Origin: Promethearchaeota archaeon
Lineage (GTDB): Archaea; Asgardarchaeota; Thorarchaeia; Thorarchaeales; Thorarchaeaceae
Length of the DNA stretch: 64,000 nucleotides
Assembly (NCBI GenBank): GCA_014728035.1
Contig: WJMJ01000079.1
Coordinates: 64,001-128,000 of the forward strand
Direction: 5' to 3'
In this document: in pieces, positions 1 to 64,000 of the stretch
Layout of the letters: every line of letters begins with the position of its first letter
How positions within the stretch are numbered: the stretch's first letter is position 1
The notes under the pieces: generated by a model
Database searches by the model: none
What the model saw: the letters and a program-made list of their open reading frames with translations, nothing else
What the model was told of the DNA's origin: nothing
Translations under genes and position numbers: made by a program

Positions 1-36
1 CTTGAAAATAAACTTGAAACCGATTATGATGACTGG

Positions 37-654
37 ATGGATATAGCATGGTTTGCAGTTTTGGTTTTAGCAATGATTCAAACCTTACTTCTCGTGATTG
101 ATGAACTCCCATTCATTTGTTTTCTACCTTCGCCTTTTCTTGGAGTATTATGTATAGGCATATTTGTAAACGGCTATAGAACTGTGGATATTACCTACAT
201 TATAGAGGAGCTTGAATATCTGGAATATCTACTCAAGAATAAAATTGAAAGAATTATCACTTTAAGCTCTGGTTTGGAATTTCAAGTATATGCGATTGTA
301 GAGACAAATTACAATCTATTGCATGATTTAAAGATAGAAATTTCACCTGACAGAGAATCTCTGAAGGTCACTTATTACGTTGGCTTGCCAAAAGAGCATT
401 TAGAACGAATTCAAATCCAAACTAGTAGCTTAGAACTCGTTGACTACTTGCAGAATATAGACCTGTCAAACACCCCTTCTTGGAAAATCAATACAGCAAC
501 CTCTACTGAAGAAATGAGTGTCATTTTTACCAATAATGTGAATAGTATTGATATCACTCAAAGCTCAACATATGTAAAAAGCCCAAGTTCACTAACAGAC
601 GATCTTCAGGAACTCGGTGAAATCGTGAAAAGTATCCTTGAACTGATCCGATAA
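37..654 (+). CDS. hypothetical protein with 2 N-terminal hydrophobic segments
   Basis: 205-aa ORF with a hydrophobic N-terminus and no recognisable motif; may start upstream of the window. Confidence 0.55.
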   Translation: MDIAWFAVLVLAMIQTLLLVIDELPFICFLPSPFLGVLCIGIFVNGYRTVDITYIIEELEYLEYLLKNKIERIITLSSGLEFQVYAIVETNYNLLHDLKIEISPDRESLKVTYYVGLPKEHLERIQIQTSSLELVDYLQNIDLSNTPSWKINTATSTEEMSVIFTNNVNSIDITQSSTYVKSPSSLTDDLQELGEIVKSILELIR

Positions 655-758
655 ACGATATGCATAAGTGTTGTATTGATATTGTTGCAACTAGAGAGAA
701 TATCTGGTTTGATAAATTGAATTATGTTATCAATTAGATTGGTGATGGGCTGGACATT

Positions 759-2081
759 ATGAAGATACGACTCAAAATTGATACTCAATGGATTCAACTG
801 GAAGAAAAGAGTATGGATCGGATTCGCAAATCATATGAGTCATGGGAGTCAGAAACCTTACGAAAAGCTCGTGATGCAAAAGATTTGAGGGGTCTTAGAG
901 AAATATTCTACCAGCTCGGAGACCGTTGGGAGTGGGACCAAGCAACTGGAGCTTGGTTATCTAGCGGAGAACCGTTGGATGCTGTTGGTCTTATTCTTAG
1001 TATGCCTGGTTTAGACGATGGAAAAGAGCGTTATGTAATCTATACTGTCATGGCATACAGTAAGGGTCTCACTCAGAAGTTTGACCACCTTGGTGATAAA
1101 GAACGAGTCATAGTTGAGATAGATAAAAAAACTGGGGATATGATTTGTTGGTCCACAACAGGTCATGGAGCAATGGACCTATTTCCAACCAGCCTAAACG
1201 CGTTCAAAGACTTTCAAGATGTATTGAATTCCTGTGATTTGGTAGCACAACCTGGAGACCATGCATTGAGACTTGAAATTCCAAAAGGAAAAAGAGAATT
1301 CCCGTACCTCATCGAGATACTCTGGGAAATGGCGGTTGGCCGTAGGGATTTCATTCACAAAGAAATTGATTTGTTGACAAACTCCGATATCGAAAACAAT
1401 CTTGATTTTAACTTTCACAGATATACAAAAGCAGTAATCCGTCTTGAACGTGCTTGGAAAGATTTGAAACAAAATCTTCTCGAGTCCGCTAAAGAAGCAG
1501 TTGTTGATGAGATCACTCCAAAAATAGAGAAACAAAACAAGCAATCACTAAGAATTATTGAAGGCCTCCTCCATATCCTTTGGTTCAGACCTCCTGCATC
1601 TCAGTTAAAATCTGTTAAGAAAGCACTTGAAACTTTGTCTAATGTTTCACACCCGACATCTGTTGAACAAACCTTGGTTGAGTGTTTGGGTGAACTTTCT
1701 GTTGCACTGAACGATGTGCTTGAGAGAGCTGAATATTTGAAGTGGAAAAGTGTAATTGATAAGAAAGGATATTCTGAAGCTGATGTATTTCAAAATCTTG
1801 CACTTTCTGAACTAGCAAAAGAAGCCCTAGCTGTGGCATTGGACGACATACTCAGGGAACATACTCTTTCGTATATCGGATATCCCGAACGAGCTACTAT
1901 TAAGAAAAAAATCATGAGAATTTTGTTTGGCACCGCTGTACTACCATTACGACTACTGTCAACATTTTGGGAACGACTCAAACTTCGTTTTCCTTTCCAA
2001 AAGAGTACTGATACTTCAGAAACCAGTAATTCTGATACTGAGATGCATATTGATGAATCAACTGATGAGTTTTCTTCATGA
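759..2081 (+). CDS. hypothetical protein
   Basis: 440-aa ORF with helical C-terminal half and acidic tail; start may be the ATG at 813. Confidence 0.7.
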   Translation: MKIRLKIDTQWIQLEEKSMDRIRKSYESWESETLRKARDAKDLRGLREIFYQLGDRWEWDQATGAWLSSGEPLDAVGLILSMPGLDDGKERYVIYTVMAYSKGLTQKFDHLGDKERVIVEIDKKTGDMICWSTTGHGAMDLFPTSLNAFKDFQDVLNSCDLVAQPGDHALRLEIPKGKREFPYLIEILWEMAVGRRDFIHKEIDLLTNSDIENNLDFNFHRYTKAVIRLERAWKDLKQNLLESAKEAVVDEITPKIEKQNKQSLRIIEGLLHILWFRPPASQLKSVKKALETLSNVSHPTSVEQTLVECLGELSVALNDVLERAEYLKWKSVIDKKGYSEADVFQNLALSELAKEALAVALDDILREHTLSYIGYPERATIKKKIMRILFGTAVLPLRLLSTFWERLKLRFPFQKSTDTSETSNSDTEMHIDESTDEFSS

Positions 2082-2139
2082 AATATATACCCACCATTAT
2101 ATAATATAGGCATTTCACGAGAATTTCTCTGGGATCAAA

Positions 2140-2967
2140 ATGAATGCGGATATTCGAGATGAACTAATCGAAACTCTCGATACCGCCCTTGCGCACACTC
2201 GCTATCTTGAAGAAGAAGGTGAAAGATACGAGGCTGTATTGTATTCTGGTATTGGAAGAACTATTGAGGCAATTATCAGACTAATAACAGTCCCAGATGC
2301 GGTAAGGGATCATTACGAAGGTGATGAACTAGGTATTGAGGAAATTGTTTCTGAAGGTGAGGTCTCTGTAGCAAGTGATGAAGTTGTTACTACTGATACA
2401 GTAACCGATGAAGTTGAGACTCAGGTGATTCCACAAGAGGAATGTGCACCTGAACGAAAGAATATTACTTCACGTGTAGTACCAGAACCAGGCAATGGAC
2501 TTCCTTCACAAAGAATAGCTCAAGAAACACTTGTGGGTCCTGATGGGGCTGAGCTCCAAAGGGAAACGCTGACATATCTTGGAAAGATAGAGTGGTCTGG
2601 TAAATGGCTAGCTACAAAAGGTGAAAAATTTGTTATTACTACCTCGACGACATTTACTGATGAAGCTGGTTTAGAAACTAGATTTGAGCTTCGCAGATAT
2701 AATTCCGAGGAAGCACTAAGATCCGATACGGGCCATATACTACCTATTACCGGAGATATGCCACCGTACTGGGATGAAGATACTGGTCTTTGGGCACTAG
2801 TGATAACATCCGGTGATGAATCACAGCTCGAATGGATGAAAGACGTGGACATAATTCGAGGTAATATTAATCATGCTATGCGTCTATTCTATCGAGCAAC
2901 TAGAATCTTCTCAATGAAGCGGCTATGTGGCGAACATGTAGAGGCTTCGTTCCCTGATAAGCACTAG
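2140..2967 (+). CDS. hypothetical protein
   Basis: 275-aa ORF with an acidic low-complexity linker between two domains. Confidence 0.7.
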   Translation: MNADIRDELIETLDTALAHTRYLEEEGERYEAVLYSGIGRTIEAIIRLITVPDAVRDHYEGDELGIEEIVSEGEVSVASDEVVTTDTVTDEVETQVIPQEECAPERKNITSRVVPEPGNGLPSQRIAQETLVGPDGAELQRETLTYLGKIEWSGKWLATKGEKFVITTSTTFTDEAGLETRFELRRYNSEEALRSDTGHILPITGDMPPYWDEDTGLWALVITSGDESQLEWMKDVDIIRGNINHAMRLFYRATRIFSMKRLCGEHVEASFPDKH

Positions 2968-3698
2968 TTTAGACCAAGAACTGGTAAGAGATCCCGTGGA
3001 GAATTTATGACAATAGTTCCTTCTGGGGCTTTGTCTTTCTCCTCTGGATTTGCCCATGTGACAAGAATTGGAATCATCCCTGCACGGATTGATGCTTTTA
3101 CATCAACGTCTACGTAATTACCTACAAATGCACATAACTTTGGATTTACTTTTAGGATGTCTGCAGCTTGCAATAGTGTAAATGGATTTGGTTTGGCATA
3201 TCCCTTCACACCACTCCATGTTACAGCATCAATCAGATGAAGGACGTTAGAACGTTTCAGAAACGAAGTGGGATTATCATGCCTTCTTGTGCATATGCCA
3301 ATCGCATAACCTTCTTTGTGTAATATCTCCAGAGTTTCTTTTGCATCTTCAGTCAACATTTCATAATCCGTTTCTCTGGTTTCGTATTTGAATCTCTTTT
3401 CAAGGTTGATAATGATGTCTTTTTCAATCTTGGTAAATCCAAGTTCTTTGAATATGATTCTGTCTGCTTCTATCCAATCAGATGGCTCATGACCCCAATG
3501 TGGTTCAACATTTTCCCGGATGCAGTATTCAGAAAGCCAATTATCTGACTTTCTGAACGCGTCCTTAATCTCCTTATCGGTTATTCCTTCAAGGTTTATA
3601 CCAACAGAAATTGCTATTTCTTTAAACACGGCTAAAGCTGACTTTTTAGTACGAGTGATAGTGTGGTGTAAATCAAAGATAATCGCTTTGACGTTCAT
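2964..3698 (-). CDS. HAD-superfamily hydrolase
   Basis: motif I IIFDLHHT, motif II ICT, motif III KPNP, motif IV FVGNYVDVD (variant). Confidence 0.85.
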   Translation of the reverse strand: MNVKAIIFDLHHTITRTKKSALAVFKEIAISVGINLEGITDKEIKDAFRKSDNWLSEYCIRENVEPHWGHEPSDWIEADRIIFKELGFTKIEKDIIINLEKRFKYETRETDYEMLTEDAKETLEILHKEGYAIGICTRRHDNPTSFLKRSNVLHLIDAVTWSGVKGYAKPNPFTLLQAADILKVNPKLCAFVGNYVDVDVKASIRAGMIPILVTWANPEEKDKAPEGTIVINSPRDLLPVLGLN

Positions 3699-3815
3699 GT
3701 TCTTTTCAATTCCTCGCGTGTTTAGTTAATTAGGCAAACTTAGGTTATAGGTAGATATCGCACTCGATAAGTAATTATTGTAATGATTTGTAAGTCACCA
3801 AGAGGTTCTCATCAT

Positions 3816-5003
3816 ATGAAGCGAATCGGGATAGTTGGCAATGGTATTGCTGCAATTACAGCAATCCGCGAAATAAGAAAAATAGGAAACGATATTGCAA
3901 TTGATGTCTTCACCGATGAGAAATATCCCTATTACCCGAGACCCAAACTAATTGACATAGTAAGTGGGAGTATTTCAGAAAGTGATATCATTCAATTTGA
4001 TCTCAAATGGTATAATGAAAATAACGTAAATCTTCATCTTTCAGAACCAGTGACTGAAATTATTCCTGATTCTAAGACAATTCTCACAGCATCTGATACT
4101 TACTTCAACTATCATAAGATATTGTTAGCAAATGGTAGCCACCCGTTTGTCCCTCCTATTCATGGGGTTGAAAAGAAGAGAGTTCATGTTCTACGGACAT
4201 TAGATGATGCTATTTCTGTTAGAGCTGATGTCAAAGGTGCAGGCCGGGAGATAATTGTGGGTGGTGGTATCCTTGGAATTGAATTAGCTGCTGCCATGAA
4301 AGAGCTTGGTGGCTCACCAATAGTTATTAGTAATATCCATCAATTATTACCTGCACAACTTGATGCAGGTGCAAGCGATTTTCTGATACATCGTTTAGAG
4401 GATATGGGTATCTCCATCTATCTTGGTTTCATGTGTCGTGAGATTTCAGGTGCAGATCAGGCAACTGGTGTTGTTTCAACAACTGGTGATAAAATCAAGG
4501 GAGATAATGTAGTAATTGCTACTGGAGTGAGACCCAATACTTCACTAGCAAGTGAATCGGGAATTAAAGTTAACCTGGGAGTTATTGTGGATCAGTATAT
4601 GCAGACATCAGTGCGCGACATCTACGCTGCAGGAGATTGTACTGAATGGAATGGTGTTTGTTGGGGTATCATTCCCGTTGCATTGGAAACTGCTAGATGT
4701 GCAGCAAAAAACATTGTTGACCATGGATCTGCTCACTACGCAGGTACTACTCCCTCTAACACATTGAAGGTCGCAGGTATTGAGTTGACCTCTATTGGAT
4801 TGTTTAATGTAAGGTCTCCAGAATATCGTTCTATTGTAAGCGCAAATGATGATAGTGGTACATATTTCAAAGCTGTACTAAAGGATGATGTCTTTGTAGG
4901 AGGAATAGCCTTAGGTGATAGAAAAGTGGCAATGAATATGCGGAGAGCGATTGCTAACAAAACAATCATATCAGATCCAAACCGCGAATTGTTTGAGCAG
5001 TGA
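3816..5003 (+). CDS. FAD/NAD(P)H-dependent oxidoreductase (NirB/rubredoxin-reductase-like)
   Basis: GNGIAA FAD motif, YYPRPKL, GGGILGIE NAD motif, ATGVRPN, TSVRDIYAAGDC; start set at ATG 3816. Confidence 0.9.
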   Translation: MKRIGIVGNGIAAITAIREIRKIGNDIAIDVFTDEKYPYYPRPKLIDIVSGSISESDIIQFDLKWYNENNVNLHLSEPVTEIIPDSKTILTASDTYFNYHKILLANGSHPFVPPIHGVEKKRVHVLRTLDDAISVRADVKGAGREIIVGGGILGIELAAAMKELGGSPIVISNIHQLLPAQLDAGASDFLIHRLEDMGISIYLGFMCREISGADQATGVVSTTGDKIKGDNVVIATGVRPNTSLASESGIKVNLGVIVDQYMQTSVRDIYAAGDCTEWNGVCWGIIPVALETARCAAKNIVDHGSAHYAGTTPSNTLKVAGIELTSIGLFNVRSPEYRSIVSANDDSGTYFKAVLKDDVFVGGIALGDRKVAMNMRRAIANKTIISDPNRELFEQ

Positions 5004-5004
5004 A

Positions 5005-6300
5005 TTATTCTGAAATCTCCAAAAGAGGTTGACGTCCTTTGCCTTGAGGGATTAATGTGATTACACGATCTACTGACTGTTTTAATTCCTCCATATGGGT
5101 AACCACAATAACTTGATTGATAGAGTCCAATCCTTGGACTGCATCTGGTAGCCATCTTCTTCTGTGAGAATCCAATCCTGCTCCGGGCTCATCCAGAATC
5201 AATAGTCCTGGTGGTGGACTTGCAATGGAGTGTTTCTGTAGTGCAGTATTCATTCCAACCCGCAGTGCAAAATTCACACATACATCTTCTCCACCTGAAG
5301 CTGCCATTAGGGATACTTTGTTACCTTTGAGGTCGAAGAGCGACACATCATAATCATCATCTATGACAAGATCACTGTACTTATCACCAAAGATTTCTTT
5401 GAATATGGTCCGAGCCTCCTGCCTTATGTGTGGTCGTAATTGAACCTCTGCAATATCTGGTATTGTTTGCAATATTCTCTGAAGCTGCTTTGATATTTTC
5501 ATATCATGTGAAATCTCATCAGGCCTATCTGTAATGTTGGGTTTTCCCAGTTCAGAATCAATATCCTCTACTGACATTCTAACTTTTTCCAATATGGTTT
5601 CTATAGATGAAACATCGAAATCTGGAACATCTTGGTTTATTCTTTTGATTGTACTTCTAGCTGCCTGTATTTCGTCATCAGATGGAAGAAGCGATTTTAT
5701 GCTTTGGAGATTCTTTCTTGCTTCCTTGATGGCTTGAAGTTCTTTTCTTAAAGCTTTGAATAGTTTCTTTGTTTTTCCAGTGGTAGTGTTGTATATACCC
5801 AGACCCATCATGTTGTATAGATTAGCTCTTCTTTTACTAGGGGTCGAACGTGAAAGACTGTCTATTTCTCCTTGTCTTACATATGTCAATGCTGAAAAAG
5901 CATGGCGGTCCATTCCAAGAATTTTCTCTATCTCTTCATTTACTTTTCTGGGAGTGCTTTCAATTGGTGCGTGATCTGGCTCAAGTCGGAGTTCGGCTGT
6001 CGTTCTTCCATGATATATATTCCTAATAACTGAATATTCTCTCTGATTCACTGGGGCTATAAATGTGAGTTTGACCTTGCTTTTTCTTTGGCGGTGTTTT
6101 ATCAGATCGTCAACTTTTCTAATTGTCTTGTCTTTTCTTGTTATCCTCTTGAATAAAGCGAATTCAATTGCTTCAAGAATAGTTGTTTTCCCTGAACCAT
6201 TTGGTCCCACGATAGCAAGAGAGCCTTTGTCAAACTCAAATAGTTGATCAGCAAACACTTTGAAATTTTTTAGTTCAAGCGATTTTAACATTTCATTCAC
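5005..6300 (-). CDS. rad50: short Rad50/SbcC-like ABC ATPase (no zinc hook)
   Basis: LELKNFK, Walker A GPNGSGKT, Q-loop YVRQGE, signature ASGGE, Walker B/D-loop LILDEPGAGLD, VVTH; only 431 aa; 4-bp overlap with the mre11-like gene. Confidence 0.8.
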   Translation of the reverse strand: MNEMLKSLELKNFKVFADQLFEFDKGSLAIVGPNGSGKTTILEAIEFALFKRITRKDKTIRKVDDLIKHRQRKSKVKLTFIAPVNQREYSVIRNIYHGRTTAELRLEPDHAPIESTPRKVNEEIEKILGMDRHAFSALTYVRQGEIDSLSRSTPSKRRANLYNMMGLGIYNTTTGKTKKLFKALRKELQAIKEARKNLQSIKSLLPSDDEIQAARSTIKRINQDVPDFDVSSIETILEKVRMSVEDIDSELGKPNITDRPDEISHDMKISKQLQRILQTIPDIAEVQLRPHIRQEARTIFKEIFGDKYSDLVIDDDYDVSLFDLKGNKVSLMAASGGEDVCVNFALRVGMNTALQKHSIASPPPGLLILDEPGAGLDSHRRRWLPDAVQGLDSINQVIVVTHMEELKQSVDRVITLIPQGKGRQPLLEISE

Positions 6301-7364
6301 TCTCCCGTGATACGACCGACCAAATCTAAAAGATCATCAAGACCTTCTTCATCAGTCTGTTCAATATAATCTCTGATACTCGCTTCGATATTGAGTGGTT
6401 GTTTGAGTTTGATTTCTCTTGGTCCATAACATATCCAGTTTGGCTCCACATGCACAAAAAGTGAATTAAGCTGATTTTCCGCATGTTGAAGAATTTTTAT
6501 TCTATCAAGACCATTTTCGGTTTCGGAATCTATTATTCCGTCAACTCTAACAATTACAATAGCTCCATCTTTTTTCGGTGATAATTTCGAAATCATTCCC
6601 TGTAAGTATGAATTAGCCTCATCAGGTCCCATTCCAGTGATTTTTGCTTGTGGAAACTTGAACTCTCTAACATCATTGAGATTTTCAGTTGAGTATTCAT
6701 TTCCTTGAGAATCACTGTCAACTACAATGAGTTTCTTTTTACCGCCAACTTCCTTACTCCAATTAACATAACATGTTGAACCGGGTCGTCCAATATCATA
6801 TTCCTCATCTAACCAAAAACTATGTGCATGTCCACAACCATAGTAGTTGAAATGGATTGGTAATCGTTCCTTCTTTACTGGGATGTGATGAGCAAAAAGA
6901 AAAGCGGGGTCAGTCTGTGGAACAATTGAATTCAGCTTTCTCTCGAATAATTTGTCGCGCGTCCAAGAAAAAAGATGAACCTCAATTTTCCTTCCATCGA
7001 TATCAATTTTATGTGCTTTATAGTGATCATTTCCTGTTGACTTCACAACACCAGCTGATTCCAGTGCAGAAATTGGGCTTTGGATGTGACGATAGCCATA
7101 AGGAATATCATGATTCCCATGAACTAGGAACACTTCTACCTTATCTTGTATACTCTTGAAAAGGTCCATTGCAAAAGTCAAATCTTCCATGGATGGCAGT
7201 GGATTTTCAAAAAGGTCTCCTGTATGAACTAAAATATCGGGAGACTTTCGCATAGCCATGTCAATAGCTTTCTTTAGACATTGCCTAACATCATCCTTAC
7301 GTTCTACCAATTGAAAAAGTGTTTTTCCTAGATGCGAATCCGAGATATGTGCAATACGGACCAT
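6297..7364 (-). CDS. mre11: Mre11/SbcD-like DNA repair nuclease
   Basis: phosphoesterase motifs HISDSHLG, GDLF, GNHD, FAHH, GHAH, PGS; coupled to the Rad50-like gene; start set at ATG 7364. Confidence 0.85.
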   Translation of the reverse strand: MVRIAHISDSHLGKTLFQLVERKDDVRQCLKKAIDMAMRKSPDILVHTGDLFENPLPSMEDLTFAMDLFKSIQDKVEVFLVHGNHDIPYGYRHIQSPISALESAGVVKSTGNDHYKAHKIDIDGRKIEVHLFSWTRDKLFERKLNSIVPQTDPAFLFAHHIPVKKERLPIHFNYYGCGHAHSFWLDEEYDIGRPGSTCYVNWSKEVGGKKKLIVVDSDSQGNEYSTENLNDVREFKFPQAKITGMGPDEANSYLQGMISKLSPKKDGAIVIVRVDGIIDSETENGLDRIKILQHAENQLNSLFVHVEPNWICYGPREIKLKQPLNIEASIRDYIEQTDEEGLDDLLDLVGRITGE

Positions 7365-7523
7365 TACCACAACTCCAATGGATAGTTCTAGTATTTCATG
7401 AACTACCCTCAATCACTCTAAGTTTCTCTAACCGATATATCAATGCTATTGTGATGTGTTTTTACTCCAATTGATTGGAGTTTATATAATTGGAACAGAC
7501 ATAACTTGTGACTACTTTATCTG

Positions 7524-8450
7524 GTGAATGTGATGACCAGTTTAACTAATACTCAAGTCGAAGAGGAAAAACAACAAAAACCAGTGCTATCAAGACTAGG
7601 ATTATTGTGGCTCGCCTTATTGATGCTCTCAATTGGAACAATATGGCGGATTGTTGACATCTTTGTTTTAAATCTAGGCGAAACCCCGATGAATATCTTG
7701 CCATCCAAATTAGGACCTTTGTTGGTCATATTACTGGTCTTTTGGAAATTCCGTCCCACCGAGATTAAATCTATTTTGGGCCTCTCACAGGAAGATTACC
7801 GTGTTCAGATCACAGTTGGAATCTTAATGGGCTTCACAGTGATATTTTCAATGGTTTTTCTTGCGCCTATTTTGTACAATATCTTTGTTGACCCAACATA
7901 TCCCCTCACAATTAATATAATTCATGCAGACCTACTCTGGTATATGCTATTTTTCTTCTTTGTGAATGCAGTATTTGAAGAGATTCTCTTTCGTGGACTT
8001 CTTCAGAATGCTCTGAACACAAAATTAGACTTCAAATATGCATTATTCATCCAAGCAGCAATATTTGGCATATGGCATGCTACCTGGCCATTGATTAACG
8101 GACCAACTAGCAGCACCTTCATTCAAGAAGCGATTTCTGTTGTTGTGCTATCCGGCATCCTTGGAGCTTTCTTTGGATTGTATTATGAGAAGTTTTCACA
8201 TAGAAGAACACTAATTGGAACAATTACAGCACATACTATCTTTAACTTCATGAATGAGTGTTTCAAAGTTGGTCCCTCTCCAACTGTTCAAGGACCTGAT
8301 TTTTCATTTACAGAACCTGGTCTGATGGTAATTTCTTTGTTGCTGTTCGCTATAACTTTTGGTTCTATGATAGTCCTAGCTCTTAAATACCAGATAGAGG
8401 ATGTGTCGAATCTAAGAAGAAAAGTAGATTCTCTTCTCAGGAGGAACTAA
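7524..8450 (+). CDS. CPBP (Abi/type II CAAX) intramembrane metalloprotease
   Basis: multiple TM segments; EEILFRG, FGIWH, AHTIFN motifs. Confidence 0.9.
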   Translation: MNVMTSLTNTQVEEEKQQKPVLSRLGLLWLALLMLSIGTIWRIVDIFVLNLGETPMNILPSKLGPLLVILLVFWKFRPTEIKSILGLSQEDYRVQITVGILMGFTVIFSMVFLAPILYNIFVDPTYPLTINIIHADLLWYMLFFFFVNAVFEEILFRGLLQNALNTKLDFKYALFIQAAIFGIWHATWPLINGPTSSTFIQEAISVVVLSGILGAFFGLYYEKFSHRRTLIGTITAHTIFNFMNECFKVGPSPTVQGPDFSFTEPGLMVISLLLFAITFGSMIVLALKYQIEDVSNLRRKVDSLLRRN

Positions 8451-8453
8451 AAA

Positions 8454-9113
8454 ATGCAAACTAGCACAGAACTTACCGCATTTAGTGCCTTGGGTGCGGC
8501 TTTACTAAGTTTGATAGTTGGATTATATCTATTCTATCTTTGGAGAAAACAAAATGTTTCAATGTACACCGACCTTCCTTTTCTATTTGGAATAACCTTC
8601 ATTGCAATGTTTCTGAATATGCTAATTCAATCATTACCTGGTCTTGGTTTGGTTGAGGCTACATTACTACTCTTTAGAATCAGATCACTTGTAATATTTG
8701 GATCTGCCTTCCCATTGCTTGCTGTAATATTGATTATTTGGTTTCCTCAGATACAACATCATCACAATAAGATACTCCTCGTTCTTGCTATTTATTGGGT
8801 TCTCATAACTCTAATTGGTACAAGTGAGTCCTTAATCATGATTCTTCTAGTTCCTATTTTATTGGTATTAATCATTGGGCTCGTTGCTACATTTTTTGTT
8901 ACTTGGCGAACTAATCGCTTGAAAGAAGTTAGAAGTGAACTAATGATGATGTCATTAATTCTTTCTATTATATCGCAAGTTGGTGGTGTTTCATTACGTG
9001 CGATGGAATTGGGTTGGATAGCGAACCTCGTTAATGCAATTGCTACGATTCTGGCGGCTTTAGCTTTTGCAAATCCTTGGTATCGAAGAAAAAGTCATAC
9101 AGACCAAACCTGA
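8454..9113 (+). CDS. 7-TM integral membrane protein, unknown function
   Basis: about seven hydrophobic helices; 3 bp downstream of the CPBP gene. Confidence 0.75.
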   Translation: MQTSTELTAFSALGAALLSLIVGLYLFYLWRKQNVSMYTDLPFLFGITFIAMFLNMLIQSLPGLGLVEATLLLFRIRSLVIFGSAFPLLAVILIIWFPQIQHHHNKILLVLAIYWVLITLIGTSESLIMILLVPILLVLIIGLVATFFVTWRTNRLKEVRSELMMMSLILSIISQVGGVSLRAMELGWIANLVNAIATILAALAFANPWYRRKSHTDQT

Positions 9114-9175
9114 TTGTTGACAATGAAAGTGGAGAGCGATGGCAGTTCAATACTACCATAGCTGTCCTTCACTTT

Positions 9176-10729
9176 CTATCCATAAATTGTACAGCTTTCT
9201 AAAATTTTTCTATCCGTTGTTAGTGGTATTGGTTTTGCTTGAATGTGACTTGATTTGACTATATCTTCGAAGTGGGATTTTACCATTCTAACCAAACTTG
9301 TAGGACCAAGGGCACCTGTTTCTCTGACTACACGGAACTCTTCGTTTGTTTGTTTTAAGTGGTCTTCAAATGCAAAAACAAACTCTGTGATATCCACTTC
9401 GGAATTTCTGAACATTGCTGCAATTGTGTACTGTGGAAGTCCATTATTAACAACACCGACAACACTGTAATCCATTAGCTCCGCACTAGTTCTAGAGCAT
9501 GCATATGTTATTGCATTTGAAACATGTGCTTCGGATAATTTCTCACCTGAAAGGTTGACTACCCTGCCTTTTCTCCCAACAGAGCGAATAGTATATGGTT
9601 GAGTATCAGTGATTGTCAACATGTCCCCATTTCGGTATCTATAGTATCCCCCAATTGTAGTCAAGACAATCTCATATCTGAAGCCCTTCTTAACCTCTGA
9701 AAGAGGAATTACTTTTGGATTTGGTTTCTCACATTCCTTTTCTGGAATGAATTCAAAATATGTTAGATGGGGGATTAGTTGCATTCCTTTTTTATCTGGA
9801 TACATCTGACCAGCAAAACATCCTTCTGACCCTCCATATACTTCCCAAATCATGGTGTCCGGTAATGTTTTGCTAATCCATTCTCGATATGGATCTGTAT
9901 CTATACCCATGGCATAGAAAAGTTTCAAATCTGGCCAGAGTTCAGCAACATCTAATTTTCCATCACTATACATGGCTCTTCTAATTTTCGACTCGTGTTT
10001 CGTTCCCTTTAGCTCTTCAAGCAACCAAGGACCATAGAGTTCTTGCATTCTTCTCATGAGCGCAAGAGATAAAGTAGTAATACCTTGCAAAGCAGTTATC
10101 TTCTCAGTTGCTGCTATTTTAGCATACGCTCTCATTTTGTCATCCATATCTGTTATATTGAATATCTCTTCACCTGGCTTCATCAATCTTTGAAAGATTT
10201 TGTTCTGTCTTCGTCCTAAGACACCAGTTGCATAACCAACAGGGATTCCGTTGATAGTATCTAATTCTGCTGGCGCTCCAAAAATGAGCATGGTGCCATC
10301 AAGAATCTTGGGATGCTCATTATCGGCCATCATAAATGCCATCAATGTATTCATTGAACCTTTTGATGTGTCCTTACTTCCTGATGCTGTAACTGGTAAA
10401 TGCTTTGGCTTACCAGTGGTTCCAGAAGTTTGGAGATATGCAAATGGACTCTCCATAGTCAATGCTTGACAATCTGGGTCATCATATATCCTTTGTAAAT
10501 ATGGTAACCGTGATTGATGTGTAGAAAGTGGAACTCTTTCCATCCATTCGTCAATATTACATATTGATTGAAAATCATATTCCATACCAAATTGGGTATT
10601 TTTCTGACTTTCAATTATTTCAAATAATTTTTTTTCAGAGTGTTCGATTGGAGCACTTAGAATCCTTTCCATTTCTTTGAATTTCTTTCGTGCTAATACC
10701 GACACCAGACGCCTCATAATCGACATCAT
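9176..10729 (-). CDS. GH3-family adenylating enzyme (acyl-acid amido synthetase-like)
   Basis: TSGTTGKPKHLP, YGGSEG, YFEFIP, YRYRNGD, GEKLSE motifs; GGAGG RBS before ATG 10729. Confidence 0.85.
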   Translation of the reverse strand: MMSIMRRLVSVLARKKFKEMERILSAPIEHSEKKLFEIIESQKNTQFGMEYDFQSICNIDEWMERVPLSTHQSRLPYLQRIYDDPDCQALTMESPFAYLQTSGTTGKPKHLPVTASGSKDTSKGSMNTLMAFMMADNEHPKILDGTMLIFGAPAELDTINGIPVGYATGVLGRRQNKIFQRLMKPGEEIFNITDMDDKMRAYAKIAATEKITALQGITTLSLALMRRMQELYGPWLLEELKGTKHESKIRRAMYSDGKLDVAELWPDLKLFYAMGIDTDPYREWISKTLPDTMIWEVYGGSEGCFAGQMYPDKKGMQLIPHLTYFEFIPEKECEKPNPKVIPLSEVKKGFRYEIVLTTIGGYYRYRNGDMLTITDTQPYTIRSVGRKGRVVNLSGEKLSEAHVSNAITYACSRTSAELMDYSVVGVVNNGLPQYTIAAMFRNSEVDITEFVFAFEDHLKQTNEEFRVVRETGALGPTSLVRMVKSHFEDIVKSSHIQAKPIPLTTDRKILESCTIYG

Positions 10730-10853
10730 ATTATCCTCCGTACTTTCGAGAGAGAGTACTATTTTATATGGCGCCATACATTGAGTATATTACTTGCCTT
10801 TTGAATGAAGAAGTTTTAATATGCCTTAATGTATATTTTATAGAACTAATAGT

Positions 10854-10873
10854 TTTCCACGACAGCTTATATA
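10854..10873 (+). promoter_or_regulatory. candidate extended BRE + TATA (TTTCCACGACAG-CTTATATA) upstream of the recombination operon
   Basis: BRE-like CGACAG directly before CTTATATA; the same 12-mer occurs inverted at 29125-29136. Confidence 0.4.
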
Positions 10874-11314
10874 CGATTATATCAATTTATTACGAAAATT
10901 GGGCACTCATAATTTCATAATGTTGGTTACATTGCTAAATCATATACGGTTTTTCGTCAATTTTAGTCCAATTTTTTAAAAACAGTAATTCCCTAATTTG
11001 GATTTTCACTGATTATATTTTCAAATACGTGCTCTCAAACTACATAATTTGTTTATTGTAAATTGAAAATCAGATCGAAGCTTTTCATGGTTTCTTACAT
11101 TTCTTATGAAAAAGGTGCAATGAAATGGCAATGGCTATGATTAAAACGGACTAATAGCATAAATTAACGCCATTTAATTCTTTTTGAAGTCCATTTTACT
11201 GTTGTGGAGTTTTATGGAATCTATTTTGTAGATTTTGAGTGATTAAAACGTCGATAAAGCCATCACCCAAAATTGAAGATTTAATGAAACTAGTATTTTC
11301 ATGACGGTGAACAA

Positions 11315-12070
11315 ATGATTGCAAAACTCGAAAGTCAGTTAACCCATATTTGCAATGATTCGGGTTACAGCTCGAAGATGATTGATGTAACATCAACACT
11401 TCAAATGATTTTCAATAATTCTGATAGGAGCATCATAAAGGCTCGCTTAAGATACGAAGGTCCTGATAATGACAGCTGGATTGTTGTTATTCTTGGATTG
11501 AGAAGCAGTATCCTTGAACCTTTCAACAAATTTACTCGGATCTCAAAAAATCAGTATCTTCCTTGTGATATATTTGGACTTGTTCCGTGTATTGCTCAAC
11601 TTGTGAGATTTGAATCATCAGGTCCATCTTTGAGTGCTGTTGCAAAAGATGATGTTACTAGAATCGTCTTGGTTTTTGAAGGCGACTCAAGTGCACGTTC
11701 TGGATGTATTAACTCCTTAGCAACTCGATTGTGGCGCTTTATGAAGCGCTGGGATGAGTGGACAAGTGTGCTGATGAATATTTTGGAAAAAGACCAGTAC
11801 ATTGGTGATTGGGATATCAATTGGCGAGAGCTTCTAGCAGGAGAATCGGGTTTTGTTACAATGCCATGGTTCTCACCACTACATTATGATGACCGTGTTC
11901 TTGCATTATCAAGAATTGTTATTTCATCAAAAGCACTTTTGACATCAGTTCTGAATGAACGACAGATGAGTGACCCTCTGATCAGGGGACTCATTAATTG
12001 GTTGGAAAATCTAGAACCTCTGTCACGTATCGTCAGTGCACCGTCAACTAATGAGGAGGTTGTGGTGTAG
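11315..12070 (+). CDS. hypothetical protein, operon gene 1
   Basis: 251-aa ORF with Trp-rich C-terminal half; overlaps the next gene. Confidence 0.75.
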   Translation: MIAKLESQLTHICNDSGYSSKMIDVTSTLQMIFNNSDRSIIKARLRYEGPDNDSWIVVILGLRSSILEPFNKFTRISKNQYLPCDIFGLVPCIAQLVRFESSGPSLSAVAKDDVTRIVLVFEGDSSARSGCINSLATRLWRFMKRWDEWTSVLMNILEKDQYIGDWDINWRELLAGESGFVTMPWFSPLHYDDRVLALSRIVISSKALLTSVLNERQMSDPLIRGLINWLENLEPLSRIVSAPSTNEEVVV

Positions 12071-12539
12071 TTTGTTAGTGAATGATCATTATAACTCATG
12101 TTGGTCTGGTGACATCGAATTACCGGATGTATCTTGGCTATCTGGTGCAAAAGCTGGATTGCAAATATCTGAAGGTAGAAGACCCGATTGGAACTGGGAT
12201 GAGTTTCTTTTAGATCTCGATGCGATGCTTCAGTATTTTAGTGATATTCAATCTGCGTTTCCTGGACAGGCACCATTGTTAGATGATGGTATTGTAGGTT
12301 CAATTCTTACCGCTCTCGGTGGTTATATCAGTGTTACCGGATATCTCCTTGATGATGGGTTATTCTTCAGGGTTTCTAAGAAATATCATGAAGATGTTAG
12401 AATTGCACTCTCAGGATATGATGTCCAACCTTATTGTGATGGGTTGATTATTTCTAAAACGGATCTGGCCAGACTTCAAAATATTTTGCCAATCCAAGGA
12501 CCGCTCTTTGAATTGATATACCAGGAGGTAATGACTTGA
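12036..12539 (+). CDS. hypothetical protein, operon gene 2
   Basis: ORF ends in a TTGA overlap with radA; true start probably after the GAGGAGG at ~12053. Confidence 0.65.
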   Translation: MHRQLMRRLWCSLLVNDHYNSCWSGDIELPDVSWLSGAKAGLQISEGRRPDWNWDEFLLDLDAMLQYFSDIQSAFPGQAPLLDDGIVGSILTALGGYISVTGYLLDDGLFFRVSKKYHEDVRIALSGYDVQPYCDGLIISKTDLARLQNILPIQGPLFELIYQEVMT

Positions 12540-13600
12540 CTGATTTAGAAGCAGTAAGTGGTGTTGGTCCTGCAGCTGCAAAGAAATTGCGAGAAGCTTT
12601 TGTCACCACTGCCGAATTGCTAGCAGTTCAAAATCCTATTGAACTTCAAACAAAGACAAAGCTGGGAGAAGGTACTGTTGATAAAATCATCAAGAGTGCT
12701 AGAGAGCTTGTTGGCACTTTTGGGTTCAAGAGTGGTTTGGAAGTGGAACAATCGATGGCTGACCAGCCAAGATTGTCAACTGGTATCTCTAAACTCGATA
12801 AGGAATTATTGGGTGGAATAGAAGCGGGATCTATTGTAGAATTTTTTGGACCGTCACGAGGTGGAAAAACCCAATGGGTTGCACAACTTGCAATCATGGC
12901 TCAGCTTCCAGCTGACAAAGGGGGTCTTGATGGTAGAGTCCTATGGCTTGATAGTGAGTCATCTTTCAAACCTTGGATAATTAGAGCCAACGCTTTACGT
13001 TTTGGAGTTGATCCCGATGTAGCGCTTGGTAATATTGGAAGAGCTCAAATAATTCTTAGCAGTCAGCTTATGGATTTGTTTGACACCATACCTCGACTAT
13101 GCGCTGAGAATGACTACAAACTGGTCATTGTTGACTCTCTCACTGGATTATTTCGTGCTGAGTATACTGGTTTGGATATGCTGAAAGTTCGACAACAGGA
13201 TATGAATGGCATTCTAAATACCATGCGACGAACTGCTTCTGCAACTGAGAGTATTTTTGCTTACACAAATCATGTCATGGCAAAAATTTCCCTTTATGGT
13301 GGTAATCCCAATGCCCCAGTTGGCGGACACATAATATCCCATGCATCCGATTATCGATTCTATACTCGCAGGTCAAAGAAGGATAAGCGTAAATTGGATT
13401 TGCAGGATAATGCGGGAGTACCAGAATTCAGTATGGAATTCACAATTGGATGGGGCGGCTTTTACGAATCAAGCTCTGAAAAGAAAGAAGTTGAACCAGA
13501 GATTAAGGCTTACTTCAAGAAACATGGGTATGCAAAACCAGAATTAATTGAAGAAGACGAAACAGAAGAAGAAGTGGTTACTGCAGGTGATTCAGAATGA
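12536..13600 (+). CDS. radA: RadA/Rad51-family recombinase (divergent paralog)
   Basis: N-terminal HhH (SGVGPAAAKKL), FKSG polymerisation motif, STG..LD..LGGIE, Walker A GPSRGGKT, DSE, Walker B VIVDS, FRAEY..RQQ, PVGGHIISHAS. Confidence 0.9.
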   Translation: MTDLEAVSGVGPAAAKKLREAFVTTAELLAVQNPIELQTKTKLGEGTVDKIIKSARELVGTFGFKSGLEVEQSMADQPRLSTGISKLDKELLGGIEAGSIVEFFGPSRGGKTQWVAQLAIMAQLPADKGGLDGRVLWLDSESSFKPWIIRANALRFGVDPDVALGNIGRAQIILSSQLMDLFDTIPRLCAENDYKLVIVDSLTGLFRAEYTGLDMLKVRQQDMNGILNTMRRTASATESIFAYTNHVMAKISLYGGNPNAPVGGHIISHASDYRFYTRRSKKDKRKLDLQDNAGVPEFSMEFTIGWGGFYESSSEKKEVEPEIKAYFKKHGYAKPELIEEDETEEEVVTAGDSE

Positions 13601-14040
13601 AAATGGAACGAGGTATGTTTCGGATATATCGTTGTCCTCAATGCAACAACATAGGGTATGCACGAGTTGAATCTGAAGACGATCTTTCTGCATGTAGTCT
13701 TTGCAGAGGAATAATCTTGCATGAACAAGGCACACTCTACGCTCCAACGGTCCAGGAGTCGGTTGGGATAGTGCGAGAATTAGTTATTCTTTCAAAAGAT
13801 GAACGAGAACCTCTTAGGTCACCAAGAGGACGCGGTCTGCGCAAAAGAATTCTCCAAATCGTATCATCACTCACTGAACTCAATCGCGGAAGGCCTGTTA
13901 AACTGAAAGAGATACTCCAAGAGTGTGTCGATGCTGATATCGACCTGGAGCGGGCTTTATCATTTCTTGAAGTTCTTGAACAAGAAGGGATTCTCGATAA
14001 GCTCGATTCCAAAGTTATTCTGAAACGTGAGGTAATATAA
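13597..14040 (+). CDS. Zn-ribbon + winged-helix protein
   Basis: CPQC...CSLC; C-terminal wHTH-like LKEILQEC...FLEVLEQEGIL; ATGA overlap with radA. Confidence 0.7.
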   Translation: MKMERGMFRIYRCPQCNNIGYARVESEDDLSACSLCRGIILHEQGTLYAPTVQESVGIVRELVILSKDEREPLRSPRGRGLRKRILQIVSSLTELNRGRPVKLKEILQECVDADIDLERALSFLEVLEQEGILDKLDSKVILKREVI

Positions 14041-14041
14041 A

Positions 14042-14677
14042 ATGGCAGAATCCAGCTCAAAGACAAAGTCAGATGTTATTTGGGTCCCGAGAACACCAAA
14101 GACAGTAAAACGTAGTTCTATGATAAATCTAGTTAATCTGCTCCTTAGAGAAACTACGCATAGAATCACTATTCTTGAAAAAACCGAAGAACCAGACCCA
14201 GAGTTATTTGTAGTAACTAGAATAGAGTGGAGAGATGCAGATATTCGAAAACCACTACTTCCACAATTACCACGATTGCTCTCGCTATTAGAAACCCTCA
14301 GAGGCACACGAGGTGTTCCTACAGAGATATATTTGGATAGTACTGATGGTATTGCGGTATATCTACCAACAAACGTAAGAATCTCTACTTTGCCCGAAAA
14401 ACCCAAAGAATGTGTTCACTATTTGATGGATCTAGTGGAAACTCAAATTGAACATACTTTTTCAACAATGAGAGAAGTGGAAAAATACTTCTGGATGAAT
14501 GCTAGGAAGAAGGGATTTAGCCCAGACATTGTTGCTAAAATTGACAAAAAAGAGAAATATTTTGATTCTTCAGAGCATGTATTTAGATTTCAATATCTTA
14601 TGCAGAGATATTTCTCAATAAGATTCAGAATTCATTCAAGTGAATCTTGTCTTCGTGTGGAGGCTGGTGGGTGTTAG
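14042..14677 (+). CDS. hypothetical protein, operon gene 5
   Basis: 211-aa ORF with GAGGT RBS; overlaps the helicase start. Confidence 0.75.
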   Translation: MAESSSKTKSDVIWVPRTPKTVKRSSMINLVNLLLRETTHRITILEKTEEPDPELFVVTRIEWRDADIRKPLLPQLPRLLSLLETLRGTRGVPTEIYLDSTDGIAVYLPTNVRISTLPEKPKECVHYLMDLVETQIEHTFSTMREVEKYFWMNARKKGFSPDIVAKIDKKEKYFDSSEHVFRFQYLMQRYFSIRFRIHSSESCLRVEAGGC

Positions 14678-16641
14678 TAGATAAAGCTGACCCCCTTCTA
14701 TGGTTCCCTTATGAGCCAAGACCACATCAGGACAAGGCTGTGAAATTAGCTGCTGAAGTATATCGTTCAGGAACTGTTGGATTGCTGTCTGCGGATTGTG
14801 GTGTTGGTAAAACAATAGCAGTTCTATCTGGATATTTAGCTGCAAGGTCAGAGGATTCTACATCAAGATTATTCGCATTAACACGAACACATTCTCAATC
14901 AAAAGTCTTTGAAGAAGAGCTTGAGATTCTAAGAGAGCAATCACTGACCATTACAGCCACATCCATGGTATCAAGAATTCATGTATGTCCCATTAAAGCT
15001 AAGATGTCAACAAGCACTTCTAAGGGATTCACAAAAGCATGTGCAAGTATGGTTAGAATTGGCAGATGTAGTCATTATTGGAATATGTACAAAAAACAAA
15101 AAAACGAAGGAAAACTAACAATTCGGGAAAATATTCGTGTTCTTTTAGAAGAGCTTCTAGATACTGGTGTTGTAAGCCGGGAACGAGCTGAAGACTTTGC
15201 CCAACTACATTCTCTATGTCCATATGAGGTATTACGATGGTGTGCTCGAAATAGTCGTGTTATCATTGGTCCTTACAGCTATGTATTTCGTTCACGCGTT
15301 CGTGACGCATTACTTTCTTCTATGGGTGTTCAACTTCACGAAATAGATTTGTTAGTAGATGAAGCTCATAATCTGCCATCTCATGTTCTTGACTCTGAAA
15401 CTGCGCGGTTAAGTGGAGAAGATTTGAAGTATCTGAAGGAACATAGCAAAGAACTCACCAAAGAAACTGGAGTAAAGTGGATTAGTGAGGTTATTGATTT
15501 TCTTTGGGAAACTCTCATGGTTAACTTGGATTCTTTAGGTAATCGAAGAGAAAAGAGATTGAACAAATGGGATGTCATGCCCAGATTCATTGATCAAGAA
15601 AATCTATTTCTTCTAGTTCAATCTCATGACTTGACGATAGGAGATCCTGAAAATGCCTTACATGCAGAGAATCCATTTGATAGACTTGTTGATTTTCTCC
15701 TAATTGGTAGTAAAGCAATTGAAAGTGAAGATTGGCACGTGTCACTTAATCTCTCGAAGAATTGGCAAAATGAAAGGTCACCGTTGCATACTAATTTAGC
15801 TATACGCCCATTAAACGCAGCTGGATTGACCGCTCCCATACTTCGGGGAGCAAGATCTGCATTATTAATGAGTGGAACACTACGCCCTCTGGATCACTAC
15901 TCCCGTCTACTTGGAGTTTCGACTGCTTTGAAAGAAGACCTTGAAAGTCCATACCCCAAAGGAAGTAGATTGGTCCTTATCGATAAGAAACTATCAACAA
16001 AATATAAGAAAAGGAATTCCACACTTTGGCGGAAATTGGCTGAAAGAATTAATACCGTGCTTCAGACCATGCCCGCAAATAAGAGTGCTATGATAGCTTT
16101 TCCAAGCTATAATATGATGCATGAGATTTTGAGTTATTCTATAGACACTGGTTTCCGTGGGAAAATAATTGAAAACCGAGGAGCAAGACTTGAATTTGTT
16201 ATTGAGGCTATTGAAGATTCTCCTCAAGCTGTCTTTTGTGTATACGGTGGAAAGTTTAGCGAAGGTATTGATATTGTTAAAGATGGTTCAAGTCTAATTG
16301 ATTTGATAATTGGTGTTGGAATTCCTTTTAGTCCACCAACAAGCTATCATCAAGCTATTCAAGACTGGTATAACCGAAAATTCGGTGATGGTGCTGGATA
16401 TTATTATTCTTCTGTGGTACCTTCACTAAGACAGGTTGCCCAACTTATTGGTCGTTTAAGGAGGTCTCCTTCAGACTGGGGAGTTGTCACTCTCTTAGAT
16501 AATCGATTTTTGAGGTATTTGAGCATCCTTGGAGATGGTATTGTATCTGATATTTGGCCATATGATGAAGTTAACGAGATTCGTTCTGCTATAGACGCAT
16601 TTGTTGAAATGAGAGTAGGTGATTGTTGTGAGAATAGCTAA
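14671..16641 (+). CDS. XPD/DinG/Rad3-family Fe-S 5'-3' DNA helicase
   Basis: Q-motif PYEPRPHQ, Walker A ADCGVGKT, four Fe-S Cys (HVCP, KAC, RCSHY, LCPYE), DEAHN, MSGTL, FSEGID, QLIGRLRR..DWG; start set at GTG 14671. Confidence 0.9.
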   Translation: MLVDKADPLLWFPYEPRPHQDKAVKLAAEVYRSGTVGLLSADCGVGKTIAVLSGYLAARSEDSTSRLFALTRTHSQSKVFEEELEILREQSLTITATSMVSRIHVCPIKAKMSTSTSKGFTKACASMVRIGRCSHYWNMYKKQKNEGKLTIRENIRVLLEELLDTGVVSRERAEDFAQLHSLCPYEVLRWCARNSRVIIGPYSYVFRSRVRDALLSSMGVQLHEIDLLVDEAHNLPSHVLDSETARLSGEDLKYLKEHSKELTKETGVKWISEVIDFLWETLMVNLDSLGNRREKRLNKWDVMPRFIDQENLFLLVQSHDLTIGDPENALHAENPFDRLVDFLLIGSKAIESEDWHVSLNLSKNWQNERSPLHTNLAIRPLNAAGLTAPILRGARSALLMSGTLRPLDHYSRLLGVSTALKEDLESPYPKGSRLVLIDKKLSTKYKKRNSTLWRKLAERINTVLQTMPANKSAMIAFPSYNMMHEILSYSIDTGFRGKIIENRGARLEFVIEAIEDSPQAVFCVYGGKFSEGIDIVKDGSSLIDLIIGVGIPFSPPTSYHQAIQDWYNRKFGDGAGYYYSSVVPSLRQVAQLIGRLRRSPSDWGVVTLLDNRFLRYLSILGDGIVSDIWPYDEVNEIRSAIDAFVEMRVGDCCENS

Positions 16642-17221
16642 AGAGAATACATATCTACTGACATTCATCGGAGCTATCCTAGTTGGTTTTACTATTAGGA
16701 TGATTTTCTATGAATCGCCATTTGAAATTATTATTAGTATTCTAGGTATCTGTATAATGATTGGTTTCATTGTGCTTCTATGGACCCGTTCGAACCCACA
16801 AGTATTATGGAATAAAACTTACAAATGCTTGGCTATTAATCGTAAATTTAGTGTGTCGGTCTTTGCTGGATGTACATTGGATAGTGTACCTCTTGGAATT
16901 GATCTCAGTCACTCTGCAAAAAAGGTGCTACGTGCACTTTCAACAAGATTGAATGATGACAGTGAATTTGAGGTTAGTTTCTTTGTGACTCGACCAAATA
17001 ACTCCTCCAGTACCCGTGTAGGTTTATTTGTTTCACGTAAAACCATGCGTTTACTTGATGGGGTTTCTCGTTCTGATTCTCTTCTAGAACAAATCAATCA
17101 AGATGTGATGACATTGCAGTCTGCTTTGAAGACTGCTTATCCTCATACTCCAATATCTAGGGCTAGCGCTGAAGATTTGATACTTGCAACAAATGGAGGT
17201 GTACTTTCTCATGAAGTCTAA
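16619..17221 (+). CDS. 2-TM membrane protein with soluble alpha/beta domain
   Basis: two N-terminal TM helices; overlaps both neighbouring genes. Confidence 0.7.
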   Translation: MIVVRIAKENTYLLTFIGAILVGFTIRMIFYESPFEIIISILGICIMIGFIVLLWTRSNPQVLWNKTYKCLAINRKFSVSVFAGCTLDSVPLGIDLSHSAKKVLRALSTRLNDDSEFEVSFFVTRPNNSSSTRVGLFVSRKTMRLLDGVSRSDSLLEQINQDVMTLQSALKTAYPHTPISRASAEDLILATNGGVLSHEV

Positions 17222-17513
17222 GATTAGAACTTCTATACAAATTTCTAGAGAAGTATCGCCTAATGAATTAATGGAATTCTTGAGAGTCGGACATGGGTAT
17301 GAGTGGACAATTCTTCTCCAACATCCAAGATTGCTCGCTCATGGAAAACCACCATCAACAAGATTACCTGAGTTATTGATAACCGGATGGGATACTATGA
17401 TTGTATCTGGAGGTCTCAAAGAGTATCCTGATAGAATCAGAAATATGATTGAAGTGCTTCGCAGAAGGTCTCAACGGAGCTATTCATCAACTGGAGGGAT
17501 AATTCATGGGTAG
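17211..17513 (+). CDS. small hypothetical protein
   Basis: GGAGGTG RBS before ATG 17211; overlaps both neighbours. Confidence 0.7.
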   Translation: MKSKIRTSIQISREVSPNELMEFLRVGHGYEWTILLQHPRLLAHGKPPSTRLPELLITGWDTMIVSGGLKEYPDRIRNMIEVLRRRSQRSYSSTGGIIHG

Positions 17514-19845
17514 ACCTTTGATATTGGGTTCAGAACCAGAGAAGGATCCATTAGATTACCGGTCAAAAAGAAAAGTATCAATTAGTACTGATGCTGAAAT
17601 TGATTGGGATGATAGAACACTAGAAAAAAGATATTCTGTTCCCATAGTGTTTGGATTGTTCATTTTACTATGTGTTTTGGCAAATCCTCTTTTCATGCTT
17701 GTAATTTCTATGAGTATTCTCTCAATAACTTACATTCTCACTAAAGTTCCAGATTCTCATGAGATTGAAACTATTAAGAATAGTCAATGGGTTTTATTGA
17801 AACCACGAAAAGATTTTCTTACAGAAACTGTTGATTCAGTGCTATATGTCGATAATGATGAAAGCCGTCATCTCGTTGCATTGAAAATTGATTCACCAAG
17901 CAATTTGCTTTTCGGGTCATTAGGCGGTTTGATTCGTGCTTTGGATACGGAACATGGATTTTCTCTCTGCATATCGATGCATACAGTTTCTATTGAACAT
18001 GTTCTTAATCAGGATCGAATTCATTCTACGAAAGAAGAATTTCTCGAATCAATAGGAACTTCTGGCAGGTCTCAATTCATATCAATCAGAGGTGGATTGT
18101 GGACTGCAAAAGTATCCTTAGTTGGCCATTTGAAACAACTCGATGATGTAATCACATTCGAATCTGCTGTACATGGTGGTGTGCCAACTTCCGGATGGTG
18201 TAGACTAGATGATCATGAATTGTTTACACTTCTCGCTTTTAATACCGTACTATCCTACCCTTCAGGATTTTATGCTCTTGGACACGAATTATCAGAATGG
18301 CTCGTTCAACTTCCAAGTGAATTGGCACCTGAGGTCGGTAGTAATGTGCCTAGCGAATTTCTATCTCCAATAAAAACAACAAATCCTGATTACTCGCTTG
18401 GTGTAGCTATCAATCCTGAAACCCTTCAAACCGGGCCAGAAGTTGGGTTTACTCATACTGACCTTATCAATGGAACTTTGGTATGTGGAGGAACAGAGTC
18501 AGAGAGAAAGCGTATCTTAGCATTGCTAATTCAAGAACTTCTGAAATCGGATAAGAGGGTTCTTTTTGTTACAAGCAATAGAAGTAACAAGGATTTAGCT
18601 GGAATACAAGAGGATTCTATTTCCCTAGACTTGGGTGGTGATTTCGTATTGAATCCAGTTGATCCTGATTTGGTTCCACGAACTGAATATGTTGGGCAAT
18701 TAATATCAGCTCTTGAGATTCTTGCAGGGGAGAATCTTTCAGGTGCTGCAGATTTGGAAATTGCACTCAATCGTGTAGTTGCACTTGGCAACACCACTGT
18801 GGCTGACATTCGATTTGATACTGCAGAAGAACTCATGGAGAATCCTTCATTTGAGCAAACATCACAGACTTCATCTCCTAGTAGAAAATCGCTAGCAGGC
18901 CTTGATGCAATAAGATTGTTGCATGAAGGATCTGGTGCAAGTGCATTCTATGGAACTCAGACAATTCCCATGCAAAGACTTACTCAAATCCCATTCACAG
19001 TCATATCAGTGAACTTGGGCTCAGTTGAATTGAATACCTTTGCTTGTGATTTGTTGATGATGAAACTTGCTGGACTTGAGCATGATTCAGATTTTGTTAT
19101 AATCTTTGATGAGCCCCTGAACCTGGTTGCTAGAAATCACAGACACCACTACAGAATACCTTGGATGGATTTCATAGCAAAACGAATGAAAAAACGTGGT
19201 CCTTTTGTTATTGCAATGGAACATCCTGCAGACTTCTCACCTACCACTATAGGTCTTTTGACATCTTGTGTTTCAGCCCGGTTGCGAGAATCAGCTGATG
19301 TGAAAGTATCTATTGACCTTCTTGGATTAAGTGTTATACAAACTGGAATGCATAGTAAGGCTCGTCATTCATCGCGTGAAACATCTTTCTTACGAGTAAT
19401 TCCTGATGGTGTTGCAGTACTTGCTAACACTGGAGGAGAGTTAGGATATCCAGTTAAGCTAGATGATATGCCAGAAATTGTATACGAGTTCTCTAAGGTC
19501 AACCTATCCGAACGATTACCCGATTTGAGCATAGCCCATGAAAGTAGCCATGATTCTTCTTCTTTAATAGAACATGTAATGGGTCGTGACATTAAGCATG
19601 GTGTTTCAGTTCTTCGACTTCTTCAAAGATATGAACCTCTTACTCTTGAATCTATTAAGAAATTCATTTCTACAACTACAGAAACTGCGCTAGATATTGA
19701 GAGCATATTATTACGTCTTGAGCAAGGGAGCATGATCCTAAAGGGGCATGAAGTTCACAGTGGCGTTTCCTATATGAACTATAGATTAACTATGAAAGGC
19801 ATAATGGCATTGAGACAGTATGATGGGGAGGGTTCTAGTATTTGA
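17506..19845 (+). CDS. membrane-anchored HerA/VirB4 (CedB-like) P-loop protein with degenerate Walker A and C-terminal wHTH
   Basis: TM region ~aa 45-80; SLG...DLINGTLVCGGTESERK (Walker A position), FVLNPVDP, VIIFDEP (Walker B), KRMKKRG; wHTH ending YRLTMKG. Confidence 0.6.
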   Translation: MGRPLILGSEPEKDPLDYRSKRKVSISTDAEIDWDDRTLEKRYSVPIVFGLFILLCVLANPLFMLVISMSILSITYILTKVPDSHEIETIKNSQWVLLKPRKDFLTETVDSVLYVDNDESRHLVALKIDSPSNLLFGSLGGLIRALDTEHGFSLCISMHTVSIEHVLNQDRIHSTKEEFLESIGTSGRSQFISIRGGLWTAKVSLVGHLKQLDDVITFESAVHGGVPTSGWCRLDDHELFTLLAFNTVLSYPSGFYALGHELSEWLVQLPSELAPEVGSNVPSEFLSPIKTTNPDYSLGVAINPETLQTGPEVGFTHTDLINGTLVCGGTESERKRILALLIQELLKSDKRVLFVTSNRSNKDLAGIQEDSISLDLGGDFVLNPVDPDLVPRTEYVGQLISALEILAGENLSGAADLEIALNRVVALGNTTVADIRFDTAEELMENPSFEQTSQTSSPSRKSLAGLDAIRLLHEGSGASAFYGTQTIPMQRLTQIPFTVISVNLGSVELNTFACDLLMMKLAGLEHDSDFVIIFDEPLNLVARNHRHHYRIPWMDFIAKRMKKRGPFVIAMEHPADFSPTTIGLLTSCVSARLRESADVKVSIDLLGLSVIQTGMHSKARHSSRETSFLRVIPDGVAVLANTGGELGYPVKLDDMPEIVYEFSKVNLSERLPDLSIAHESSHDSSSLIEHVMGRDIKHGVSVLRLLQRYEPLTLESIKKFISTTTETALDIESILLRLEQGSMILKGHEVHSGVSYMNYRLTMKGIMALRQYDGEGSSI

Positions 19846-22049
19846 CAACGGTGACAGAAACTCAACATCCAGTAGAAAAAATTCTTCAATCTATTGGGAT
19901 TATACCTCGAGGTGTCCAAGATGATGCAATTAATGCTGGAATACTTGAAGGAAAAAGTATCATGGTTTCAAGTCCAACCGGGTCAGGAAAAACCTTGGTC
20001 GGGGAGATAGCACTACTTAGAGCAACGTTGGACTCCAAAAAAGGACTTTATCTTGTTCCACTTCGAGCACTTGCTGTTCAAATTGCTAAGATATTGGATG
20101 AACGGTATGGTACTCAAGGTATTTCAATTGGTTTGAGTACTGGAGATTTTCACACGACAGGTGAAGAACTTTCATCATATGATATCATTGTAACAACTTA
20201 TGAGAGAGCTGATTCTTTACTTCGGAGAAATGCATCTTGGCTGCCATCACTTGGAACAGTTGTGATAGATGAGGTACAGACATTATCTGATAGTTATAGA
20301 GGAGCTAGATTAGAGTCTACAATAATTCGACTCAAACGATTGGTATCTGATTTGCAAATGATTGTATTATCAGCAACTATAGATGCACCAGAAGAAATAG
20401 CTGAGTGGTTGAATTGTGAATTAATTGTTTCTAATAAACGCCCAATACCACTTCATTGTAGAATCATTTCAACTAGCAACAAATCTGCGGCTATGAAGGA
20501 GATAGCTATGACTACTGTTCAGAGCAATGGGCAGTGTTTACTTTTCCATCGAACCCGTAGAGCAGCAGAATCTCAGGCTGTCAAACTTGCAGCTGAAGTT
20601 GGTCGTCAGTTCACAACTGAGGAAAAAAAGAATATTGATGCCGAATTGGAATCGGTAGTGAATTGGGATGTACGATTACCTGCTGATTTGAAAGCGCTCC
20701 TTCATGATGGTACTGCTTATCATCATGCAGGATTGGACTATCAAGCAAGACGCCTAATTGAAGAACTTTTCAAGAGAGGTATGATTAGGGTAATTTGTGC
20801 CACAACAACTTTGGCATCGGGTATTAACCTTCCAGCACGAACTGTTGTTCTTGCATCTGTTAGATCTCCCTCGAATCATAACACATTCTTATCTGGAAAT
20901 CAGATTCATCAGATGCTAGGAAGAGCTGGTCGTCCAGGATTTGATAACAGAGGAATCGGTGTTATTCTTGTTGGCAGTTCTGGAGAGGCTGATTTAGTTC
21001 GTCATAAATATTTCAAAACCATTACGGGAATTGATGGTAAAACAAAGGAGCTTCATCCAAAATATGATAGACTATCTAGTAAACTGAATCAGGCAAATGC
21101 TCTCACAGAGCAATTACTTGTGTCCTTTGACCTATACGGCTCCTCCACTATTGAAACTATTAAAAATGGTATTTTCTCCGAGTCCTTTTTGATGTTCTGT
21201 AGCGTTCGTGATACTAAATCTCCGCATCGTATATTACAACTTGGAGAGATTTCTGCAATTACCTCTATTGAACGTCATGCTTTACAAGATGCAATTCTAT
21301 CTGCCAGACAAAATGTTCTTGCATCAGTAAAACTTAGAGAGAAGACTGATTCCGTTATAGGAGGGATAGTAACTGTCTGGCAGGGTGGGAACTTCACATC
21401 AAGATTCTCAGCTAAATTATCACCAGATGGAACTGTGGAAGGTCCTATGTGTTCATGTGGCTCTCCATTGGATTCCTATGGAATCCTTTGTCCACATTTG
21501 GTAGCTTTAGGATTTGCTGCATCAAAAGAACTTGGAGCTATAGCAGATTATGTAATTCCTTTGGCACTATCAGAAACAAGTCCATTGGGGGTACTTACAA
21601 AATTATCCCTTGTTGAAGGTGGAGAGGATGGAGAATATATCATAACACATCTTGGAAGAGTTGTTAATCGACTCTATCTAAGCATCCCAACAATCCGAGA
21701 AATGATTGCTATCCTTCCATTCACTGAATCATCTGGAGACCTTCTCTGGTTATTGCGGCATCTTGTTGCGATTGAATCGGGTTCCACCTTAGATGAATCA
21801 TATGATAATCTGGTAGCTGGTGTAGCCAGCACTGACATTGAGGTTAGCAAACTTGCAGAGAATCTTGGATTACATGTGGGCGATGCATTTGGACTATTAG
21901 AAACCTCAAGATGGCTTCTTTCTGCAATTTCTGCCATAAGTGAAATTGGTGGATTTGAACAATTAACAACAAGATCGCTGGATCTATTAGAATCGCTAGA
22001 TCGAAGTCTTGGAAAAAAAAGTGAAAATATCCGGGAGAAAGAGAAATAA
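19842..22049 (+). CDS. Hel308/Ski2-like SF2 helicase with inserted SWIM zinc finger
   Basis: SPTGSGKT, VPLRALA, TTYER, DEVQ, LSAT, HHAGL, TTTLASGINLPA, QMLGRAGRPG; SWIM CSC-x10-CPH at 21450-21497. Confidence 0.88.
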   Translation: MTTVTETQHPVEKILQSIGIIPRGVQDDAINAGILEGKSIMVSSPTGSGKTLVGEIALLRATLDSKKGLYLVPLRALAVQIAKILDERYGTQGISIGLSTGDFHTTGEELSSYDIIVTTYERADSLLRRNASWLPSLGTVVIDEVQTLSDSYRGARLESTIIRLKRLVSDLQMIVLSATIDAPEEIAEWLNCELIVSNKRPIPLHCRIISTSNKSAAMKEIAMTTVQSNGQCLLFHRTRRAAESQAVKLAAEVGRQFTTEEKKNIDAELESVVNWDVRLPADLKALLHDGTAYHHAGLDYQARRLIEELFKRGMIRVICATTTLASGINLPARTVVLASVRSPSNHNTFLSGNQIHQMLGRAGRPGFDNRGIGVILVGSSGEADLVRHKYFKTITGIDGKTKELHPKYDRLSSKLNQANALTEQLLVSFDLYGSSTIETIKNGIFSESFLMFCSVRDTKSPHRILQLGEISAITSIERHALQDAILSARQNVLASVKLREKTDSVIGGIVTVWQGGNFTSRFSAKLSPDGTVEGPMCSCGSPLDSYGILCPHLVALGFAASKELGAIADYVIPLALSETSPLGVLTKLSLVEGGEDGEYIITHLGRVVNRLYLSIPTIREMIAILPFTESSGDLLWLLRHLVAIESGSTLDESYDNLVAGVASTDIEVSKLAENLGLHVGDAFGLLETSRWLLSAISAISEIGGFEQLTTRSLDLLESLDRSLGKKSENIREKEK

Positions 22050-23608
22050 TGGCAATTTCAGATGAGAGAGAATCAAAAATTGTATCAACTGATACAACTG
22101 ATGAAATAGAAACAGAATATGATATTGTGAAAGCCCTAGAGGCAACTGGACACCTGACTCATACTTATGAAAATGGTTTGGTTCTTGGTGTACGACTGGA
22201 AGGTGTGAAAGGTACGCGTGGTGTACATTTGGATATAGTCCACATCCTTGACCTTAGGAAAGCAGAGTTTGGTAAAACTAGTTTAGCCATGCGGGCTGCA
22301 GTTTTAGAGAGTATGAATAGAGACCTCGAATCCATTCTTGAAGATGTTGACCTTCATACATTTTTGGATGCCCAGACGATCACTACTGCTTGGGGTCGAA
22401 TTCAGATTCCTCTTCTTGGGTCTGGAGACCATCCTTCCAAATCTATGATACACGAAACTCGAACGGTGTATGTCATTGTAAAGGATACAAAATCTTCAAA
22501 GGACTTTTCTTGGCTAACTGAATCCAAAAGGGTCGTTACCCCTGAAGAATTTGCCTTTTTACGTCTCACTGATACCAAGTCACTTAGAAGTGAATTGAAA
22601 AACCAAATCACCTCAGAAAAATGGAAGTTGCTTGAAAAGGGATTTAGGGATAGCTGGCTAGGAATCATATTTTCTTCAATAATATTACTTGGCATAGGAA
22701 CAATTGTTGGCATTCTTTTTGCCAATCAAGGAAATATGGCTGCTCCAATCATTTCAATTATTATTGGTTTGATGGTTGGAGGTGCATTCTTGAGTTCATC
22801 AAGGACAAGTCTTTCTGAATTTCGGAAGATAGTTTCAGAAGAGGAAAGAAAATTATCTGAAATGGGAGATAAAACAAGAATAGAGTTATCCGTACTTGAA
22901 AATCAAGATGACATGCGCCTCTTGGGCGATTTGAATTTCATAGTGTCTCCCTTAATGGCACAAGCTGCAAATGCTCTTTCGAGTGCTGAATATGATAATG
23001 CGGTCAGTTCGGTTTGTTCTGTGATGGATGAATGTATGCGTTTTTCACCGAGCGACCTAGATACAATAAAAAGTTCACTTGTTGGAGGTGATGAGGGATT
23101 GGCAAAATTTGTTGGGTTCTTTGCTGAGCTTGGGGCTGATGAATATGAGACTGATTTGGCATTGGCTTATGTAGCTTTAACTGGCTATGCAATCGACCCT
23201 ATTTCTGCTGAAGAAGTCATAACTCATATTGCAACCCTCAATAATGCCCTCTATCATATTGGAGCTTTGCGCCCAGATGTGAAGGAGATTATTGATGATT
23301 TATTGAATTCGCGTGCAGGGAAGGAAGCTGTAGAGTATTTAAACGAAGAGCTAAGTAAACCGTTAGAACCAATTCCCGATCCAGTAGAAATCGATGACGG
23401 TGAAAGCGAAGACCACTTGAAAGACACTTCAACCATTTCAAGTGAGATGGATTCATTAAAGGAGTTCATAACAGAATCGGAAGCAACGCAAGTTGAATCA
23501 GGTGAACCATTAGAAGATGTGGATTTAGATGACATATCAATGACAGGGTCTGATATCGTTTCCAGGATAAATATGGATATAACACCGGAGGATGAAGAAT
23601 CTGATTAG
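22049..23608 (+). CDS. 2-TM membrane protein with large soluble domains and acidic tail
   Basis: TM pair ~aa 203-248; TAATG coupling to the helicase. Confidence 0.75.
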   Translation: MAISDERESKIVSTDTTDEIETEYDIVKALEATGHLTHTYENGLVLGVRLEGVKGTRGVHLDIVHILDLRKAEFGKTSLAMRAAVLESMNRDLESILEDVDLHTFLDAQTITTAWGRIQIPLLGSGDHPSKSMIHETRTVYVIVKDTKSSKDFSWLTESKRVVTPEEFAFLRLTDTKSLRSELKNQITSEKWKLLEKGFRDSWLGIIFSSIILLGIGTIVGILFANQGNMAAPIISIIIGLMVGGAFLSSSRTSLSEFRKIVSEEERKLSEMGDKTRIELSVLENQDDMRLLGDLNFIVSPLMAQAANALSSAEYDNAVSSVCSVMDECMRFSPSDLDTIKSSLVGGDEGLAKFVGFFAELGADEYETDLALAYVALTGYAIDPISAEEVITHIATLNNALYHIGALRPDVKEIIDDLLNSRAGKEAVEYLNEELSKPLEPIPDPVEIDDGESEDHLKDTSTISSEMDSLKEFITESEATQVESGEPLEDVDLDDISMTGSDIVSRINMDITPEDEESD

Positions 23609-24302
23609 TGTTTCACAAATATCAGAACTTGTTCTTTTTCCTGGTTTGATGCATATTTGGGGAAAAGCGGGTTCTGGAAAAACAAGCTTGGCAGTCGCTC
23701 TTGCTTCTTACGCGTCAAGAAAAGGGCCCGTAGAATGGATATGTACTGACGGGAAGAAGCTATTCCTTCCTCAATTGAAGAAGAATATCATACAGCAGAG
23801 GGGTAATATTGATACAGTCACTGTACAGATACCTCAATCCTACCATGAGAGCCAACAAGCGATTCTGAACCTAGTTGAAGATATATCTCCTCTTACAAAG
23901 TGTATTGTAATCGATTCGATAACTAGAGCCCTAGATATGAGTCATGATGAATCACAACTCTGGGGAAGAGAACTGATCGAAGAAGTATTACCAACCCTTG
24001 CAAGTTTAAGTTTAGCAAGAAGAATTCAAATTATCATTACTAGTGAGATACGAGAAATTCCAGACAGAGGACCAGTTCCAGTTCTACATGATGTTATTAA
24101 TCGCTGGTCTGATGTAGAACTTGCTGTCAGAAAATCAGTAAATCCAAGAGTTTCAGAGATTTTCCTCTATTCTTCTAATTCTCCAGAATTCAGTCTGATA
24201 GGTTCTATCTCACTGAATTCTAATCAAGTAGCATCACTTCATGATACAGATACCGAAAAAACAATTGGAGGACATAGTAGTGTTCAGCAAGGGACTGTTT
24301 AA
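23592..24302 (+). CDS. RadB/Rad51-paralog-like RecA-fold ATPase
   Basis: HIWGKAGSGKT Walker A, WICTDG, IVIDSI Walker B, IIITSEIRE; lacks the RadA N-terminal domain. Confidence 0.8.
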   Translation: MKNLISVSQISELVLFPGLMHIWGKAGSGKTSLAVALASYASRKGPVEWICTDGKKLFLPQLKKNIIQQRGNIDTVTVQIPQSYHESQQAILNLVEDISPLTKCIVIDSITRALDMSHDESQLWGRELIEEVLPTLASLSLARRIQIIITSEIREIPDRGPVPVLHDVINRWSDVELAVRKSVNPRVSEIFLYSSNSPEFSLIGSISLNSNQVASLHDTDTEKTIGGHSSVQQGTV

Positions 24303-25245
24303 GCTTGTTGGAATTGGAATTACCATTGCTATTGCTTTACTCATTGGATCAAATATTATCACCTCGATTATAGCAATTGTCAGTGAAGCTAAAGCAGGTA
24401 ATCCTTTCCCCTTGATTTTGATTTACATATCCACAGTAGTGATTGTTGTTATCTCTCGTTTTTTCGATGACAAAGCTATAACTGGTGTTTTATTGCGAAT
24501 CAGTTCACTTATTGCAATCTCTTATTCTGGGATTTTGTCTTTCGTAATCGGAATTCCTTATGGGATAGCTATCTCTCTAACATTCTTTGCACTCACGACA
24601 CTGTTTTTCGCAGCGCTATATGACCCGTCTGAGATTAGGAGCTTTCTGAATTCTGATGAATATCTAAGCCAGTTAAGTAAAATTAGGAAATGGACTACAG
24701 GAGATTCTTATCAAAGTGCAGGGATTTCAACAACACTATTGAATCTACATAGGGTTCTACTAATTTCTCAAGATGATCGATCAAAAGTTATTAGCTTACT
24801 CAAGAGTCGGCCCTATTTGCCAATTTCACTCCACCATTTTGTGGATTGTGATGTTGTGATTCTATCTATCAATCCTGAAGAAACCAATCAAACATGTAGA
24901 ATCATCGCACTTTTCAAAGAACTGCAAATTGATTCAGCAAAAGAAGCTCCCAATCTTATGGCTGAAGCTATATTATCAATTCCTTTACTTGATGAGCAGA
25001 ATGGGATCATTAAGAGCGATTATAGAGTTGTAAAGTCCGAATCATCGGTTCAAAATCTGCTTGAAACGTTTCCTATACGAATGATAGTCATTGGGCATCC
25101 TGAAGGATTGCAAGTTCTCCTTCCAGAACATGAAATTCTTGGTGTTGACTCTCAACCACTTCCAGCGGGTCATGAAAATGAGATTTTACTAATGCATAAT
25201 TTTCAATCGATACGGGAGGTATCAAAAAATGCGAATATCACTTAG
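24280..25245 (+). CDS. 4-TM membrane protein with C-terminal soluble domain
   Basis: four N-terminal hydrophobic helices; GGAGG RBS before GTG 24280. Confidence 0.7.
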   Translation: MFSKGLFKLVGIGITIAIALLIGSNIITSIIAIVSEAKAGNPFPLILIYISTVVIVVISRFFDDKAITGVLLRISSLIAISYSGILSFVIGIPYGIAISLTFFALTTLFFAALYDPSEIRSFLNSDEYLSQLSKIRKWTTGDSYQSAGISTTLLNLHRVLLISQDDRSKVISLLKSRPYLPISLHHFVDCDVVILSINPEETNQTCRIIALFKELQIDSAKEAPNLMAEAILSIPLLDEQNGIIKSDYRVVKSESSVQNLLETFPIRMIVIGHPEGLQVLLPEHEILGVDSQPLPAGHENEILLMHNFQSIREVSKNANIT

Positions 25246-25945
25246 TGCTTTTGATGTTGATGATATAGAAAATCCAATAATTCGTCTTTATCCGGAGGTC
25301 CTTCATCGTTCTGTAGGTCGATTGTTACTTCCTGGACAAATCAGTTTGTTGTACGGTGAAACTAAAGCACCTCTTACTCGATTGGCACATTTTATTACTT
25401 GTTCTATCGCAGAGAAACATCAAGTGCTATTTCTTGATTCGAGCAATAATTATAATGCCTCTCTTGTTAAACGGTATTTAGAAAGATTTCAGAATCGTAG
25501 AGATGTTCTAGAAAACATTCTAGTAGGAAAAGTGCTCTCTCTTTCTGATTTAGTTAATCTAACTGAACAAGTAGATGAGATTCAGAATCTGCGCTGTATT
25601 GTCCTTGATAGTTTAAGTGGAGTATTGAATCTTAGTGGCTCTCCTGGTGCCATCGAGCGACAGAGATTTCTTTTCAAAACTCTTCACGTTATGAGAAAGC
25701 TAGTCAATTTAACAGACATTCATTTTGTATCTACGAGTTATTCAACTCAAGATTGGGATACTGGAGAAAGAAGGCCTATAGGAGGTAATGTTCTAGCTCA
25801 TAATCTGGATTCTATTCTTCGAGTTAATATTATTGATGAGAAAAAGAAAATTTTGCAAATAGAAATCGAGCGCAGCTCAATGCCCACTAATCATGATATT
25901 TTTGCTCTGAAAAGCTCAATATCTGGATTTAGAACTATTTCGTGA
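25229..25945 (+). CDS. RadB/Rad51-paralog-like protein with degenerate Walker A
   Basis: GQISLLYGETKAPLT (no GKT), VLFLDS..Y, LENILV, IVLDSL, RPIGGNVLAH. Confidence 0.75.
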   Translation: MRISLSAFDVDDIENPIIRLYPEVLHRSVGRLLLPGQISLLYGETKAPLTRLAHFITCSIAEKHQVLFLDSSNNYNASLVKRYLERFQNRRDVLENILVGKVLSLSDLVNLTEQVDEIQNLRCIVLDSLSGVLNLSGSPGAIERQRFLFKTLHVMRKLVNLTDIHFVSTSYSTQDWDTGERRPIGGNVLAHNLDSILRVNIIDEKKKILQIEIERSSMPTNHDIFALKSSISGFRTIS

Positions 25946-25955
25946 TGGTGATTCC

Positions 25956-26945
25956 ATGGGTGTAAAGGGTTGGAATTTTATTCCTTGGCGATGGGTTGAA
26001 CTTGATGAAATCATTCAAGGCCCGATTGCCATAGATGTACCAAATTATTTGACTCGTAGATTAACTGTATTCAGATCTCAAAGAATACAAAATGGAAGAA
26101 TTCCTCTTCAGCATGTGAGTGTGATTTTGAGCATCATCAAATCCGCATTGGCACACAAAATAACACCTCTATTTCTTTTTGATGGCCCTCCTGAATCGCT
26201 GAAACGAAAACCTAACCCCTCACTCTTGATCGAAGCTCAAAATTTGTACAAGGAGTTTCGAAAAACCAATGATGCGTTTGATGATTCGATTTCTGAACGT
26301 CTCTATAATAGTCCTGCTATTAGAATGTATTTTGTTATGGAACATACAAAGGATATTGCGTCTTATTGTGGAATTCCTGTAATTAGGTCTCCAAGTGAAG
26401 CAGAACTTTTTGGTGCATTACTCTGCAAACAAAAATTAGCTACCACAGTTGTCTCAAATGATGTTGATGCATTACTATTTGGAAGTCATCATGTAACCAA
26501 ACAATTGCAATTTTCAAAAGAAATGATTCATCGAACAACAATTAGTGATTTGAAAGATGTCTTGAACCTTAACCTTTCACAACTCAGAGATTTAGCTATA
26601 CTATGTGGGTGTGATTTCTACCCTTCTGGACTGAAAGGAATTGGACCAAGAAAAGGTGCTGCTTTACTCAATCGTCATGGGAATCTCTCTAACGTATTAG
26701 ATTCACAAGGAATTTATGGTGTTGAGAAAGAGGATATGATTCGAGCACGTGAAGTTTTCGACGAAGCTAGTTACCTCTCAATTCATGGAGTTAATACTTC
26801 TCTGCGCCCTCCATTAGTTTCAAAATTGGAAAACATTTTGCATCCTGTTCTTGGTTCAGATCGAGCCAACACGTGGGCTTATGAAATGGTATCATTATGG
26901 AAAAGGTTCAGAGTGAAGCAGGCAACATTAGATAAATGGATTTGA
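25956..26945 (+). CDS. FEN1/XPG-family structure-specific nuclease (divergent), C-terminal PIP box
   Basis: MGV start, AID, FDG.PP..K, PSEAE, SNDVDALLFG, GCDF...GLKGIGP (H2TH), QATLDKWI. Confidence 0.88.
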   Translation: MGVKGWNFIPWRWVELDEIIQGPIAIDVPNYLTRRLTVFRSQRIQNGRIPLQHVSVILSIIKSALAHKITPLFLFDGPPESLKRKPNPSLLIEAQNLYKEFRKTNDAFDDSISERLYNSPAIRMYFVMEHTKDIASYCGIPVIRSPSEAELFGALLCKQKLATTVVSNDVDALLFGSHHVTKQLQFSKEMIHRTTISDLKDVLNLNLSQLRDLAILCGCDFYPSGLKGIGPRKGAALLNRHGNLSNVLDSQGIYGVEKEDMIRAREVFDEASYLSIHGVNTSLRPPLVSKLENILHPVLGSDRANTWAYEMVSLWKRFRVKQATLDKWI

Positions 26946-26954
26946 GGATTCTAT

Positions 26955-29006
26955 TTATTTCCAAGGATCTACAAAACGACAGTCAGATTCATCATATATC
27001 CTTTGTAATACTGTATGGTAGTATGTCCATTGACGTTCGATATTTGCTATCATATATTCAAAGTTATTCTTCTCTAAGATGTCCGCAATTTCACCAATTA
27101 TTACCTCTCCATATTCGATAGGCATTCTAATCGTTGAGAATAATTCGTTAGTGTCTTGATTGTAAAATCCTTGCGCATAATTGGAGAACCTTGTGATATC
27201 CTTCAGAATATCTGTAACTGATTTCTTTCCATCTCCTCTGGCTAAAATGTGATACCCATTCGGAATTCCACAATAGTCCATTATGGGGTGATGAATTACC
27301 GAAATTAATCTTTTCTGTGAAAGATGTTTTAATATATAATCTGATGTTCTTTTTGGAATCTTAATAGAATCAAGTAACCACTTCATCTTATGCCAATATT
27401 CATGAGACCCCCACAAAACGCTCATGACGTCAATTTCTCTCTGGGTAGGAATTACTTTTTCGCTAGAAGAAGTCACTTCACGAAACATCCAATTCATCAA
27501 TCTGTGTGATTTCAATTCCTCTGGATATCGCCACTTTTTCTTATCTTGATTGTACAGGTCAAGACGATACGAAAAGAACAAAGAGTTACCTGTGACTTGA
27601 AGCATTTCTTGTTTATCTGGGCCTTCCGATTTTTCTGGTTCAACATGAAGTGTACCAATCTGATACAGATTTCCTGTAAAATGCACTTTCTCAACTAATC
27701 CATCTGATTTGAGGAGAGGCCTCCTCTTCTTTGCTACAACGTATCTAAACTTTAGACCCATAGCTTGTAGATTGACTATTGTTGTAGTATTAATGATTTG
27801 TTCAATCTTGGCTAGATGTCGGAATGAACCCCTTTTTGAAATCTGAAGAGCATTTTCGATTTCCTCGGCTGTTATCCTTCTTAGTTCATTACCAGTGTTT
27901 AGATACCTGCATATGTCTATTAGATCTTGATAGTTAAGGAAATTTATTCTTTCTTTAAAGACATCAATAAGGTCATTAAAATCATCAACAAGGACACCAT
28001 CTGGACGGACTCCAACTATCATCCATTTTGATCTTGTAGCAGCAGGTTGAAACATCTCACTTACCCGTGATTTGAAGTAATCTAGGGTTGGAGCCTTTTT
28101 TGGCAAGATAGTCGCAAGTAATTTCAAATCTGTTTCTGTAGGATTTTCTTTTTCAATTATCTCTGAGAATTTATTGAAAGTTGCTCTAGAAGAATCTTGA
28201 GTTGCAATCCGATTATATTCTTTCTTGAAATCATCGGCAGTTTCCAACAGCTGATGTTTTTCTCTGTGGTAATCTCGAATTTCATCAATTGTAAGGTCTA
28301 ACTTTGGTAAGACCTCAAGTAGTAGTTTCGTCTTATCATGCGATTCAAGTAGTATAATTTGACTTCGTAAATTCCAAATTGCAGGATCTGATGGTGAGAA
28401 TTGCGATAATTCTTCCAGTATTGATTTAAGAAGCTCTATAGTTTCTTCAACGGTAGAGTTTCCCACTAGACTTTCATTAATATTACTCAGCAATTCTGTC
28501 TTCACTTTATTGATGTGGAATTGCCATAGCACTAATAACCACTTGATTGATTCGCCTGTTATTTCTGCAAGATTATTTATTGTGATGATTGCCGCTGATA
28601 ATGGGTCCAATCCTGGAGTTATCAAGTCCATTTCTTGCAAAGAAGGAACATCTTTAGTGATAATTCTTCCAATGGTATATGCAAATGACCTAGTATGTTC
28701 AAACCCTCTCGGAATCATCGATTCCAATTTTTTTACTATGGGTTCATCTGATTGTATATAGAGTGGACGATTCAGGATGCTTCTTAAGGATGATAAACCC
28801 AAAGACACATCATGCTTCGTCCAATCAAATTCATATTCTTTCAGTGGTTTAAGGTCATATTTTGATTCGAACAATTCTGGTTCTATTTTTTCCGACACCG
28901 ATTCATCAGTCCGATCAACTATCAATCTCTTTATGATAACCGCGTCATCGATAAGTCTCCCTTTTTGAAGCCAATCAATTGAGATTGTTGCTCTGGGACT
29001 CATCAT
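26955..29006 (-). CDS. large putative regulator with tandem (wHTH + Lrp/AsnC-like) C-terminal modules
   Basis: EEIENALQISKRG..HL HTH, VNLQAMGL, YRLDLYNQDKKKW, second HTH LDSIKIPKRT; paralog of 37917-39887. Confidence 0.6.
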   Translation of the reverse strand: MMSPRATISIDWLQKGRLIDDAVIIKRLIVDRTDESVSEKIEPELFESKYDLKPLKEYEFDWTKHDVSLGLSSLRSILNRPLYIQSDEPIVKKLESMIPRGFEHTRSFAYTIGRIITKDVPSLQEMDLITPGLDPLSAAIITINNLAEITGESIKWLLVLWQFHINKVKTELLSNINESLVGNSTVEETIELLKSILEELSQFSPSDPAIWNLRSQIILLESHDKTKLLLEVLPKLDLTIDEIRDYHREKHQLLETADDFKKEYNRIATQDSSRATFNKFSEIIEKENPTETDLKLLATILPKKAPTLDYFKSRVSEMFQPAATRSKWMIVGVRPDGVLVDDFNDLIDVFKERINFLNYQDLIDICRYLNTGNELRRITAEEIENALQISKRGSFRHLAKIEQIINTTTIVNLQAMGLKFRYVVAKKRRPLLKSDGLVEKVHFTGNLYQIGTLHVEPEKSEGPDKQEMLQVTGNSLFFSYRLDLYNQDKKKWRYPEELKSHRLMNWMFREVTSSSEKVIPTQREIDVMSVLWGSHEYWHKMKWLLDSIKIPKRTSDYILKHLSQKRLISVIHHPIMDYCGIPNGYHILARGDGKKSVTDILKDITRFSNYAQGFYNQDTNELFSTIRMPIEYGEVIIGEIADILEKNNFEYMIANIERQWTYYHTVLQRIYDESDCRFVDPWK

Positions 29007-29124
29007 GGTTCATCTCATTTTAGCCCTTCATTCATTCCAAAAGGTGAATTCTGAGCAATGACACTGCCTAAAAAATGATTTGGAATCTTTACTCTATATT
29101 AATGAATATATGCATGCTCATTAT

Positions 29125-29136
29125 CTGTCGTGGAAA
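29125..29136 (-). promoter_or_regulatory. second copy of the TTTCCACGACAG motif
   Basis: ctgtcgtggaaa is the exact reverse complement of 10854-10865; it lies in a divergent intergenic region. Confidence 0.4.
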
Positions 29137-29292
29137 TATTATAACTCTTTATAGGTATTTTAGGGCTCTTATAATGCCTATTTATTTGATGAGATAATTC
29201 CAAAACCCTTGTTGTACACTATTTGTTTGTGGCTCAAATGAGTGCCACATGGATAACGATGTAAAGAAAATCGGGGTTGAAAAAAGGTGCAA

Positions 29293-29883
29293 ATGGATAT
29301 AATGGTAATAGTCACATCATCATTTCTCTTTGCTTTTCAGATCACACCTCTTGTCGTCTTAGTAGCTACTGCGATTCGAAGTGTGATTCTTCTGACAGGT
29401 AGGAGAAGAGCATTTGTGACCTGGACCAGAAACTCTCTGCTTTCTGCGATATCCATTATTTTTGCACCAGGAATGATAATCAATACTGGAGTAAGATATG
29501 GAATCTGTTCTTTATTTGGTATTGATATGGATGGATTTGGTGCAAACAGTACCTATGCTGAGCTTAACCTCTTCCTTCGTGTTGAACGGCCACCAAGAGT
29601 ATTGGTTTTGGTCACAGCCCTTTTCATAAGTACCGTACTCTCAGTATTCCTTGGGTTCATTTTGATTGTGTTGCCAATGGTTATTATTATTGGAGCACCT
29701 GTTGTCTTAGTCTGTTGGTATATTGCGGTCTGCATATTGTTTAACACTTCAATTCGTGGAGGAGATGTCACTCTACTAGGAGCAGCCCTCAAGGGGCAGC
29801 CCGGAAGAGGTATAGCTGAATTAATCCTCTCTATTTCAATCATCGTTTTTCTTTACATTGCACTAAGTGGGGTGATAGCGTGA
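29293..29883 (+). CDS. multi-TM membrane protein
   Basis: 4-5 hydrophobic helices; AGGTG RBS; directly upstream of the giant surface-protein gene. Confidence 0.75.
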   Translation: MDIMVIVTSSFLFAFQITPLVVLVATAIRSVILLTGRRRAFVTWTRNSLLSAISIIFAPGMIINTGVRYGICSLFGIDMDGFGANSTYAELNLFLRVERPPRVLVLVTALFISTVLSVFLGFILIVLPMVIIIGAPVVLVCWYIAVCILFNTSIRGGDVTLLGAALKGQPGRGIAELILSISIIVFLYIALSGVIA

Positions 29884-30030
29884 AAATAGATACCAAGTCC
29901 CGGGTAGATTCTGATTTTTCAGGTCATGGAGGTCCCCCCTCATTTTCGACTAAACCACGCCAAAATAACTCCAACTATAATTTCCGGGACACCCTCTTTA
30001 TTTCGTATGTTCATCTTGGGAGGTATATTC

Positions 30031-33000
30031 TTGATACGTAAGAGCTTGACGATTTTGATGTTGTTTGTGATGTTGTGTCCTATAATTTTCAATACTACGC
30101 TCCTCTCACCTTCATCGGCTAGCACTATAGAACCTAGCACCTTCAAACCTATTAGTCAGTCTCTCCTCGCTTCAGACTCTGGAACAGTTGTGGATACGTC
30201 AGTGTATTCGGTTCTTGAACTAACTAATGGAGGAATTAGCCCGACTGGAGATGAGTGGTCATTATTACTCAATGAGTCTGGTATTGTATCAAATGTTATT
30301 ACAGTAGGACAAATTCTTTCAAATTCTTCAATCATCGATAGCTCGGTAGCAATCCTACTTGATAATAGTCTTGGATCCGAAAATGGTACTTCTGTTTCTG
30401 AATCACTGCTTGACATTCTGGTAAAACGTGATGCACCAATCATTGCTCTTGGTCAAGCTGCTTGGCTTCTTCACAGATTTCGCAAAACAAGTCCACCCTC
30501 TATGACCGCTCCTTCTACCACTTCTCTCCTTACCTCATCTCCTTATGAAGGAGCGGTTTTTCTTAACAAGCCGTTTCCTCTGGTTCCAGAATGTACATTA
30601 TTTACAGAGAGTATGAATATACCAGTTGACCAAATACAAGCTGAACATTCTCGAATCGTAAATCTGGTAGGAACAGTTTCTTCCAATGATATAGCTCCTC
30701 TTAGATATGATTCTTGGCCGCTTGATATCTTTCTATACTCACCTTCCAATCCTGGTCTGCTTACTGGTAGCGGAAAAGACCTACTTGTTAACATCCTTTC
30801 TTATTGTACATCATTAGGTGAAAGTGAAATAACCCTTAACCTGCAAAATCAACAGGTAACCAATAGCTCGCCCTTTATTGGAGGATTTCAACACTCCCAT
30901 GAACCAAAGTTATCTTCCACATATTATGCAATTCAAGCAATGAATAGTCTGAAAAACAATTCACAGTGGATTGAATGGGTATCAGTAAACAATCATTCCA
31001 TGCTTGAACAATTGAGTTCTATTTATGAAGAAGATACTACAGAAGCATGGTTTCTACCGCATTCTTCTAGTACCTCTTTTGATGTCGATAGTACAGCACA
31101 GGGACTCTGGTTAGTTTCTATTTTGAATCTTTCAGACTCGTTTAATGTTGAAAAAGTATCTACTTATTTAGCAAATCAACAATCTATTGATGGCGATTTT
31201 GGTAATAATATCTTGACTACCTCAATCGTTCTGTTAGCATTAGAACAAGCACAAAAACTATCTTCGATAGACACCTCAAAAGCTGAAAATTGGTTGCGTT
31301 CTTGTGTAATTGATGGTGGAAAAACAAACGAATCGAAACTCTGGGGTGGTATTGGAAAAAACCCTACCGATCTAAATCCTTCTAATCACTATGCCCTAGC
31401 TCTCCTAACTGGATTGGATGCACTTGACACAAATCACGATGACCCTCTGAAATTAACAGAGTGGATTACCGTAAAGACTGGAAATCTTGACGGTTCTTAC
31501 AACAACACCCTTGATTCGATATCTGAGATTGTAATTGGAACCGCGTGTGCACTCTCTTCATTGAGTATTATGGGAACTTTAACAACGGAGAATCGTACTG
31601 CTGGTTTTTCGTGGCTTACAGATAACCAATTGGATAGTGGAGGGTTTGGTATCGAAAAACATCCTCGGGATGTGGTTGCCAAAGTAAAAGAATCATCTTT
31701 AGTTTCATGTAGCTTATGGCATATTGGAGAAATCTCAACCGAAGTCGCTACTAAGTTAACCTCTTTCTTTGAAAGTTGCAAGTCACCGTACGGATTCGAG
31801 GAAATGGAAAGAATTCCAAGTTTGATGTGGAGTTCTTGGTTGTCACAGGTAGCAAGATATAGTCATGGATGGAATCATTTAGATAACGAGCTCTTTGCTT
31901 CATACATAGAAGTAGTTGACTCTTGGACTATCTATCCTTTTTGGAATAACTTATCAACACTCCTTGCATTAGAATACAATTTTGATCAGTACCGAACGAA
32001 AAGTGTGTGGACCCAATATTTCGGTATTACATCAGCAATATTCTCTGGGCTTTCTCTATCATCGGAAATCATTGGATCTACTGAGGCGTACTTGAGCACA
32101 CAGCAAGCGTCATCCGGTCATTATCGGAACTCCATGATGTTAGATACTCCCTCAATCCAATATAGTATAGCTGCAATCGAAACACTGCATCTTCTGAATT
32201 CTCTTGGTACTATTCAATATCGATCAGAACTAGAAAACAAGATCCTTAGTGAATATTCGTCTGGTTTATGGTCTTCCGCGTCATGGACACTGAGACCATT
32301 TGCTGGATGTCAGCCTGCAATAGATTATCTTTCCACTCGTGCTGCAGTTAGACTAGAAATTGTAACATCTACAATGGCCGATGAGATTGAAGCAGTTATT
32401 ACCTCTCGAATACAATATGATGATTTATGGAAATTGAGTTGTGATGTCGCGACTCTTGCCTTGCTAAATTCTTCAGGATTTAGCGTCAACTTAGAATCTA
32501 TTAACTGTACAAAAGTTTTGGAATCTTTGGGATCAAATCCATTTTCAGACGGGTGGTACAATTCTACAGAGTTATGGCAACCTGTTTATACTGCTCAGAT
32601 TCTTGAAATGGTATCAATATTGGGAATCAGGACTCAACTTTGGGGCGTGAAAGGATCCATAATTTCTGTGTCTTGTTCACCAACAGTAGATATTAGAGAA
32701 TCAATTGAACTCGCTATAGCAATTACGTCTGATATACCCGAAAACAGGTTGGTTGTTCATGCTTTCGGCATTTCACGTAGTTTTGATGATGTGCTATCAA
32801 CTGATTCAATTAGCATTCCAATTCCTCAAGAAGCGAATGCTCTAGGCCCAGTCAATATATCTGTCATGGTAGTCAATTGGAATAAGTCACGAGGATTTGA
32901 TATCTGTTCAGTTGATGTTCTCGGAAGTATCACGGGAAATTTAGAGGTTCATACACATCAGGTGCTTCCTGGCCAACTAATCAATTCTACTTTGTCATTC

Positions 33001-36000
33001 TACTTGGCTGATTCGATTGAACTTGATGATTGTAACATCTCAATAAAAGTTGAGAATTCTACCACCTCTTTTGATTGGTCATATATCGAATCATCTCCAT
33101 TTCAAATACAAACTCCTACTGACGAATTGACATCTGGTTCTTACGATATGATTGTTGAAGTTTCACACGAATTCTGTGATTCCTTATTACTCACTGATAC
33201 TGTGACGATTGAAGCACCCATTGCAACATATATTCAAACAGTCGGAAATCTATCTGTTTTAATAGGTGATAGTGCTACTATCAATTGGTCTCTCTGCTTC
33301 ATGTCTAATGATAGTTTTATCTCAGATCAGAAGGTTTTGCTTTCGATATATGATGATGAAAACCAGATAGTGAAACAGGAAACCATGATTTCAAAATCAA
33401 CTGTTCAAAGCTTTTCATGGAGCCCTGAGGTACGTGGAAACTACACTTATACTTTAGAGTTTGCACAAAATGGGTCTTTCGTTAGTTCAGAATCTACTTC
33501 ATTTATTGAAGTATTTGAACAGACCGAGTTGAGTTGGAAATCCGAAAGTATTGCATTTCAATATGACACTATAGCCTTAACAGGACGACTCACAAATACA
33601 TCTGGATTTGCAATACCCTCATCCGATATCCACGTTCAAGTAACATCTCCAATCTCTACAATTGTTATTGATTCAGTCTATCAAACAAATTCGACTGGGT
33701 ATATCACATTTCCATTGTCTTTGAATTTTAATGGATATTATCTAATACATCTGGAGTATAATGGAGAGTTCTATCGAACTGCAATTGATTTAGATACCTC
33801 ATTGCTTTCATGGACCGATACATCTGTAGATATCTTATCTTTTCCATCCGAAGGTATTGTTGATTCTCAATATTCTATAACTGCGCTACTCTCAGACTCA
33901 GTAGAGAATCCAATTTCTAATCAACCCATCCTTGTGAGAATTACCTATCTACCCTCCTTGATCGTCTATGAAAACACCTTCGTGACAAATGCATCCGGAC
34001 ACATTACGACAGATTGGTCCGGGTCAAGTGCTGGATCATATTATGTAGAAATAATCTTCTCAGGTTCGATAACTTATGGTACTTCGAATTCTTCCCATCA
34101 AATTGAGTTGCGTTTGAATCTCCAAATCAGTTTATATCCTGAAACTAGCTATGATGTTAATAATACTGGAAGTTTTCTAATTGAAGTGCTAGACCAAGAT
34201 GGTTATGAAGTTTCCAACATTCTAGTTCAAATTGCAATATACAATTCATCACATCAATTGGTCTATGAAACCTCTGCGCTTATTGAGTCAGGTTTCTGCG
34301 ATGTTACATGGACTCCTATTATGCGAGGTTGGATGAACTTCAGTGTTACTATTGATCGTCAACATTGGTATGAAAGTGAGTTTGCATGGACCGAAATCGC
34401 AGTGTACGATACTCCACTTCTCTCAGTTTCAGTTTCGGATGAACTAGTAGCTCCTTCAGTTATCAACTCGATTATTTTAGTACAAGATTCTAATCTACAC
34501 CCTATTGGGCTTGTTTCTGTCAATATTGAAGTTCAATTAGATGGGCAAGTAATCGAAACCTACTCAAATCAAACAGACTCGCAAGGTGAAATCATTCTAA
34601 CTATAAATGTTGAAAATCCTGGTGTTCTCTCCATATTCTCAACACTCACTTCTCAAGGATACCTTAGATTTAGGTCAAATGAAACTCAATATGATATACT
34701 TGGAAGTACAACTCTGACTCTTACTACCCCCACTCAACCAATATCTCAGGGAACGACGGTTGTAATTGTAGCAACTTTACTTAATTGGGATTCGAATCCA
34801 TTGGTTGGAAAGAATATTGATATTCGTGTTTCATGGTCTAATGGAACCTTGATCTTCTCAAACATCAAAACAACCAGCTCAGCTGGAAAAGCAAGTACTT
34901 CTTATACATTTTCTGTTGTAGGTGATTACTTGATTGAAGTTAGGTTCAATGGCGACTTGGATAACGCTAAATCAGAAAGTACCAAACCTCAGCGAGTTTA
35001 TATCACGCCCTCAGTTTATCTTGATGTCACTCAAACTTGCTATTTAGATGAACCCCTTTCCTTATCTATTGGCATCACAGACTATTATGGTAGTTTCATT
35101 CCTGGGAGAACTTTGTTAATTAGAATTCTAGAAGATGGTATTGTAATAAACGAAACACAGGTGGAATCTACATGTGATATATCAACTATCCTTTGGATTC
35201 CGTTGAATAGAGGAGTAATCTCCGTTGTCTTACTGCACGCAGGAGACCTTTACTTCTATTCGAATTCTACCGACGAAACAGTCACGATATACGAATCAAT
35301 ATCTGGTGCTTTAGAGTCTGATACATCCACTGTTGAATTGTTTGACAGCACTGAATTTACATATCAAATCATTGATGCCTCGGAAAATGAAAGTATACTG
35401 ATAGAGTTCCAAGTTCTGGGTGTAGACTTGATACCAGTCTGGATTGCTCAACAGTTAACCAACTCGTCTGGAATGGCATCGGTAAATTATTTGGCTGATG
35501 ATACGCATGGAATCCTAACTATTCGTGCTTTTCCTGTAGAGAGCGAGTTTCTTACTGGTGGAACGAAACAAATCCAGTTGACAGTACGAACCGATTGTTC
35601 ATCCTTTATTGGACTTGCACCTTTCCCTCCTGCTTTGGGTGGATCTGTTAATATTTCTATTCAAGTGCTTGATGAATTCTCAGAACCTTTACAATCTGTT
35701 AGAGTACTGGTCAGTTTAGAAGACCCATATGGTGAACCTGTTCAGTTTGGAATTTATTCCACTAAAATTGTCTATACTAACTCTGAAGGTTATGCTATTG
35801 TTGAATTTACTCCCCAAATTAGTGGTAGCTACAAAATATCATTAAGCTCGGATGGTAGTGATACTGTAAACAGTTTTTCCACCTCTGAGCATAAAACCAT
35901 CTATTGTCCCACCGGAATTTCCTTGCACCTAAATCAATCGGACATTAGAGTGGGTGATGGAATAATCATTTCAGCATGTTTGAATGATTATTTTACTTCA

Positions 36001-37899
36001 GCTATTCCTTCTCAGAATCTTACTTTCATTCTTGATGGACCTGGAAGTGCTGGTTTTGGCCCTCTGGATATAATCACTAATAGTTCCGGATATGCTGTAT
36101 TGGAGGTATCAATTCAGGCTGAAGGTCTATGGACCGTAGTAGTAGAATTTGATGGAATTGGAGTATATCTCGGTTCATTATCAAGTTATGAAATAGACGC
36201 AGACTATGGCACCTCTATCCTAATAGATCATGATTCTGACCAACAACCAGTAGCTGAAGTAGAATCTCTGTTTGTAGAGGTGCAACTAGTAGATGATGAT
36301 GATAGAGTATTAGAAGGATTTACAATCAGCTATTTTGTGTATCATGAAATATCTGGTCTTGTAGATTCCAATTCTATTATCCAAGATAGTCAAACTCCTC
36401 TTGGCATTAATATCTCATTCACAACAATGGGAGAACATACTATTGTTTTCAGTTTTTCAGGTACTACCCACTATCATCCATCATCGAACGCTATACTCTG
36501 CTGGGTTCTTGGTACAACATCTGTCAATGTATCTTTGCCATCCAGTATTGACAGGTCGGAGAATCGAAATGTTTCAATTAGAATCTTTGATGAAACTAGC
36601 TCACCCCTTCCTCCCTCTCAATCTTTTATGTTGTTAGAACTTATTTACGAGGAAAGCTCGATTAACATTGAAGACCGGATTTTCTGGCTTGATGACACAG
36701 TTAGGGTGAACATCACTGCACTCTCTATAGGTTTGTATACTCTACGAATAATTATTGAAAGCACCAATGAACGAATAGGATTGACTTCAGAATCCAGTTT
36801 CACAGTAACATCAAATGTAACCATAAATGTGATTGATGAAACCCTATCGGGGATTATAGATGAAGAACACAGCATAACAATTATGCTTCATGATTCACTA
36901 GATGTTGAGGTCCCCAATCTTGAAGTTCAGGTAAGTATTTTCAATCCTAATAACAGAGAGATATTTGGAAATCCTCTCACGTCATATACATTAATTTCAG
37001 TAGAAGCTGGTGGCTATCAGATTTCCTTCACACCGTCTCTATCTGGAAACTATTCAATCGTCATTTCTTTCAATGGGAATCTCTTTTTGAGTTCTGCTAA
37101 TTATGAAAGAACTATACTTGCCCGTGTTCAGACACAATTATCCATTGAGATTTTCAATGATTGGGAATTCGGGGAATCAGTTTCTATTTCAGTAAATCTT
37201 GTCGGGGGTATTTCAAAAATGAAGGATGAATTGATTTTCATATCTATTTATCGTGATAGCACATTCGTATCTGATTATGAAATAAGTACCTCTGCAAATG
37301 GCATTGGCTCGATAGAAATTATGCCAGAACTATCTGGAAATTATGTGGTTATTGCAAAATACCAAGGAACCGATTACTTCGCACCAGCTATGATTGAGAG
37401 TACTTTCCAAATACTTCCTAGACTTTCTATTAGTCAAACTGGATCAACAGGCATTTATGTCGGACTTGATAGCACAATCCATTTTGAAATTAGAGTGGTT
37501 GGTGTTTCAACAGAATGGGTTGGAAATGTCAGTATTGAGATTTTCGATTCGGAAAACAAAAAAGTCGAAGAGAAAACTATCGAGATTAATTCATTTGAAA
37601 TCTTCTCAGTTTCATTCATACCTGAATCAGTAGGAGTATATTTCTTCAAATTTAATGTTAGCACAGTTCCAATTCTTACTAACCTGACACATGAATTTCA
37701 ATTCGAAGCATTCACTGTTCCTATATACATGCATCTTGATGTTGGAACAGTTCCTGTAGTCAGTGGCATTGGGATAATAGTTGTATTTGCTTTGATTTTT
37801 ACGCAGCGACTCAATAATGTTTCAGTAAAGTTACCCTCTGAATGGGGTTACGGGCGTTCTAGAGGTGAAGAGAAAAAGACTGCAATATCTTCAAGATAA
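30031..37899 (+). CDS. giant cell-surface protein: signal peptide, prenyltransferase/squalene-cyclase-like alpha/alpha barrel repeats, many Ig-like repeats, C-terminal TM anchor
   Basis: GGAGGT RBS + TTG 30031 (MIRKSLTILMLFVML); repeats YLANQQSIDGDFG, WLTDNQLDSGGFG, YLSTQQASSGHY; recurrent TN.SG...G.Y.I...F.G...Y..S; TM VSGIGIIVVFALIF; many N-x-S/T sequons. Confidence 0.8.
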   Translation: MIRKSLTILMLFVMLCPIIFNTTLLSPSSASTIEPSTFKPISQSLLASDSGTVVDTSVYSVLELTNGGISPTGDEWSLLLNESGIVSNVITVGQILSNSSIIDSSVAILLDNSLGSENGTSVSESLLDILVKRDAPIIALGQAAWLLHRFRKTSPPSMTAPSTTSLLTSSPYEGAVFLNKPFPLVPECTLFTESMNIPVDQIQAEHSRIVNLVGTVSSNDIAPLRYDSWPLDIFLYSPSNPGLLTGSGKDLLVNILSYCTSLGESEITLNLQNQQVTNSSPFIGGFQHSHEPKLSSTYYAIQAMNSLKNNSQWIEWVSVNNHSMLEQLSSIYEEDTTEAWFLPHSSSTSFDVDSTAQGLWLVSILNLSDSFNVEKVSTYLANQQSIDGDFGNNILTTSIVLLALEQAQKLSSIDTSKAENWLRSCVIDGGKTNESKLWGGIGKNPTDLNPSNHYALALLTGLDALDTNHDDPLKLTEWITVKTGNLDGSYNNTLDSISEIVIGTACALSSLSIMGTLTTENRTAGFSWLTDNQLDSGGFGIEKHPRDVVAKVKESSLVSCSLWHIGEISTEVATKLTSFFESCKSPYGFEEMERIPSLMWSSWLSQVARYSHGWNHLDNELFASYIEVVDSWTIYPFWNNLSTLLALEYNFDQYRTKSVWTQYFGITSAIFSGLSLSSEIIGSTEAYLSTQQASSGHYRNSMMLDTPSIQYSIAAIETLHLLNSLGTIQYRSELENKILSEYSSGLWSSASWTLRPFAGCQPAIDYLSTRAAVRLEIVTSTMADEIEAVITSRIQYDDLWKLSCDVATLALLNSSGFSVNLESINCTKVLESLGSNPFSDGWYNSTELWQPVYTAQILEMVSILGIRTQLWGVKGSIISVSCSPTVDIRESIELAIAITSDIPENRLVVHAFGISRSFDDVLSTDSISIPIPQEANALGPVNISVMVVNWNKSRGFDICSVDVLGSITGNLEVHTHQVLPGQLINSTLSFYLADSIELDDCNISIKVENSTTSFDWSYIESSPFQIQTPTDELTSGSYDMIVEVSHEFCDSLLLTDTVTIEAPIATYIQTVGNLSVLIGDSATINWSLCFMSNDSFISDQKVLLSIYDDENQIVKQETMISKSTVQSFSWSPEVRGNYTYTLEFAQNGSFVSSESTSFIEVFEQTELSWKSESIAFQYDTIALTGRLTNTSGFAIPSSDIHVQVTSPISTIVIDSVYQTNSTGYITFPLSLNFNGYYLIHLEYNGEFYRTAIDLDTSLLSWTDTSVDILSFPSEGIVDSQYSITALLSDSVENPISNQPILVRITYLPSLIVYENTFVTNASGHITTDWSGSSAGSYYVEIIFSGSITYGTSNSSHQIELRLNLQISLYPETSYDVNNTGSFLIEVLDQDGYEVSNILVQIAIYNSSHQLVYETSALIESGFCDVTWTPIMRGWMNFSVTIDRQHWYESEFAWTEIAVYDTPLLSVSVSDELVAPSVINSIILVQDSNLHPIGLVSVNIEVQLDGQVIETYSNQTDSQGEIILTINVENPGVLSIFSTLTSQGYLRFRSNETQYDILGSTTLTLTTPTQPISQGTTVVIVATLLNWDSNPLVGKNIDIRVSWSNGTLIFSNIKTTSSAGKASTSYTFSVVGDYLIEVRFNGDLDNAKSESTKPQRVYITPSVYLDVTQTCYLDEPLSLSIGITDYYGSFIPGRTLLIRILEDGIVINETQVESTCDISTILWIPLNRGVISVVLLHAGDLYFYSNSTDETVTIYESISGALESDTSTVELFDSTEFTYQIIDASENESILIEFQVLGVDLIPVWIAQQLTNSSGMASVNYLADDTHGILTIRAFPVESEFLTGGTKQIQLTVRTDCSSFIGLAPFPPALGGSVNISIQVLDEFSEPLQSVRVLVSLEDPYGEPVQFGIYSTKIVYTNSEGYAIVEFTPQISGSYKISLSSDGSDTVNSFSTSEHKTIYCPTGISLHLNQSDIRVGDGIIISACLNDYFTSAIPSQNLTFILDGPGSAGFGPLDIITNSSGYAVLEVSIQAEGLWTVVVEFDGIGVYLGSLSSYEIDADYGTSILIDHDSDQQPVAEVESLFVEVQLVDDDDRVLEGFTISYFVYHEISGLVDSNSIIQDSQTPLGINISFTTMGEHTIVFSFSGTTHYHPSSNAILCWVLGTTSVNVSLPSSIDRSENRNVSIRIFDETSSPLPPSQSFMLLELIYEESSINIEDRIFWLDDTVRVNITALSIGLYTLRIIIESTNERIGLTSESSFTVTSNVTINVIDETLSGIIDEEHSITIMLHDSLDVEVPNLEVQVSIFNPNNREIFGNPLTSYTLISVEAGGYQISFTPSLSGNYSIVISFNGNLFLSSANYERTILARVQTQLSIEIFNDWEFGESVSISVNLVGGISKMKDELIFISIYRDSTFVSDYEISTSANGIGSIEIMPELSGNYVVIAKYQGTDYFAPAMIESTFQILPRLSISQTGSTGIYVGLDSTIHFEIRVVGVSTEWVGNVSIEIFDSENKKVEEKTIEINSFEIFSVSFIPESVGVYFFKFNVSTVPILTNLTHEFQFEAFTVPIYMHLDVGTVPVVSGIGIIVVFALIFTQRLNNVSVKLPSEWGYGRSRGEEKKTAISSR

Positions 37900-37916
37900 C
37901 TTGGTATTTGTATAAC

Positions 37917-39887
37917 TTAGCTGATTTGACTTAAGAGACCTGATAGATCTTCATCCCACGAACCGTCTTGTCGAAGCAATCGCTGAAATCTATTATTTTT
38001 ATATGATTCAAAACCTCTTACATTATCGATTCTTACCACCATTCCATCATCCAAAGCGATAGCAGGTAATTGTTTCATAAGTTTGTATAGATCGGGTTGA
38101 GGAATTCGAGAAAATGCATAGAGTTTTTCCAAATTCTCAGATACATGAGCTGTTGTGGTTGGAAGGTATTTCAATAAGGCTCTAGTTAATGATAGAATCT
38201 TTGGTTTTGGCCCTTGCGCAATAGTCAGCACACTTGGGATACTATAGAAGGTTGGTCGGTAGAAGTAATCGAGTGCATTTACTCCTTTCAGTTTTTCAAA
38301 TGCAGAAATCATAGACTCGGGTTCAACGTCAAAATGGTTCCAGAATTCTTTTTTCTCGCCTACTGTTAGATATATCCTGTGAGTAGCTAAATCAAGAGCT
38401 TTTGCATCCGATTCTGAGAGTTTGATACTCTTTTTTCCTCTATATCCCGGATATTCGTTGTTTAACCGTCTCAACGTGTAATCCTTTTTCATTGCTTTGA
38501 GAATTTTAGGAACATCCACAAACCAGTCATTCTTTTCTTTATCGAAAATATCAAGATTAGTTTGAAATTTTGACCAACCTATCTCTGTAAACTTCTGGTC
38601 GGTTCTTCTTAGTCGCTCAATGGCGTTCTTTGGCATGTTCATGATCTGAATATATTCAGGTTTCAGAAGTGGATTTCCAAATTGTGCTAGTATTTCTAGG
38701 TGTTTGTGAGGCCATCGATGTGCAGCGCCTATATATACAATCCTAGGCAAGTTTATTGCATTGGTGTGATAAAAGGGGGTTATTCCAACTCCATACTCCA
38801 TGATAATCAGACGTTTTCTCCACAGCTCTTTAGATTTCCTTGCTGTTTCTTCTGATACTGGTGATTCAACTATGACTTTATTTTGTTTCATTAGGTTCTT
38901 GCAAATCTCAATTGCATCCCTGGTCCAATCTGGAAATTCTTCAGCAATCTTCTCCACTGCTAGTTGCCACGGCTCTTGATATCTCATTGCTTCCAAGCTT
39001 CTTTTCGGAAATTTGAGTTGCCCTTTAGCTGCCTGTTCAAATGCTTCTGCATATCTTGGAATGTTTGCATCATCCAACACACATTGGATATGGCCAAACA
39101 TCAGGGTATGCAATATGTATTTATCACCCAGATTTTCGAAGAACCGTGTCGAGTACATCTCATTTTTATCAAATTTGATTAACCATGCGTAGAAGATTCT
39201 TATCTCATTCCGAACACTCAATGGGAAGTCTGAAGGTATGTATCTATCAAGGGCTTCTCTTAATGTCTGTGGTTTGCTAGATGAAGAGATTGACATTTTT
39301 CCTCCCAACTTGGCTAGATCCGACCAAGATGGAGCCCCTTGATTGAGAATTTCGCTAAAATCATTTGATTGAAAAAACAAAGTTTTCATGATTTCTATAG
39401 ATTCATACTCCGTCTTCATGATTAGAAAATTTTTCTCATATTCTTTAATCAAACGAGAAACGAATAGATATCTTGTTTCGGGATCAAGTATTGTCAACCA
39501 ATACTTATTGGCTTCTGATGAATTGTTGATAAGGACAATCATTTCTCGCCCTTCACGATTGATACGGCTAACCCATGAACCATTGGTTTTTGGATACATG
39601 ATGACTGGTTTCATAATAGGACCTAATTGATAGCTTTTTTTCCCGACATATTGCACATGAATATCTACTGCGATTTCTTGAGCAAGTTTTTTTCTCTGAC
39701 TAATTCCAGAGTTATCCGTAAATATTTCATTATTAAAATACAGAATGACATCATTAGATCTATGTGAGAATGATTCAGTATCTGTTTTCACGGTATATCC
39801 GTCTGGAGTATATTCTATTATTGCCCATTCTTTCTGTCCTCCTCTAACAGATACCTTGATTCTAGTTCCTGAAACCTTGCTAGACAT
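37917..39887 (-). CDS. large putative regulator, paralog of 26955-29006
   Basis: collinear C-terminal motifs TNLDIFDKEKNDW, LSESDAKALDL, FYRP, LYAFSRIP, FQRLLRQDGSW. Confidence 0.6.
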   Translation of the reverse strand: MSSKVSGTRIKVSVRGGQKEWAIIEYTPDGYTVKTDTESFSHRSNDVILYFNNEIFTDNSGISQRKKLAQEIAVDIHVQYVGKKSYQLGPIMKPVIMYPKTNGSWVSRINREGREMIVLINNSSEANKYWLTILDPETRYLFVSRLIKEYEKNFLIMKTEYESIEIMKTLFFQSNDFSEILNQGAPSWSDLAKLGGKMSISSSSKPQTLREALDRYIPSDFPLSVRNEIRIFYAWLIKFDKNEMYSTRFFENLGDKYILHTLMFGHIQCVLDDANIPRYAEAFEQAAKGQLKFPKRSLEAMRYQEPWQLAVEKIAEEFPDWTRDAIEICKNLMKQNKVIVESPVSEETARKSKELWRKRLIIMEYGVGITPFYHTNAINLPRIVYIGAAHRWPHKHLEILAQFGNPLLKPEYIQIMNMPKNAIERLRRTDQKFTEIGWSKFQTNLDIFDKEKNDWFVDVPKILKAMKKDYTLRRLNNEYPGYRGKKSIKLSESDAKALDLATHRIYLTVGEKKEFWNHFDVEPESMISAFEKLKGVNALDYFYRPTFYSIPSVLTIAQGPKPKILSLTRALLKYLPTTTAHVSENLEKLYAFSRIPQPDLYKLMKQLPAIALDDGMVVRIDNVRGFESYKNNRFQRLLRQDGSWDEDLSGLLSQIS

Positions 39888-39964
39888 GACCTTTACTCGT
39901 CATGAGAGAAGGAGTTGATATATTTAGATTTCCCTACAAGGAAAAACTTGATGAAAGAATTAGT

Positions 39965-40046
39965 ATGAGATGCCCGATGTGAGCATCTCATGGGTTCGGA
40001 ATCTGAGGCTGGTGCTTACCAGGGGCCGTCAGATCCGCGGGGTGGG
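39965..40046 (-). ncRNA. candidate structured non-coding element (two GC-rich hairpins)
   Basis: perfect 9-bp inverted repeat 39965-39973/39983-39991; long stem 39997-40006/40029-40037 enclosing CTGGT-N4-ACCAG; GC-rich against an AT-rich background. Confidence 0.4.
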
Positions 40047-40278
40047 AATTCATTTGTCTTAGTCATTATTGTTCACTGAATATTAATTCCCTTCCCCAAT
40101 CGAAAATTCCCTATATCATTAGTAGCTAATCTAGATGCGAAAAATACCACTTACCTATCATAGTAATGCTATATTTCCGGGTAGCTTAAATTGCATCATT
40201 TGCAAATTAGTATGCAGTTGATAGTAGGTGGGAGCGAGTGCATACAGATTCTATACGAAACTCAACCATTAAAATATA

Positions 40279-40318
40279 CAAAAAGAAAAGTAGTAGAGGG
40301 TCACATTTTACGTGACCC
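40279..40318 (-). terminator. stem-loop + U-tract terminator after the tfb pair
   Basis: GGGTCAC-N7-GTGACCC followed on the minus strand by CTTTTCTTTTT. Confidence 0.6.
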
Positions 40319-40325
40319 ACGAGTT

Positions 40326-41288
40326 TTACGGTGCCATTGTAATTTCAAGGGCATTAACTAGCTCCTTGTATCTGTTTCGTACAGTCACTTCGGTTACACC
40401 AGCACATGATGCTATCTCTCTTTGAGTGACCCTGTTGTCAACCAGAATTGATGCAATGTAAATGGCTGCTGCTGCGAGGCCTCGAGGGTCTCTCCCAGTG
40501 ATTAAGCCGTGTTGACTCTTTGCCATGTCTATGATTTCTACCGCCTTTGCCTGGACTTCTCCAGGAAGACCGAGTTCAGTGATAAATCGTGGAATGTAAT
40601 TGGTTGGTTCAGAGATTGGCATCTTGATTTTGAGCTTCATCACTAGCATACGATAGTGAGCACCCATTTTCTTTTTGGATACCCTGCTATGTTTAGCGAT
40701 CTCCTCGAGTGACCGCGGTGATTCGCGTAGTCTGCATGCAGCATATATTGCCGCTCCAACTGTTGCATCAATTGACCTGCTTTTAGCGAGTCTTTTGACG
40801 ATCAGTTTTCTGTAAAGCAAAGCTGCTAGCTCCTTGATGCTCTTGGTTAGACCAAGTTGTGATGCTAATCTGTCAAGCTCTGTCATTGCTTGAGCCAGGT
40901 TGCGATCCATTGAACTATGCACACGAGTTCGTATCTGCCACTTACGTAGTCTTGCTATTTGAGCACGTCTGCGAGATGAGAATTGTCTTCCTGACGAATC
41001 TCTATCACGCCAGTCAATCATTGTTGAGAGACCTTTGTCATGTATTGTATACGAACTTGGAGCTCCAGTTCTAGCACGGGAATCACGCTCTTCTGCTGTG
41101 AATGCTCGCCACTCTGGACCTGAGTCTATCCGATGATCGACCAGTACGAGTCCACAAGTAGCACAAATTGTCTCGCCTTTGGCACTGTCTAGAACCATAT
41201 CGGTTCCTCCACATTCCTGGCAAGTAATCTGCCCTGCGTTGTTTTCTTTGTGTGTTTCTTCCATTCTTGAATTGGTTTTGGTGGCCAT
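40326..41288 (-). CDS. tfb: transcription initiation factor IIB (paralog 2)
   Basis: Zn ribbon CQEC..CATC, GPEWRAF, HDKGLST, two cyclin repeats, TQREIA..GVTEVTVRNRYKEL. Confidence 0.95.
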   Translation of the reverse strand: MATKTNSRMEETHKENNAGQITCQECGGTDMVLDSAKGETICATCGLVLVDHRIDSGPEWRAFTAEERDSRARTGAPSSYTIHDKGLSTMIDWRDRDSSGRQFSSRRRAQIARLRKWQIRTRVHSSMDRNLAQAMTELDRLASQLGLTKSIKELAALLYRKLIVKRLAKSRSIDATVGAAIYAACRLRESPRSLEEIAKHSRVSKKKMGAHYRMLVMKLKIKMPISEPTNYIPRFITELGLPGEVQAKAVEIIDMAKSQHGLITGRDPRGLAAAAIYIASILVDNRVTQREIASCAGVTEVTVRNRYKELVNALEITMAP

Positions 41289-41378
41289 GTTTGTTGTTTC
41301 TCTCTCCTGCTAATAGAGCTCTTTCGAGATGTCCCATTTGGGTCGTTGTGAAAGAGCCTTTTGGGATTCCTATTCACC

Positions 41379-42332
41379 TTATGGTGCCATAGTAATACCC
41401 AATTTCTTGACTAGCTCCTTGTAGCGATTGCGCACTGTTACTTCAGTTACTCCAGCTGCCATAGCGATGTCACGTTGTGTGACACGATGATCCATAAGGA
41501 TAGATGCAATGTAAATGGCTGCTGCTGCGAGGCCTCGAGGGTCTCGACCGGTAACAAGACTGCGTTGTTCTTTTGCTTGTTCAAGGATTTCCAATACCTT
41601 TTGTTGAACAATACCTGGTAACTTCAGCTGAGTGATGAACCGGGGCACATAATTCGCCGGGTCAGATATTGGCATCTTTAGTTTCAGTTTCATTACGAGT
41701 AATCTGTAGTGTTGCCCAATCTTCTTCTTTGATACTCTGCTGTGGCGAGATATTTCCTCTAGAGATCTTGGAGCTTCTCTCAATCTGCATGCGGCGTATA
41801 TTGCGGCACCTACCATTGCGTCAATCGATCTGCTTCGAACTAGTCTTCTCACGATGAGTTTTCGATAGAGTAAAGCAGCTAGCTCTTTGATACTTCTATT
41901 CAGACCAAGCTGTGAAGTTAGTCTGTCGAGTTCGGACATAGCCTGCGCTAAGTTTCTATCAACAGAACTATGAACCCGTGTTCGAATCTGCCATTTTCGT
42001 AGCCGATATATTTCAGAACGTTTCTTAGCAGAGAATCGTCTACCTGACGAGTCGTGGTCACGCCAGTCAATCATTGTCGAGAGGCCTTTATCGTGGATTG
42101 CGTAATTCGTTGGTGCTCCTGTTCTTGATCGTGCATCGCGCTCGTCTGATGTGAATGCTCTCCACTCAGGACCTGTATCGATACGATGCTCTGAAATCAC
42201 TAGACCACAAGAGGAACATATTCGTTCTCCTTTTTCTAAATCCTGTACAACTTCGTTACCTCCACATTCTGGGCAGGTAAATCCACTGGATTTTTTGCGG
42301 TCTGTTCTTTTTGCTCGGTCGCTTCTTGACAT
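41379..42332 (-). CDS. tfb: transcription initiation factor IIB (paralog 1)
   Basis: CPEC..CSSC, GPEWRAF, HDKGLST, GVTEVTVRNRYKEL; GAGGTG RBS before ATG 42332. Confidence 0.95.
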   Translation of the reverse strand: MSRSDRAKRTDRKKSSGFTCPECGGNEVVQDLEKGERICSSCGLVISEHRIDTGPEWRAFTSDERDARSRTGAPTNYAIHDKGLSTMIDWRDHDSSGRRFSAKKRSEIYRLRKWQIRTRVHSSVDRNLAQAMSELDRLTSQLGLNRSIKELAALLYRKLIVRRLVRSRSIDAMVGAAIYAACRLREAPRSLEEISRHSRVSKKKIGQHYRLLVMKLKLKMPISDPANYVPRFITQLKLPGIVQQKVLEILEQAKEQRSLVTGRDPRGLAAAAIYIASILMDHRVTQRDIAMAAGVTEVTVRNRYKELVKKLGITMAP

Positions 42333-42477
42333 GTTGACACCTCTCATTATGACTGGTCCTTTCTAAATCTAATCAAATTAGACCGCGTTTCTCTCTCGAT
42401 AGAGTGGAAAAAACACTCAAAACGCTCATTAAAGGCCCCGTCAGATTCCGCTACACTTATATAGTTGAATGTTTTCC

Positions 42478-42493
42478 TTTATAAATCTTTCGG
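42478..42493 (-). promoter_or_regulatory. BRE-TATA promoter of the tfb pair
   Basis: minus-strand CCGAAAGA-TTTATAAA, a canonical archaeal BRE + TATA; implies a ~120-nt leader. Confidence 0.7.
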
Positions 42494-42599
42494 TATTATT
42501 TTAGAGTGTGGCATGATATCTAATCATTTTCTCCCCACAAAATGATAGGAAACATTTTGATTTAAAACTTACGGAATCTATTATAATGTACATCTGTGT

Positions 42600-43094
42600 T
42601 CATTGAGGATGGTTTTCTGCTTGTTGTTGACTACATTGTTCAGGAAACTTTCCTGATTCTTGGAACTCCTTGAAACAACTCAACCATTTTGGCATTCTTG
42701 GCCCCTCCCGCATGAACCTCAAAAATTCTGTCAGCACTTCTATTGTTTCAGTATGAGCAACATGTTCGATCTCACAAGCATCTAAGGTTGCAATATCATC
42801 ATTGATACCCAGTAGTTGGAAAAAATCATACAGAACTTGATAACGTTCTTGGATAGAAGATGCTACTCTATAACCATTCTTAGTAAGACGAACATCTTGG
42901 TAGGGCTTGTATCGTACTAAACCGAGGTTGTTCAATCTTCTAAGTGCTGTTGTTACGCTTGGGGCTTTGACATCAAGTGCCTCTGCAATGTCACTAACTG
43001 CAACAGTTCCTCTTTCAGATTCAATAGCGTATATGGTCTTGATATAGTCTTCAAGGGCTTTTGTAATTTTCACTGGATATCCCTCCCAATCCAT
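42600..43094 (-). CDS. DtxR/MntR-family metal-dependent repressor
   Basis: EDYIKTIY, SDIAEALDVKAPSVT, LT..G, DACEIEH. Confidence 0.92.
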   Translation of the reverse strand: MDWEGYPVKITKALEDYIKTIYAIESERGTVAVSDIAEALDVKAPSVTTALRRLNNLGLVRYKPYQDVRLTKNGYRVASSIQERYQVLYDFFQLLGINDDIATLDACEIEHVAHTETIEVLTEFLRFMREGPRMPKWLSCFKEFQESGKFPEQCSQQQAENHPQ

Positions 43095-43345
43095 CTCATA
43101 CCCTTTTCAGTTACTATAAATGTCGTGACCGGAGAAGAACTCATTCCACAGTGTGTACTGTGTGAACATGAAGCACAAGATTGAGCCTGTCTATCATCAC
43201 ATGTATTTGTCTTGAGATAGCCATTTCTAATGAGCATCTGAATCATATCATTCAAGGTTCCAATTTGGATACCGAGATCATGTGCAATATCTTGGGTATT
43301 AGTTATTTTTCCTTCAATAATTAATTTGATTACTTCTTTCAACAC
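43070..43345 (-). CDS. feoC: FeoC-like wHTH protein with Cys cluster
   Basis: QDIAHDLGI...LIRNGYL + C-x7-CxxC-x5-C; lies in the feo operon; start GTG 43345 after GGAGG. Confidence 0.7.
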   Translation of the reverse strand: MLKEVIKLIIEGKITNTQDIAHDLGIQIGTLNDMIQMLIRNGYLKTNTCDDRQAQSCASCSHSTHCGMSSSPVTTFIVTEKGMRWIGRDIQ

Positions 43346-43346
43346 T

Positions 43347-43793
43347 TTAGATGCCCTCCTTTTTGAAACTCTTTTCAAGTGGATCTTTGAATTTGGTGTA
43401 TAATAACAATAGAACGGTTAAGGGGAATAACCATATTGCTGGTGATATATCGTTTGCGAGAGACCAATTAATCCAGTCTTCCAGTTGTAAATACCAGCCC
43501 AAAAGGTTAGTACCGATTACAATCATTTGAAGTAGGAAAAGGAGAGTTGCAAGAATTCCGCCTACAATTACAAATGCGTATCCTTCCATAGACTTCTTCT
43601 GAAGCGGTTTGATACCCCCAATAAAAACAAATCCGACTATAACGAGCAATAAACCTTGGATTGGATCCATTGGAAAGCCGAAGATTGTATTCTGAGTCAC
43701 AAAGAGAGATGTGTGAATAATCCCTACTCCAATATAGACTAATCCTGTTAGTGCTGTTAATACAACTAGCAGCTGAACTTTTACGCTATCCAA
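43347..43793 (-). CDS. 4-TM membrane protein in the feo operon
   Basis: hydrophobic; overlaps feoB-C. Confidence 0.75.
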   Translation of the reverse strand: MDSVKVQLLVVLTALTGLVYIGVGIIHTSLFVTQNTIFGFPMDPIQGLLLVIVGFVFIGGIKPLQKKSMEGYAFVIVGGILATLLFLLQMIVIGTNLLGWYLQLEDWINWSLANDISPAIWLFPLTVLLLLYTKFKDPLEKSFKKEGI

Positions 43794-45105
43794 ACAGAAT
43801 CCCTCCTAATGATATAATGAGCCCAGCCATAAGATAGGCTACAATCATTTGATATGAAACTGCTAGCAATGTCCATTTCCAAGATTCAGTTTCCTTACGG
43901 ATAGCTCCAATCGTAGCGATACATGGCACATATAATAGTACAAACACCATCAGTGCAAAAGCTGTAATCGGAGAAATACTAGCTAATAATGAAGCGGCTA
44001 TTGCGGTGTCACTCTGAACTGAATATATAATTGCCAAAGATTGAACAACAGCTTCCTTTGCCATTAAACCAAATATCAACGCTACTACAATGCGCCAGTC
44101 AAATCCTAGTGGTGCAAATAGTGGCTGAATGAATTGGCCGATTATGCTGATGAATGATTCTTGAACTGGCACTCCAAATCCATTTGGCCCGAATGAAGAA
44201 AGCATCCAAATCACAACACTTCCAGCAAGAAGGTATGTTCCAGCTTGTCTTAGAAAGAGAACTCCGCGTTCCCACATATGATGAATGGCACCGTGAACGG
44301 TGGGAATTTGGTACATGGATAATTCCATTAGCAGAGGTGAGGATTCCTCTCTGAAGAGTGTCTTTTTGAAAATTGTCGCCATTACAACGGCCATAATTAT
44401 TCCAAGTATATACATGAAGAATACTACTGTACCCGCGATAGTTGGAAAGAATATTCCAGCAATCAAAACATAAAGTGGTAGTCTTCCTGCGCATGACATC
44501 AGAGGGCTTACTAAAATCGTTGTGAAACGATTTGCTTTTCCGTCTACTGTCCTTGCAGCCATAACTGCCGCAACACTGCAACCGAATCCAAGTAGAAGTG
44601 GTATGAATGACCTACCATGAAGTCCCATTTTAACCATGACCCGGTCCATTACGAAAGCTGCTCTTGCTAGATATCCTGTATCTTCTAATATTGAGATTGC
44701 CAGGTAAAGAAAGAATACTGGAGGTACAAATGAAAGGATGAATCCCACACCTGCAATTAAGCCATTACTGAGTAATGATGCTAACCACGGTATAGGTATC
44801 TGGGAAGCATATCCTCCTACCCAATCAAAGAAATTCTGTATAATTACCATAAACACTACTGAAGCTTGAAACGTAAAATGAAACATTGACCACATGATAA
44901 CAAGAAATATTGGGATTCCAAGGTATTTATGGAGAAAAACTTTGTCCAACATATCACTTAGTGTCCATTTACCTTCTCCTGGTTGATATGTTTCACATAA
45001 GATATCCCCAATAATCCTGTATCTTTCATCTGCCAAGATTATTTGATTATCCGAATCATCAATGAATTCTTCTTCAAGTTGTATCGTCTGATCGGAACCA
45101 CTCAT
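43786..45105 (-). CDS. feoB: ferrous iron transporter FeoB, membrane domain (split gene)
   Basis: LDKVFLHKYLGIPIF, LEDTGYLARAAF.MD, GFGCSV, MSCAGRLP, LYVPCIAT. Confidence 0.92.
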   Translation of the reverse strand: MSGSDQTIQLEEEFIDDSDNQIILADERYRIIGDILCETYQPGEGKWTLSDMLDKVFLHKYLGIPIFLVIMWSMFHFTFQASVVFMVIIQNFFDWVGGYASQIPIPWLASLLSNGLIAGVGFILSFVPPVFFLYLAISILEDTGYLARAAFVMDRVMVKMGLHGRSFIPLLLGFGCSVAAVMAARTVDGKANRFTTILVSPLMSCAGRLPLYVLIAGIFFPTIAGTVVFFMYILGIIMAVVMATIFKKTLFREESSPLLMELSMYQIPTVHGAIHHMWERGVLFLRQAGTYLLAGSVVIWMLSSFGPNGFGVPVQESFISIIGQFIQPLFAPLGFDWRIVVALIFGLMAKEAVVQSLAIIYSVQSDTAIAASLLASISPITAFALMVFVLLYVPCIATIGAIRKETESWKWTLLAVSYQMIVAYLMAGLIISLGGILFG

Positions 45106-45911
45106 AGCACCACCTCAAGAAGGCGATTCTTTAGTGCAGGGTCTTGAATCATAGAAAGAATATCTGGATCTCGTTCGAGAATTCTTAAGGCGAGCCACCT
45201 TGGTGGGAATCTATCTAAAATACTCCTTTCTTCTTCCTCCAACATCGCAACTATTCTTTTGAGTTGTCTTTCTATCGATCGGTCATATTTGATTGCAGGT
45301 GGTCTAAGGCGTTCATATTCTCCATGATGATGGAATCGAGGATGGTAATGTAAGTGGTCATCGGGCTCATCCTCTCCCGGCGGATGCATAATTCCAGACC
45401 CGTCACGTTCTAAAACTTCCACAGGAACTGCTCGAAGAATTTCTTCCTTGAGCTCTTCCATTCCTTTCTTTTTTGTAGCAGTGGTTGATACAATTGGAGC
45501 TCTTAGGATTTCGGAGAGTTTATCTGTGTCAATTCTATCTCCTTTTGCTCTCACCACATCTTGCATGTTTAATACAATAATCAGGTTCAGTTGATACTCT
45601 ATCAATAATAATGTGAGATACAAGTTTCTTTCAAGCTGCCCCGCATTTACAATATCCACCACTATATCTGGTCTGTGGTCTATTAGATACTCTCGTGCCA
45701 CACGTTCATCATCTGAAAGTGCATTTAGGCTATACACTCCGGGAAGGTCAACAACCTCGAACTCATATCCTTTGTAAGTATAATATCCTTCTTTTTTCTC
45801 AACCGTCTTTCCCGGCCAATTTCCTGTGTGCTGTCTTGAACCAGTTAAGTTATTGAAAATTACAGACTTCCCAACATTAGGATTGCCAATAAGTGCCACT
45901 TTAATTTTCAA
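45102..45911 (-). CDS. feoB: FeoB N-terminal GTPase domain (split gene) with His-rich insert
   Basis: GNPNVGKS, GNWPGKTVE, DLPG.YSL, LNMQD. Confidence 0.92.
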   Translation of the reverse strand: MKIKVALIGNPNVGKSVIFNNLTGSRQHTGNWPGKTVEKKEGYYTYKGYEFEVVDLPGVYSLNALSDDERVAREYLIDHRPDIVVDIVNAGQLERNLYLTLLLIEYQLNLIIVLNMQDVVRAKGDRIDTDKLSEILRAPIVSTTATKKKGMEELKEEILRAVPVEVLERDGSGIMHPPGEDEPDDHLHYHPRFHHHGEYERLRPPAIKYDRSIERQLKRIVAMLEEEERSILDRFPPRWLALRILERDPDILSMIQDPALKNRLLEVVL

Positions 45912-45917
45912 GAATCT

Positions 45918-46283
45918 TCACCCCACTTCCTTCACTAATAGACGCCTTGCAAGTCTTTGACCTAGTGCAATACGTGTTCCTCTAACTTCCACCAAGACTG
46001 GGCCTCTCGATCCTCCACTTATTACTTCAAATGAACATCCCTTGGTTAGTCCCAAATCAAGTAACCTCTGCATCATTTGACGGTCTTCTTGATCCAGATT
46101 GCTTTTGTGAGGACAATCTTTTTCTCTATGATGTTTTCTACCAATTCTTCTTTTTCTGCGATGATGACGAAATGGATGTCTTCTTCCTGGCCGATTCATT
46201 ATACCCACTAACTGACATTTTTTTCCAGCTTGAATTTGACTTAATGGTGTACTTTGTGGTTTTGTTGTCCCTTTTTGATCCAT
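45918..46283 (-). CDS. feoA: FeoA with His/Arg-rich insertion
   Basis: PLSQ...G, RLLDLGLTKG, GPVLVEVRGTRIALG. Confidence 0.9.
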   Translation of the reverse strand: MDQKGTTKPQSTPLSQIQAGKKCQLVGIMNRPGRRHPFRHHRRKRRIGRKHHREKDCPHKSNLDQEDRQMMQRLLDLGLTKGCSFEVISGGSRGPVLVEVRGTRIALGQRLARRLLVKEVG

Positions 46284-46327
46284 CTCGAGACCTCCCTTTT
46301 TGGACTTGCGTGTGACTGACGCAAAAA

Positions 46328-46370
46328 GTTAGTCTTGTCTAACATTTGTTAGCTTTGTCTAACTTATAAG
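46328..46370 (-). promoter_or_regulatory. two tandem DtxR-type operators immediately downstream of a TATA box
   Basis: GTTAGTCTTGTCTAAC (46328-46343) and GTTAGCTTTGTCTAAC (46348-46363), both TTAG-N6-CTAA palindromes; CTTATAAG at 46363-46370. Confidence 0.75.
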
Positions 46371-46500
46371 ACTTGTTGCTTAGGCCAAGACCTTGATGCA
46401 GTACTGAATGTGAATTTAGGTGAGGTAGTCGTCATCTCATAAACAGACCAAACCGCAATTGTTACATATTCCCTGTTGTTCTGTTAAGGTAGGGAAAAGA

Positions 46501-47898
46501 ATGTCATACCATAAAACACCACTAAAGTATGGCAGTGTAGAGATTGATGAGTTCATTCCATCAAGCCTCACTGATGTAACCGTTTTGAAAATTGGTGAAT
46601 TCAAGCCAGACTTCAATGATTTCATTACAAAGCTGAACGAAGTCTTGGATAATCCAATTGACTCGAAGCCTTTTGACGAATTAGTCGCTGAAGTATACGA
46701 AAAAGGCAATACAATAATGATTATTGTAGACGATAACACTAGGCCAAATGTCCACACCCGAGCAATAATCCCTGTTTTGATGGAACGCCTTCTCTCGCTC
46801 GGTGTTGAAAAGGACGATATCAAAATCATTGTTGCGAGTGGTTCTCATAAACCTCCAACACAAGACCAGATTCGTTCAAAGATTCTTGGTGATGATATCT
46901 ACAATCGTTGGAAAGATAATGTGTTGATCCATAGTTGCGATGAAGGAAATCTTGAGTTCGGAAAAACCAAAATGGGTACTCCTATTCACATTGACAAACG
47001 CGTGCTCGATGCAAGTTTGGTTATTCCCCTTAGTGATAGTGAATATCATTATTTTGCAGGACAAGCTGGCACCGTGAAATTATTTTGTCCTGGTGTGGCA
47101 GGTAGAGAAACTATACGTGTAAACCATCCTAGAATGTTTGACCTTGAAAAGGGGTTTGTTGAGGGCTGTAGACTTGGGAATACAGATGGAAATCCTGTCA
47201 TTCAGGACATGATTGAGATTGCTTCTCTAGTAAAAGAAGAACTACCTATGTTCTGCATTGACACAATCGTACACCATGGGGATATCGTCTACGTTCAGGC
47301 TGGAGACCTCATCTCCTGTCATGAAGCAGCTACAGAACCACTCAGAGAACTGCGTGTCGTTGATGTCGAAGAACCAGGTGACTTAGTATTCGTATCAGTT
47401 GGTGAATTAGGACTCAATCTATATCAAGCAGGAAAGGGAGTACATGCAGCTTGGAATGCGGTTCGTCATGACTTGAAAGGATGGATTGTCTTACTTGCTC
47501 CCTGTGAAGATGGAATTGGTAGTGCAGCTTACGCTGAGGCTATGGAAGCTGCAAAGGATATGATGGTGCGAGATGCCCTCCGATTTGTAATTAAGACATA
47601 TGGTTCTGAGGAAGCCTTCAAAATTGGTAATCAAAAACCCCCAGACCTATTCAGAATTCTACTTGATGTGGCAGAGAAGAATATCAAAGTTGTCACTCAA
47701 CTCAGTCCGGAAGAACTTGAGATCTATAGAATGGAGGCATGCAATCCTAATTCTCCTGATGATAGCCAACGAGTTCTTAGAGAATTAGTCCAGCGATATA
47801 TCGAAGAATCGGGAATTTCTGATCCAAAAATCTATGTTCTTGACGACCCGGGTCTTCTAATTAATGTCGAGAAACAAAAAGAGATAATAAACGTGTAA
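46501..47898 (+). CDS. LarA-family (nickel-pincer) racemase/epimerase
   Basis: DDNTRP, A.GSH, HYFAGQAGTVK, PGVAG.ETI..NH, YQAGKG, APCEDGIG. Confidence 0.85.
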   Translation: MSYHKTPLKYGSVEIDEFIPSSLTDVTVLKIGEFKPDFNDFITKLNEVLDNPIDSKPFDELVAEVYEKGNTIMIIVDDNTRPNVHTRAIIPVLMERLLSLGVEKDDIKIIVASGSHKPPTQDQIRSKILGDDIYNRWKDNVLIHSCDEGNLEFGKTKMGTPIHIDKRVLDASLVIPLSDSEYHYFAGQAGTVKLFCPGVAGRETIRVNHPRMFDLEKGFVEGCRLGNTDGNPVIQDMIEIASLVKEELPMFCIDTIVHHGDIVYVQAGDLISCHEAATEPLRELRVVDVEEPGDLVFVSVGELGLNLYQAGKGVHAAWNAVRHDLKGWIVLLAPCEDGIGSAAYAEAMEAAKDMMVRDALRFVIKTYGSEEAFKIGNQKPPDLFRILLDVAEKNIKVVTQLSPEELEIYRMEACNPNSPDDSQRVLRELVQRYIEESGISDPKIYVLDDPGLLINVEKQKEIINV

Positions 47899-47923
47899 GT
47901 GGGCTATTACCCACCTACCTCTC

Positions 47924-49360
47924 TTATTTTATTTTCCATGTTGGTCCATCTTTTGTATCGTTAATTGTGACACCAAGCTCACCAAGTTGGTCTCGTATCA
48001 TATCTGCAGTATCCCAATCTTTGGATTCTCTAGCTTTTTCACGTAATTCGAGAAGCAACTCGATTGTCCCTTTTAATAGCTCCTTTGACTCGGATTTGTC
48101 AGCACCAGTACTCGTTTCACTGAGATCAATTCCTAGAATGTTTACTAGTGAAATCATTGTTGCAAGAGCTTTTCGAACCACAACAGGTTTGCTTATCTTT
48201 GAGGTGTGGGTATTGACCACCTTAATGAACGTGAAAAGTTCAGCCAGAGCTCCTGGTGTGTTGAAATCATCGTTCATCTCTCGTTCAAATCCCTCTCTAA
48301 GTGTATCTATTGCTTCTGACAGAATTGAGTCCGATTCGGTAGAATCCACCTGCCCTCTCTCCAAAATCAAAAGACGGCCGCGGAGTGTATCTACAGCATT
48401 CCTAATCCTCTCAACGGTTTGAGTCGCCTGATTCAAGGCATCTGTATTATAGTCAAGTGGTTGGCGATAATGTCCTGATACTAGGAATAGACGGACAGCT
48501 TGATGGTCGAAATTATCCAGAACCTCTCGAGCTGTGAAGAAGTTTCCCTCGGACTTGGACATTTTATCTTTATCAATTGTAAGAAATCCATTGTGTAACC
48601 AATATTTTACCGGGGTTTCTACACCGTATGCTCCTGCACTTTGAGCTATCTCGTTCTCATGATGAGGAAAGATCAGGTCTTGTCCACCTCCGTGTATGTC
48701 AAATGGAACTCCTAGGAAATGCTTTCCCATGGCTGAACATTCAGCATGCCACCCTGGCCTACCTTTTCCCCATGGGCTTTCCCAAGATGGTTCTCCTGGC
48801 TTCTCAGCTTTCCAAAGTGCAAAGTCTCGTGGATCTTGTTTCTTTGAATCCACCTCAACACGAGCACCAGATGAGAGCTCGTCTGGAGATATCCCTGAAA
48901 GAATTCCATAACTCTCATACTCGCTGACATCAAAGTAGACATCACCATGTACTGCATATCCAAGTCCATTCTTGATGATCAGTTCAGTCATCTCAATCAT
49001 ATCATCGATATGTTCAGTAGCACGAGGATTGATGGTAGCAGGTTTCAGGTTTAATTCATTTGCTATCTTTCGGTATTCGGTGATGAATTTTGCAGCCAAC
49101 TCGGGAACAGATATTCCCTCGCGATTTGCTCTGTCTATCATTTTGTCATCTACATCCGTGAAGTTTGTAATGTAGGTGACTCTATAACCTGAATATTCTA
49201 GATAACGTCGTATTGTATCAAATACCGCAAATGACCTTGCATTACCAATATGCGGATAATCATACACTGTTGGGCCACACACGTACATTCTTACATGATT
49301 TCCTTCCAGTGGCTCGAATTCTTCTTTCGATCTTGACAGTGTGTTGTATACCTTGAGCAT
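47924..49360 (-). CDS. cysS: cysteine--tRNA ligase
   Basis: YVCGPTVYD..HIGNAR, GRPGWHAECSAM, FPHHENE, KMSKS; start ATG 49360. Confidence 0.97.
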   Translation of the reverse strand: MLKVYNTLSRSKEEFEPLEGNHVRMYVCGPTVYDYPHIGNARSFAVFDTIRRYLEYSGYRVTYITNFTDVDDKMIDRANREGISVPELAAKFITEYRKIANELNLKPATINPRATEHIDDMIEMTELIIKNGLGYAVHGDVYFDVSEYESYGILSGISPDELSSGARVEVDSKKQDPRDFALWKAEKPGEPSWESPWGKGRPGWHAECSAMGKHFLGVPFDIHGGGQDLIFPHHENEIAQSAGAYGVETPVKYWLHNGFLTIDKDKMSKSEGNFFTAREVLDNFDHQAVRLFLVSGHYRQPLDYNTDALNQATQTVERIRNAVDTLRGRLLILERGQVDSTESDSILSEAIDTLREGFEREMNDDFNTPGALAELFTFIKVVNTHTSKISKPVVVRKALATMISLVNILGIDLSETSTGADKSESKELLKGTIELLLELREKARESKDWDTADMIRDQLGELGVTINDTKDGPTWKIK

Positions 49361-49535
49361 ATCATCTACCCATGTCCTCACAGGATTCTGTGCATAAAAA
49401 GGACTCTGCAAATATTGCCTTGATTACTACTGTTTCCGGATTATTATTAGATAAATATTAAACCATATATACTAAAACAATATACTTTATATACGTATTA
49501 TGTATATGTTTTTATTGTAACAAATAGGTGATATT

Positions 49536-50564
49536 ATGAAGACACTAGCAATAGATTGCATTGACTTGGAAAAGGTCTATGAGTCACGTAAATTACAGGG
49601 ACTGATTCCTCCAAAATGGAAAACAAAAAGAGTGACTGCTCTGAATAGCCTCTCTCTACAGGTCAAACGTGGAGAAATTATGGGCTTACTAGGCCCAAAC
49701 GGAGCGGGTAAAACAACTACCATTCAGATCTTAGCGGGTTTATTGGTACCTGATAACGGAGATGCTTACATCCATGGAATTAATGCAATAGCTGAACCAG
49801 AACGCGTGAAAAGAATTGTTGGTGTTGTAGCAGGTGGAGATACTCGACAATTATACAACAAGCTCAATGCGAGAGAGAACTTACGGTATTGGGGACATCT
49901 ACATGGCATGGATGGTCCTTATCTTGAAGAACGCATTGATTTCCTCCTAGAATTAGTTGGTCTTCAAGATCGACAAGATGACGAGTTTGAGAAATTTAGT
50001 CTTGGAATGTCTCAACGGCTTGTTCTTGCTAGAGGTATGATTCATGACCCTGAGGTACTTCTTCTCGATGAGCCAACTCTTGGGTTGGATCCCAAAGCTA
50101 GCAGAGAGATGAGAAGCTTCATCAAAAAGAAGCTAGTGGAAGAACAGGAGAAAACAATTCTACTCACCACTCATGAAATGCATGTTGCAGAAGAGCTCTC
50201 GGATCGGATTGCTATAATCAATCGTGGGTCAATTGTCGCTCTAGATGAACCTTCAAAATTGCGAGAGATGGTTCCAAATGATTTTCGAATTCAGGTTGAT
50301 ATTAGGAACATAACTCCTCAGATACAACAAGCACTTTCATACAATGGTCTAGTTGTTCAAGATCACAAATACCTTGAGCATGAGAATGTAGACCGATTTG
50401 TAATCAGTACTGATGATGAAGAGCGAGCAATCAAACGCGTAATTGATGCAGTTAGACTCTCTGAAGAAGCTCGATTAGTTGGAATAGACCTTAGAGAGGC
50501 AACTCTTGAGGATGCGTTTGTTTTTCTAACAGATGATAATTTGGAGGTTTCAGTCAATGCATAA
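49536..50564 (+). CDS. ABC-2 type exporter ATP-binding protein
   Basis: GPNGAGKT, FSLGMSQR, LLLDEPT, TTH. Confidence 0.93.
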   Translation: MKTLAIDCIDLEKVYESRKLQGLIPPKWKTKRVTALNSLSLQVKRGEIMGLLGPNGAGKTTTIQILAGLLVPDNGDAYIHGINAIAEPERVKRIVGVVAGGDTRQLYNKLNARENLRYWGHLHGMDGPYLEERIDFLLELVGLQDRQDDEFEKFSLGMSQRLVLARGMIHDPEVLLLDEPTLGLDPKASREMRSFIKKKLVEEQEKTILLTTHEMHVAEELSDRIAIINRGSIVALDEPSKLREMVPNDFRIQVDIRNITPQIQQALSYNGLVVQDHKYLEHENVDRFVISTDDEERAIKRVIDAVRLSEEARLVGIDLREATLEDAFVFLTDDNLEVSVNA

Positions 50565-50612
50565 CTTGACCAAATTAAAACCTCAAAGATTTATTCGTAG
50601 GAGGACGGGTAA

Positions 50613-51440
50613 TTGATTTCACAGAGAAAAACCGGAATCAGTCATTGGATTCTTATCGCAAAGGGTACATTTGTGAAAGAGATTTTGATTCAGAAGCGAT
50701 ATACTGGGTGGCTAATTCAGAGTTTGATTCAACCAATAATTTTCATGGTGCTATTTACTCAGATGGGTGCTGGTTTTGGTATTGGTGTTACCGATTCTGG
50801 ATTTGATTTTACAAGCTTTCTCATACTAGGCTCTGTACTCGTGATGCTTTTATCTCAAATGCTTTGGGGTTCTGGGAATGCTTTGAGAAGTGAGCAGTAT
50901 CGTGGAACTTTGGAATCTACTCTTATGACCCCTACAAAAATGTCTGCTATGCTTACCGGATATTCTTTTGTTGATGTTGTACAGTCTATCTATTTGATTT
51001 TCATGGGATTGTTTCTTGGAGTCTTTGTATTTGGATTTCAGATTCAAATCACAGATCCTGTCGCTTTGATTATTGCACTAGGAACAACAATGTATGGTGT
51101 AATGGGATTTGGTTTTATGTTCGCATCTGTGACTCTTCTCATGAAGCAGTCAGGTCCTCTCATCAATATAATGCAGCCAATTTTGTATATCTTATGCGGA
51201 ATATTCTTTCCATTGACTGCACTACCTCCTGCAGTTCAAGCATTCTCTATGTTAATCCCGCTAACTCAAGGCTTTCTAGCAGTACAAAATGTACTACTTG
51301 TTGGTGCTGGGCTTAATACGATCATACCTTTGATTTTGGGTGCATTAACAGGTGGGACAATTTTAGCACTTTTCGGCATAGTTATGCTCAGAAGAACTAT
51401 TGAACACGCAAGGAGAAGAGGTATTATAGGTGCGTTTTAG
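50613..51440 (+). CDS. ABC-2 type permease
   Basis: 6 TM helices; E..RGTLE...TP, GIFFP...LP motifs. Confidence 0.9.
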   Translation: MISQRKTGISHWILIAKGTFVKEILIQKRYTGWLIQSLIQPIIFMVLFTQMGAGFGIGVTDSGFDFTSFLILGSVLVMLLSQMLWGSGNALRSEQYRGTLESTLMTPTKMSAMLTGYSFVDVVQSIYLIFMGLFLGVFVFGFQIQITDPVALIIALGTTMYGVMGFGFMFASVTLLMKQSGPLINIMQPILYILCGIFFPLTALPPAVQAFSMLIPLTQGFLAVQNVLLVGAGLNTIIPLILGALTGGTILALFGIVMLRRTIEHARRRGIIGAF

Positions 51441-51474
51441 TGTACTATATAGGATACAACCTCAGGTGAACATC

Positions 51475-51837
51475 GTGACATCGAATGATGAGGAATCTTC
51501 AAAGGAGTTTGATAGGATTGAAACCCTAGAAGAGTTGGCTGATGCATTATCTCTTCTAGGAAATGAGACCCGTCTACGAGTGATTGGTGCCTTGAAAAAG
51601 AAGAAGATGTTCATCCAAGAGATAGCACAGGAACTCAATCTCTCCTATCCTCTCCTTCATCTTCATCTGAAAAATCTTGAGAAGAACGGTGTTGTAAAAT
51701 CTGAGTATAGTGTTGGTGAAGATAAATCAACAAGATATGTAAAACGATATTTCGAGCTAGTCGACTTCAAGTTTGAAATCACTCCTGAACTTGTAGAAAG
51801 ACTAGCAACACAATACGAGGCAAAACAAAATGAGTAA
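51475..51837 (+). CDS. ArsR-family wHTH regulator
   Basis: LGNETRLRVI, QEIAQELNLSYPLLHLHLKNLEKNGVV; AGGTG RBS. Confidence 0.85.
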   Translation: MTSNDEESSKEFDRIETLEELADALSLLGNETRLRVIGALKKKKMFIQEIAQELNLSYPLLHLHLKNLEKNGVVKSEYSVGEDKSTRYVKRYFELVDFKFEITPELVERLATQYEAKQNE

Positions 51838-52150
51838 TGGATTCAATAAGTGGATAGCTGCCCTTGCAATAATTTTCATGGGCTTTGCATTTCCCGCTGT
51901 CTTAGTGTATCTCTCAGCCTTTTACGCTTTCAATATCTGGTTCACTGCTATTTTTTCATTTCTATCATTAGGTGGAGCTGTCGGAATCATTTCAATTGTG
52001 ATGGTTGGAACTAATTATATGGGCGGCAGTGATTCTTCTACAGAAAAGCAAAAGATGCTTAGAGCGCAAATGATTGAAACATTGAAAGAAATGGATGAAG
52101 TAATCTTCTATCTCAGCGATATTCGTGACTTCTTGAAAACGGAGGAGTAA
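51830..52150 (+). CDS. 2-TM membrane protein with C-terminal coiled coil
   Basis: two TM helices followed by an amphipathic helix. Confidence 0.7.
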   Translation: MSNGFNKWIAALAIIFMGFAFPAVLVYLSAFYAFNIWFTAIFSFLSLGGAVGIISIVMVGTNYMGGSDSSTEKQKMLRAQMIETLKEMDEVIFYLSDIRDFLKTEE

Positions 52151-52152
52151 CC

Positions 52153-52287
52153 TTGGCAGTAAATACTGATTATGAAGAATTGAGTGATAAAGAGCTGATT
52201 AAAGAATCTATCCAGAAGATGGGTGAATTGAAAAGTATCTTGAGAGAGATTCGCCGCTCATTGGGTCGAATAGAAGGATCTGAATAG
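52153..52287 (+). CDS. small coiled-coil protein (44 aa), missing from the ORF track
   Basis: GGAGGAG RBS + TTG; MAVNTDYEELSDKELIKESIQKMGELKSILREIRRSLGRIEGSE. Confidence 0.55.
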   Translation: MAVNTDYEELSDKELIKESIQKMGELKSILREIRRSLGRIEGSE

Positions 52288-52352
52288 TCGGAGTTGGTTG
52301 TATAACCGTTGCAATTGAGATTAGCCCAGCTAGCTCGTTTAGTGAGTTTGAA

Positions 52353-53285
52353 ATGATATGGCACAAGTCAATGCAGCATCTTTCTTGGTACTTGGATCCG
52401 AATCCAATGGACTACGATATGAAAGAAGAAATAACAGAATTAGCAGAGAGTTTTTCATCAAATAAACATTATTTTCTGATTGCCAAATCTAAAGGTGAGT
52501 CGGTTGGATGTATCACTTTTGAAACTCGTGATAAATTAGCCCGATTGGGAATAACCATGCCAGGTGTACCATTAAACAAGCGAGGAACAATGATTGGGAA
52601 TAAGTTACTCAATGAATGCATTTCTATTCTAAAATCAAAATCAATTTCCGTTCTCAATTGTACATACAAATATAGAACCAAGGAAGAAATTCAATGGCAT
52701 CTTGACCTGGTTAAATCTCTGGGTTTTGTTTCTCAACCTGAGGGGACTCAATTAATGCGATCTGTTGCTGAAAGCAACAACACAGCTGATGATTCAAGCA
52801 ACCAATTCAAGATTCTACATCGCGAAGATGTATCTCCTCAGTCACTTGCTGAATTAACTTATCAGTCTTTTTTGGGGACAGTCCAAGATCGAGCAATCCA
52901 CGAAAATACTATGCCCATGACATTAGATGGGATTCTGCAATCACATAATAGAATTGCATCAAATTCAATTTTCTTCTCTCCTGCAAATTTATGGTATATT
53001 GCTCAAGTAGATGATGATTTAGCAGGAGTGTTGATTGGTGGAGATATTGGGAAAAGAAATGATTACCGGATAGGAATAATTGGCGAGCTCTGCGTTAGTC
53101 CTTCTTTTCGTAGGAGAGGAATTGCAAGCAAACTAATCTCTAAGTTTCTTTCAGATTCACAGAAGATGAATTTTGACTATGTTTTCGTTGGAACTCCTAG
53201 TAGAAATATCCCTGGAATTAGATTATATGAAAAACATGGTTTCACTCCAACTAATTATACAATTAATCTTTCATTAGCTCTCTAG
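52353..53285 (+). CDS. tandem GNAT N-acetyltransferase
   Basis: two GNAT domains: KRGTMIGNKLL and V.PSFRRRGIASKL...N..GIRLYEKHGF. Confidence 0.88.
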   Translation: MIWHKSMQHLSWYLDPNPMDYDMKEEITELAESFSSNKHYFLIAKSKGESVGCITFETRDKLARLGITMPGVPLNKRGTMIGNKLLNECISILKSKSISVLNCTYKYRTKEEIQWHLDLVKSLGFVSQPEGTQLMRSVAESNNTADDSSNQFKILHREDVSPQSLAELTYQSFLGTVQDRAIHENTMPMTLDGILQSHNRIASNSIFFSPANLWYIAQVDDDLAGVLIGGDIGKRNDYRIGIIGELCVSPSFRRRGIASKLISKFLSDSQKMNFDYVFVGTPSRNIPGIRLYEKHGFTPTNYTINLSLAL

Positions 53286-53316
53286 AATGATTCTTTCCAT
53301 TGTTGAGTCGATCTAT

Positions 53317-54396
53317 TCATAGGAGTGTATCTGATTCTTCAATTCGAGGCCCTTCTACAATATCATCAATCCTAGGATGAATGACCCTTTTCCAGAGAGG
53401 CGGAATCAATGCAAGCCATATCATTCCTGCATACCCAGTTGGTAGCTGGGGACTTTTCTCATAGTGACGTAGAGTTTGATATCTTCGTCCAGGCTTATAG
53501 TGATGGTCCGCATGTCTTTGTAGGTTGAACAGAAACCAGTTAGTGAAACGATGACTAGAATTCCAAGAGTGTATGATTTTTACTCGTTCATATCCGTTAT
53601 CAGTTTCTTTTCTTTCTAGACCATAATGCTCAATGTAGTTGATGACCTCAAGCAAGGTGATTGCAACAAATGCTTGTAAAAGAAATAATAGTAACGAAGT
53701 CAATCCAAATATGAAGAAGATACCTACTAGCAACCCGAGCGTATAGAGAAGATGTCTAAGAGTTCTGTTGTGTGGGCTGTATGCTGATTTTTCCTCTCTA
53801 CCTAATCTATTTGCTTCGAATTGAAATGCTGACCTTATTGTCCCAAATACCGTCTGTGGCCAAAATCTATAGAACGATTGGTTTCTTTTTGCGGTAGCTG
53901 GATCTTCTGGTGTTGCAACATGTCTGTGATGGCCTACAACATGTTCGAGACCCCAGTGCAGATACCCTGTTGGCCAGAGAATCAGTCTTGACAAAGCCAT
54001 CTCATATTTGCTCTGTATTCTATGTCCTAATTCGTGGCCTACATTGATTCCCATTACACCGCTATTAATACCAATAGAAATCCCGAGTCCAATGAAAGCA
54101 TGTATTGAAAGATTTACCACTGAAACTATGTATATCCCCCAAAAAACAATACCCAGCACAGTAGGAACACACAACCAAGTGATAATCCTGAATGATTTAC
54201 TGTTCTTCAGCTCTTCTTCTTGATTATCTGGTGGATTTGTTTTGTCTACTCCAATAATCTCGTCAAGGATTGGAACAATGACGAAGACAAAGATGGGAGT
54301 TAAATAATTCCACCACTCTCCTAGAACATACCCTATAATGATAAGAGCTGGCAATATGAACACAAGCGAATATGGGATGGACCGCATAGTGGACAT
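53317..54396 (-). CDS. alkB: AlkB-type alkane 1-monooxygenase (membrane di-iron hydroxylase)
   Basis: HELGH, EHVVGHH..VATPEDPATA, NYIEHYGL, HSWNS, LQRHADHH, PQLPTGY. Confidence 0.9.
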   Translation of the reverse strand: MSTMRSIPYSLVFILPALIIIGYVLGEWWNYLTPIFVFVIVPILDEIIGVDKTNPPDNQEEELKNSKSFRIITWLCVPTVLGIVFWGIYIVSVVNLSIHAFIGLGISIGINSGVMGINVGHELGHRIQSKYEMALSRLILWPTGYLHWGLEHVVGHHRHVATPEDPATAKRNQSFYRFWPQTVFGTIRSAFQFEANRLGREEKSAYSPHNRTLRHLLYTLGLLVGIFFIFGLTSLLLFLLQAFVAITLLEVINYIEHYGLERKETDNGYERVKIIHSWNSSHRFTNWFLFNLQRHADHHYKPGRRYQTLRHYEKSPQLPTGYAGMIWLALIPPLWKRVIHPRIDDIVEGPRIEESDTLL

Positions 54397-54474
54397 TTAG
54401 TATAAATACAGTATAAGTTTGTCCTTTAGGAAAAACCGATACTTGTAAATTCAAAGTTGTATGTAGTAAAGATA

Positions 54475-55239
54475 ATGACATCCAGTATCGAAGCTATTCA
54501 GGAACAGATTCTATCTCTGCTTGCAATTGATGAAGATGAAGAAGCAGAAGAATTACTCCATCCAGCTCTTTCAGAAAATCCTGAAAATCCAAAACTACTA
54601 ACTCTAGAGGCAATCCTAATCCTACGAAAAGGAAAAGAAAATCTCGCAGAATCCAAACTTCAAAAGATTATAAAACAAGATTCAAGTAATGAATTAGCTG
54701 TTTACACTTTAGGACGTATTCTAAATAGTCAGTTACGAGTTGAAGAAGTTGAATCTCTCTACAAGAATACACTAGAGAAGCATCCTGATAGTCATCAGGT
54801 GTTAGATGACTTGTGTAGATTCCTTTATGAAGAAGATAGAGCTGAAGAAGCCTTCAAACTTGCAACAAAGCATTACAAAAAGTTTCCCAGAGTCTATGAA
54901 GCATATGATGCGATTCGTTTTCTAAATCATAGCGTTGAAGATTCTCTAATATCTGATGTTGAGGATACAGATGGGGATGTGGGCTATCTCAAGATGCTGA
55001 TTTCCAACCAGTTGGACCAATTTGACCTTCTTATCAGAATGGAGGAACAAGTTGGTAGAGAAAAACTCGAATCTCTGGAGGTAGCTTGGGAAGTTGATGA
55101 AGACCTCATACGATTAGCTGGTGAACTTGAGCATTATAGACAAGTCGCTAAAGAGGTTGGACTAACACTTCCAGCAAACCTTGATAAGAGAATTGATGAA
55201 GTAATTGAGAATGGGCGATCTCGAAGTGATCTTATCTGA
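54475..55239 (+). CDS. TPR-repeat protein
   Basis: helical repeats with AE..L..AL..NPEN and Y...LEKHPDS patterns. Confidence 0.7.
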   Translation: MTSSIEAIQEQILSLLAIDEDEEAEELLHPALSENPENPKLLTLEAILILRKGKENLAESKLQKIIKQDSSNELAVYTLGRILNSQLRVEEVESLYKNTLEKHPDSHQVLDDLCRFLYEEDRAEEAFKLATKHYKKFPRVYEAYDAIRFLNHSVEDSLISDVEDTDGDVGYLKMLISNQLDQFDLLIRMEEQVGREKLESLEVAWEVDEDLIRLAGELEHYRQVAKEVGLTLPANLDKRIDEVIENGRSRSDLI

Positions 55240-55240
55240 A

Positions 55241-55525
55241 TCACTGCCATTGATACCCTTTGTCTTCTTCTGGTAGTTCTTCTTTTCTACTGAAATATAT
55301 TACATGTTGGTCTCCTTCTTTCCATAACCAGATGTGGTAATCACTGCTCTCTAAAGTTGTTAACATATTCCCGCGGTCGCTTTTTTCCATTCCCATCACT
55401 TTTAGAAGACTGAATGTGTTTACCAATCGGTCAATATTCTTCTCTATAGCAGCGAAGATTCTTTTCTTTGAGCCTTCTTCCATTTGAAGAATATCCGAAT
55501 CTCGAAGAACGGTTTTAATTCTCAT
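55241..55525 (-). CDS. hypothetical protein
   Basis: 94-aa ORF convergent with the TPR gene. Confidence 0.65.
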   Translation of the reverse strand: MRIKTVLRDSDILQMEEGSKKRIFAAIEKNIDRLVNTFSLLKVMGMEKSDRGNMLTTLESSDYHIWLWKEGDQHVIYFSRKEELPEEDKGYQWQ

Positions 55526-55578
55526 TTCCTATCAATCATGAATTGTTTTAGCGAGTTCATAAGCATATTGCTATCTGT

Positions 55579-56478
55579 TTATGAAATTAATATCGCAAAA
55601 ATAGTTGGGTTGATGCTTTTCAAAGAGAGAATCCAACCATGAGCCTGGATTATTCTAGATGCTATTGATAGACCAAATCCAGTATTTTTCTCACTGGTTG
55701 TAAATCCTCGCTCAAATACTCTATCTCTGATAGATTCATCAATTGGTACTCCATCGTTCTGTATGAGAATTTCTATTCTCCCTTCATCATTGATTGCTTT
55801 TTCTATGACTATTTCAGAAGCATCTCCGTGGATAATTGCATTAAGAATGATATTCTGTATTGCCTGGGTCAGTTTTGTAGCATCACAATGGACTTTTGGC
55901 AAGTCTTTGGAAATCACCCGAATCTCATCTGGTACAACGATTGATGCTTCATCAATTATGTCTTCAAATTCTATTTCATCGGTTACTTCTATTAATTTCC
56001 CAGCATCCGCAAGCGTTACAGATCGTGATAACAATGTTTCAATATTATGAACATGCTCTTCAATATCATCTACAATTTGCTCTCTGTAATCTAATCTTAG
56101 AACATCACAACAAGTCAAGATAACATGAAGATGTCCCCGTACATCGTGAGAGAGAGTATGAGCTAATGTGCTCAATTCATCAGAACGTTTTAGAATCATT
56201 GCTTGCATTTCTTCCTTTCTTGTGAAAATCATTCTGAGTCCAAGAGCAAGTACTGTTAGTGTGATTACTGCAAAAATTCGTATAAGATTTGATTCAAGAT
56301 TATTTCCAAATAATGCTAGAGACAATTCATTTTCTTTTTGAAATACAAAGAAATCCAGAAACGTGTCAGTTATCCATATCGAAAGACCAAATATCATTAT
56401 CAGTATGAAGATTCCATTTGGTGAAATCTTGATTCCCTTGAGAGAATTTCGAAATGACACCACATTTCTCTCCTCCAT
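55579..56478 (-). CDS. orphan membrane sensor histidine kinase
   Basis: 2 TM; H-box LSHDVRGHL, N-box NIILNAIIHG, NDG..I, RGFTT, GFGL. Confidence 0.9.
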   Translation of the reverse strand: MEERNVVSFRNSLKGIKISPNGIFILIMIFGLSIWITDTFLDFFVFQKENELSLALFGNNLESNLIRIFAVITLTVLALGLRMIFTRKEEMQAMILKRSDELSTLAHTLSHDVRGHLHVILTCCDVLRLDYREQIVDDIEEHVHNIETLLSRSVTLADAGKLIEVTDEIEFEDIIDEASIVVPDEIRVISKDLPKVHCDATKLTQAIQNIILNAIIHGDASEIVIEKAINDEGRIEILIQNDGVPIDESIRDRVFERGFTTSEKNTGFGLSIASRIIQAHGWILSLKSINPTIFAILIS

Positions 56479-56633
56479 ACTAAACGCTGCCCCGTCACGA
56501 AATTTACTATCTTTAATATATTTCTATTGAACTATATAAAGGACCATCAATTTATTCAAAAAAATGAGTATGAATAAATTCCTGTTGCATTTGTTTCATA
56601 GTATTAAAATGAGATTATTATTCTTCTTCAACC

Positions 56634-57752
56634 ATGGATGATTACGATAAGTTTCTTAGAGCCATTTCGTTTGTAAAAGGAATGGAACTTTCATCATGTC
56701 TATTTCAGCAAGCTGTCCGACCTATTCTGGATAATGTTTTCCCTAACCTTTCTTATTCTGCTGCTAGATTGGGATATGGGTCAGATGTTTTGGGATTCGA
56801 TACAACTCAATCGCGCGACCACCATTGGGGACCTCGGTTAACCATTTTCATATCAGAAGACTCTCTTGACCAAAAGGAAGCTATTGAAGAAACATTAAGC
56901 AATAAATTACCTCAAAAGATTCTGGGCTATCCTACAGCTTTCCGAGACCTAGATGATTCAGGTGGTTTCATGGATCCATCTCAGAGAGGTGATTTGGTGC
57001 ATCAAGTCATTATTACAACAGTTAACAAATTCTTTTCAGATTATATTGGGCTTGATCCATCGGAGCCAGTATCGGTTCTTGATTGGCTAGTAATTCCCCA
57101 ACAACGTCTAGCGACAATATCTCGTGGAAAATGTTTCTTTGATGGATTAGGTGTTATTGAAGAGATTCGTAAGAAACTTGCATGGTATCCTCATGATGTA
57201 TGGTTGTATCTATTAGCAGGACAATGGACACGAATAGCTCAAGAAGAACCATTTCTGGGACGTACAGGTGACGTAGGGGATGAATTAGGGTCTCGAATAA
57301 TTGCAACTAGATTGGTACATGACATCATGCAGTTATGTTACTTGATGGAAAGAAAATACATTCCATATTCGAAATGGTTTGGCACAGCTTTCAAGGAATT
57401 AAGCTCCTCCGTGTTTTTGACTCCTATTTTTCATGAGATATTCAATAGTAAGAAATGGAAGGAGCGGCAAAAGCATTTTGTTAAGATTCTGGAGTATGCA
57501 GCAGATTTGCATAACCAATTGGGGATAACAAAACATCTTGATCCCAAGACTCGCTTATTTCATACTCGCCCCTATGAAGTGATTGGTGGTGAGAGATTTG
57601 CGGAAAGTCTCTATGAAGTCATTTCTGATGAAACGGTTAGACAGTTACCTCGTGGACTTGGATCTGTTGACCAAATGGTGAAATCGATTGACGTACTTGA
57701 GAATATATCCCGATGTAGGACTCTGAAGAAGCTGTTATTGGATGTGAAATAA
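56634..57752 (+). CDS. DUF4037-type nucleotidyltransferase-like protein
   Basis: G.GSDVLGFD...SRDHHWGPR, WYP.DVW, GRTGDVGDELGS, PYSKWFG. Confidence 0.75.
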   Translation: MDDYDKFLRAISFVKGMELSSCLFQQAVRPILDNVFPNLSYSAARLGYGSDVLGFDTTQSRDHHWGPRLTIFISEDSLDQKEAIEETLSNKLPQKILGYPTAFRDLDDSGGFMDPSQRGDLVHQVIITTVNKFFSDYIGLDPSEPVSVLDWLVIPQQRLATISRGKCFFDGLGVIEEIRKKLAWYPHDVWLYLLAGQWTRIAQEEPFLGRTGDVGDELGSRIIATRLVHDIMQLCYLMERKYIPYSKWFGTAFKELSSSVFLTPIFHEIFNSKKWKERQKHFVKILEYAADLHNQLGITKHLDPKTRLFHTRPYEVIGGERFAESLYEVISDETVRQLPRGLGSVDQMVKSIDVLENISRCRTLKKLLLDVK

Positions 57753-58084
57753 CTCCAAACTAAGGTGAGAGAAACAGAATGCGGATAGGTTCTAATCTCT
57801 CAGCATGAAAAAGCACTGTTAAACGAGAGTCCAAATAATTTCCTTTTTCACCTTTGAAATTCTCTTAGAAATTATGCCTTCTTTATCCAAGCTCTTCAAG
57901 GCTTTAGGAATACGGATTTAATATGTTTCTTACATAAAGCGGTCTTGAGAGTTATTTTCCCATGTCCTTCACCGAATTTTGCTTTATATTATTCGTAATC
58001 AGAATAACGAATCCCTAGAAGATTTCTAGCAATATTTTTTGTTTCATTAGTATACTTCTCGAAATCGCAACGCTTGCAACCCCA

Positions 58085-58099
58085 CCGAAAAATTAAATA
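58085..58099 (+). promoter_or_regulatory. BRE-TATA promoter of the methyltransferase
   Basis: CCGAAAAA-TTAAATA about 35 bp before the start codon. Confidence 0.5.
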
Positions 58100-58133
58100 T
58101 AGTTAATTCATTATAATAATGGAGGTATTTACA

Positions 58134-58775
58134 ATGACTACAGAAAATATCCCATCAGGTGGAGAAACTGAAGATGGTCAGTTATTCAAAATGGTTGGAC
58201 ATAGTTATGATAAGATGGGAGAAAGATATCATCGATTTAGAAATAATGAGAAGTTTATTGGTGAACTAGAACAATTTGTGGGATTACTTCCTCCCTCGGG
58301 AGATGTACTTGATGCTGGATGTGGTGTTGGGAAACCGACTTCTGAGTATCTAGCTAAGCAAGGTTTCAAAGTAACAGGTGTGGATATTTCCGGAAGGATG
58401 ATTGAATTAGCAAAACAAAATGTACCCGATGTCAAATTTCATCAGAAAAATATCCTTGAGTTGGACTTTCCCAATAATGCCTTCGATGGAATCATATGCG
58501 TATACACACTCTGGCATATACCTCGAGAACATCATGCAAATATCATAGAGAACTTTCATAGGATGTTGAAAGATGATGGGATTCTAGTACTAAATACAGG
58601 AGTCTACGAGTCTGATGGTATGAGCAGGTTCTTTGGTGAACCAATGCTTTGGAGCACTAACGATCCAAAGAAAACGCTTGGTGTGGTGAAGAGTCTTGGA
58701 TTTGAAATACTGCAGGAGGGAATTCTGAATCTAGGTGGAGAACGTCAATATTGGATTTTTGCCAAGAAAAAGTGA
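58134..58775 (+). CDS. class I SAM-dependent methyltransferase
   Basis: VLDAGCGVG, TGVDIS..M, FDGI, LKDDG. Confidence 0.92.
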   Translation: MTTENIPSGGETEDGQLFKMVGHSYDKMGERYHRFRNNEKFIGELEQFVGLLPPSGDVLDAGCGVGKPTSEYLAKQGFKVTGVDISGRMIELAKQNVPDVKFHQKNILELDFPNNAFDGIICVYTLWHIPREHHANIIENFHRMLKDDGILVLNTGVYESDGMSRFFGEPMLWSTNDPKKTLGVVKSLGFEILQEGILNLGGERQYWIFAKKK

Positions 58776-58788
58776 AGCCATTCTAGAA

Positions 58789-59102
58789 TCACTCTTGAGC
58801 TGATTCAGCCATTTTACATTTGGAAAGTAGAATTACCTGTGCATCTTTCAGATATTCAATAATCTCAATACTTTGTGAACCTTTTTCAATGGAGTTTCTA
58901 CATTCAACACATTCGGTCGTATCCTTTCCTTGTTCCCATTCTAGCAATTGCGAGAGCCCTCTCTCCAGCATAATTGGTTATATCATAGCAGTGCTCTTAT
59001 CTTCGTATAGTTGCTTGTTGATTCCATAATAGAGGTAGATGTCTATATATTCCCTGTAAAGTCTTTCAAGCTGTTGACCTAGATATCTCCCAAAATCTTC
59101 TA
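58789..59102 (-). pseudogene. decayed aldo/keto reductase + 4Fe-4S dicluster oxidoreductase remnant
   Basis: one reading frame gives EDFGRYLGQQLERLYREYIDIYLYYGIN (AKR core-like), an in-frame TAA, then ECVECRNSIEKGSQSIEIIEYLK (eroded CxxCxxCxxxCP). Confidence 0.55.
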
Positions 59103-59103
59103 T

Positions 59104-59688
59104 TCAATCGCTATCGGTGTAAGCCATCACATAGAGTGTGTTGGTGTGGAGGTTAAGCACGAATATCAGATCATCCCATGCAGTCAAGTAAAACCACTGT
59201 GATATGGATTTCAATTCGAGCGTTTCGTCAGGGATACCAAACCCGCCACTCATATCCATTCCGCGAACATCTTCGATGATAGTATCAAAGATATAGTAGT
59301 CTTCTGAATCTCTCTTGAATTCTGTATCATACTTTGACACAATTTCTAACGCTTCAGTTTCTTGATATGGGGCCCCATCATCCTCACCATATGCTCCTCC
59401 AGTCCTTAATATGTGAAATATACCTTTCAAGAAATCGGTTGATTCCCGATACGGGAATATACTGAAGTCCCATTCCAGAGTTGTCTTCAATTTCCATGCT
59501 TCGTTTTCGCTCTCTGCAAATTGCTTGAAGAATTCTCTATACTTTTTTCTATCGTGGAAATCATACTCTTTCAATGAAACATCTGAATCAATATGATACT
59601 GTGCGAATTCTGTTGAAACAAAACCTAGAACTCTCTCTAATTCTAAGAAGAATCCGTCTTTTTCGACCTCTATGAACTTGAATGACAT
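59104..59688 (-). CDS. hypothetical acidic protein
   Basis: 194-aa ORF with GGAY and C-terminal AWD..YTDSD. Confidence 0.65.
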   Translation of the reverse strand: MSFKFIEVEKDGFFLELERVLGFVSTEFAQYHIDSDVSLKEYDFHDRKKYREFFKQFAESENEAWKLKTTLEWDFSIFPYRESTDFLKGIFHILRTGGAYGEDDGAPYQETEALEIVSKYDTEFKRDSEDYYIFDTIIEDVRGMDMSGGFGIPDETLELKSISQWFYLTAWDDLIFVLNLHTNTLYVMAYTDSD

Positions 59689-59807
59689 ACTGATTTCTAT
59701 ATGAATTATCTAATAAATTCTCCAAATATTCCTGGTGTATTACTTAACCTTAGAATCTCAGCTAGATTTTTATCCATTCGTTCAAACGCTTTATGACAGG
59801 TGTTTTT

Positions 59808-60290
59808 ATGAAAAGACCAAAACTTGCCGCGCTAGCAGTAGTTCTTGTTCTAATCGGAGCAGGTTCTGCATTTGCCGCATATATCATACTGTCTAATACA
59901 TATGATTACGATGTGACTGTTGAGGGAGAATACATTACCATCACTGAGGTGTCTGCACCTTCAGGTACACTTGCCAAAGGTACGAATTACACATATCGAA
60001 TCACGGCTACTGTGAACTCAGGTTCTTGGGATGCCTCTCTGTGGTTCAATATTACTTCAAGTGCTATAGAAGATAACACCCATTTATCCGATTATATCAT
60101 TTACGTAAATGGAACAGGCTTAACGAGAATGCACAATCAAGCTATTCCTAATAGATATCAATCACAATATCTTATTGGTACATTTTCAGAAGGTCAGACG
60201 CTTACCTTTGATTGGACAATCAATTTCGATTATGGCTGGCCATCGGGTACATTCAATATTCTTCTATATATCGATGGTCAAGCAAATTAG
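59808..60290 (+). CDS. secreted beta-rich protein
   Basis: signal peptide MKRPKLAALAVVLVLIGAGSAFA followed by an all-beta-looking domain. Confidence 0.7.
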   Translation: MKRPKLAALAVVLVLIGAGSAFAAYIILSNTYDYDVTVEGEYITITEVSAPSGTLAKGTNYTYRITATVNSGSWDASLWFNITSSAIEDNTHLSDYIIYVNGTGLTRMHNQAIPNRYQSQYLIGTFSEGQTLTFDWTINFDYGWPSGTFNILLYIDGQAN

Positions 60291-60497
60291 TATTCCAATT
60301 TCAGACAAGGTCACTTCATTGACATGAAGAAATACTATCATCAAACAGAGGAATACTCCATTCCTCTACTTTTTTCTATATCTGCATTTAGGTTTGATTC
60401 TATTAGCACGATATCATCATATGATTGAAGGATTTCAGTGTCTACATTCCATATAAAAAAGAATAGAGAGCAATCATATCGATTGCTCATGAGAATT

Positions 60498-60854
60498 TCA
60501 CTTGTAAGGTGCTCTTATCGGTGGAAGTATCATTATGAAGATGATCAAAACAGCGAACGTGATGGGAAATGCTTGTAACACTAAAGTTGGTATAATGAAT
60601 ATCGCCATTGGAATGGAAATTATATTCAGTACTAATGCATAGAGCCATCCTTCTTTCTTCACTGGTTTGAGATAAAACCATGAAATTAACATCAATGCTA
60701 GTCCCAGAGCTAGACCGATAGCTGCTTCAATCATTACGAGTATCAAGCCGTACAATGAGAACATCATAAGGAACGCACCGTAGCCAATGTTCAGACCGAA
60801 TACGATCTTATCGGCTATGTTAGCAAATTCTGCAGAAAATTCTGATTCAGACAA
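60498..60854 (-). CDS. 4-TM membrane protein
   Basis: very hydrophobic 118-aa ORF with an AGGAG RBS. Confidence 0.7.
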   Translation of the reverse strand: MSESEFSAEFANIADKIVFGLNIGYGAFLMMFSLYGLILVMIEAAIGLALGLALMLISWFYLKPVKKEGWLYALVLNIISIPMAIFIIPTLVLQAFPITFAVLIIFIMILPPIRAPYK

Positions 60855-61020
60855 TATCTATATCTCCTGTTAAAATCTCCACGCATGATTTGTAAGCGTG
60901 CAGATTTACACCAATTTTCTATGCATTCCGGCTTTTAACAATACAGTTTTATTTGTATATTCAAAAATTTTGTAAATCATAATGTTTTTCTTCACGTTTT
61001 GCGATTCATTTTCGAGAACT

Positions 61021-61476
61021 ATGACTCAGACCTGTGATATCTGCGGTGCAAAATATTCTTCTGAACTCTGGAAACACAGTACAAAAAATATCTGTACATA
61101 TTGTGTTCAGATTCAACTTCTTGAGGAATCCTATGCTGTTTTCTCTCAAGATGCTAGAGAAGCTCTCCAACACATTACAAAGGAAATCGAACGGTTACTT
61201 GATAAACAACAGGAAGAACATACTCTTCCATTAATTAAAAAGGGACTTTCTTTCCTTAATGGTTTTCTGATTCGCGAAGCTGATTTTCGCCTTCTAGAAG
61301 AAGGAATATACTGGTACAATGATTTCCTAAAGAAGGAAGGACGTTTAGAATCAACACGATTTGTGGTGGATCGGACCCATCTTGTTGGAAGTACTAGATT
61401 CATTGTTGTGTTATATCTAAAAGATGGGCATGAGCCAGAGACCTGGAAGTTCTTTACTGGAATGCGGAAGGTCTGA
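61021..61476 (+). CDS. hypothetical protein with N-terminal Zn finger
   Basis: CDIC...CTYC. Confidence 0.6.
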   Translation: MTQTCDICGAKYSSELWKHSTKNICTYCVQIQLLEESYAVFSQDAREALQHITKEIERLLDKQQEEHTLPLIKKGLSFLNGFLIREADFRLLEEGIYWYNDFLKKEGRLESTRFVVDRTHLVGSTRFIVVLYLKDGHEPETWKFFTGMRKV

Positions 61477-61594
61477 ATGAATATTGTTAGGTTTTGCAAC
61501 ACAGGTAGTTCATGTCGGATTGGAGAGAATATCGCTTAACTAGAATTACTTTTTCGATCTTAATTTTGAAATGTAACAATTATTTGTACAACCT

Positions 61595-62065
61595 TTAACT
61601 CTGGAAGAATTCCTCTAAGGTCCGAGCAAATTTCTCCGCATTACTCAGGTCCTCCTCATTAGGTCTGCCCTTATTCATTCCACCAAAGAATCTCATGAAA
61701 CTGTTAGTATTGAAGCCCTTACACTGGAATTCATCTATGATTGTGTATCCCTTCTCTTCCAGTTTCTCCCTCAGAAGAGCATGGTCGTTGTTCATTTTCT
61801 TTTTACTTGTCATCGCACCTGTAGAAAATAGAAACGTATTTCCTCCATTTACTACAGGAATTTGCTCAGCAAGGTCAATGAGCGATTCATGATGTCTAGC
61901 GCTGTAAATCCCTGATCCCCATCCTATCAGATCGTAATCCTGCAATTCCTCAGGATTCATTACTTGTGGTGTTGTGACCTCTGCATTTAGAACGCTTGCA
62001 ATCCTTTTAGCTATCTTTTCTGTGTTCTTGTGATGAAACGAGTAGACGATTATAAGACATCTCAC
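61595..62065 (-). CDS. flavodoxin-family protein
   Basis: IVYS.HH.NTEKIA, YDLIGWGSGIY, GRPN..DL..A..FA; GAGGAGG RBS before GTG 62065. Confidence 0.88.
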   Translation of the reverse strand: MRCLIIVYSFHHKNTEKIAKRIASVLNAEVTTPQVMNPEELQDYDLIGWGSGIYSARHHESLIDLAEQIPVVNGGNTFLFSTGAMTSKKKMNNDHALLREKLEEKGYTIIDEFQCKGFNTNSFMRFFGGMNKGRPNEEDLSNAEKFARTLEEFFQS

Positions 62066-62166
62066 TGAGAAATCCTCCTCTTCTGCAATCATTTCTTTCG
62101 TTTGATCATCTGAATGAGTTTTACTTGCTTTTCTCATCATAATTCAAACGAAATCGTTGTATACAT

Positions 62167-62703
62167 CTAGATCGTTGTCAGTTCGGTTATCCATGCACGA
62201 ATTTGATCCCAATTGCGAAAGTCCATCACATCAGGAACCTCTTCTCCTTCATTCAGGGATTTTTTCACAATTCCTTTAACCATACGTCTAACGACAAAGT
62301 TGTATTTTTTGAAATCGAACATACCACCAAACAAACCCGTCGAAACTGGTATAATCTCAGGATATTGAGCTGCGATATTGTCGAGGTACATTTCTTGTGC
62401 CTCATCACATTTAGCTGGGTCTCCAGCGTCTCCACAGACAACAAATAATGCTACTTTCTTTGTTGATAGAATAGATGCATTCTCTTCAATGAATTTTAAG
62501 GGCTCCTTTGCCCATTTCCCAACCTGAATTCCACTTCCAATTGCTATAAGGTCGTAGTCTTCAAGAGGTGCAGGGAGGTTTCCTTCCTTCAAATCTGCTG
62601 CATCAATGGACACTCCAGCTTCTTGTGCGGTTTTTACCATCTCTTGAACAATCTCGGTTGTTGTTCCATAACGTGAGCGATAGCATATTCCGATTCGGTT
62701 CAT
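62167..62703 (-). CDS. flavodoxin-domain protein (HemG-like)
   Basis: Y.SRYGTT, GSGI..GKW, FGG.FD, DFRNWDQIRAW. Confidence 0.88.
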   Translation of the reverse strand: MNRIGICYRSRYGTTTEIVQEMVKTAQEAGVSIDAADLKEGNLPAPLEDYDLIAIGSGIQVGKWAKEPLKFIEENASILSTKKVALFVVCGDAGDPAKCDEAQEMYLDNIAAQYPEIIPVSTGLFGGMFDFKKYNFVVRRMVKGIVKKSLNEGEEVPDVMDFRNWDQIRAWITELTTI

Positions 62704-62813
62704 CACAATCAATATGCGACATAGGTATTCCTTTAAAAATTGATTTATTCAATGTGACACATTGTATTTACTTGTTACAATATCTAACTAGAAATTTTCA
62801 ACAATATAGAATT

Positions 62814-63931
62814 TTATCGACTCTTACAATATGCCTCAACTACTAAGCGATAAATTTCATCGAACATCGTTGGGGTTTCAGTTTCTTTGTATTTGCCATA
62901 TCTTTGTACCGCAAGAAGGTATGCAGGTTCAGGATTAGCATAATATTCCAACAGAATTTTTATAATTTCATAAAGGTCGGATAAGTTTCTTTCAATTAAC
63001 ATACAATCGGAGATCATGAAAATGACCAAGCCTAGGGGGCTTGTCGGTTGTATAATCGACTGGTCAACTTTTGACACTAAACCGTGTGTCCATGTGTGAT
63101 TTGAGTCTGCTCCATCACGAAGCCATCTTTGTACTTCTACGTCAAGTGCTTTTATCGCTCTGATAAGTGTTTGATTGATACCCTGTTGCTTAGAGAAATC
63201 TCTAACTAATTCTGTAGGAGGTGCAGCAAAGATATCATCAAGGACTCCGTGAAATATTCCCATTTGGTAATCTAGGCTAAATCTACAACATAATAGATTT
63301 TCCAACTTCTCTCTATGTTCTGGAGTCAAATGTTTCAGCATCGATTCCAAATAATTTTGCAGGTTTCCTACTGTTTCAAAAGGTAGCTCTTTGAGTGTAT
63401 CCTTGAATTTCTCAAAGAGAGGAAACTTCTCATACGAATCTGGAATACCAATCGTGAATAGTGTTTCATCTGCTTCGATGTTTATCTCTTCTAATGTGGA
63501 CAAAAGAAGTAGTGGTGTGATATCGACTGTTGATTCTGTTATCTGCATCTCTCTCAGGGCTGTGCATCCACAAGAGGACGAAAATCTGGTGTGTAGATGG
63601 TCTCGTTAAGAACTAGGCAGGTCAAGTTGGGAATCAGTGACAGGGGTGATAGATCAAGGGTTTCAAAACCACAATCAGAAATTGCTAGTGTTTCAAGGGA
63701 AGTGCAATTTGCTAATGGACTCAAATCGATTGAAGAAAGGTAGTGACGTTCAACGAAAATCAGTTCCTGCATTTGCTCAAGCTTGTACAGATTTGATAGG
63801 TCTACAGATCCTAGATACATTGTATCCTCTTTACTGGGAAATTCTCTGAGGTGACAGAATTGCACTCTTGTTTCCAGCTTGCTAAAGGCAAGAGTATCTT
63901 GTGCAGATTGCCTGGGTTTACCTTTTGTCAT
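62814..63931 (-). pseudogene. leucine-rich-repeat protein split by a single frameshift near 63570 (ORFs 63554-63931 and 62814-63548)
   Basis: LRRs IDLSPLANCTSLETLAI and LDLSPLSLIPNLTCLVL continue as DFRPL/GCTALREMQI..VDITPLLLLSTLEEINI only if the frame shifts by one base. Confidence 0.65.
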
Positions 63932-64000
63932 GCCCTATATCCATTCAATAGGTATTAGGATGAAATTTTCGTTGTCAGTGTTTTCCTCCTTCACGGTCAT

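Follow-up and report, generated by a model that had tools for sequence, protein, structure and literature searches.

A composite 37-kb stretch of a Thorarchaeota genome contains a conserved cluster of recombination-type and envelope genes

Within the 64-kb stretch of DNA that was analyzed (the window), a 37-kb stretch previously read as a single unit is a composite. Its conserved core, at about 8454-39887, consists of a GH3-family ligase gene (w10) together with w09, an operon of 15 genes (w11-w25), and w26-w29. The genes co-inherited with a spare set of recombination genes encode a giant surface protein, membrane proteins, a ligase of the GH3 type, and two proteins that putatively bind DNA. 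We propose a division into two modules, in which module A would be the operon of paralogous recombination-type enzymes and four membrane proteins, and module B would be an envelope set of GH3 with w09, w27, and w28, plus w26 and w29. Linkage of the two modules persists across genera and, in altered gene order, across families. On balance we lean, if only slightly, towards the reading that the core is a conserved chromosomal, vertically inherited, and dispensable two-module cluster, whose modules may build one envelope-spanning apparatus. No paper describing this operon was found in the literature. The features of the locus are as follows.

5005-7412 (-), left neighbour w06-w07, outside the conserved core
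5005-6300 (-), w06, miniature Rad50/SbcC-like ABC ATPase, 431 aa (Pfam AAA_23/SMC_N)
6297-7412 (-), w07, Mre11/SbcD-like phosphoesterase (Pfam Metallophos, E 3.8e-11); start uncertain (7364 in the original prediction)
7524-8450 (+), w08, CPBP (Rce1-like) membrane protease (Pfam PF02517, E 2.8e-16)
8454-9113 (+), w09, 219 aa, 6-7 predicted TM segments (hydropathy scan), convergent with GH3
9176-10777 (-), w10, GH3-family adenylating ligase (Pfam GH3), divergent from the operon
11315-26945 (+), w11-w25, operon of 15 co-directional, tightly packed genes
26955-29006 (-), w26, putative DNA-binding regulator, 683 aa, single copy in the genome
29287-29883 (+), w27, 198 aa, 4 TM segments (hydropathy scan), always directly upstream of w28
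29926-37899 (+), w28, surface protein of 2657 aa (Pfam Big_1, Big_3_5, Filamin, Prenyltrans)
37917-39887 (-), w29, putative multi-wHTH/Lrp-AsnC-like protein, 656 aa, distant paralog of w26
40326-42347 (-), w30 and w31, tandem full-length TFBs (Pfam Zn ribbon and two TFIIB repeats)

The original prediction had described a mini Mre11-Rad50 pair, the operon, paired regulators, a membrane protein with a giant surface protein, and tandem TFBs as clustering here, and every one of these blocks lies where it had been placed. The blocks are also all adjacent in G128, a genome of the same genus as this one.

Synteny was analyzed in a panel of 19 Thorarchaeota genomes from 14 genera, with flank genes serving as the control for background synteny. 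The core genes are together in 13-16 of the 19 genomes, rearrangements notwithstanding, adjacent genes in related genomes being non-independent observations. Right-flank genes are kept in 2-3 of the 19 and left-flank genes in 5-8, and the flanking housekeeping genes shed linkage far faster than module B. Block w13-w25 is kept in 16-19 genomes, w28 is present in 16, and w27 was found in 15. The putative regulators w26 (16/19, position variable) and w29 (15/19, downstream of w28 in some genomes and upstream of w11 in others) switch sides between genomes and remain inside the cluster. In the 28 family genomes where the w28 head and w19 share a contig, the two are 11-14 kb apart and always on the same strand. 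Co-occurrence and linkage therefore bear out the suggestion that the 4-TM protein, the surface protein, and the paired large proteins go with the operon. GH3, which had been set aside as unrelated, is instead among the more consistently linked genes, located 8-11 kb upstream of w19 in 13 of the 19 genomes and adjoining the cluster in families f2 and f12. The idea of a regulon clustered at one locus, when each block was checked against the operon for synteny and co-occurrence, holds in part: GH3, w09, the operon, and w26-w29 are linked across genera and families, while the mini Mre11-Rad50 pair and the TFB pair are not. Clustering is beyond chance for that subset only. A promoter-motif comparison, which had been put forward as a further check, recovered no motif or word shared between the units above shuffled controls.

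A rearranged operon core was found in families f2, f7, f8, f12, f13, f19, and f28. In the sister family f2, w27 and w28 are located inside the operon, as illustrated by genome G112, in which the order w19-w20-w21-w27-w28-w22 is co-directional with abutting or overlapping frames. In family f12 a 1645-aa w28-like gene separates w13 from w14-w22, and GH3-w09 is found at a distance of 7 kb; family f13 has w14, a Hel308-like gene, a 1318-aa w28-like gene, and a RadA-like gene next to one another. The convergent GH3-w09 pair recurs in f12 (G052, G122) and in G167, where the modules are on separate contigs, both intact, and w29, w09, GH3, a w11 copy, w26, w27, and w28 are kept together. GH3 is present without w19 in family f3. 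In families f19, f7, and f8 the recombination core is present, GH3 is missing, and a w28-like gene was not detected. Across the phylum, GH3 occurs in f1 (57/76), f2, f3, f12 (18/19), and f13 (3/3). Part of the co-absence in MAGs is an artefact of assembly: G116, G185, and G272 seemed to lack the operon, yet fragments of the cluster lie at the ends of their contigs. The complete genome G245 provides an example of true loss, in which the operon is deleted and w29 persists beside truncated GH3 and w11.

The enzymes encoded by the operon include a full-length RadA paralog, an XPD/DinG-like helicase, a Hel308-like helicase, an AAA protein, a RadB-like protein, and a FEN1-like nuclease, in addition to unknowns; w14 is a Zn-ribbon/MCM-like winged-helix protein. 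Comparison with NCBIfam groups the helicases with Hel308 and Rad3/XPD at scores under the curated cut-offs. Interleaved with the enzymes are four membrane proteins (w17, w19, w21, and w23), none with a Pfam match, that were recognized in a hydropathy scan which also predicts TM segments in w09, w27, and w28. Of the four, w19 is a HerA-like protein anchored by an N-terminal TM segment, with profile matches to HerA chains (E 1.8e-5). Its P-loop, GGTESERK, is degenerate and the lysine is not conserved across the w19 family. Because of this degenerate P-loop, w19 probably cannot pump DNA.

The giant protein w28 consists, from the N to the C terminus, of a signal anchor, an alpha/beta domain, a double alpha/alpha-toroid head, a long Ig-like stalk, a TM anchor, and a short basic tail. 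An AF2 model of residues 60-1050 has a pLDDT of 85 and a pTM of 0.82, and Foldseek matched the head to squalene-hopene cyclase and the prenyltransferase beta subunit (E 4e-6; Pfam Prenyltrans, E 1e-14). The head, a single copy in this genome, shares the alpha/alpha toroid fold of class II terpene cyclases, prenyltransferase beta subunits, and the alpha-2-macroglobulin thioester domain. Unlike those proteins, to which its identity is about 10-16%, it is extracellular, carried by an Ig stalk and tethered by a C-terminal membrane anchor. Its neighbor w27 lacks an HExxH motif and has no family match. For w10, the N-terminal, middle, and C-terminal domains of GH3 acyl-acid amido synthetases were all found (PF03321, 107.8 bits; PF23571, 65.6; PF23572, 35.7; gathering score 23.6 each).

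The two putative regulators of module B, w26 and w29, are distant paralogs (hhalign probability 97%, E 2e-11). The C-terminal half of w26 resembles tandem Lrp/AsnC-type modules, and its low-confidence AF2 model (pLDDT 55) ends in three helices followed by a b-a-b-b-a-b arrangement; in Lrp/AsnC-type regulators a wHTH precedes a RAM domain (b-a-b-b-a-b). A Foldseek search with this pLDDT 55 model returned NirDL (E 1.8e-4) and Lrp/AsnC regulators with probabilities of 0.8-0.99 (ST1022, 0.98). A PDB profile search reached a NirD-like protein at E 0.024, and structural neighbors in the Atlas bear HTH_24 or HTH_AsnC-type domains.

Two blocks fall outside the conserved core. Canonical Rad50, about 880 aa in length, contains a long coiled coil as well as a CxxC zinc hook. 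A canonical Rad50 assignment for w06 was rejected, as the protein has 431 aa and scores 156 bits against an NCBIfam Rad50 cut-off of 700, with two stretches matched only (the N- and C-terminal lobes); a canonical Rad50 (941-aa ORF) is encoded elsewhere in this genome. The partner w07, which adjoins w06 in all relatives carrying the pair, scores 79 bits against the NCBIfam Mre11 cut-off of 500 and qualifies as a calcineurin-like phosphoesterase domain protein. Orthologs of w06 occur in 34 of the 52 genomes with the operon marker, were not found in the other 18, and occur in 7 of the 29 without it. The pair travels with the left-flank housekeeping genes w01-w05, is present with that block in G215, which lacks the operon, and is patchily distributed; G143, G116, and G257 retain pseudogene remnants. 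It is therefore an accessory pair at the left border and not a conserved component, contrary to its earlier inclusion in the unit. The arrangement recalls the archaeal herA-mre11-rad50-nurA end-resection operon in that a HerA-superfamily protein is encoded within 12 kb of an Mre11/Rad50-like pair. In contrast to that operon, the Rad50-like protein here has half the customary length, the pair and the recombination operon are not conserved together, and no NurA homolog was detected.

The TFB pair is likewise not part of the unit. The proteins w30 and w31 (320-322 aa, 74% mutual identity) are two of six TFBs encoded by this genome, five of which have an identical BRE-reading recognition helix, and the other TFB groups are conserved equally well. 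TFB3 of the Sulfolobales is truncated and lacks the cyclin-fold DNA-binding core; w30 and w31, being full length with a Zn ribbon and two TFIIB repeats, were rejected as TFB3-like. Only in genera g1 and g9 does the pair come within 25 kb of the operon marker, and these genomes are also the ones that keep the CysRS/LarA/Feo right flank. In g9 it is found either beside GH3 (G275, G269, G254, G218, G149, G087) or downstream of w29 (G103, G194). It is unlinked in the remaining 12 of 14 genera, lying 1.38 Mb away in the complete genome G239, 60-150 kb away in G027, G143, and G260, and otherwise on other contigs. The TFB is present in G134, G063, and G242, where the cluster was not found, and was not found in G140 although the cluster is present. 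With presence discordant in both directions and linkage in 2 of 14 genera, a factor dedicated to the cluster was rejected, and the proposal that a TFB paralog is the switch at this locus is not supported. Ancient TFB groups found across the family number about six; the pair makes up one of them and is a neighbor in two genera only. The unit is accordingly redrawn, with GH3, w09, w26, w27, w28, and w29 in with the operon and the mini Mre11-Rad50 pair and the TFBs out.

Our best guess for the function of the core is an envelope-anchored machine that handles or exchanges DNA. In such a machine, w28 would contact an outside target (a partner cell, DNA, or another ligand), and the membrane proteins together with a motor-dead HerA-like ring would constitute a membrane station. 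The helicases, the nuclease, and the RadA paralogs would process and recombine DNA at this station, and w26 and w29 could act as local DNA-binding regulators. A more specific version, to which we give only a small chance, is a previously undescribed, mating-like Asgard apparatus in which w28 recognizes a partner cell, the station around the motor-dead HerA/VirB4 relative receives DNA, and the RadA paralogs, helicases, and flap nuclease recombine that DNA into the chromosome. In the cluster, neither a DNA pore nor a pilus component was identified, and ORFs from 1 to 50 kb contain no Pfam family for a type IV pilin, an assembly ATPase, or a membrane platform.

Several other readings of the locus were weighed. 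The modules could be two unrelated systems that are neighbors by descent, a cluster for biogenesis or modification of a surface protein (GH3, w09, and w26-w29) beside an intracellular second recombination/repair operon. The separate and intact modules of G167, the GH3 of family f3 without w19, the core of f19, f7, and f8 without a detected w28-like gene or GH3, and the lack of a shared promoter motif are all consistent with this reading. We nevertheless consider it unlikely, since the f2 operon embeds w27 and w28 with overlapping frames, a w28-like gene is again found amid recombination genes in f12 and f13 in other gene orders, the operon itself codes for four membrane proteins, and module B outlasts the linkage of the housekeeping flanks. 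The full model of the original prediction, that all five blocks form one damage-response-like regulon analogous to the Sulfolobales TFB3/Ups/Ced program, with a TFB switch, end processing by mini Mre11-Rad50, and the giant protein for contact, appears quite improbable. It accounts for the adjacency of every block here and in G128, for the g9 TFB pair adjoining the cluster in two different arrangements, and for the mini Rad50 being more common with the operon marker than without it. These points are outweighed by the right-flank-like linkage distribution and discordant occurrence of TFBs that are full length and share their recognition helix with most paralogs, by a mini Mre11-Rad50 pair that accompanies w01-w05 in operon-less G215 and was not found in 18 operon-marker genomes, and by the missing common promoter motif.

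An antiviral defence island, in which helicase/nuclease effectors and an SMC-like ATPase pair would be joined to a surface receptor or shield, would explain the PADLOC matches of w06 to mad3 (its best match, E 9e-39), w20 to HamB (E 4e-39), and w16 to type IV DinG (E 3e-79), as well as the patchy mini Mre11-Rad50 pair with its pseudogene remnants. However, the helicase matches are to broad superfamilies that NCBIfam places, below its cut-offs, with Hel308 and Rad3/XPD, no known defence system's gene set is present, and RadA, RadB, and FEN1 paralogs are atypical as defence parts. The locus is also single copy at a fixed chromosomal position, and its divergence tracks taxonomy, with identity dropping from 68% within the genus to 35-45% in other genera. 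A defence role is therefore very improbable. Barely credible is an integrated conjugative or viral element with its own recombination and transfer genes, despite the HerA/VirB4-like membrane protein, the surface protein, and a dispensability exemplified by the GH3, w29, and w11 remnants in G245. No tRNA gene or Rfam match lies in the 64-kb window, no integrase family was found in the scanned ORFs, GC is even across the window and equal to that of the flanks, 5 genera share the same left flank, and there is one copy per genome. The core cluster is not a mobile element.

The preferred reading, a two-module envelope-spanning apparatus, is alike in concept to the Sulfolobales TFB3/Ups/Ced program, which combines contact, a membrane HerA/VirB4-type protein, and homologous recombination; here, the TM-anchored HerA-like w19 is encoded beside RadA paralogs. 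In Ced import, CedB is a membrane-associated HerA/VirB4-type ATPase with an intact Walker A motif, and CedA, CedA1, and CedA2 are membrane proteins. In contrast to CedB, an active ATPase, w19 has a degenerate P-loop that does not match Walker A. Whereas Ups pili mediate contact in that program, there is no pilin or pilus ATPase here and the contact candidate is the 2657-aa anchored protein. The TFBs differ from truncated TFB3 in being full length and in having no conserved position, and the parts are at one locus here but scattered in the Sulfolobales.

A second point of comparison is the partnership between eukaryotic HELQ and the RAD51-paralog complex BCDX2 (PMC13623763). At the level of gene neighborhood only, the two are alike in that a Hel308/HELQ-like helicase is encoded with several RadA/Rad51 paralogs; the membrane and surface proteins in the cluster have no eukaryotic parallel. 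If linkage reflects function, Asgard archaea would own a dedicated, envelope-coupled recombination system unlike any described, which would bear on the pre-eukaryotic use of DNA exchange, Rad51 paralogs, HELQ-like and XPD-like helicases, and FEN1. Were the mating-like version true, the coupling of cell contact to recombination would have a prokaryotic forerunner in the lineage most closely related to eukaryotes.

At the left edge of the core, the presence of the CPBP protease w08 beside w09 is variable, occurring in 2 of the 19 panel genomes and additionally in G134, G185, and G272.

The window (C45:64001-128000) derives from a 4.3-Mb archaeal MAG of 173 contigs, G000. The original prediction had read the ~37 kb between positions 5005 and 42493 as one regulon analogous to the Sulfolobales damage response, and an ORF listing combined with Pfam and NCBIfam scans confirmed that every block it named is present. 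With genes of the window numbered from left to right (w01, w02, and so on), the relevant features are as follows.

5005-6300, minus strand: w06, Rad50-like ATPase, 431 aa
6297-7412, minus strand: w07, Mre11-like phosphoesterase
w08: CPBP protease
w09: multi-TM protein
9176-10777, minus strand: w10, GH3 ligase
11315-26945, plus strand: w11-w25, tightly packed 15-gene operon
w26, minus strand: 683 aa
w27: 4 TM
w28: 2657 aa
w29, minus strand: 656 aa
40326-42347: w30 and w31, tandem full-length TFBs, mutual identity 74%

The operon encodes a full-length RadA paralog, XPD/DinG-like and Hel308-like helicases, an AAA protein, a RadB-like protein, a FEN1-like nuclease, and unknowns. Housekeeping genes flank this whole set: the left side encodes a HAD hydrolase and a pyridine-nucleotide oxidoreductase, the right side DtxR, FeoAB, a LarA-like gene, and CysRS. 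The canonical RadA is encoded elsewhere on the same contig and a canonical-length Rad50 on contig C78.

Linkage was assessed using w19 as the operon marker, which is present as one copy per genome in 52 of the 76 sampled genomes of the family (f1, Thorarchaeaceae), with weakly similar proteins in further Asgard families. All window proteins were mapped by tblastn onto fetched regions of 46-80 kb around w19 (less at contig ends) from 19 family genomes, representing 14 genera, and one sister-family genome. The counts for flank genes served as the control for background synteny.

Window genes found near the operon, number of the 19 family genomes
w01-w05 (left flank): 1-8
w06, w07, w09: 7 each
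w10 (GH3): 13
w11: 15
w12: 14
w13-w25: 16-19
w26: 16
w27: 15
w28: 16
w29: 15
w30, w31 (TFB pair): 3
w32-w39 (right flank): 2-3

The predicted island was thus upheld in part: the counts for GH3 and w26-w29 resemble those of the operon, whereas mini Mre11-Rad50 follows the pattern of the left flank and the TFB pair that of the right. GH3, previously set aside as an unrelated intervening gene, belongs with the operon by these counts (13/19). The conserved unit is a cluster of roughly 31 kb (~8454-39887) with two modules, the recombination operon and an envelope set comprising GH3, w09, and w26-w29.

The tie between the modules extends beyond the panel. In a phylum-wide search, 61 of 76 family genomes had the head of w28, each with one copy, and in the 28 of them with w19 on the same contig the two are always 11-14 kb apart and in the same orientation. 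The positions of w26 and w29 vary, either 3' of w28 or upstream of w11, with both remaining in the cluster. Where the cluster is split (G167), the second contig keeps w29, w09, GH3, a w11 copy, w26, w27, and w28 together. The f2 genome G112, from a sister family, has the order w19-w20-w21-w27-w28-w22 followed by a RadB-like and a FEN1-like gene; all point the same way, their reading frames abut or overlap, and GH3 lies upstream. Two further Asgard families show related arrangements: in f12 a w28-like gene (1645 aa) separates the RadA paralog from w14-w22, and GH3 and w09 form a convergent pair at a distance of 7 kb, and in f13 w14, a Hel308-like gene, a w28-like gene (1318 aa), and a RadA-like gene are all adjacent. 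The family distribution of GH3 matches, covering f1, f2, f12, and f13 in addition to f3. The modules are nevertheless separable, as families f19, f7, and f8 carry the recombination core but lack GH3, and searches there detected no w28-like gene.

The cluster is dispensable. The complete genome G245 (C1:885624-890000, L137-L138) has lost w26-w28 and the operon apart from a truncated w11, which is left together with w29 and a truncated GH3, and G134 (C5, L141) keeps w01-w09 and a GH3 remnant with stop codons. Absence in MAGs is to be read with caution, since three genomes (G116, G185, and G272) seemed operon-negative, yet carry cluster fragments at contig ends.

The proposal that end processing by mini Mre11-Rad50 is part of the system was not supported. 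Orthologs of the pair occur in 34 of 52 sampled genomes with the operon marker versus 7 of 29 without it, and the pair tracks the left flank, always adjoining w05/w04/w02. G215 has this block intact, yet 19 kb around it contain no gene of the operon. G103, G155, and G046 lack the pair, and there GH3 abuts the flank. Remnants with stop codons are found in G143, G116, and G257. The best PADLOC match of the w06 mini Rad50 is mad3 of the MADS defence system (nearly full length, E 9e-39); this match and the pseudogene remnants hint that its role may be accessory or related to defence. We read mini Mre11-Rad50 as accessory genes whose place at the border is conserved rather than as a system component.

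The tandem TFBs had been put forward as a switch held at the locus, which their distribution argues against. TFBs of the w31/w30 type were found in all 16 genera (69 of 81 family genomes), but g1 and g9 are the only genera in which the pair is less than 25 kb from w19; in g9 it adjoins GH3 in some genomes and follows w29 in others. Outside these genera it is found on a different contig, at a distance of 60-150 kb (G027, G143, G260), or 1.38 Mb away in the complete genome G239. Discordance runs both ways: G134, G063, and G242 have the TFB although no cluster was found in them, and in G140, which has the cluster, no such TFB was found. Both proteins, unlike TFB3, are full length. G000 encodes six full-length TFBs as two tandem pairs and two singletons (C151:58062-58964, C151:75025-77182, C44:165645-166583, and window 40326-42347); the three groups checked are each about 75-90% conserved across genera, and TFB multiplicity of this sort throughout a family is unusual. 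Because the BRE-reading helix is identical in five of the six paralogs, it gives no pointer to a separate promoter class. The assignment of w31 as the housekeeping TFB (83-98% identity across genera) was dropped, as two other TFB groups are equally conserved (84-88% and 75-87%). A trans-acting role of the pair is possible, for which co-location is no argument.

The w28 head yielded a good structural model (pLDDT 85, pTM 0.82), in which an alpha/beta domain is joined by a double alpha/alpha toroid like those of squalene-hopene cyclase and prenyltransferase beta subunits (E 4e-6, predicted structure); a search of the head against the PDB gave no sequence match. Beyond it follow Ig-like domains and a C-terminal TM anchor. 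The w19 profile matches HerA chains, but the P-loop of w19 is degenerate. TM segments within the operon are predicted in w17, w19, w21, and w23. The small protein w14 (13597-14040), which is kept in more Asgard families than the other small proteins and is often encoded directly beside the w28-like gene (f12, f13), combines a four-cysteine Zn ribbon with an MCM-like winged helix (E 1.2e-4). Over ~200 aa at their C-termini, w26 and w29 are homologous to each other, and this part looks like an Lrp/AsnC-type wHTH-RAM module, with low confidence given the poor AF2 model of w26. PDB profile searches with w21, w23, and w11 returned nothing usable. A TFB-like identity for w11 was ruled out (hhalign probability 0.2%), as was the zincin peptidase suggested by Atlas hints for w27, a protein that lacks the HExxH motif. 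No known defence-system architecture is present in the cluster.

Taken together, both modules could build one envelope-anchored apparatus for DNA handling and recombination, in which w28 would face outward as a receptor or contact element and w26/w29 would be putative local regulators. In function it would come closest to the Ced/Ups/TFB3 programme, although tests of the cluster for TFB3, CedB, and pili were negative. Literature searches returned no description of the cluster.

A shared promoter motif, as a single regulon might have, did not emerge: in unit-leading spacers of the window and orthologous loci, k-mer and shared-word counts gave nothing clearly above shuffled controls. Among 7-9-mers upstream of w10, w11, w26, w27, and w29 in 20 genomes, the best word, AAAATAGA, occurred 11 times versus a null maximum of 9, a count inflated because divergent genes share a single spacer. 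Words shared among the window's six intergenic spacers were not more frequent than in shuffles, and GGCTCTWWWWW occurs twice in the window versus 1.3 expected. The candidate TCTATTT (5/28 upstream of w11, 4/20 of w27) was rejected as only marginally above the null in a larger ortholog set.

Three spacers have features of their own. The divergent GH3/w11 spacer (10778-11314) is unusually long (537 bp) and AT-rich, without an assigned ORF or RNA. The divergent w07/w08 spacer contains an 8-2-8 palindrome (7464-7481), ACTCCAAT TG ATTGGAGT, beside a TATA-like box; the palindrome is not conserved in the relative G128. Within the w29/w30 spacer, a conserved G+C-rich stretch (39955-40060) contains a hairpin, ATGAGATGC ... 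GCATCTCAT, followed by a conserved block, TTACCAGGGGCCGTC. G128 has the same hairpin arms with a different loop. ARAGORN and Rfam gave no match in this stretch, which may encode a small RNA or act as a regulatory element.

Follow-up and report, generated by a model that had tools for sequence, protein, structure and literature searches.

A Hel308-type helicase with a SWIM-motif insertion, encoded in a conserved 15-gene operon of Thorarchaeota

Filament mediation is the role proposed for RadB and for the Rad51 paralogues of eukaryotes, and in the eukaryotic Shu complex the SWIM protein Shu2/SWS1 is associated with Csm2-Psy3-Shu1 or with SWSAP1. Rad51 paralogues are also met by HELQ, which binds BCDX2 (PMC3778836, PMC13623763) and which, together with POLQ, groups with Asgard Hel308 in a published tree (PMC10946056). 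According to a review, the winged-helix (WH) domain of Hel308/HELQ is responsible for substrate recognition (PMC13623763); neither this review nor a second one on the family (PMC10946056) mentions SWIM or zinc in Hel308. The SWIM domain is predicted to bind both DNA and protein, and in Shu2, the one SWIM protein with solved partners, the contacts are with protein, the Shu1-Shu2 pair showing no DNA binding (PMC5727457).

The window analysed here, a 64,000-nucleotide stretch of a Thorarchaeota genome, brings together parts of the same three kinds, namely a helicase of the Hel308 family, a SWIM finger and cores of the Rad51 family, one of them with a degenerate P-loop. The locus differs from Shu and HELQ-BCDX2 in that the finger lies within the helicase rather than in a separate small protein, and in that the parts belong to a 15-gene operon that also encodes membrane proteins and second copies of RadA, XPD and FEN1. 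We consider it probable, though by no means assured, that the helicase is the Thorarchaeota member of an Asgard-wide Hel308-SWIM family of 3'-5' DNA helicases, and that its vertically inherited operon constitutes a dedicated homologous-recombination/repair module. The operon genes and their motifs described below lie on the forward strand of the window.

Motor and SWIM insertion of the helicase

The helicase is encoded by an ORF of 735 aa (19842..22049), whose TTG start overlaps the stop codon of the upstream gene g779 in a TTGA overlap. It is an SF2 helicase of the Hel308/HELQ type: its best matches in both sequence and fold are Hel308/Hjm (2p6r, 2va8, 2zj2) and the helicase domains of HELQ/POLQ, with 2p6r matched over residues 29-409 (E 3e-72), and Foldseek searches with the AF2 model (pLDDT 90.5) place Hel308/Hjm structures at the top, with full-length matches at TM 0.63-0.73. 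Against the NCBIfam Hel308 models the helicase reaches 285-335 bits, far below their equivalog cut-offs. It is by a wide margin the nearest Hel308 homologue in this genome, scoring 247 bits against 2p6r, as compared to 107 bits for the one other Hel308-like protein to which the NCBIfam Hel308 models align over their whole length. The motor motifs (19971..20939) include Walker A SPTGSGKT (19971-19994), motif II DEVQ (20268-20279) and motif VI QMLGRAGRPG (20910-20939), and G47-T51, D143, E144 and G360-R364 are invariant in an alignment of 61 orthologues. Two features set the Thorarchaeota copies apart from Hel308/Hjm and from other Asgard copies: motif II reads DE[VI]Q where the latter have DExH, and the helix-hairpin-helix domain 5, retained in other Asgard copies, is absent.

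A third difference from Hel308/Hjm is an insertion of approximately 110 aa inside WH domain 3 (residues ~463-578; 21228..21575). The C-terminal profile of the helicase aligns to residues 393-451 and then 458-506 of Hjm 2zj2, and between the two blocks lie ~114 profile positions that have no counterpart in this structure. The insert is composed of short helices, four beta strands (494-537) and a helix (551-564), and it carries the SWIM signature C537-x-C539-x10-C550-x-H552-x-x-A555 (21450..21506), of which CSCGSPLDSYGILCPH represents residues 537-552 (nt 21450-21497), precisely where the first-pass annotation had placed a SWIM finger within the C-terminal region of the helicase. In the model, at a pLDDT of about 90, the CxC pair is located at a strand end and the CxH pair at a helix start. 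SWIM domains of family PF04434 (SNF2-SWIM ATPases, ZSWIM8, Shu2/SWS1) likewise present strands followed by a helix, with ligands in the same two positions, and share the pattern CxCxnCxH(xxA), n being 9-10 here; in contrast to these proteins, where the module is N-terminal or stand-alone, here it is embedded in a Hel308 domain.

Taken by itself the motif could be due to chance, since CxCx6-25CxH as a bare pattern is not rare and turns up at two further places when the window is translated in six frames, one out of frame at 12571 and one interrupted by a stop. Chance does not account for its conservation: C537, C539, C550 and H552 show no variation in 20 orthologues from relatives or throughout a 61-sequence alignment of Thorarchaeota orthologues, and they are kept at 18 of 18 additional Asgard loci and in 20 representative proteins. 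PF04434 recognizes 7 of 16 orthologue segments (best E 4.6e-4), Pfam detecting nothing in the window's own segment; conversely, a profile of the SWIM region retrieves 80 representative proteins, and eight of ten sampled non-helicase matches, a bacterial SNF2-SWIM protein among them, score above the cut-off of the Pfam SWIM model. The match to a solved SWIM structure is weak (ZSWIM8, Z 4.5, level with unrelated folds). Together, the reciprocal profile matches and invariant ligands identify the finger as a true SWIM zinc-finger module.

The SWIM motif is found in all named Asgard matches (Jord-, Loki/Prometh-, Thor- and Hermodarchaeia), as well as in representatives named Baldr-, Hod- and Asgardarchaeia and in Promethearchaeum syntrophicum, and in none of the approximately 55 non-Asgard Hel308s sampled; the C-terminal helicase profile matches 108 of 201 Asgard genomes and all 43 of the window's family. 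The insert is a general property of sampled Asgard Hel308-type helicases. It is also independent of a RadB-like neighbour, since in Lokiarchaeia, the best-sampled class, Hel308-SWIM stands without one.

This distribution lends some weight to a reading in which the module is a nucleic-acid-recognition addition to the WH domain that tunes loading onto branched DNA and is unrelated to the Rad51-family genes nearby. The position of the insert inside the substrate-recognition domain, its presence in all sampled Asgard classes with or without an adjacent RadB-like gene, and the predicted DNA-binding as well as protein-binding functions of SWIM are all in keeping with it. The protein contacts of Shu2 and the inability of Shu1-Shu2 to bind DNA speak against it, and it leaves unexplained the repeated co-location of the helicase with RadB-like, g147-like and g779-like genes, so that we hold it to be possible but rather doubtful. 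Such a role for the insert would still leave room for a recombination function of the operon.

Composition of the operon

The operon (11315..26945) consists of 15 closely packed or overlapping ORFs on one strand, with opposite-strand genes on either side, in the order g251, g167, RadA paralogue, g147, g211, XPD paralogue, g200, g109, g779, Hel308-SWIM, TM519, RadB-like 1, TM334, RadB-like 2 and FEN1 paralogue. Three of the genes are second copies, the genome encoding the canonical RadA, XPD and FEN1 elsewhere. The RadA paralogue (12536..13600) is full length, with a helix-hairpin-helix domain and core (Pfam Rad51, 179.5 bits; HHH_5), and scores 255.9 bits against the RadA model NF003301, whose cut-off is 259; canonical RadA (G000:C45:15033) reaches 316 bits to PF08423. 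The XPD/Rad3-type helicase (14647..16641; Pfam DEAD_2, Helicase_C_2 and HBB) scores 172 bits against TIGR00604, with a cut-off of 247, canonical XPD being located at G000:C25:48138-50003. The FEN1/XPG-type flap endonuclease (25956..26945; Pfam XPG_I and XPG_N) reaches 118 bits against TIGR03674, as compared to a cut-off of 352 and to the 452 bits of the canonical FEN1. The small protein g147 (13597..14040) has no assigned function, Atlas leads being DUF1922 and DUF5817 only. Adjoining the module is a large surface protein that contains an alpha/alpha toroid of the prenyltransferase type, as is also the case in one probably baldrarchaeial operon.

Downstream of the helicase, the first-pass annotation had reported one RadB-like protein with an intact Walker A and one with a degenerate Walker A. 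Both P-loop states are as described, GKAGSGKT and GETKAPLT respectively, but the two genes do not directly follow the helicase, alternating instead with two membrane-protein genes that had been omitted. The first of these, TM519 (22049..23608; 519 aa), has a predicted central hairpin of two TM segments (residues ~206-248) and an acidic tail, and no match in Pfam, NCBIfam, PADLOC or Atlas; the second, TM334 (24241..25245; 334 aa), has four predicted TM segments in its N-terminal part, a C-terminal half that is soluble, and falls into no known family of Pfam, NCBIfam or PADLOC.

RadB-like 1 (23592..24302) and RadB-like 2 (25229..25945) are RecA/RadA-superfamily cores, the former P-loop competent and the latter degenerate. 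Both share with RadB (2cvf), RAD51D and XRCC3 a core-only RecA fold of ~240 aa that lacks the N-terminal HhH domain; against the RadB equivalog model, with its cut-off of 172 bits, they reach 41-45 bits. RadB-like 1, a 236-aa core, matches the RadB model TIGR02237 below cut-off (E 1.4e-10, 41 bits) and retains Walker A (23661-23684) and Walker B (CIVIDS, 23901-23918), a GxxGSGKT-type Walker A being kept in 14 orthologues; a profile of these 14 matches RadB 2cvf (E 3.3e-6), RAD51D (2.4e-3) and XRCC3 (5.9e-3). RadB-like 2, a 238-aa core of RadA/Rad51 type, passes the Pfam Rad51 cut-off (E 2.4e-9, 37.3 bits) and is nearer RadA/Rad51 than RadB, its profile matching RadA/Rad51/DMC1 at E 5e-16 to 1e-11, RAD51D at 3e-9 and RadB at 9e-5. 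Its P-loop (25355-25378) has lost the lysine, as have those of several eukaryotic paralogues and Shu subunits, and the orthologues retain G-P-E-R-[AS]-P-L-T without Lys-Thr/Ser, so that the degenerate state is itself conserved; Walker B (CIVLDS, 25595-25612) and a GGN-x-x-x-H loop (PIGGNVLAH, 25775-25801) are kept.

A conserved operon with two RadA/RadB-like relatives points to a dedicated recombination machine. From the domain identities, insertion site, ligand conservation, P-loop states and synteny, which are observed directly, we infer every functional step of such a machine, including the binding partner of the SWIM module. The operon copy of RadA would form the filament, with the active/inactive pair of RadB-like proteins as its putative mediators, and the Hel308-SWIM motor would remodel filaments, D-loops or forks, while the SWIM module, projecting from the WH domain, may give a partner protein or branched DNA an additional surface on which to dock. 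The helicase may be either the sole Hel308 orthologue or a specialised paralogue, and the presence in this genome of an 892-aa Hel308-like gene that lacks SWIM counts against this explanation.

The predicted TM segments in four of the 15 operon proteins evoke a different use of the same enzymes. The operon could encode a machine, tethered to the membrane, that takes up DNA or exchanges it between cells and is coupled to recombination. Handling of the DNA at the envelope would fall to g779 together with the other membrane proteins, and the helicases, FEN1, operon RadA and paralogues would process and integrate the incoming DNA. The 779-aa g779 (17506..19845), translationally coupled to the helicase and bearing one N-terminal TM segment, is possibly a HerA/FtsK-like protein, the sole PDB matches of its profile of 14 orthologues being HerA-type NTPases (8j4u_M, E 0.015; 8xau, E 0.13). 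Relatives of g779 occur near Hel308-SWIM in Loki-, Jord- and one probably baldrarchaeial locus, and the recurrence of the surface toroid protein beside the module would also fit. However, the HerA similarity is weak, family searches revealed no pilus, pore or secretion ATPase family in the operon, and an anchor in the membrane could just as well be of use for repair where the chromosome is attached to it; the exchange of DNA is therefore entertained here as a tentative alternative to a recombination/repair module.

Gene linkage across Asgard archaea and the question of descent

The full operon order is syntenic, by tblastn, in 14 genomes of the window's family that represent at least 12 genera, TM334 keeping its position, and recurs in Thorarchaeota contigs that bear a name. 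In another family belonging to the same taxonomic order, the helicase is accompanied by g779, XPD, the second RadA and TM519, the latter still beside it, and both RadB-like genes are absent. Further afield, Jordarchaeia display the order Hel308-SWIM, g147-like gene and Pfam-positive Rad51-family gene (58 bits), and RadB-like genes also adjoin Hel308-SWIM in a further family (f12) and in one probably baldrarchaeial genome. Matches to the g147 HMM lie beside the helicase in Jordarchaeia (33-37 bits) and in f12, with weaker ones in Lokiarchaeia. Assuming about six Rad51-family genes per 3-4 Mb genome, such a gene would be expected less than 9 kb from a given gene by chance in roughly 3% of cases, and the association between helicase and RadB-like genes is conserved well beyond chance. 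The synteny of the operon and the RadB-like neighbours in other Asgard lineages support a putative functional link between the helicase and the two paralogues, the direct partners of which could be the alternating membrane proteins instead of the helicase.

The linkage in an Asgard archaeon of a Hel308/HELQ-type helicase, a CxCxnCxHxxA SWIM motif, and active and inactive Rad51-family cores had led to the proposal of a prokaryotic 'Rosetta stone' for Shu and HELQ-BCDX2, in which the SWIM module would dock both paralogues and the eukaryotic partners would descend from the fusion. The recurrence of the linkage in Jordarchaeia, f12 and the probably baldrarchaeial genome is consistent with this, as are the grouping of HELQ/POLQ with Asgard Hel308, the binding of HELQ to BCDX2, and a sub-threshold Pfam CSM2 match of RadB-like 2 (E 0.021). 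Closer comparison does not bear it out. Shu2 is not significantly similar to the SWIM profile (E 5.9 and 9), the stand-alone relatives of the module that bear a name are ordinary prokaryotic SWIM proteins, and the profile search of the SWIM region retrieved no HELQ- or POLQ-like protein with the insert, which itself is Asgard-wide and extends to Lokiarchaeia that lack the RadB-like neighbour. The expected kinship with eukaryotic paralogues fares no better: a quick tree clusters RadB-like 1 with archaeal RadB-like proteins, and the close relatives of RadB-like 2 carry Thorarchaeota or Promethearchaeota names only, the next-nearest being RadA/Rad51 rather than a paralogue class. The interleaved membrane-protein genes weigh on the same side. 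Because specific similarity to Shu2/SWS1 or to eukaryotic paralogues is lacking and the close relatives retrieved for the degenerate paralogue are all from Thorarchaeota, these comparisons do not support homology to the Shu or HELQ-BCDX2 complexes, nor ancestry of either, and a forerunner of this kind seems unlikely.

The helicase core is also matched by the PADLOC models HamB and PDC-M23B (1e-43 to 1e-15), and HamB is among its PDB matches, which raises the idea of a defence system or mobile-element module built around a Ski2-like helicase, such as a Hachiman-like one. These matches are confined to the motor and fall far short of those to Hel308 (335 bits), and the remaining operon proteins match no defence family, save for one weak PADLOC mad8 match of RadB-like 1 (E 8e-5). 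We regard defence as very improbable in comparison with the recombination/repair module: base composition runs without a break across the operon region, and all of the 43 genomes sampled from the family possess the cluster, its identities declining gradually from 75% to 38%, as expected under vertical descent.

Architecture of the helicase and its inserted module

The window is part of a Thorarchaeota (Asgard) genome. Its helicase gene, at 19842-22049 (plus strand), encodes a 735-aa protein with the motifs of a Ski2-like superfamily 2 enzyme (I, SPTGSGKT; II, DEVQ; VI, QMLGRAGRPG), whose motor (residues 26-410) matches the Hel308 structure 2p6r with an E-value of 3e-72. Motif II reads DE[VI]Q in the Thorarchaeota copies, whereas it is DExH in other Asgard copies. 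Beyond the motor, a profile of the C-terminal region and Foldseek both recover the winged-helix domain 3 and the ratchet domain 4, the whole model matching Hel308 and Hjm over its full length with TM-scores of 0.63-0.73. The C-terminal profile aligns to residues 393-451, 458-506, and 576-649 of Hjm (2zj2), and leaves about 114 profile positions with no Hjm counterpart; since these lie between Hjm residues 451 and 458, the SWIM module (residues ~463-578) is placed as an insertion within winged-helix domain 3. The helix-hairpin-helix (HhH) domain 5 is absent from the Thorarchaeota copies, which end at the ratchet helices, while the proteins of loci L056 and L060, from two other Asgard families, continue for ~50 aa past the ratchet with HhH-like sequence. 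NCBIfam models cover only the first ~410 residues, with 284.6 bits for NF040935 (cut-off 1200) and 335.4 bits for NF002654 (cut-off 887), and with scores under these equivalog cut-offs the protein is filed as Hel308-type and not as an equivalog. A reading of the gene as a defence-system component was set aside, the PADLOC matches being confined to the motor (HamB, PDC-M23B, BrxH) apart from one weak mad8 match.

The first-pass annotation had described a SWIM finger, C537-x-C539-x10-C550-x-H552, in the C-terminal region; its coordinates are exact, and the motif fits the SWIM signature CxCxnCxH (n about 6-25). The bare pattern is not special, as translating the window in all six frames yields two further instances; one of these, CSCx7CHH at nt 12571, was considered as a second SWIM motif and is ascribed to chance because it is out of frame with the gene of the RadA paralogue. 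The motif of the helicase goes beyond chance by virtue of its conserved ligands. All four are invariant in 20 orthologues from related genomes (31-76% identity in the C-terminal region) and, together with G534, S538, and L553, throughout a 61-sequence alignment; they are also present at all 18 loci that were added from other Asgard families and in 20 representative proteins, which include that of the cultured Promethearchaeum syntrophicum and others named as Baldrarchaeia, Hermodarchaeia, Lokiarchaeota, Hodarchaeota, and ‘Asgardarchaeia’. The Cys/His residues, on whose conservation the proposal of a finger hinged, are thus kept in all orthologues examined. Two helicase orthologues (L012 and L018, at G006:C26 and G011:C63) each carry one in-frame stop codon, TGA and TAA respectively, in otherwise intact genes, which could represent either sequencing errors or recent pseudogenes.

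The assignment of the inserted domain to the SWIM family is likewise supported on the sequence side. The segment of the window’s own helicase gives no match to Pfam PF04434 (gathering score 19.6 bits) at E <= 10; 7 of 16 orthologue segments do match this family, with a best E-value of 4.6e-4, and no credible rival family was found for the orthologue segments in the Pfam search. In the reciprocal direction, a profile of 14 Asgard SWIM segments, searched against 1.84 billion representative proteins, retrieved 80 sequences at E <= 1e-3, approximately one third of which are helicases of 700-860 aa matched at residues ~490-630, many of the others being small proteins of 88-170 aa. When ten of the non-helicase matches were sampled, eight, including one bacterial SNF2-SWIM ATPase, scored above the Pfam cut-off for SWIM, so that the profile leads back to Pfam-validated SWIM proteins. 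AlphaFold models have pLDDT values of 90.5 for the whole protein, 87.6 for a 93-aa segment, and about 90 for the SWIM part, and display four strands (494-537) followed by a helix (551-564); CxC sits where the last strand ends and CxH where the helix begins. Second place in VIA-align is taken by the SWIM region of ZSWIM8 (9rwz_M; Z 4.5, rmsd 4.5, 76 aligned residues, 20% identity), a weak match that is tied with unrelated sulfatase subdomains; Foldseek with the model of the 93-aa subdomain found no PDB match at E <= 0.001, and sequence profiles of the SWIM region had no significant match in the PDB. Judged by sequence, the inserted domain is a SWIM domain, and the predicted fold is consistent with this assignment, although not decisive.

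Within this sampling, the insert distinguishes Hel308-type helicases of Asgard archaea. Matches to the C-terminal profile occur in 108 of 201 sampled Asgard genomes, including all 43 of the window’s family. A full-length alignment was also scanned against one genome per prokaryotic species, yielding 80 named loci that were scored with our own profiles. All named Asgard matches (Jordarchaeia, Promethearchaeota/Lokiarchaeia, Thorarchaeota, and Hermodarchaeota) carry the motif and match the SWIM profile with E-values of 1e-10 to 1e-29, while none of ~55 Hel308 proteins from non-Asgard archaea display either; these were drawn from Archaeoglobaceae, Methanothermococcus, Micrarchaeota, Desulfurococcales, Sulfolobales, Thermoplasmata, Poseidoniia, haloarchaea, Methanobrevibacter, Parvarchaeota, and Aenigmatarchaeota. 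The insert is also absent from three ‘uncultured archaeon’ loci of the same scan.

Within the genome of the window (G000), the SWIM-bearing copy scores 247 bits against 2p6r, versus 107 bits for an 892-aa SWIM-less protein (G000:C25:227608-230283, minus strand; L163:1608-4283). The latter, which carries a 140-aa N-terminal extension, is the only other Hel308-like protein to which the NCBIfam Hel308 models align along the full length of the models, and the remaining Ski2-like genes of this genome resemble ASH-Ski2, Lhr-type, and other helicases. On these scores the SWIM copy is by a wide margin the nearest to characterised Hel308 and the best Hel308 candidate of the genome, the 892-aa protein being much more divergent. 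An inactive 739-aa paralogue, in which Walker A and DExH are lost (G000:C25:247060-249279, minus strand; L055:7063-9279), has CSCx12CKH at the equivalent relative place; against PF04434 (cut-off 19.6) it reaches 21.3 bits when searched in six frames and 16.6 bits when the complete protein is used. Most genomes of the window’s family have two matches to the C-terminal profile, namely the operon copy and this inactive paralogue, beside which genes for a succinyl-CoA ligase and a beta-CASP nuclease are located.

The operon and its Rad51-family genes

The helicase gene is followed on the plus strand by four others: TM519 (22049-23608), encoding a 519-aa protein with a two-transmembrane hairpin in its centre; RadB-like 1 (23592-24302; 236 aa); TM334 (24241-25245), a 334-aa protein with four transmembrane segments; and RadB-like 2 (25229-25945), a Rad51-family protein of 238 aa. 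The helicase and the two RadB-like genes had been listed in the first-pass annotation, which left out the two membrane proteins that lie in between. Gene junctions overlap, with TTGA at 19842, TAATG at 22049, and 17 nt each at 23592 and 25229, and the five genes form part of a 15-gene operon (11315-26945) whose further products include a full-length RadA paralogue, an XPD paralogue, a FEN1 paralogue, the membrane-anchored 779-aa protein g779 (17506-19845), and several small proteins. The canonical RadA, XPD, and FEN1 are encoded elsewhere in the genome, outside the operon. The order of the operon genes is identical in 14 genomes belonging to at least 12 genera, and a second family of the window’s order has a shorter version that lacks both RadB-like genes. 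Searches with individual products were of limited yield: the only PDB matches of g779 are to HerA-type NTPases and are weak (E 0.015 and 0.13), an Atlas search with TM519 gave no usable match, and the same search with the 147-aa protein g147 (13597-14040) gave DUF1922 and DUF5817 as its only leads.

Both RadB-like proteins (236 and 238 aa) consist of a RecA-fold core without the N-terminal HhH domain, with profile alignments that span residues 17-190 for RadB (2cvf) and 21-235 for RadA/Rad51 cores. Against the TIGR02237 RadB model (cut-off 172.4) they score 41.4 and 45 bits, respectively. RadB-like 1, a very divergent protein with no Pfam Rad51 match, preserves Walker A, as GKAGSGKT in agreement with GxxxxGK[ST], as well as Walker B, and the profile built from 14 orthologues matches RadB 2cvf over most of its length with an E-value of 3.3e-6, followed by RAD51D and XRCC3 at about 1e-3. 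RadB-like 2 exceeds the Pfam Rad51 (PF08423) cut-off (37.3 vs 22), and its profile recovers RadA, Rad51, and DMC1 first (5e-16), then RAD51D (3e-9), and RadB only at 9e-5. This protein retains Walker B and the P-x-GGNVLAH loop, and its P-loop, GETKAPLT, departs from GxxxxGK[ST], the orthologues throughout the family bearing GPER[AS]PLT; both P-loops are exactly as first described. In a database search, no names other than Thorarchaeota or Promethearchaeota occur among the close relatives of RadB-like 2, and a gap in E-value from 1e-46 to 1e-14 precedes canonical RadA/Rad51 proteins. RadB-like 2 also gives a sub-threshold match to Pfam CSM2 (E 0.021, 14.9 bits vs 27).

In a maximum-likelihood tree of the Rad51 family, a RadB-like side and a RadA side split with 97% SH-aLRT support, and since the search was quick and the branches are long, the tree is used only for this split. 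RadB-like 1 falls on the RadB-like side, together with a RadB-like gene that adjoins the canonical XPD and with the genes that neighbour Hel308-SWIM in other Asgard families; RadA, the RadA paralogue, and RadB-like 2 fall on the RadA side. The canonical XPD and its adjoining 236-aa RadB-like gene are located at G000:C25:46644-50003; in the quick tree, no other gene of the genome comes closer to RadB-like 1 than the latter, and XPD and RadB-type genes are therefore paired twice in this genome. The operon neighbours of Hel308-SWIM are filed as divergent RadB-type and RadA-derived paralogues, which appear to be lineage-specific.

Gene neighbourhoods in other Asgard lineages

In Jordarchaeia, Hel308-SWIM is followed by a g147-like gene and then by a Rad51-family gene (58 bits in Pfam), with FEN1, RadA, and a g779-like gene located less than 9 kb from the helicase. 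A RadB-like gene adjoins Hel308-SWIM in f12, a further Asgard family, where a g147-like gene is also present, and in genome G031, which is probably baldrarchaeial, a RadB/KaiC-like gene is found one gene upstream and a g779-like gene downstream. The Lokiarchaeia loci have g779-like and weakly g147-like neighbours, and no RadB-like neighbour was found at them; weak ‘RadA2’ matches beside the Lokiarchaeia helicases, evaluated as possible recombinases, correspond to ~700-aa proteins and were rejected because the similarity is limited to the HhH domain.

The conserved neighbourhood makes a functional link between the helicase and RadB-type proteins well supported; the association is not universal, and as partners g147 and g779 are no less constant. 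Outside Thorarchaeota, g147, which has no family assignment, is found directly beside Hel308-SWIM more constantly than any other gene (Jordarchaeia, f12, and weakly Lokiarchaeia), and is a candidate helicase partner.

Other genes were observed at the borders of these loci. Directly upstream of the operon, on the opposite strand, a 533-aa protein (9176-10777, minus strand) contains all three domains of the GH3 family, of the acyl-acid amido synthetase type (E 8e-31). Just past the operon, a 2657-aa protein (29926-37899, plus strand) combines a prenyltransferase-type alpha/alpha toroid domain with Ig-like repeats, and the same toroid domain is present in a 1081-aa protein from a probably baldrarchaeial genome (L062:13283-16528, minus strand), whose gene heads an operon with a RadB-like gene and Hel308-SWIM. 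A surface-type toroid protein is thus recurrently associated with the recombination module, in the window and in one probably baldrarchaeial genome.

Relation to the Shu complex and to HELQ-BCDX2

Hel308/HELQ helicases and Rad51 paralogues are central to the control of recombination. The SWIM proteins Shu2/SWS1 (CxCxnCxHxxA) are small and bind Rad51 paralogues, the SWIM domain of Shu2 contacting Shu1 (PMC5727457, PMC6316741), while HELQ binds BCDX2 (PMC3778836, PMC13623763), and Asgard Hel308 branches together with eukaryotic HELQ/POLQ (PMC10946056). The Thorarchaeota genes had been proposed to form a Shu/BCDX2-HELQ-like module, a prokaryotic ‘Rosetta stone’ linking these partners. The kinds of parts are indeed common to the Shu and HELQ-BCDX2 systems and to the Thorarchaeota module, and this portion of the proposal stands, as does the gene linkage; the alanine of the CxHxxA motif is also found, as A555 in the window’s helicase and in the majority of its orthologues, though not in every one. 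A specific likeness to Shu2 did not emerge. In Shu the SWIM domain constitutes a small stand-alone protein, whereas here it is an insertion within a 735-aa helicase, and of only three matches of the SWIM profile in the PDB, two are Shu2 chains (5xyn_D and 9q2c_F) at E-values of 5.9 and 9, so that similarity to Shu2 is not significant. The nearest stand-alone relatives of the module are generic prokaryotic SWIM proteins, and no protein resembling HELQ or POLQ was among the matches of the SWIM profile search.

One could envisage that Hel308-SWIM and its RadB-type neighbours represent the fused ancestral form of both HELQ with BCDX2 and SWS1/Shu2 with Rad51 paralogues, in which the SWIM domain would dock mediators, and that eukaryotic HELQ subsequently lost the module, its role being taken over by SWS1/Shu2. 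The shared kinds of parts and the linkage of the genes are compatible with this scenario, which we nevertheless regard as improbable. With no significant similarity of the SWIM profile to Shu2, and with paralogues that appear lineage-specific, the protein is filed as a helicase of the Hel308 type that carries an inserted SWIM module.

In the open-access literature searched in full text, no description of a SWIM or zinc module in Hel308 was found, and reviews dedicated to Hel308/HELQ from 2024 and 2026 (PMC10946056, PMC13623763) do not mention one. Added here are the named Asgard versus non-Asgard test, the reciprocal SWIM profile, the Hjm 451/458 site, the placing of the paralogues on RadB and RadA sides, and the recognition of the SWIM copy as the best Hel308 candidate of its genome. 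These observations touch on how Hel308/HELQ and Rad51 paralogues came to cooperate and on where the Shu complex obtained its SWIM subunit. A SWIM module of Hel308 that is Asgard-only, as sampled, and repeatedly located beside RadB-type genes provides a concrete, testable system in which to ask what a SWIM finger contributes to a recombination helicase, and the feature occurs in an organism in culture, Promethearchaeum syntrophicum.
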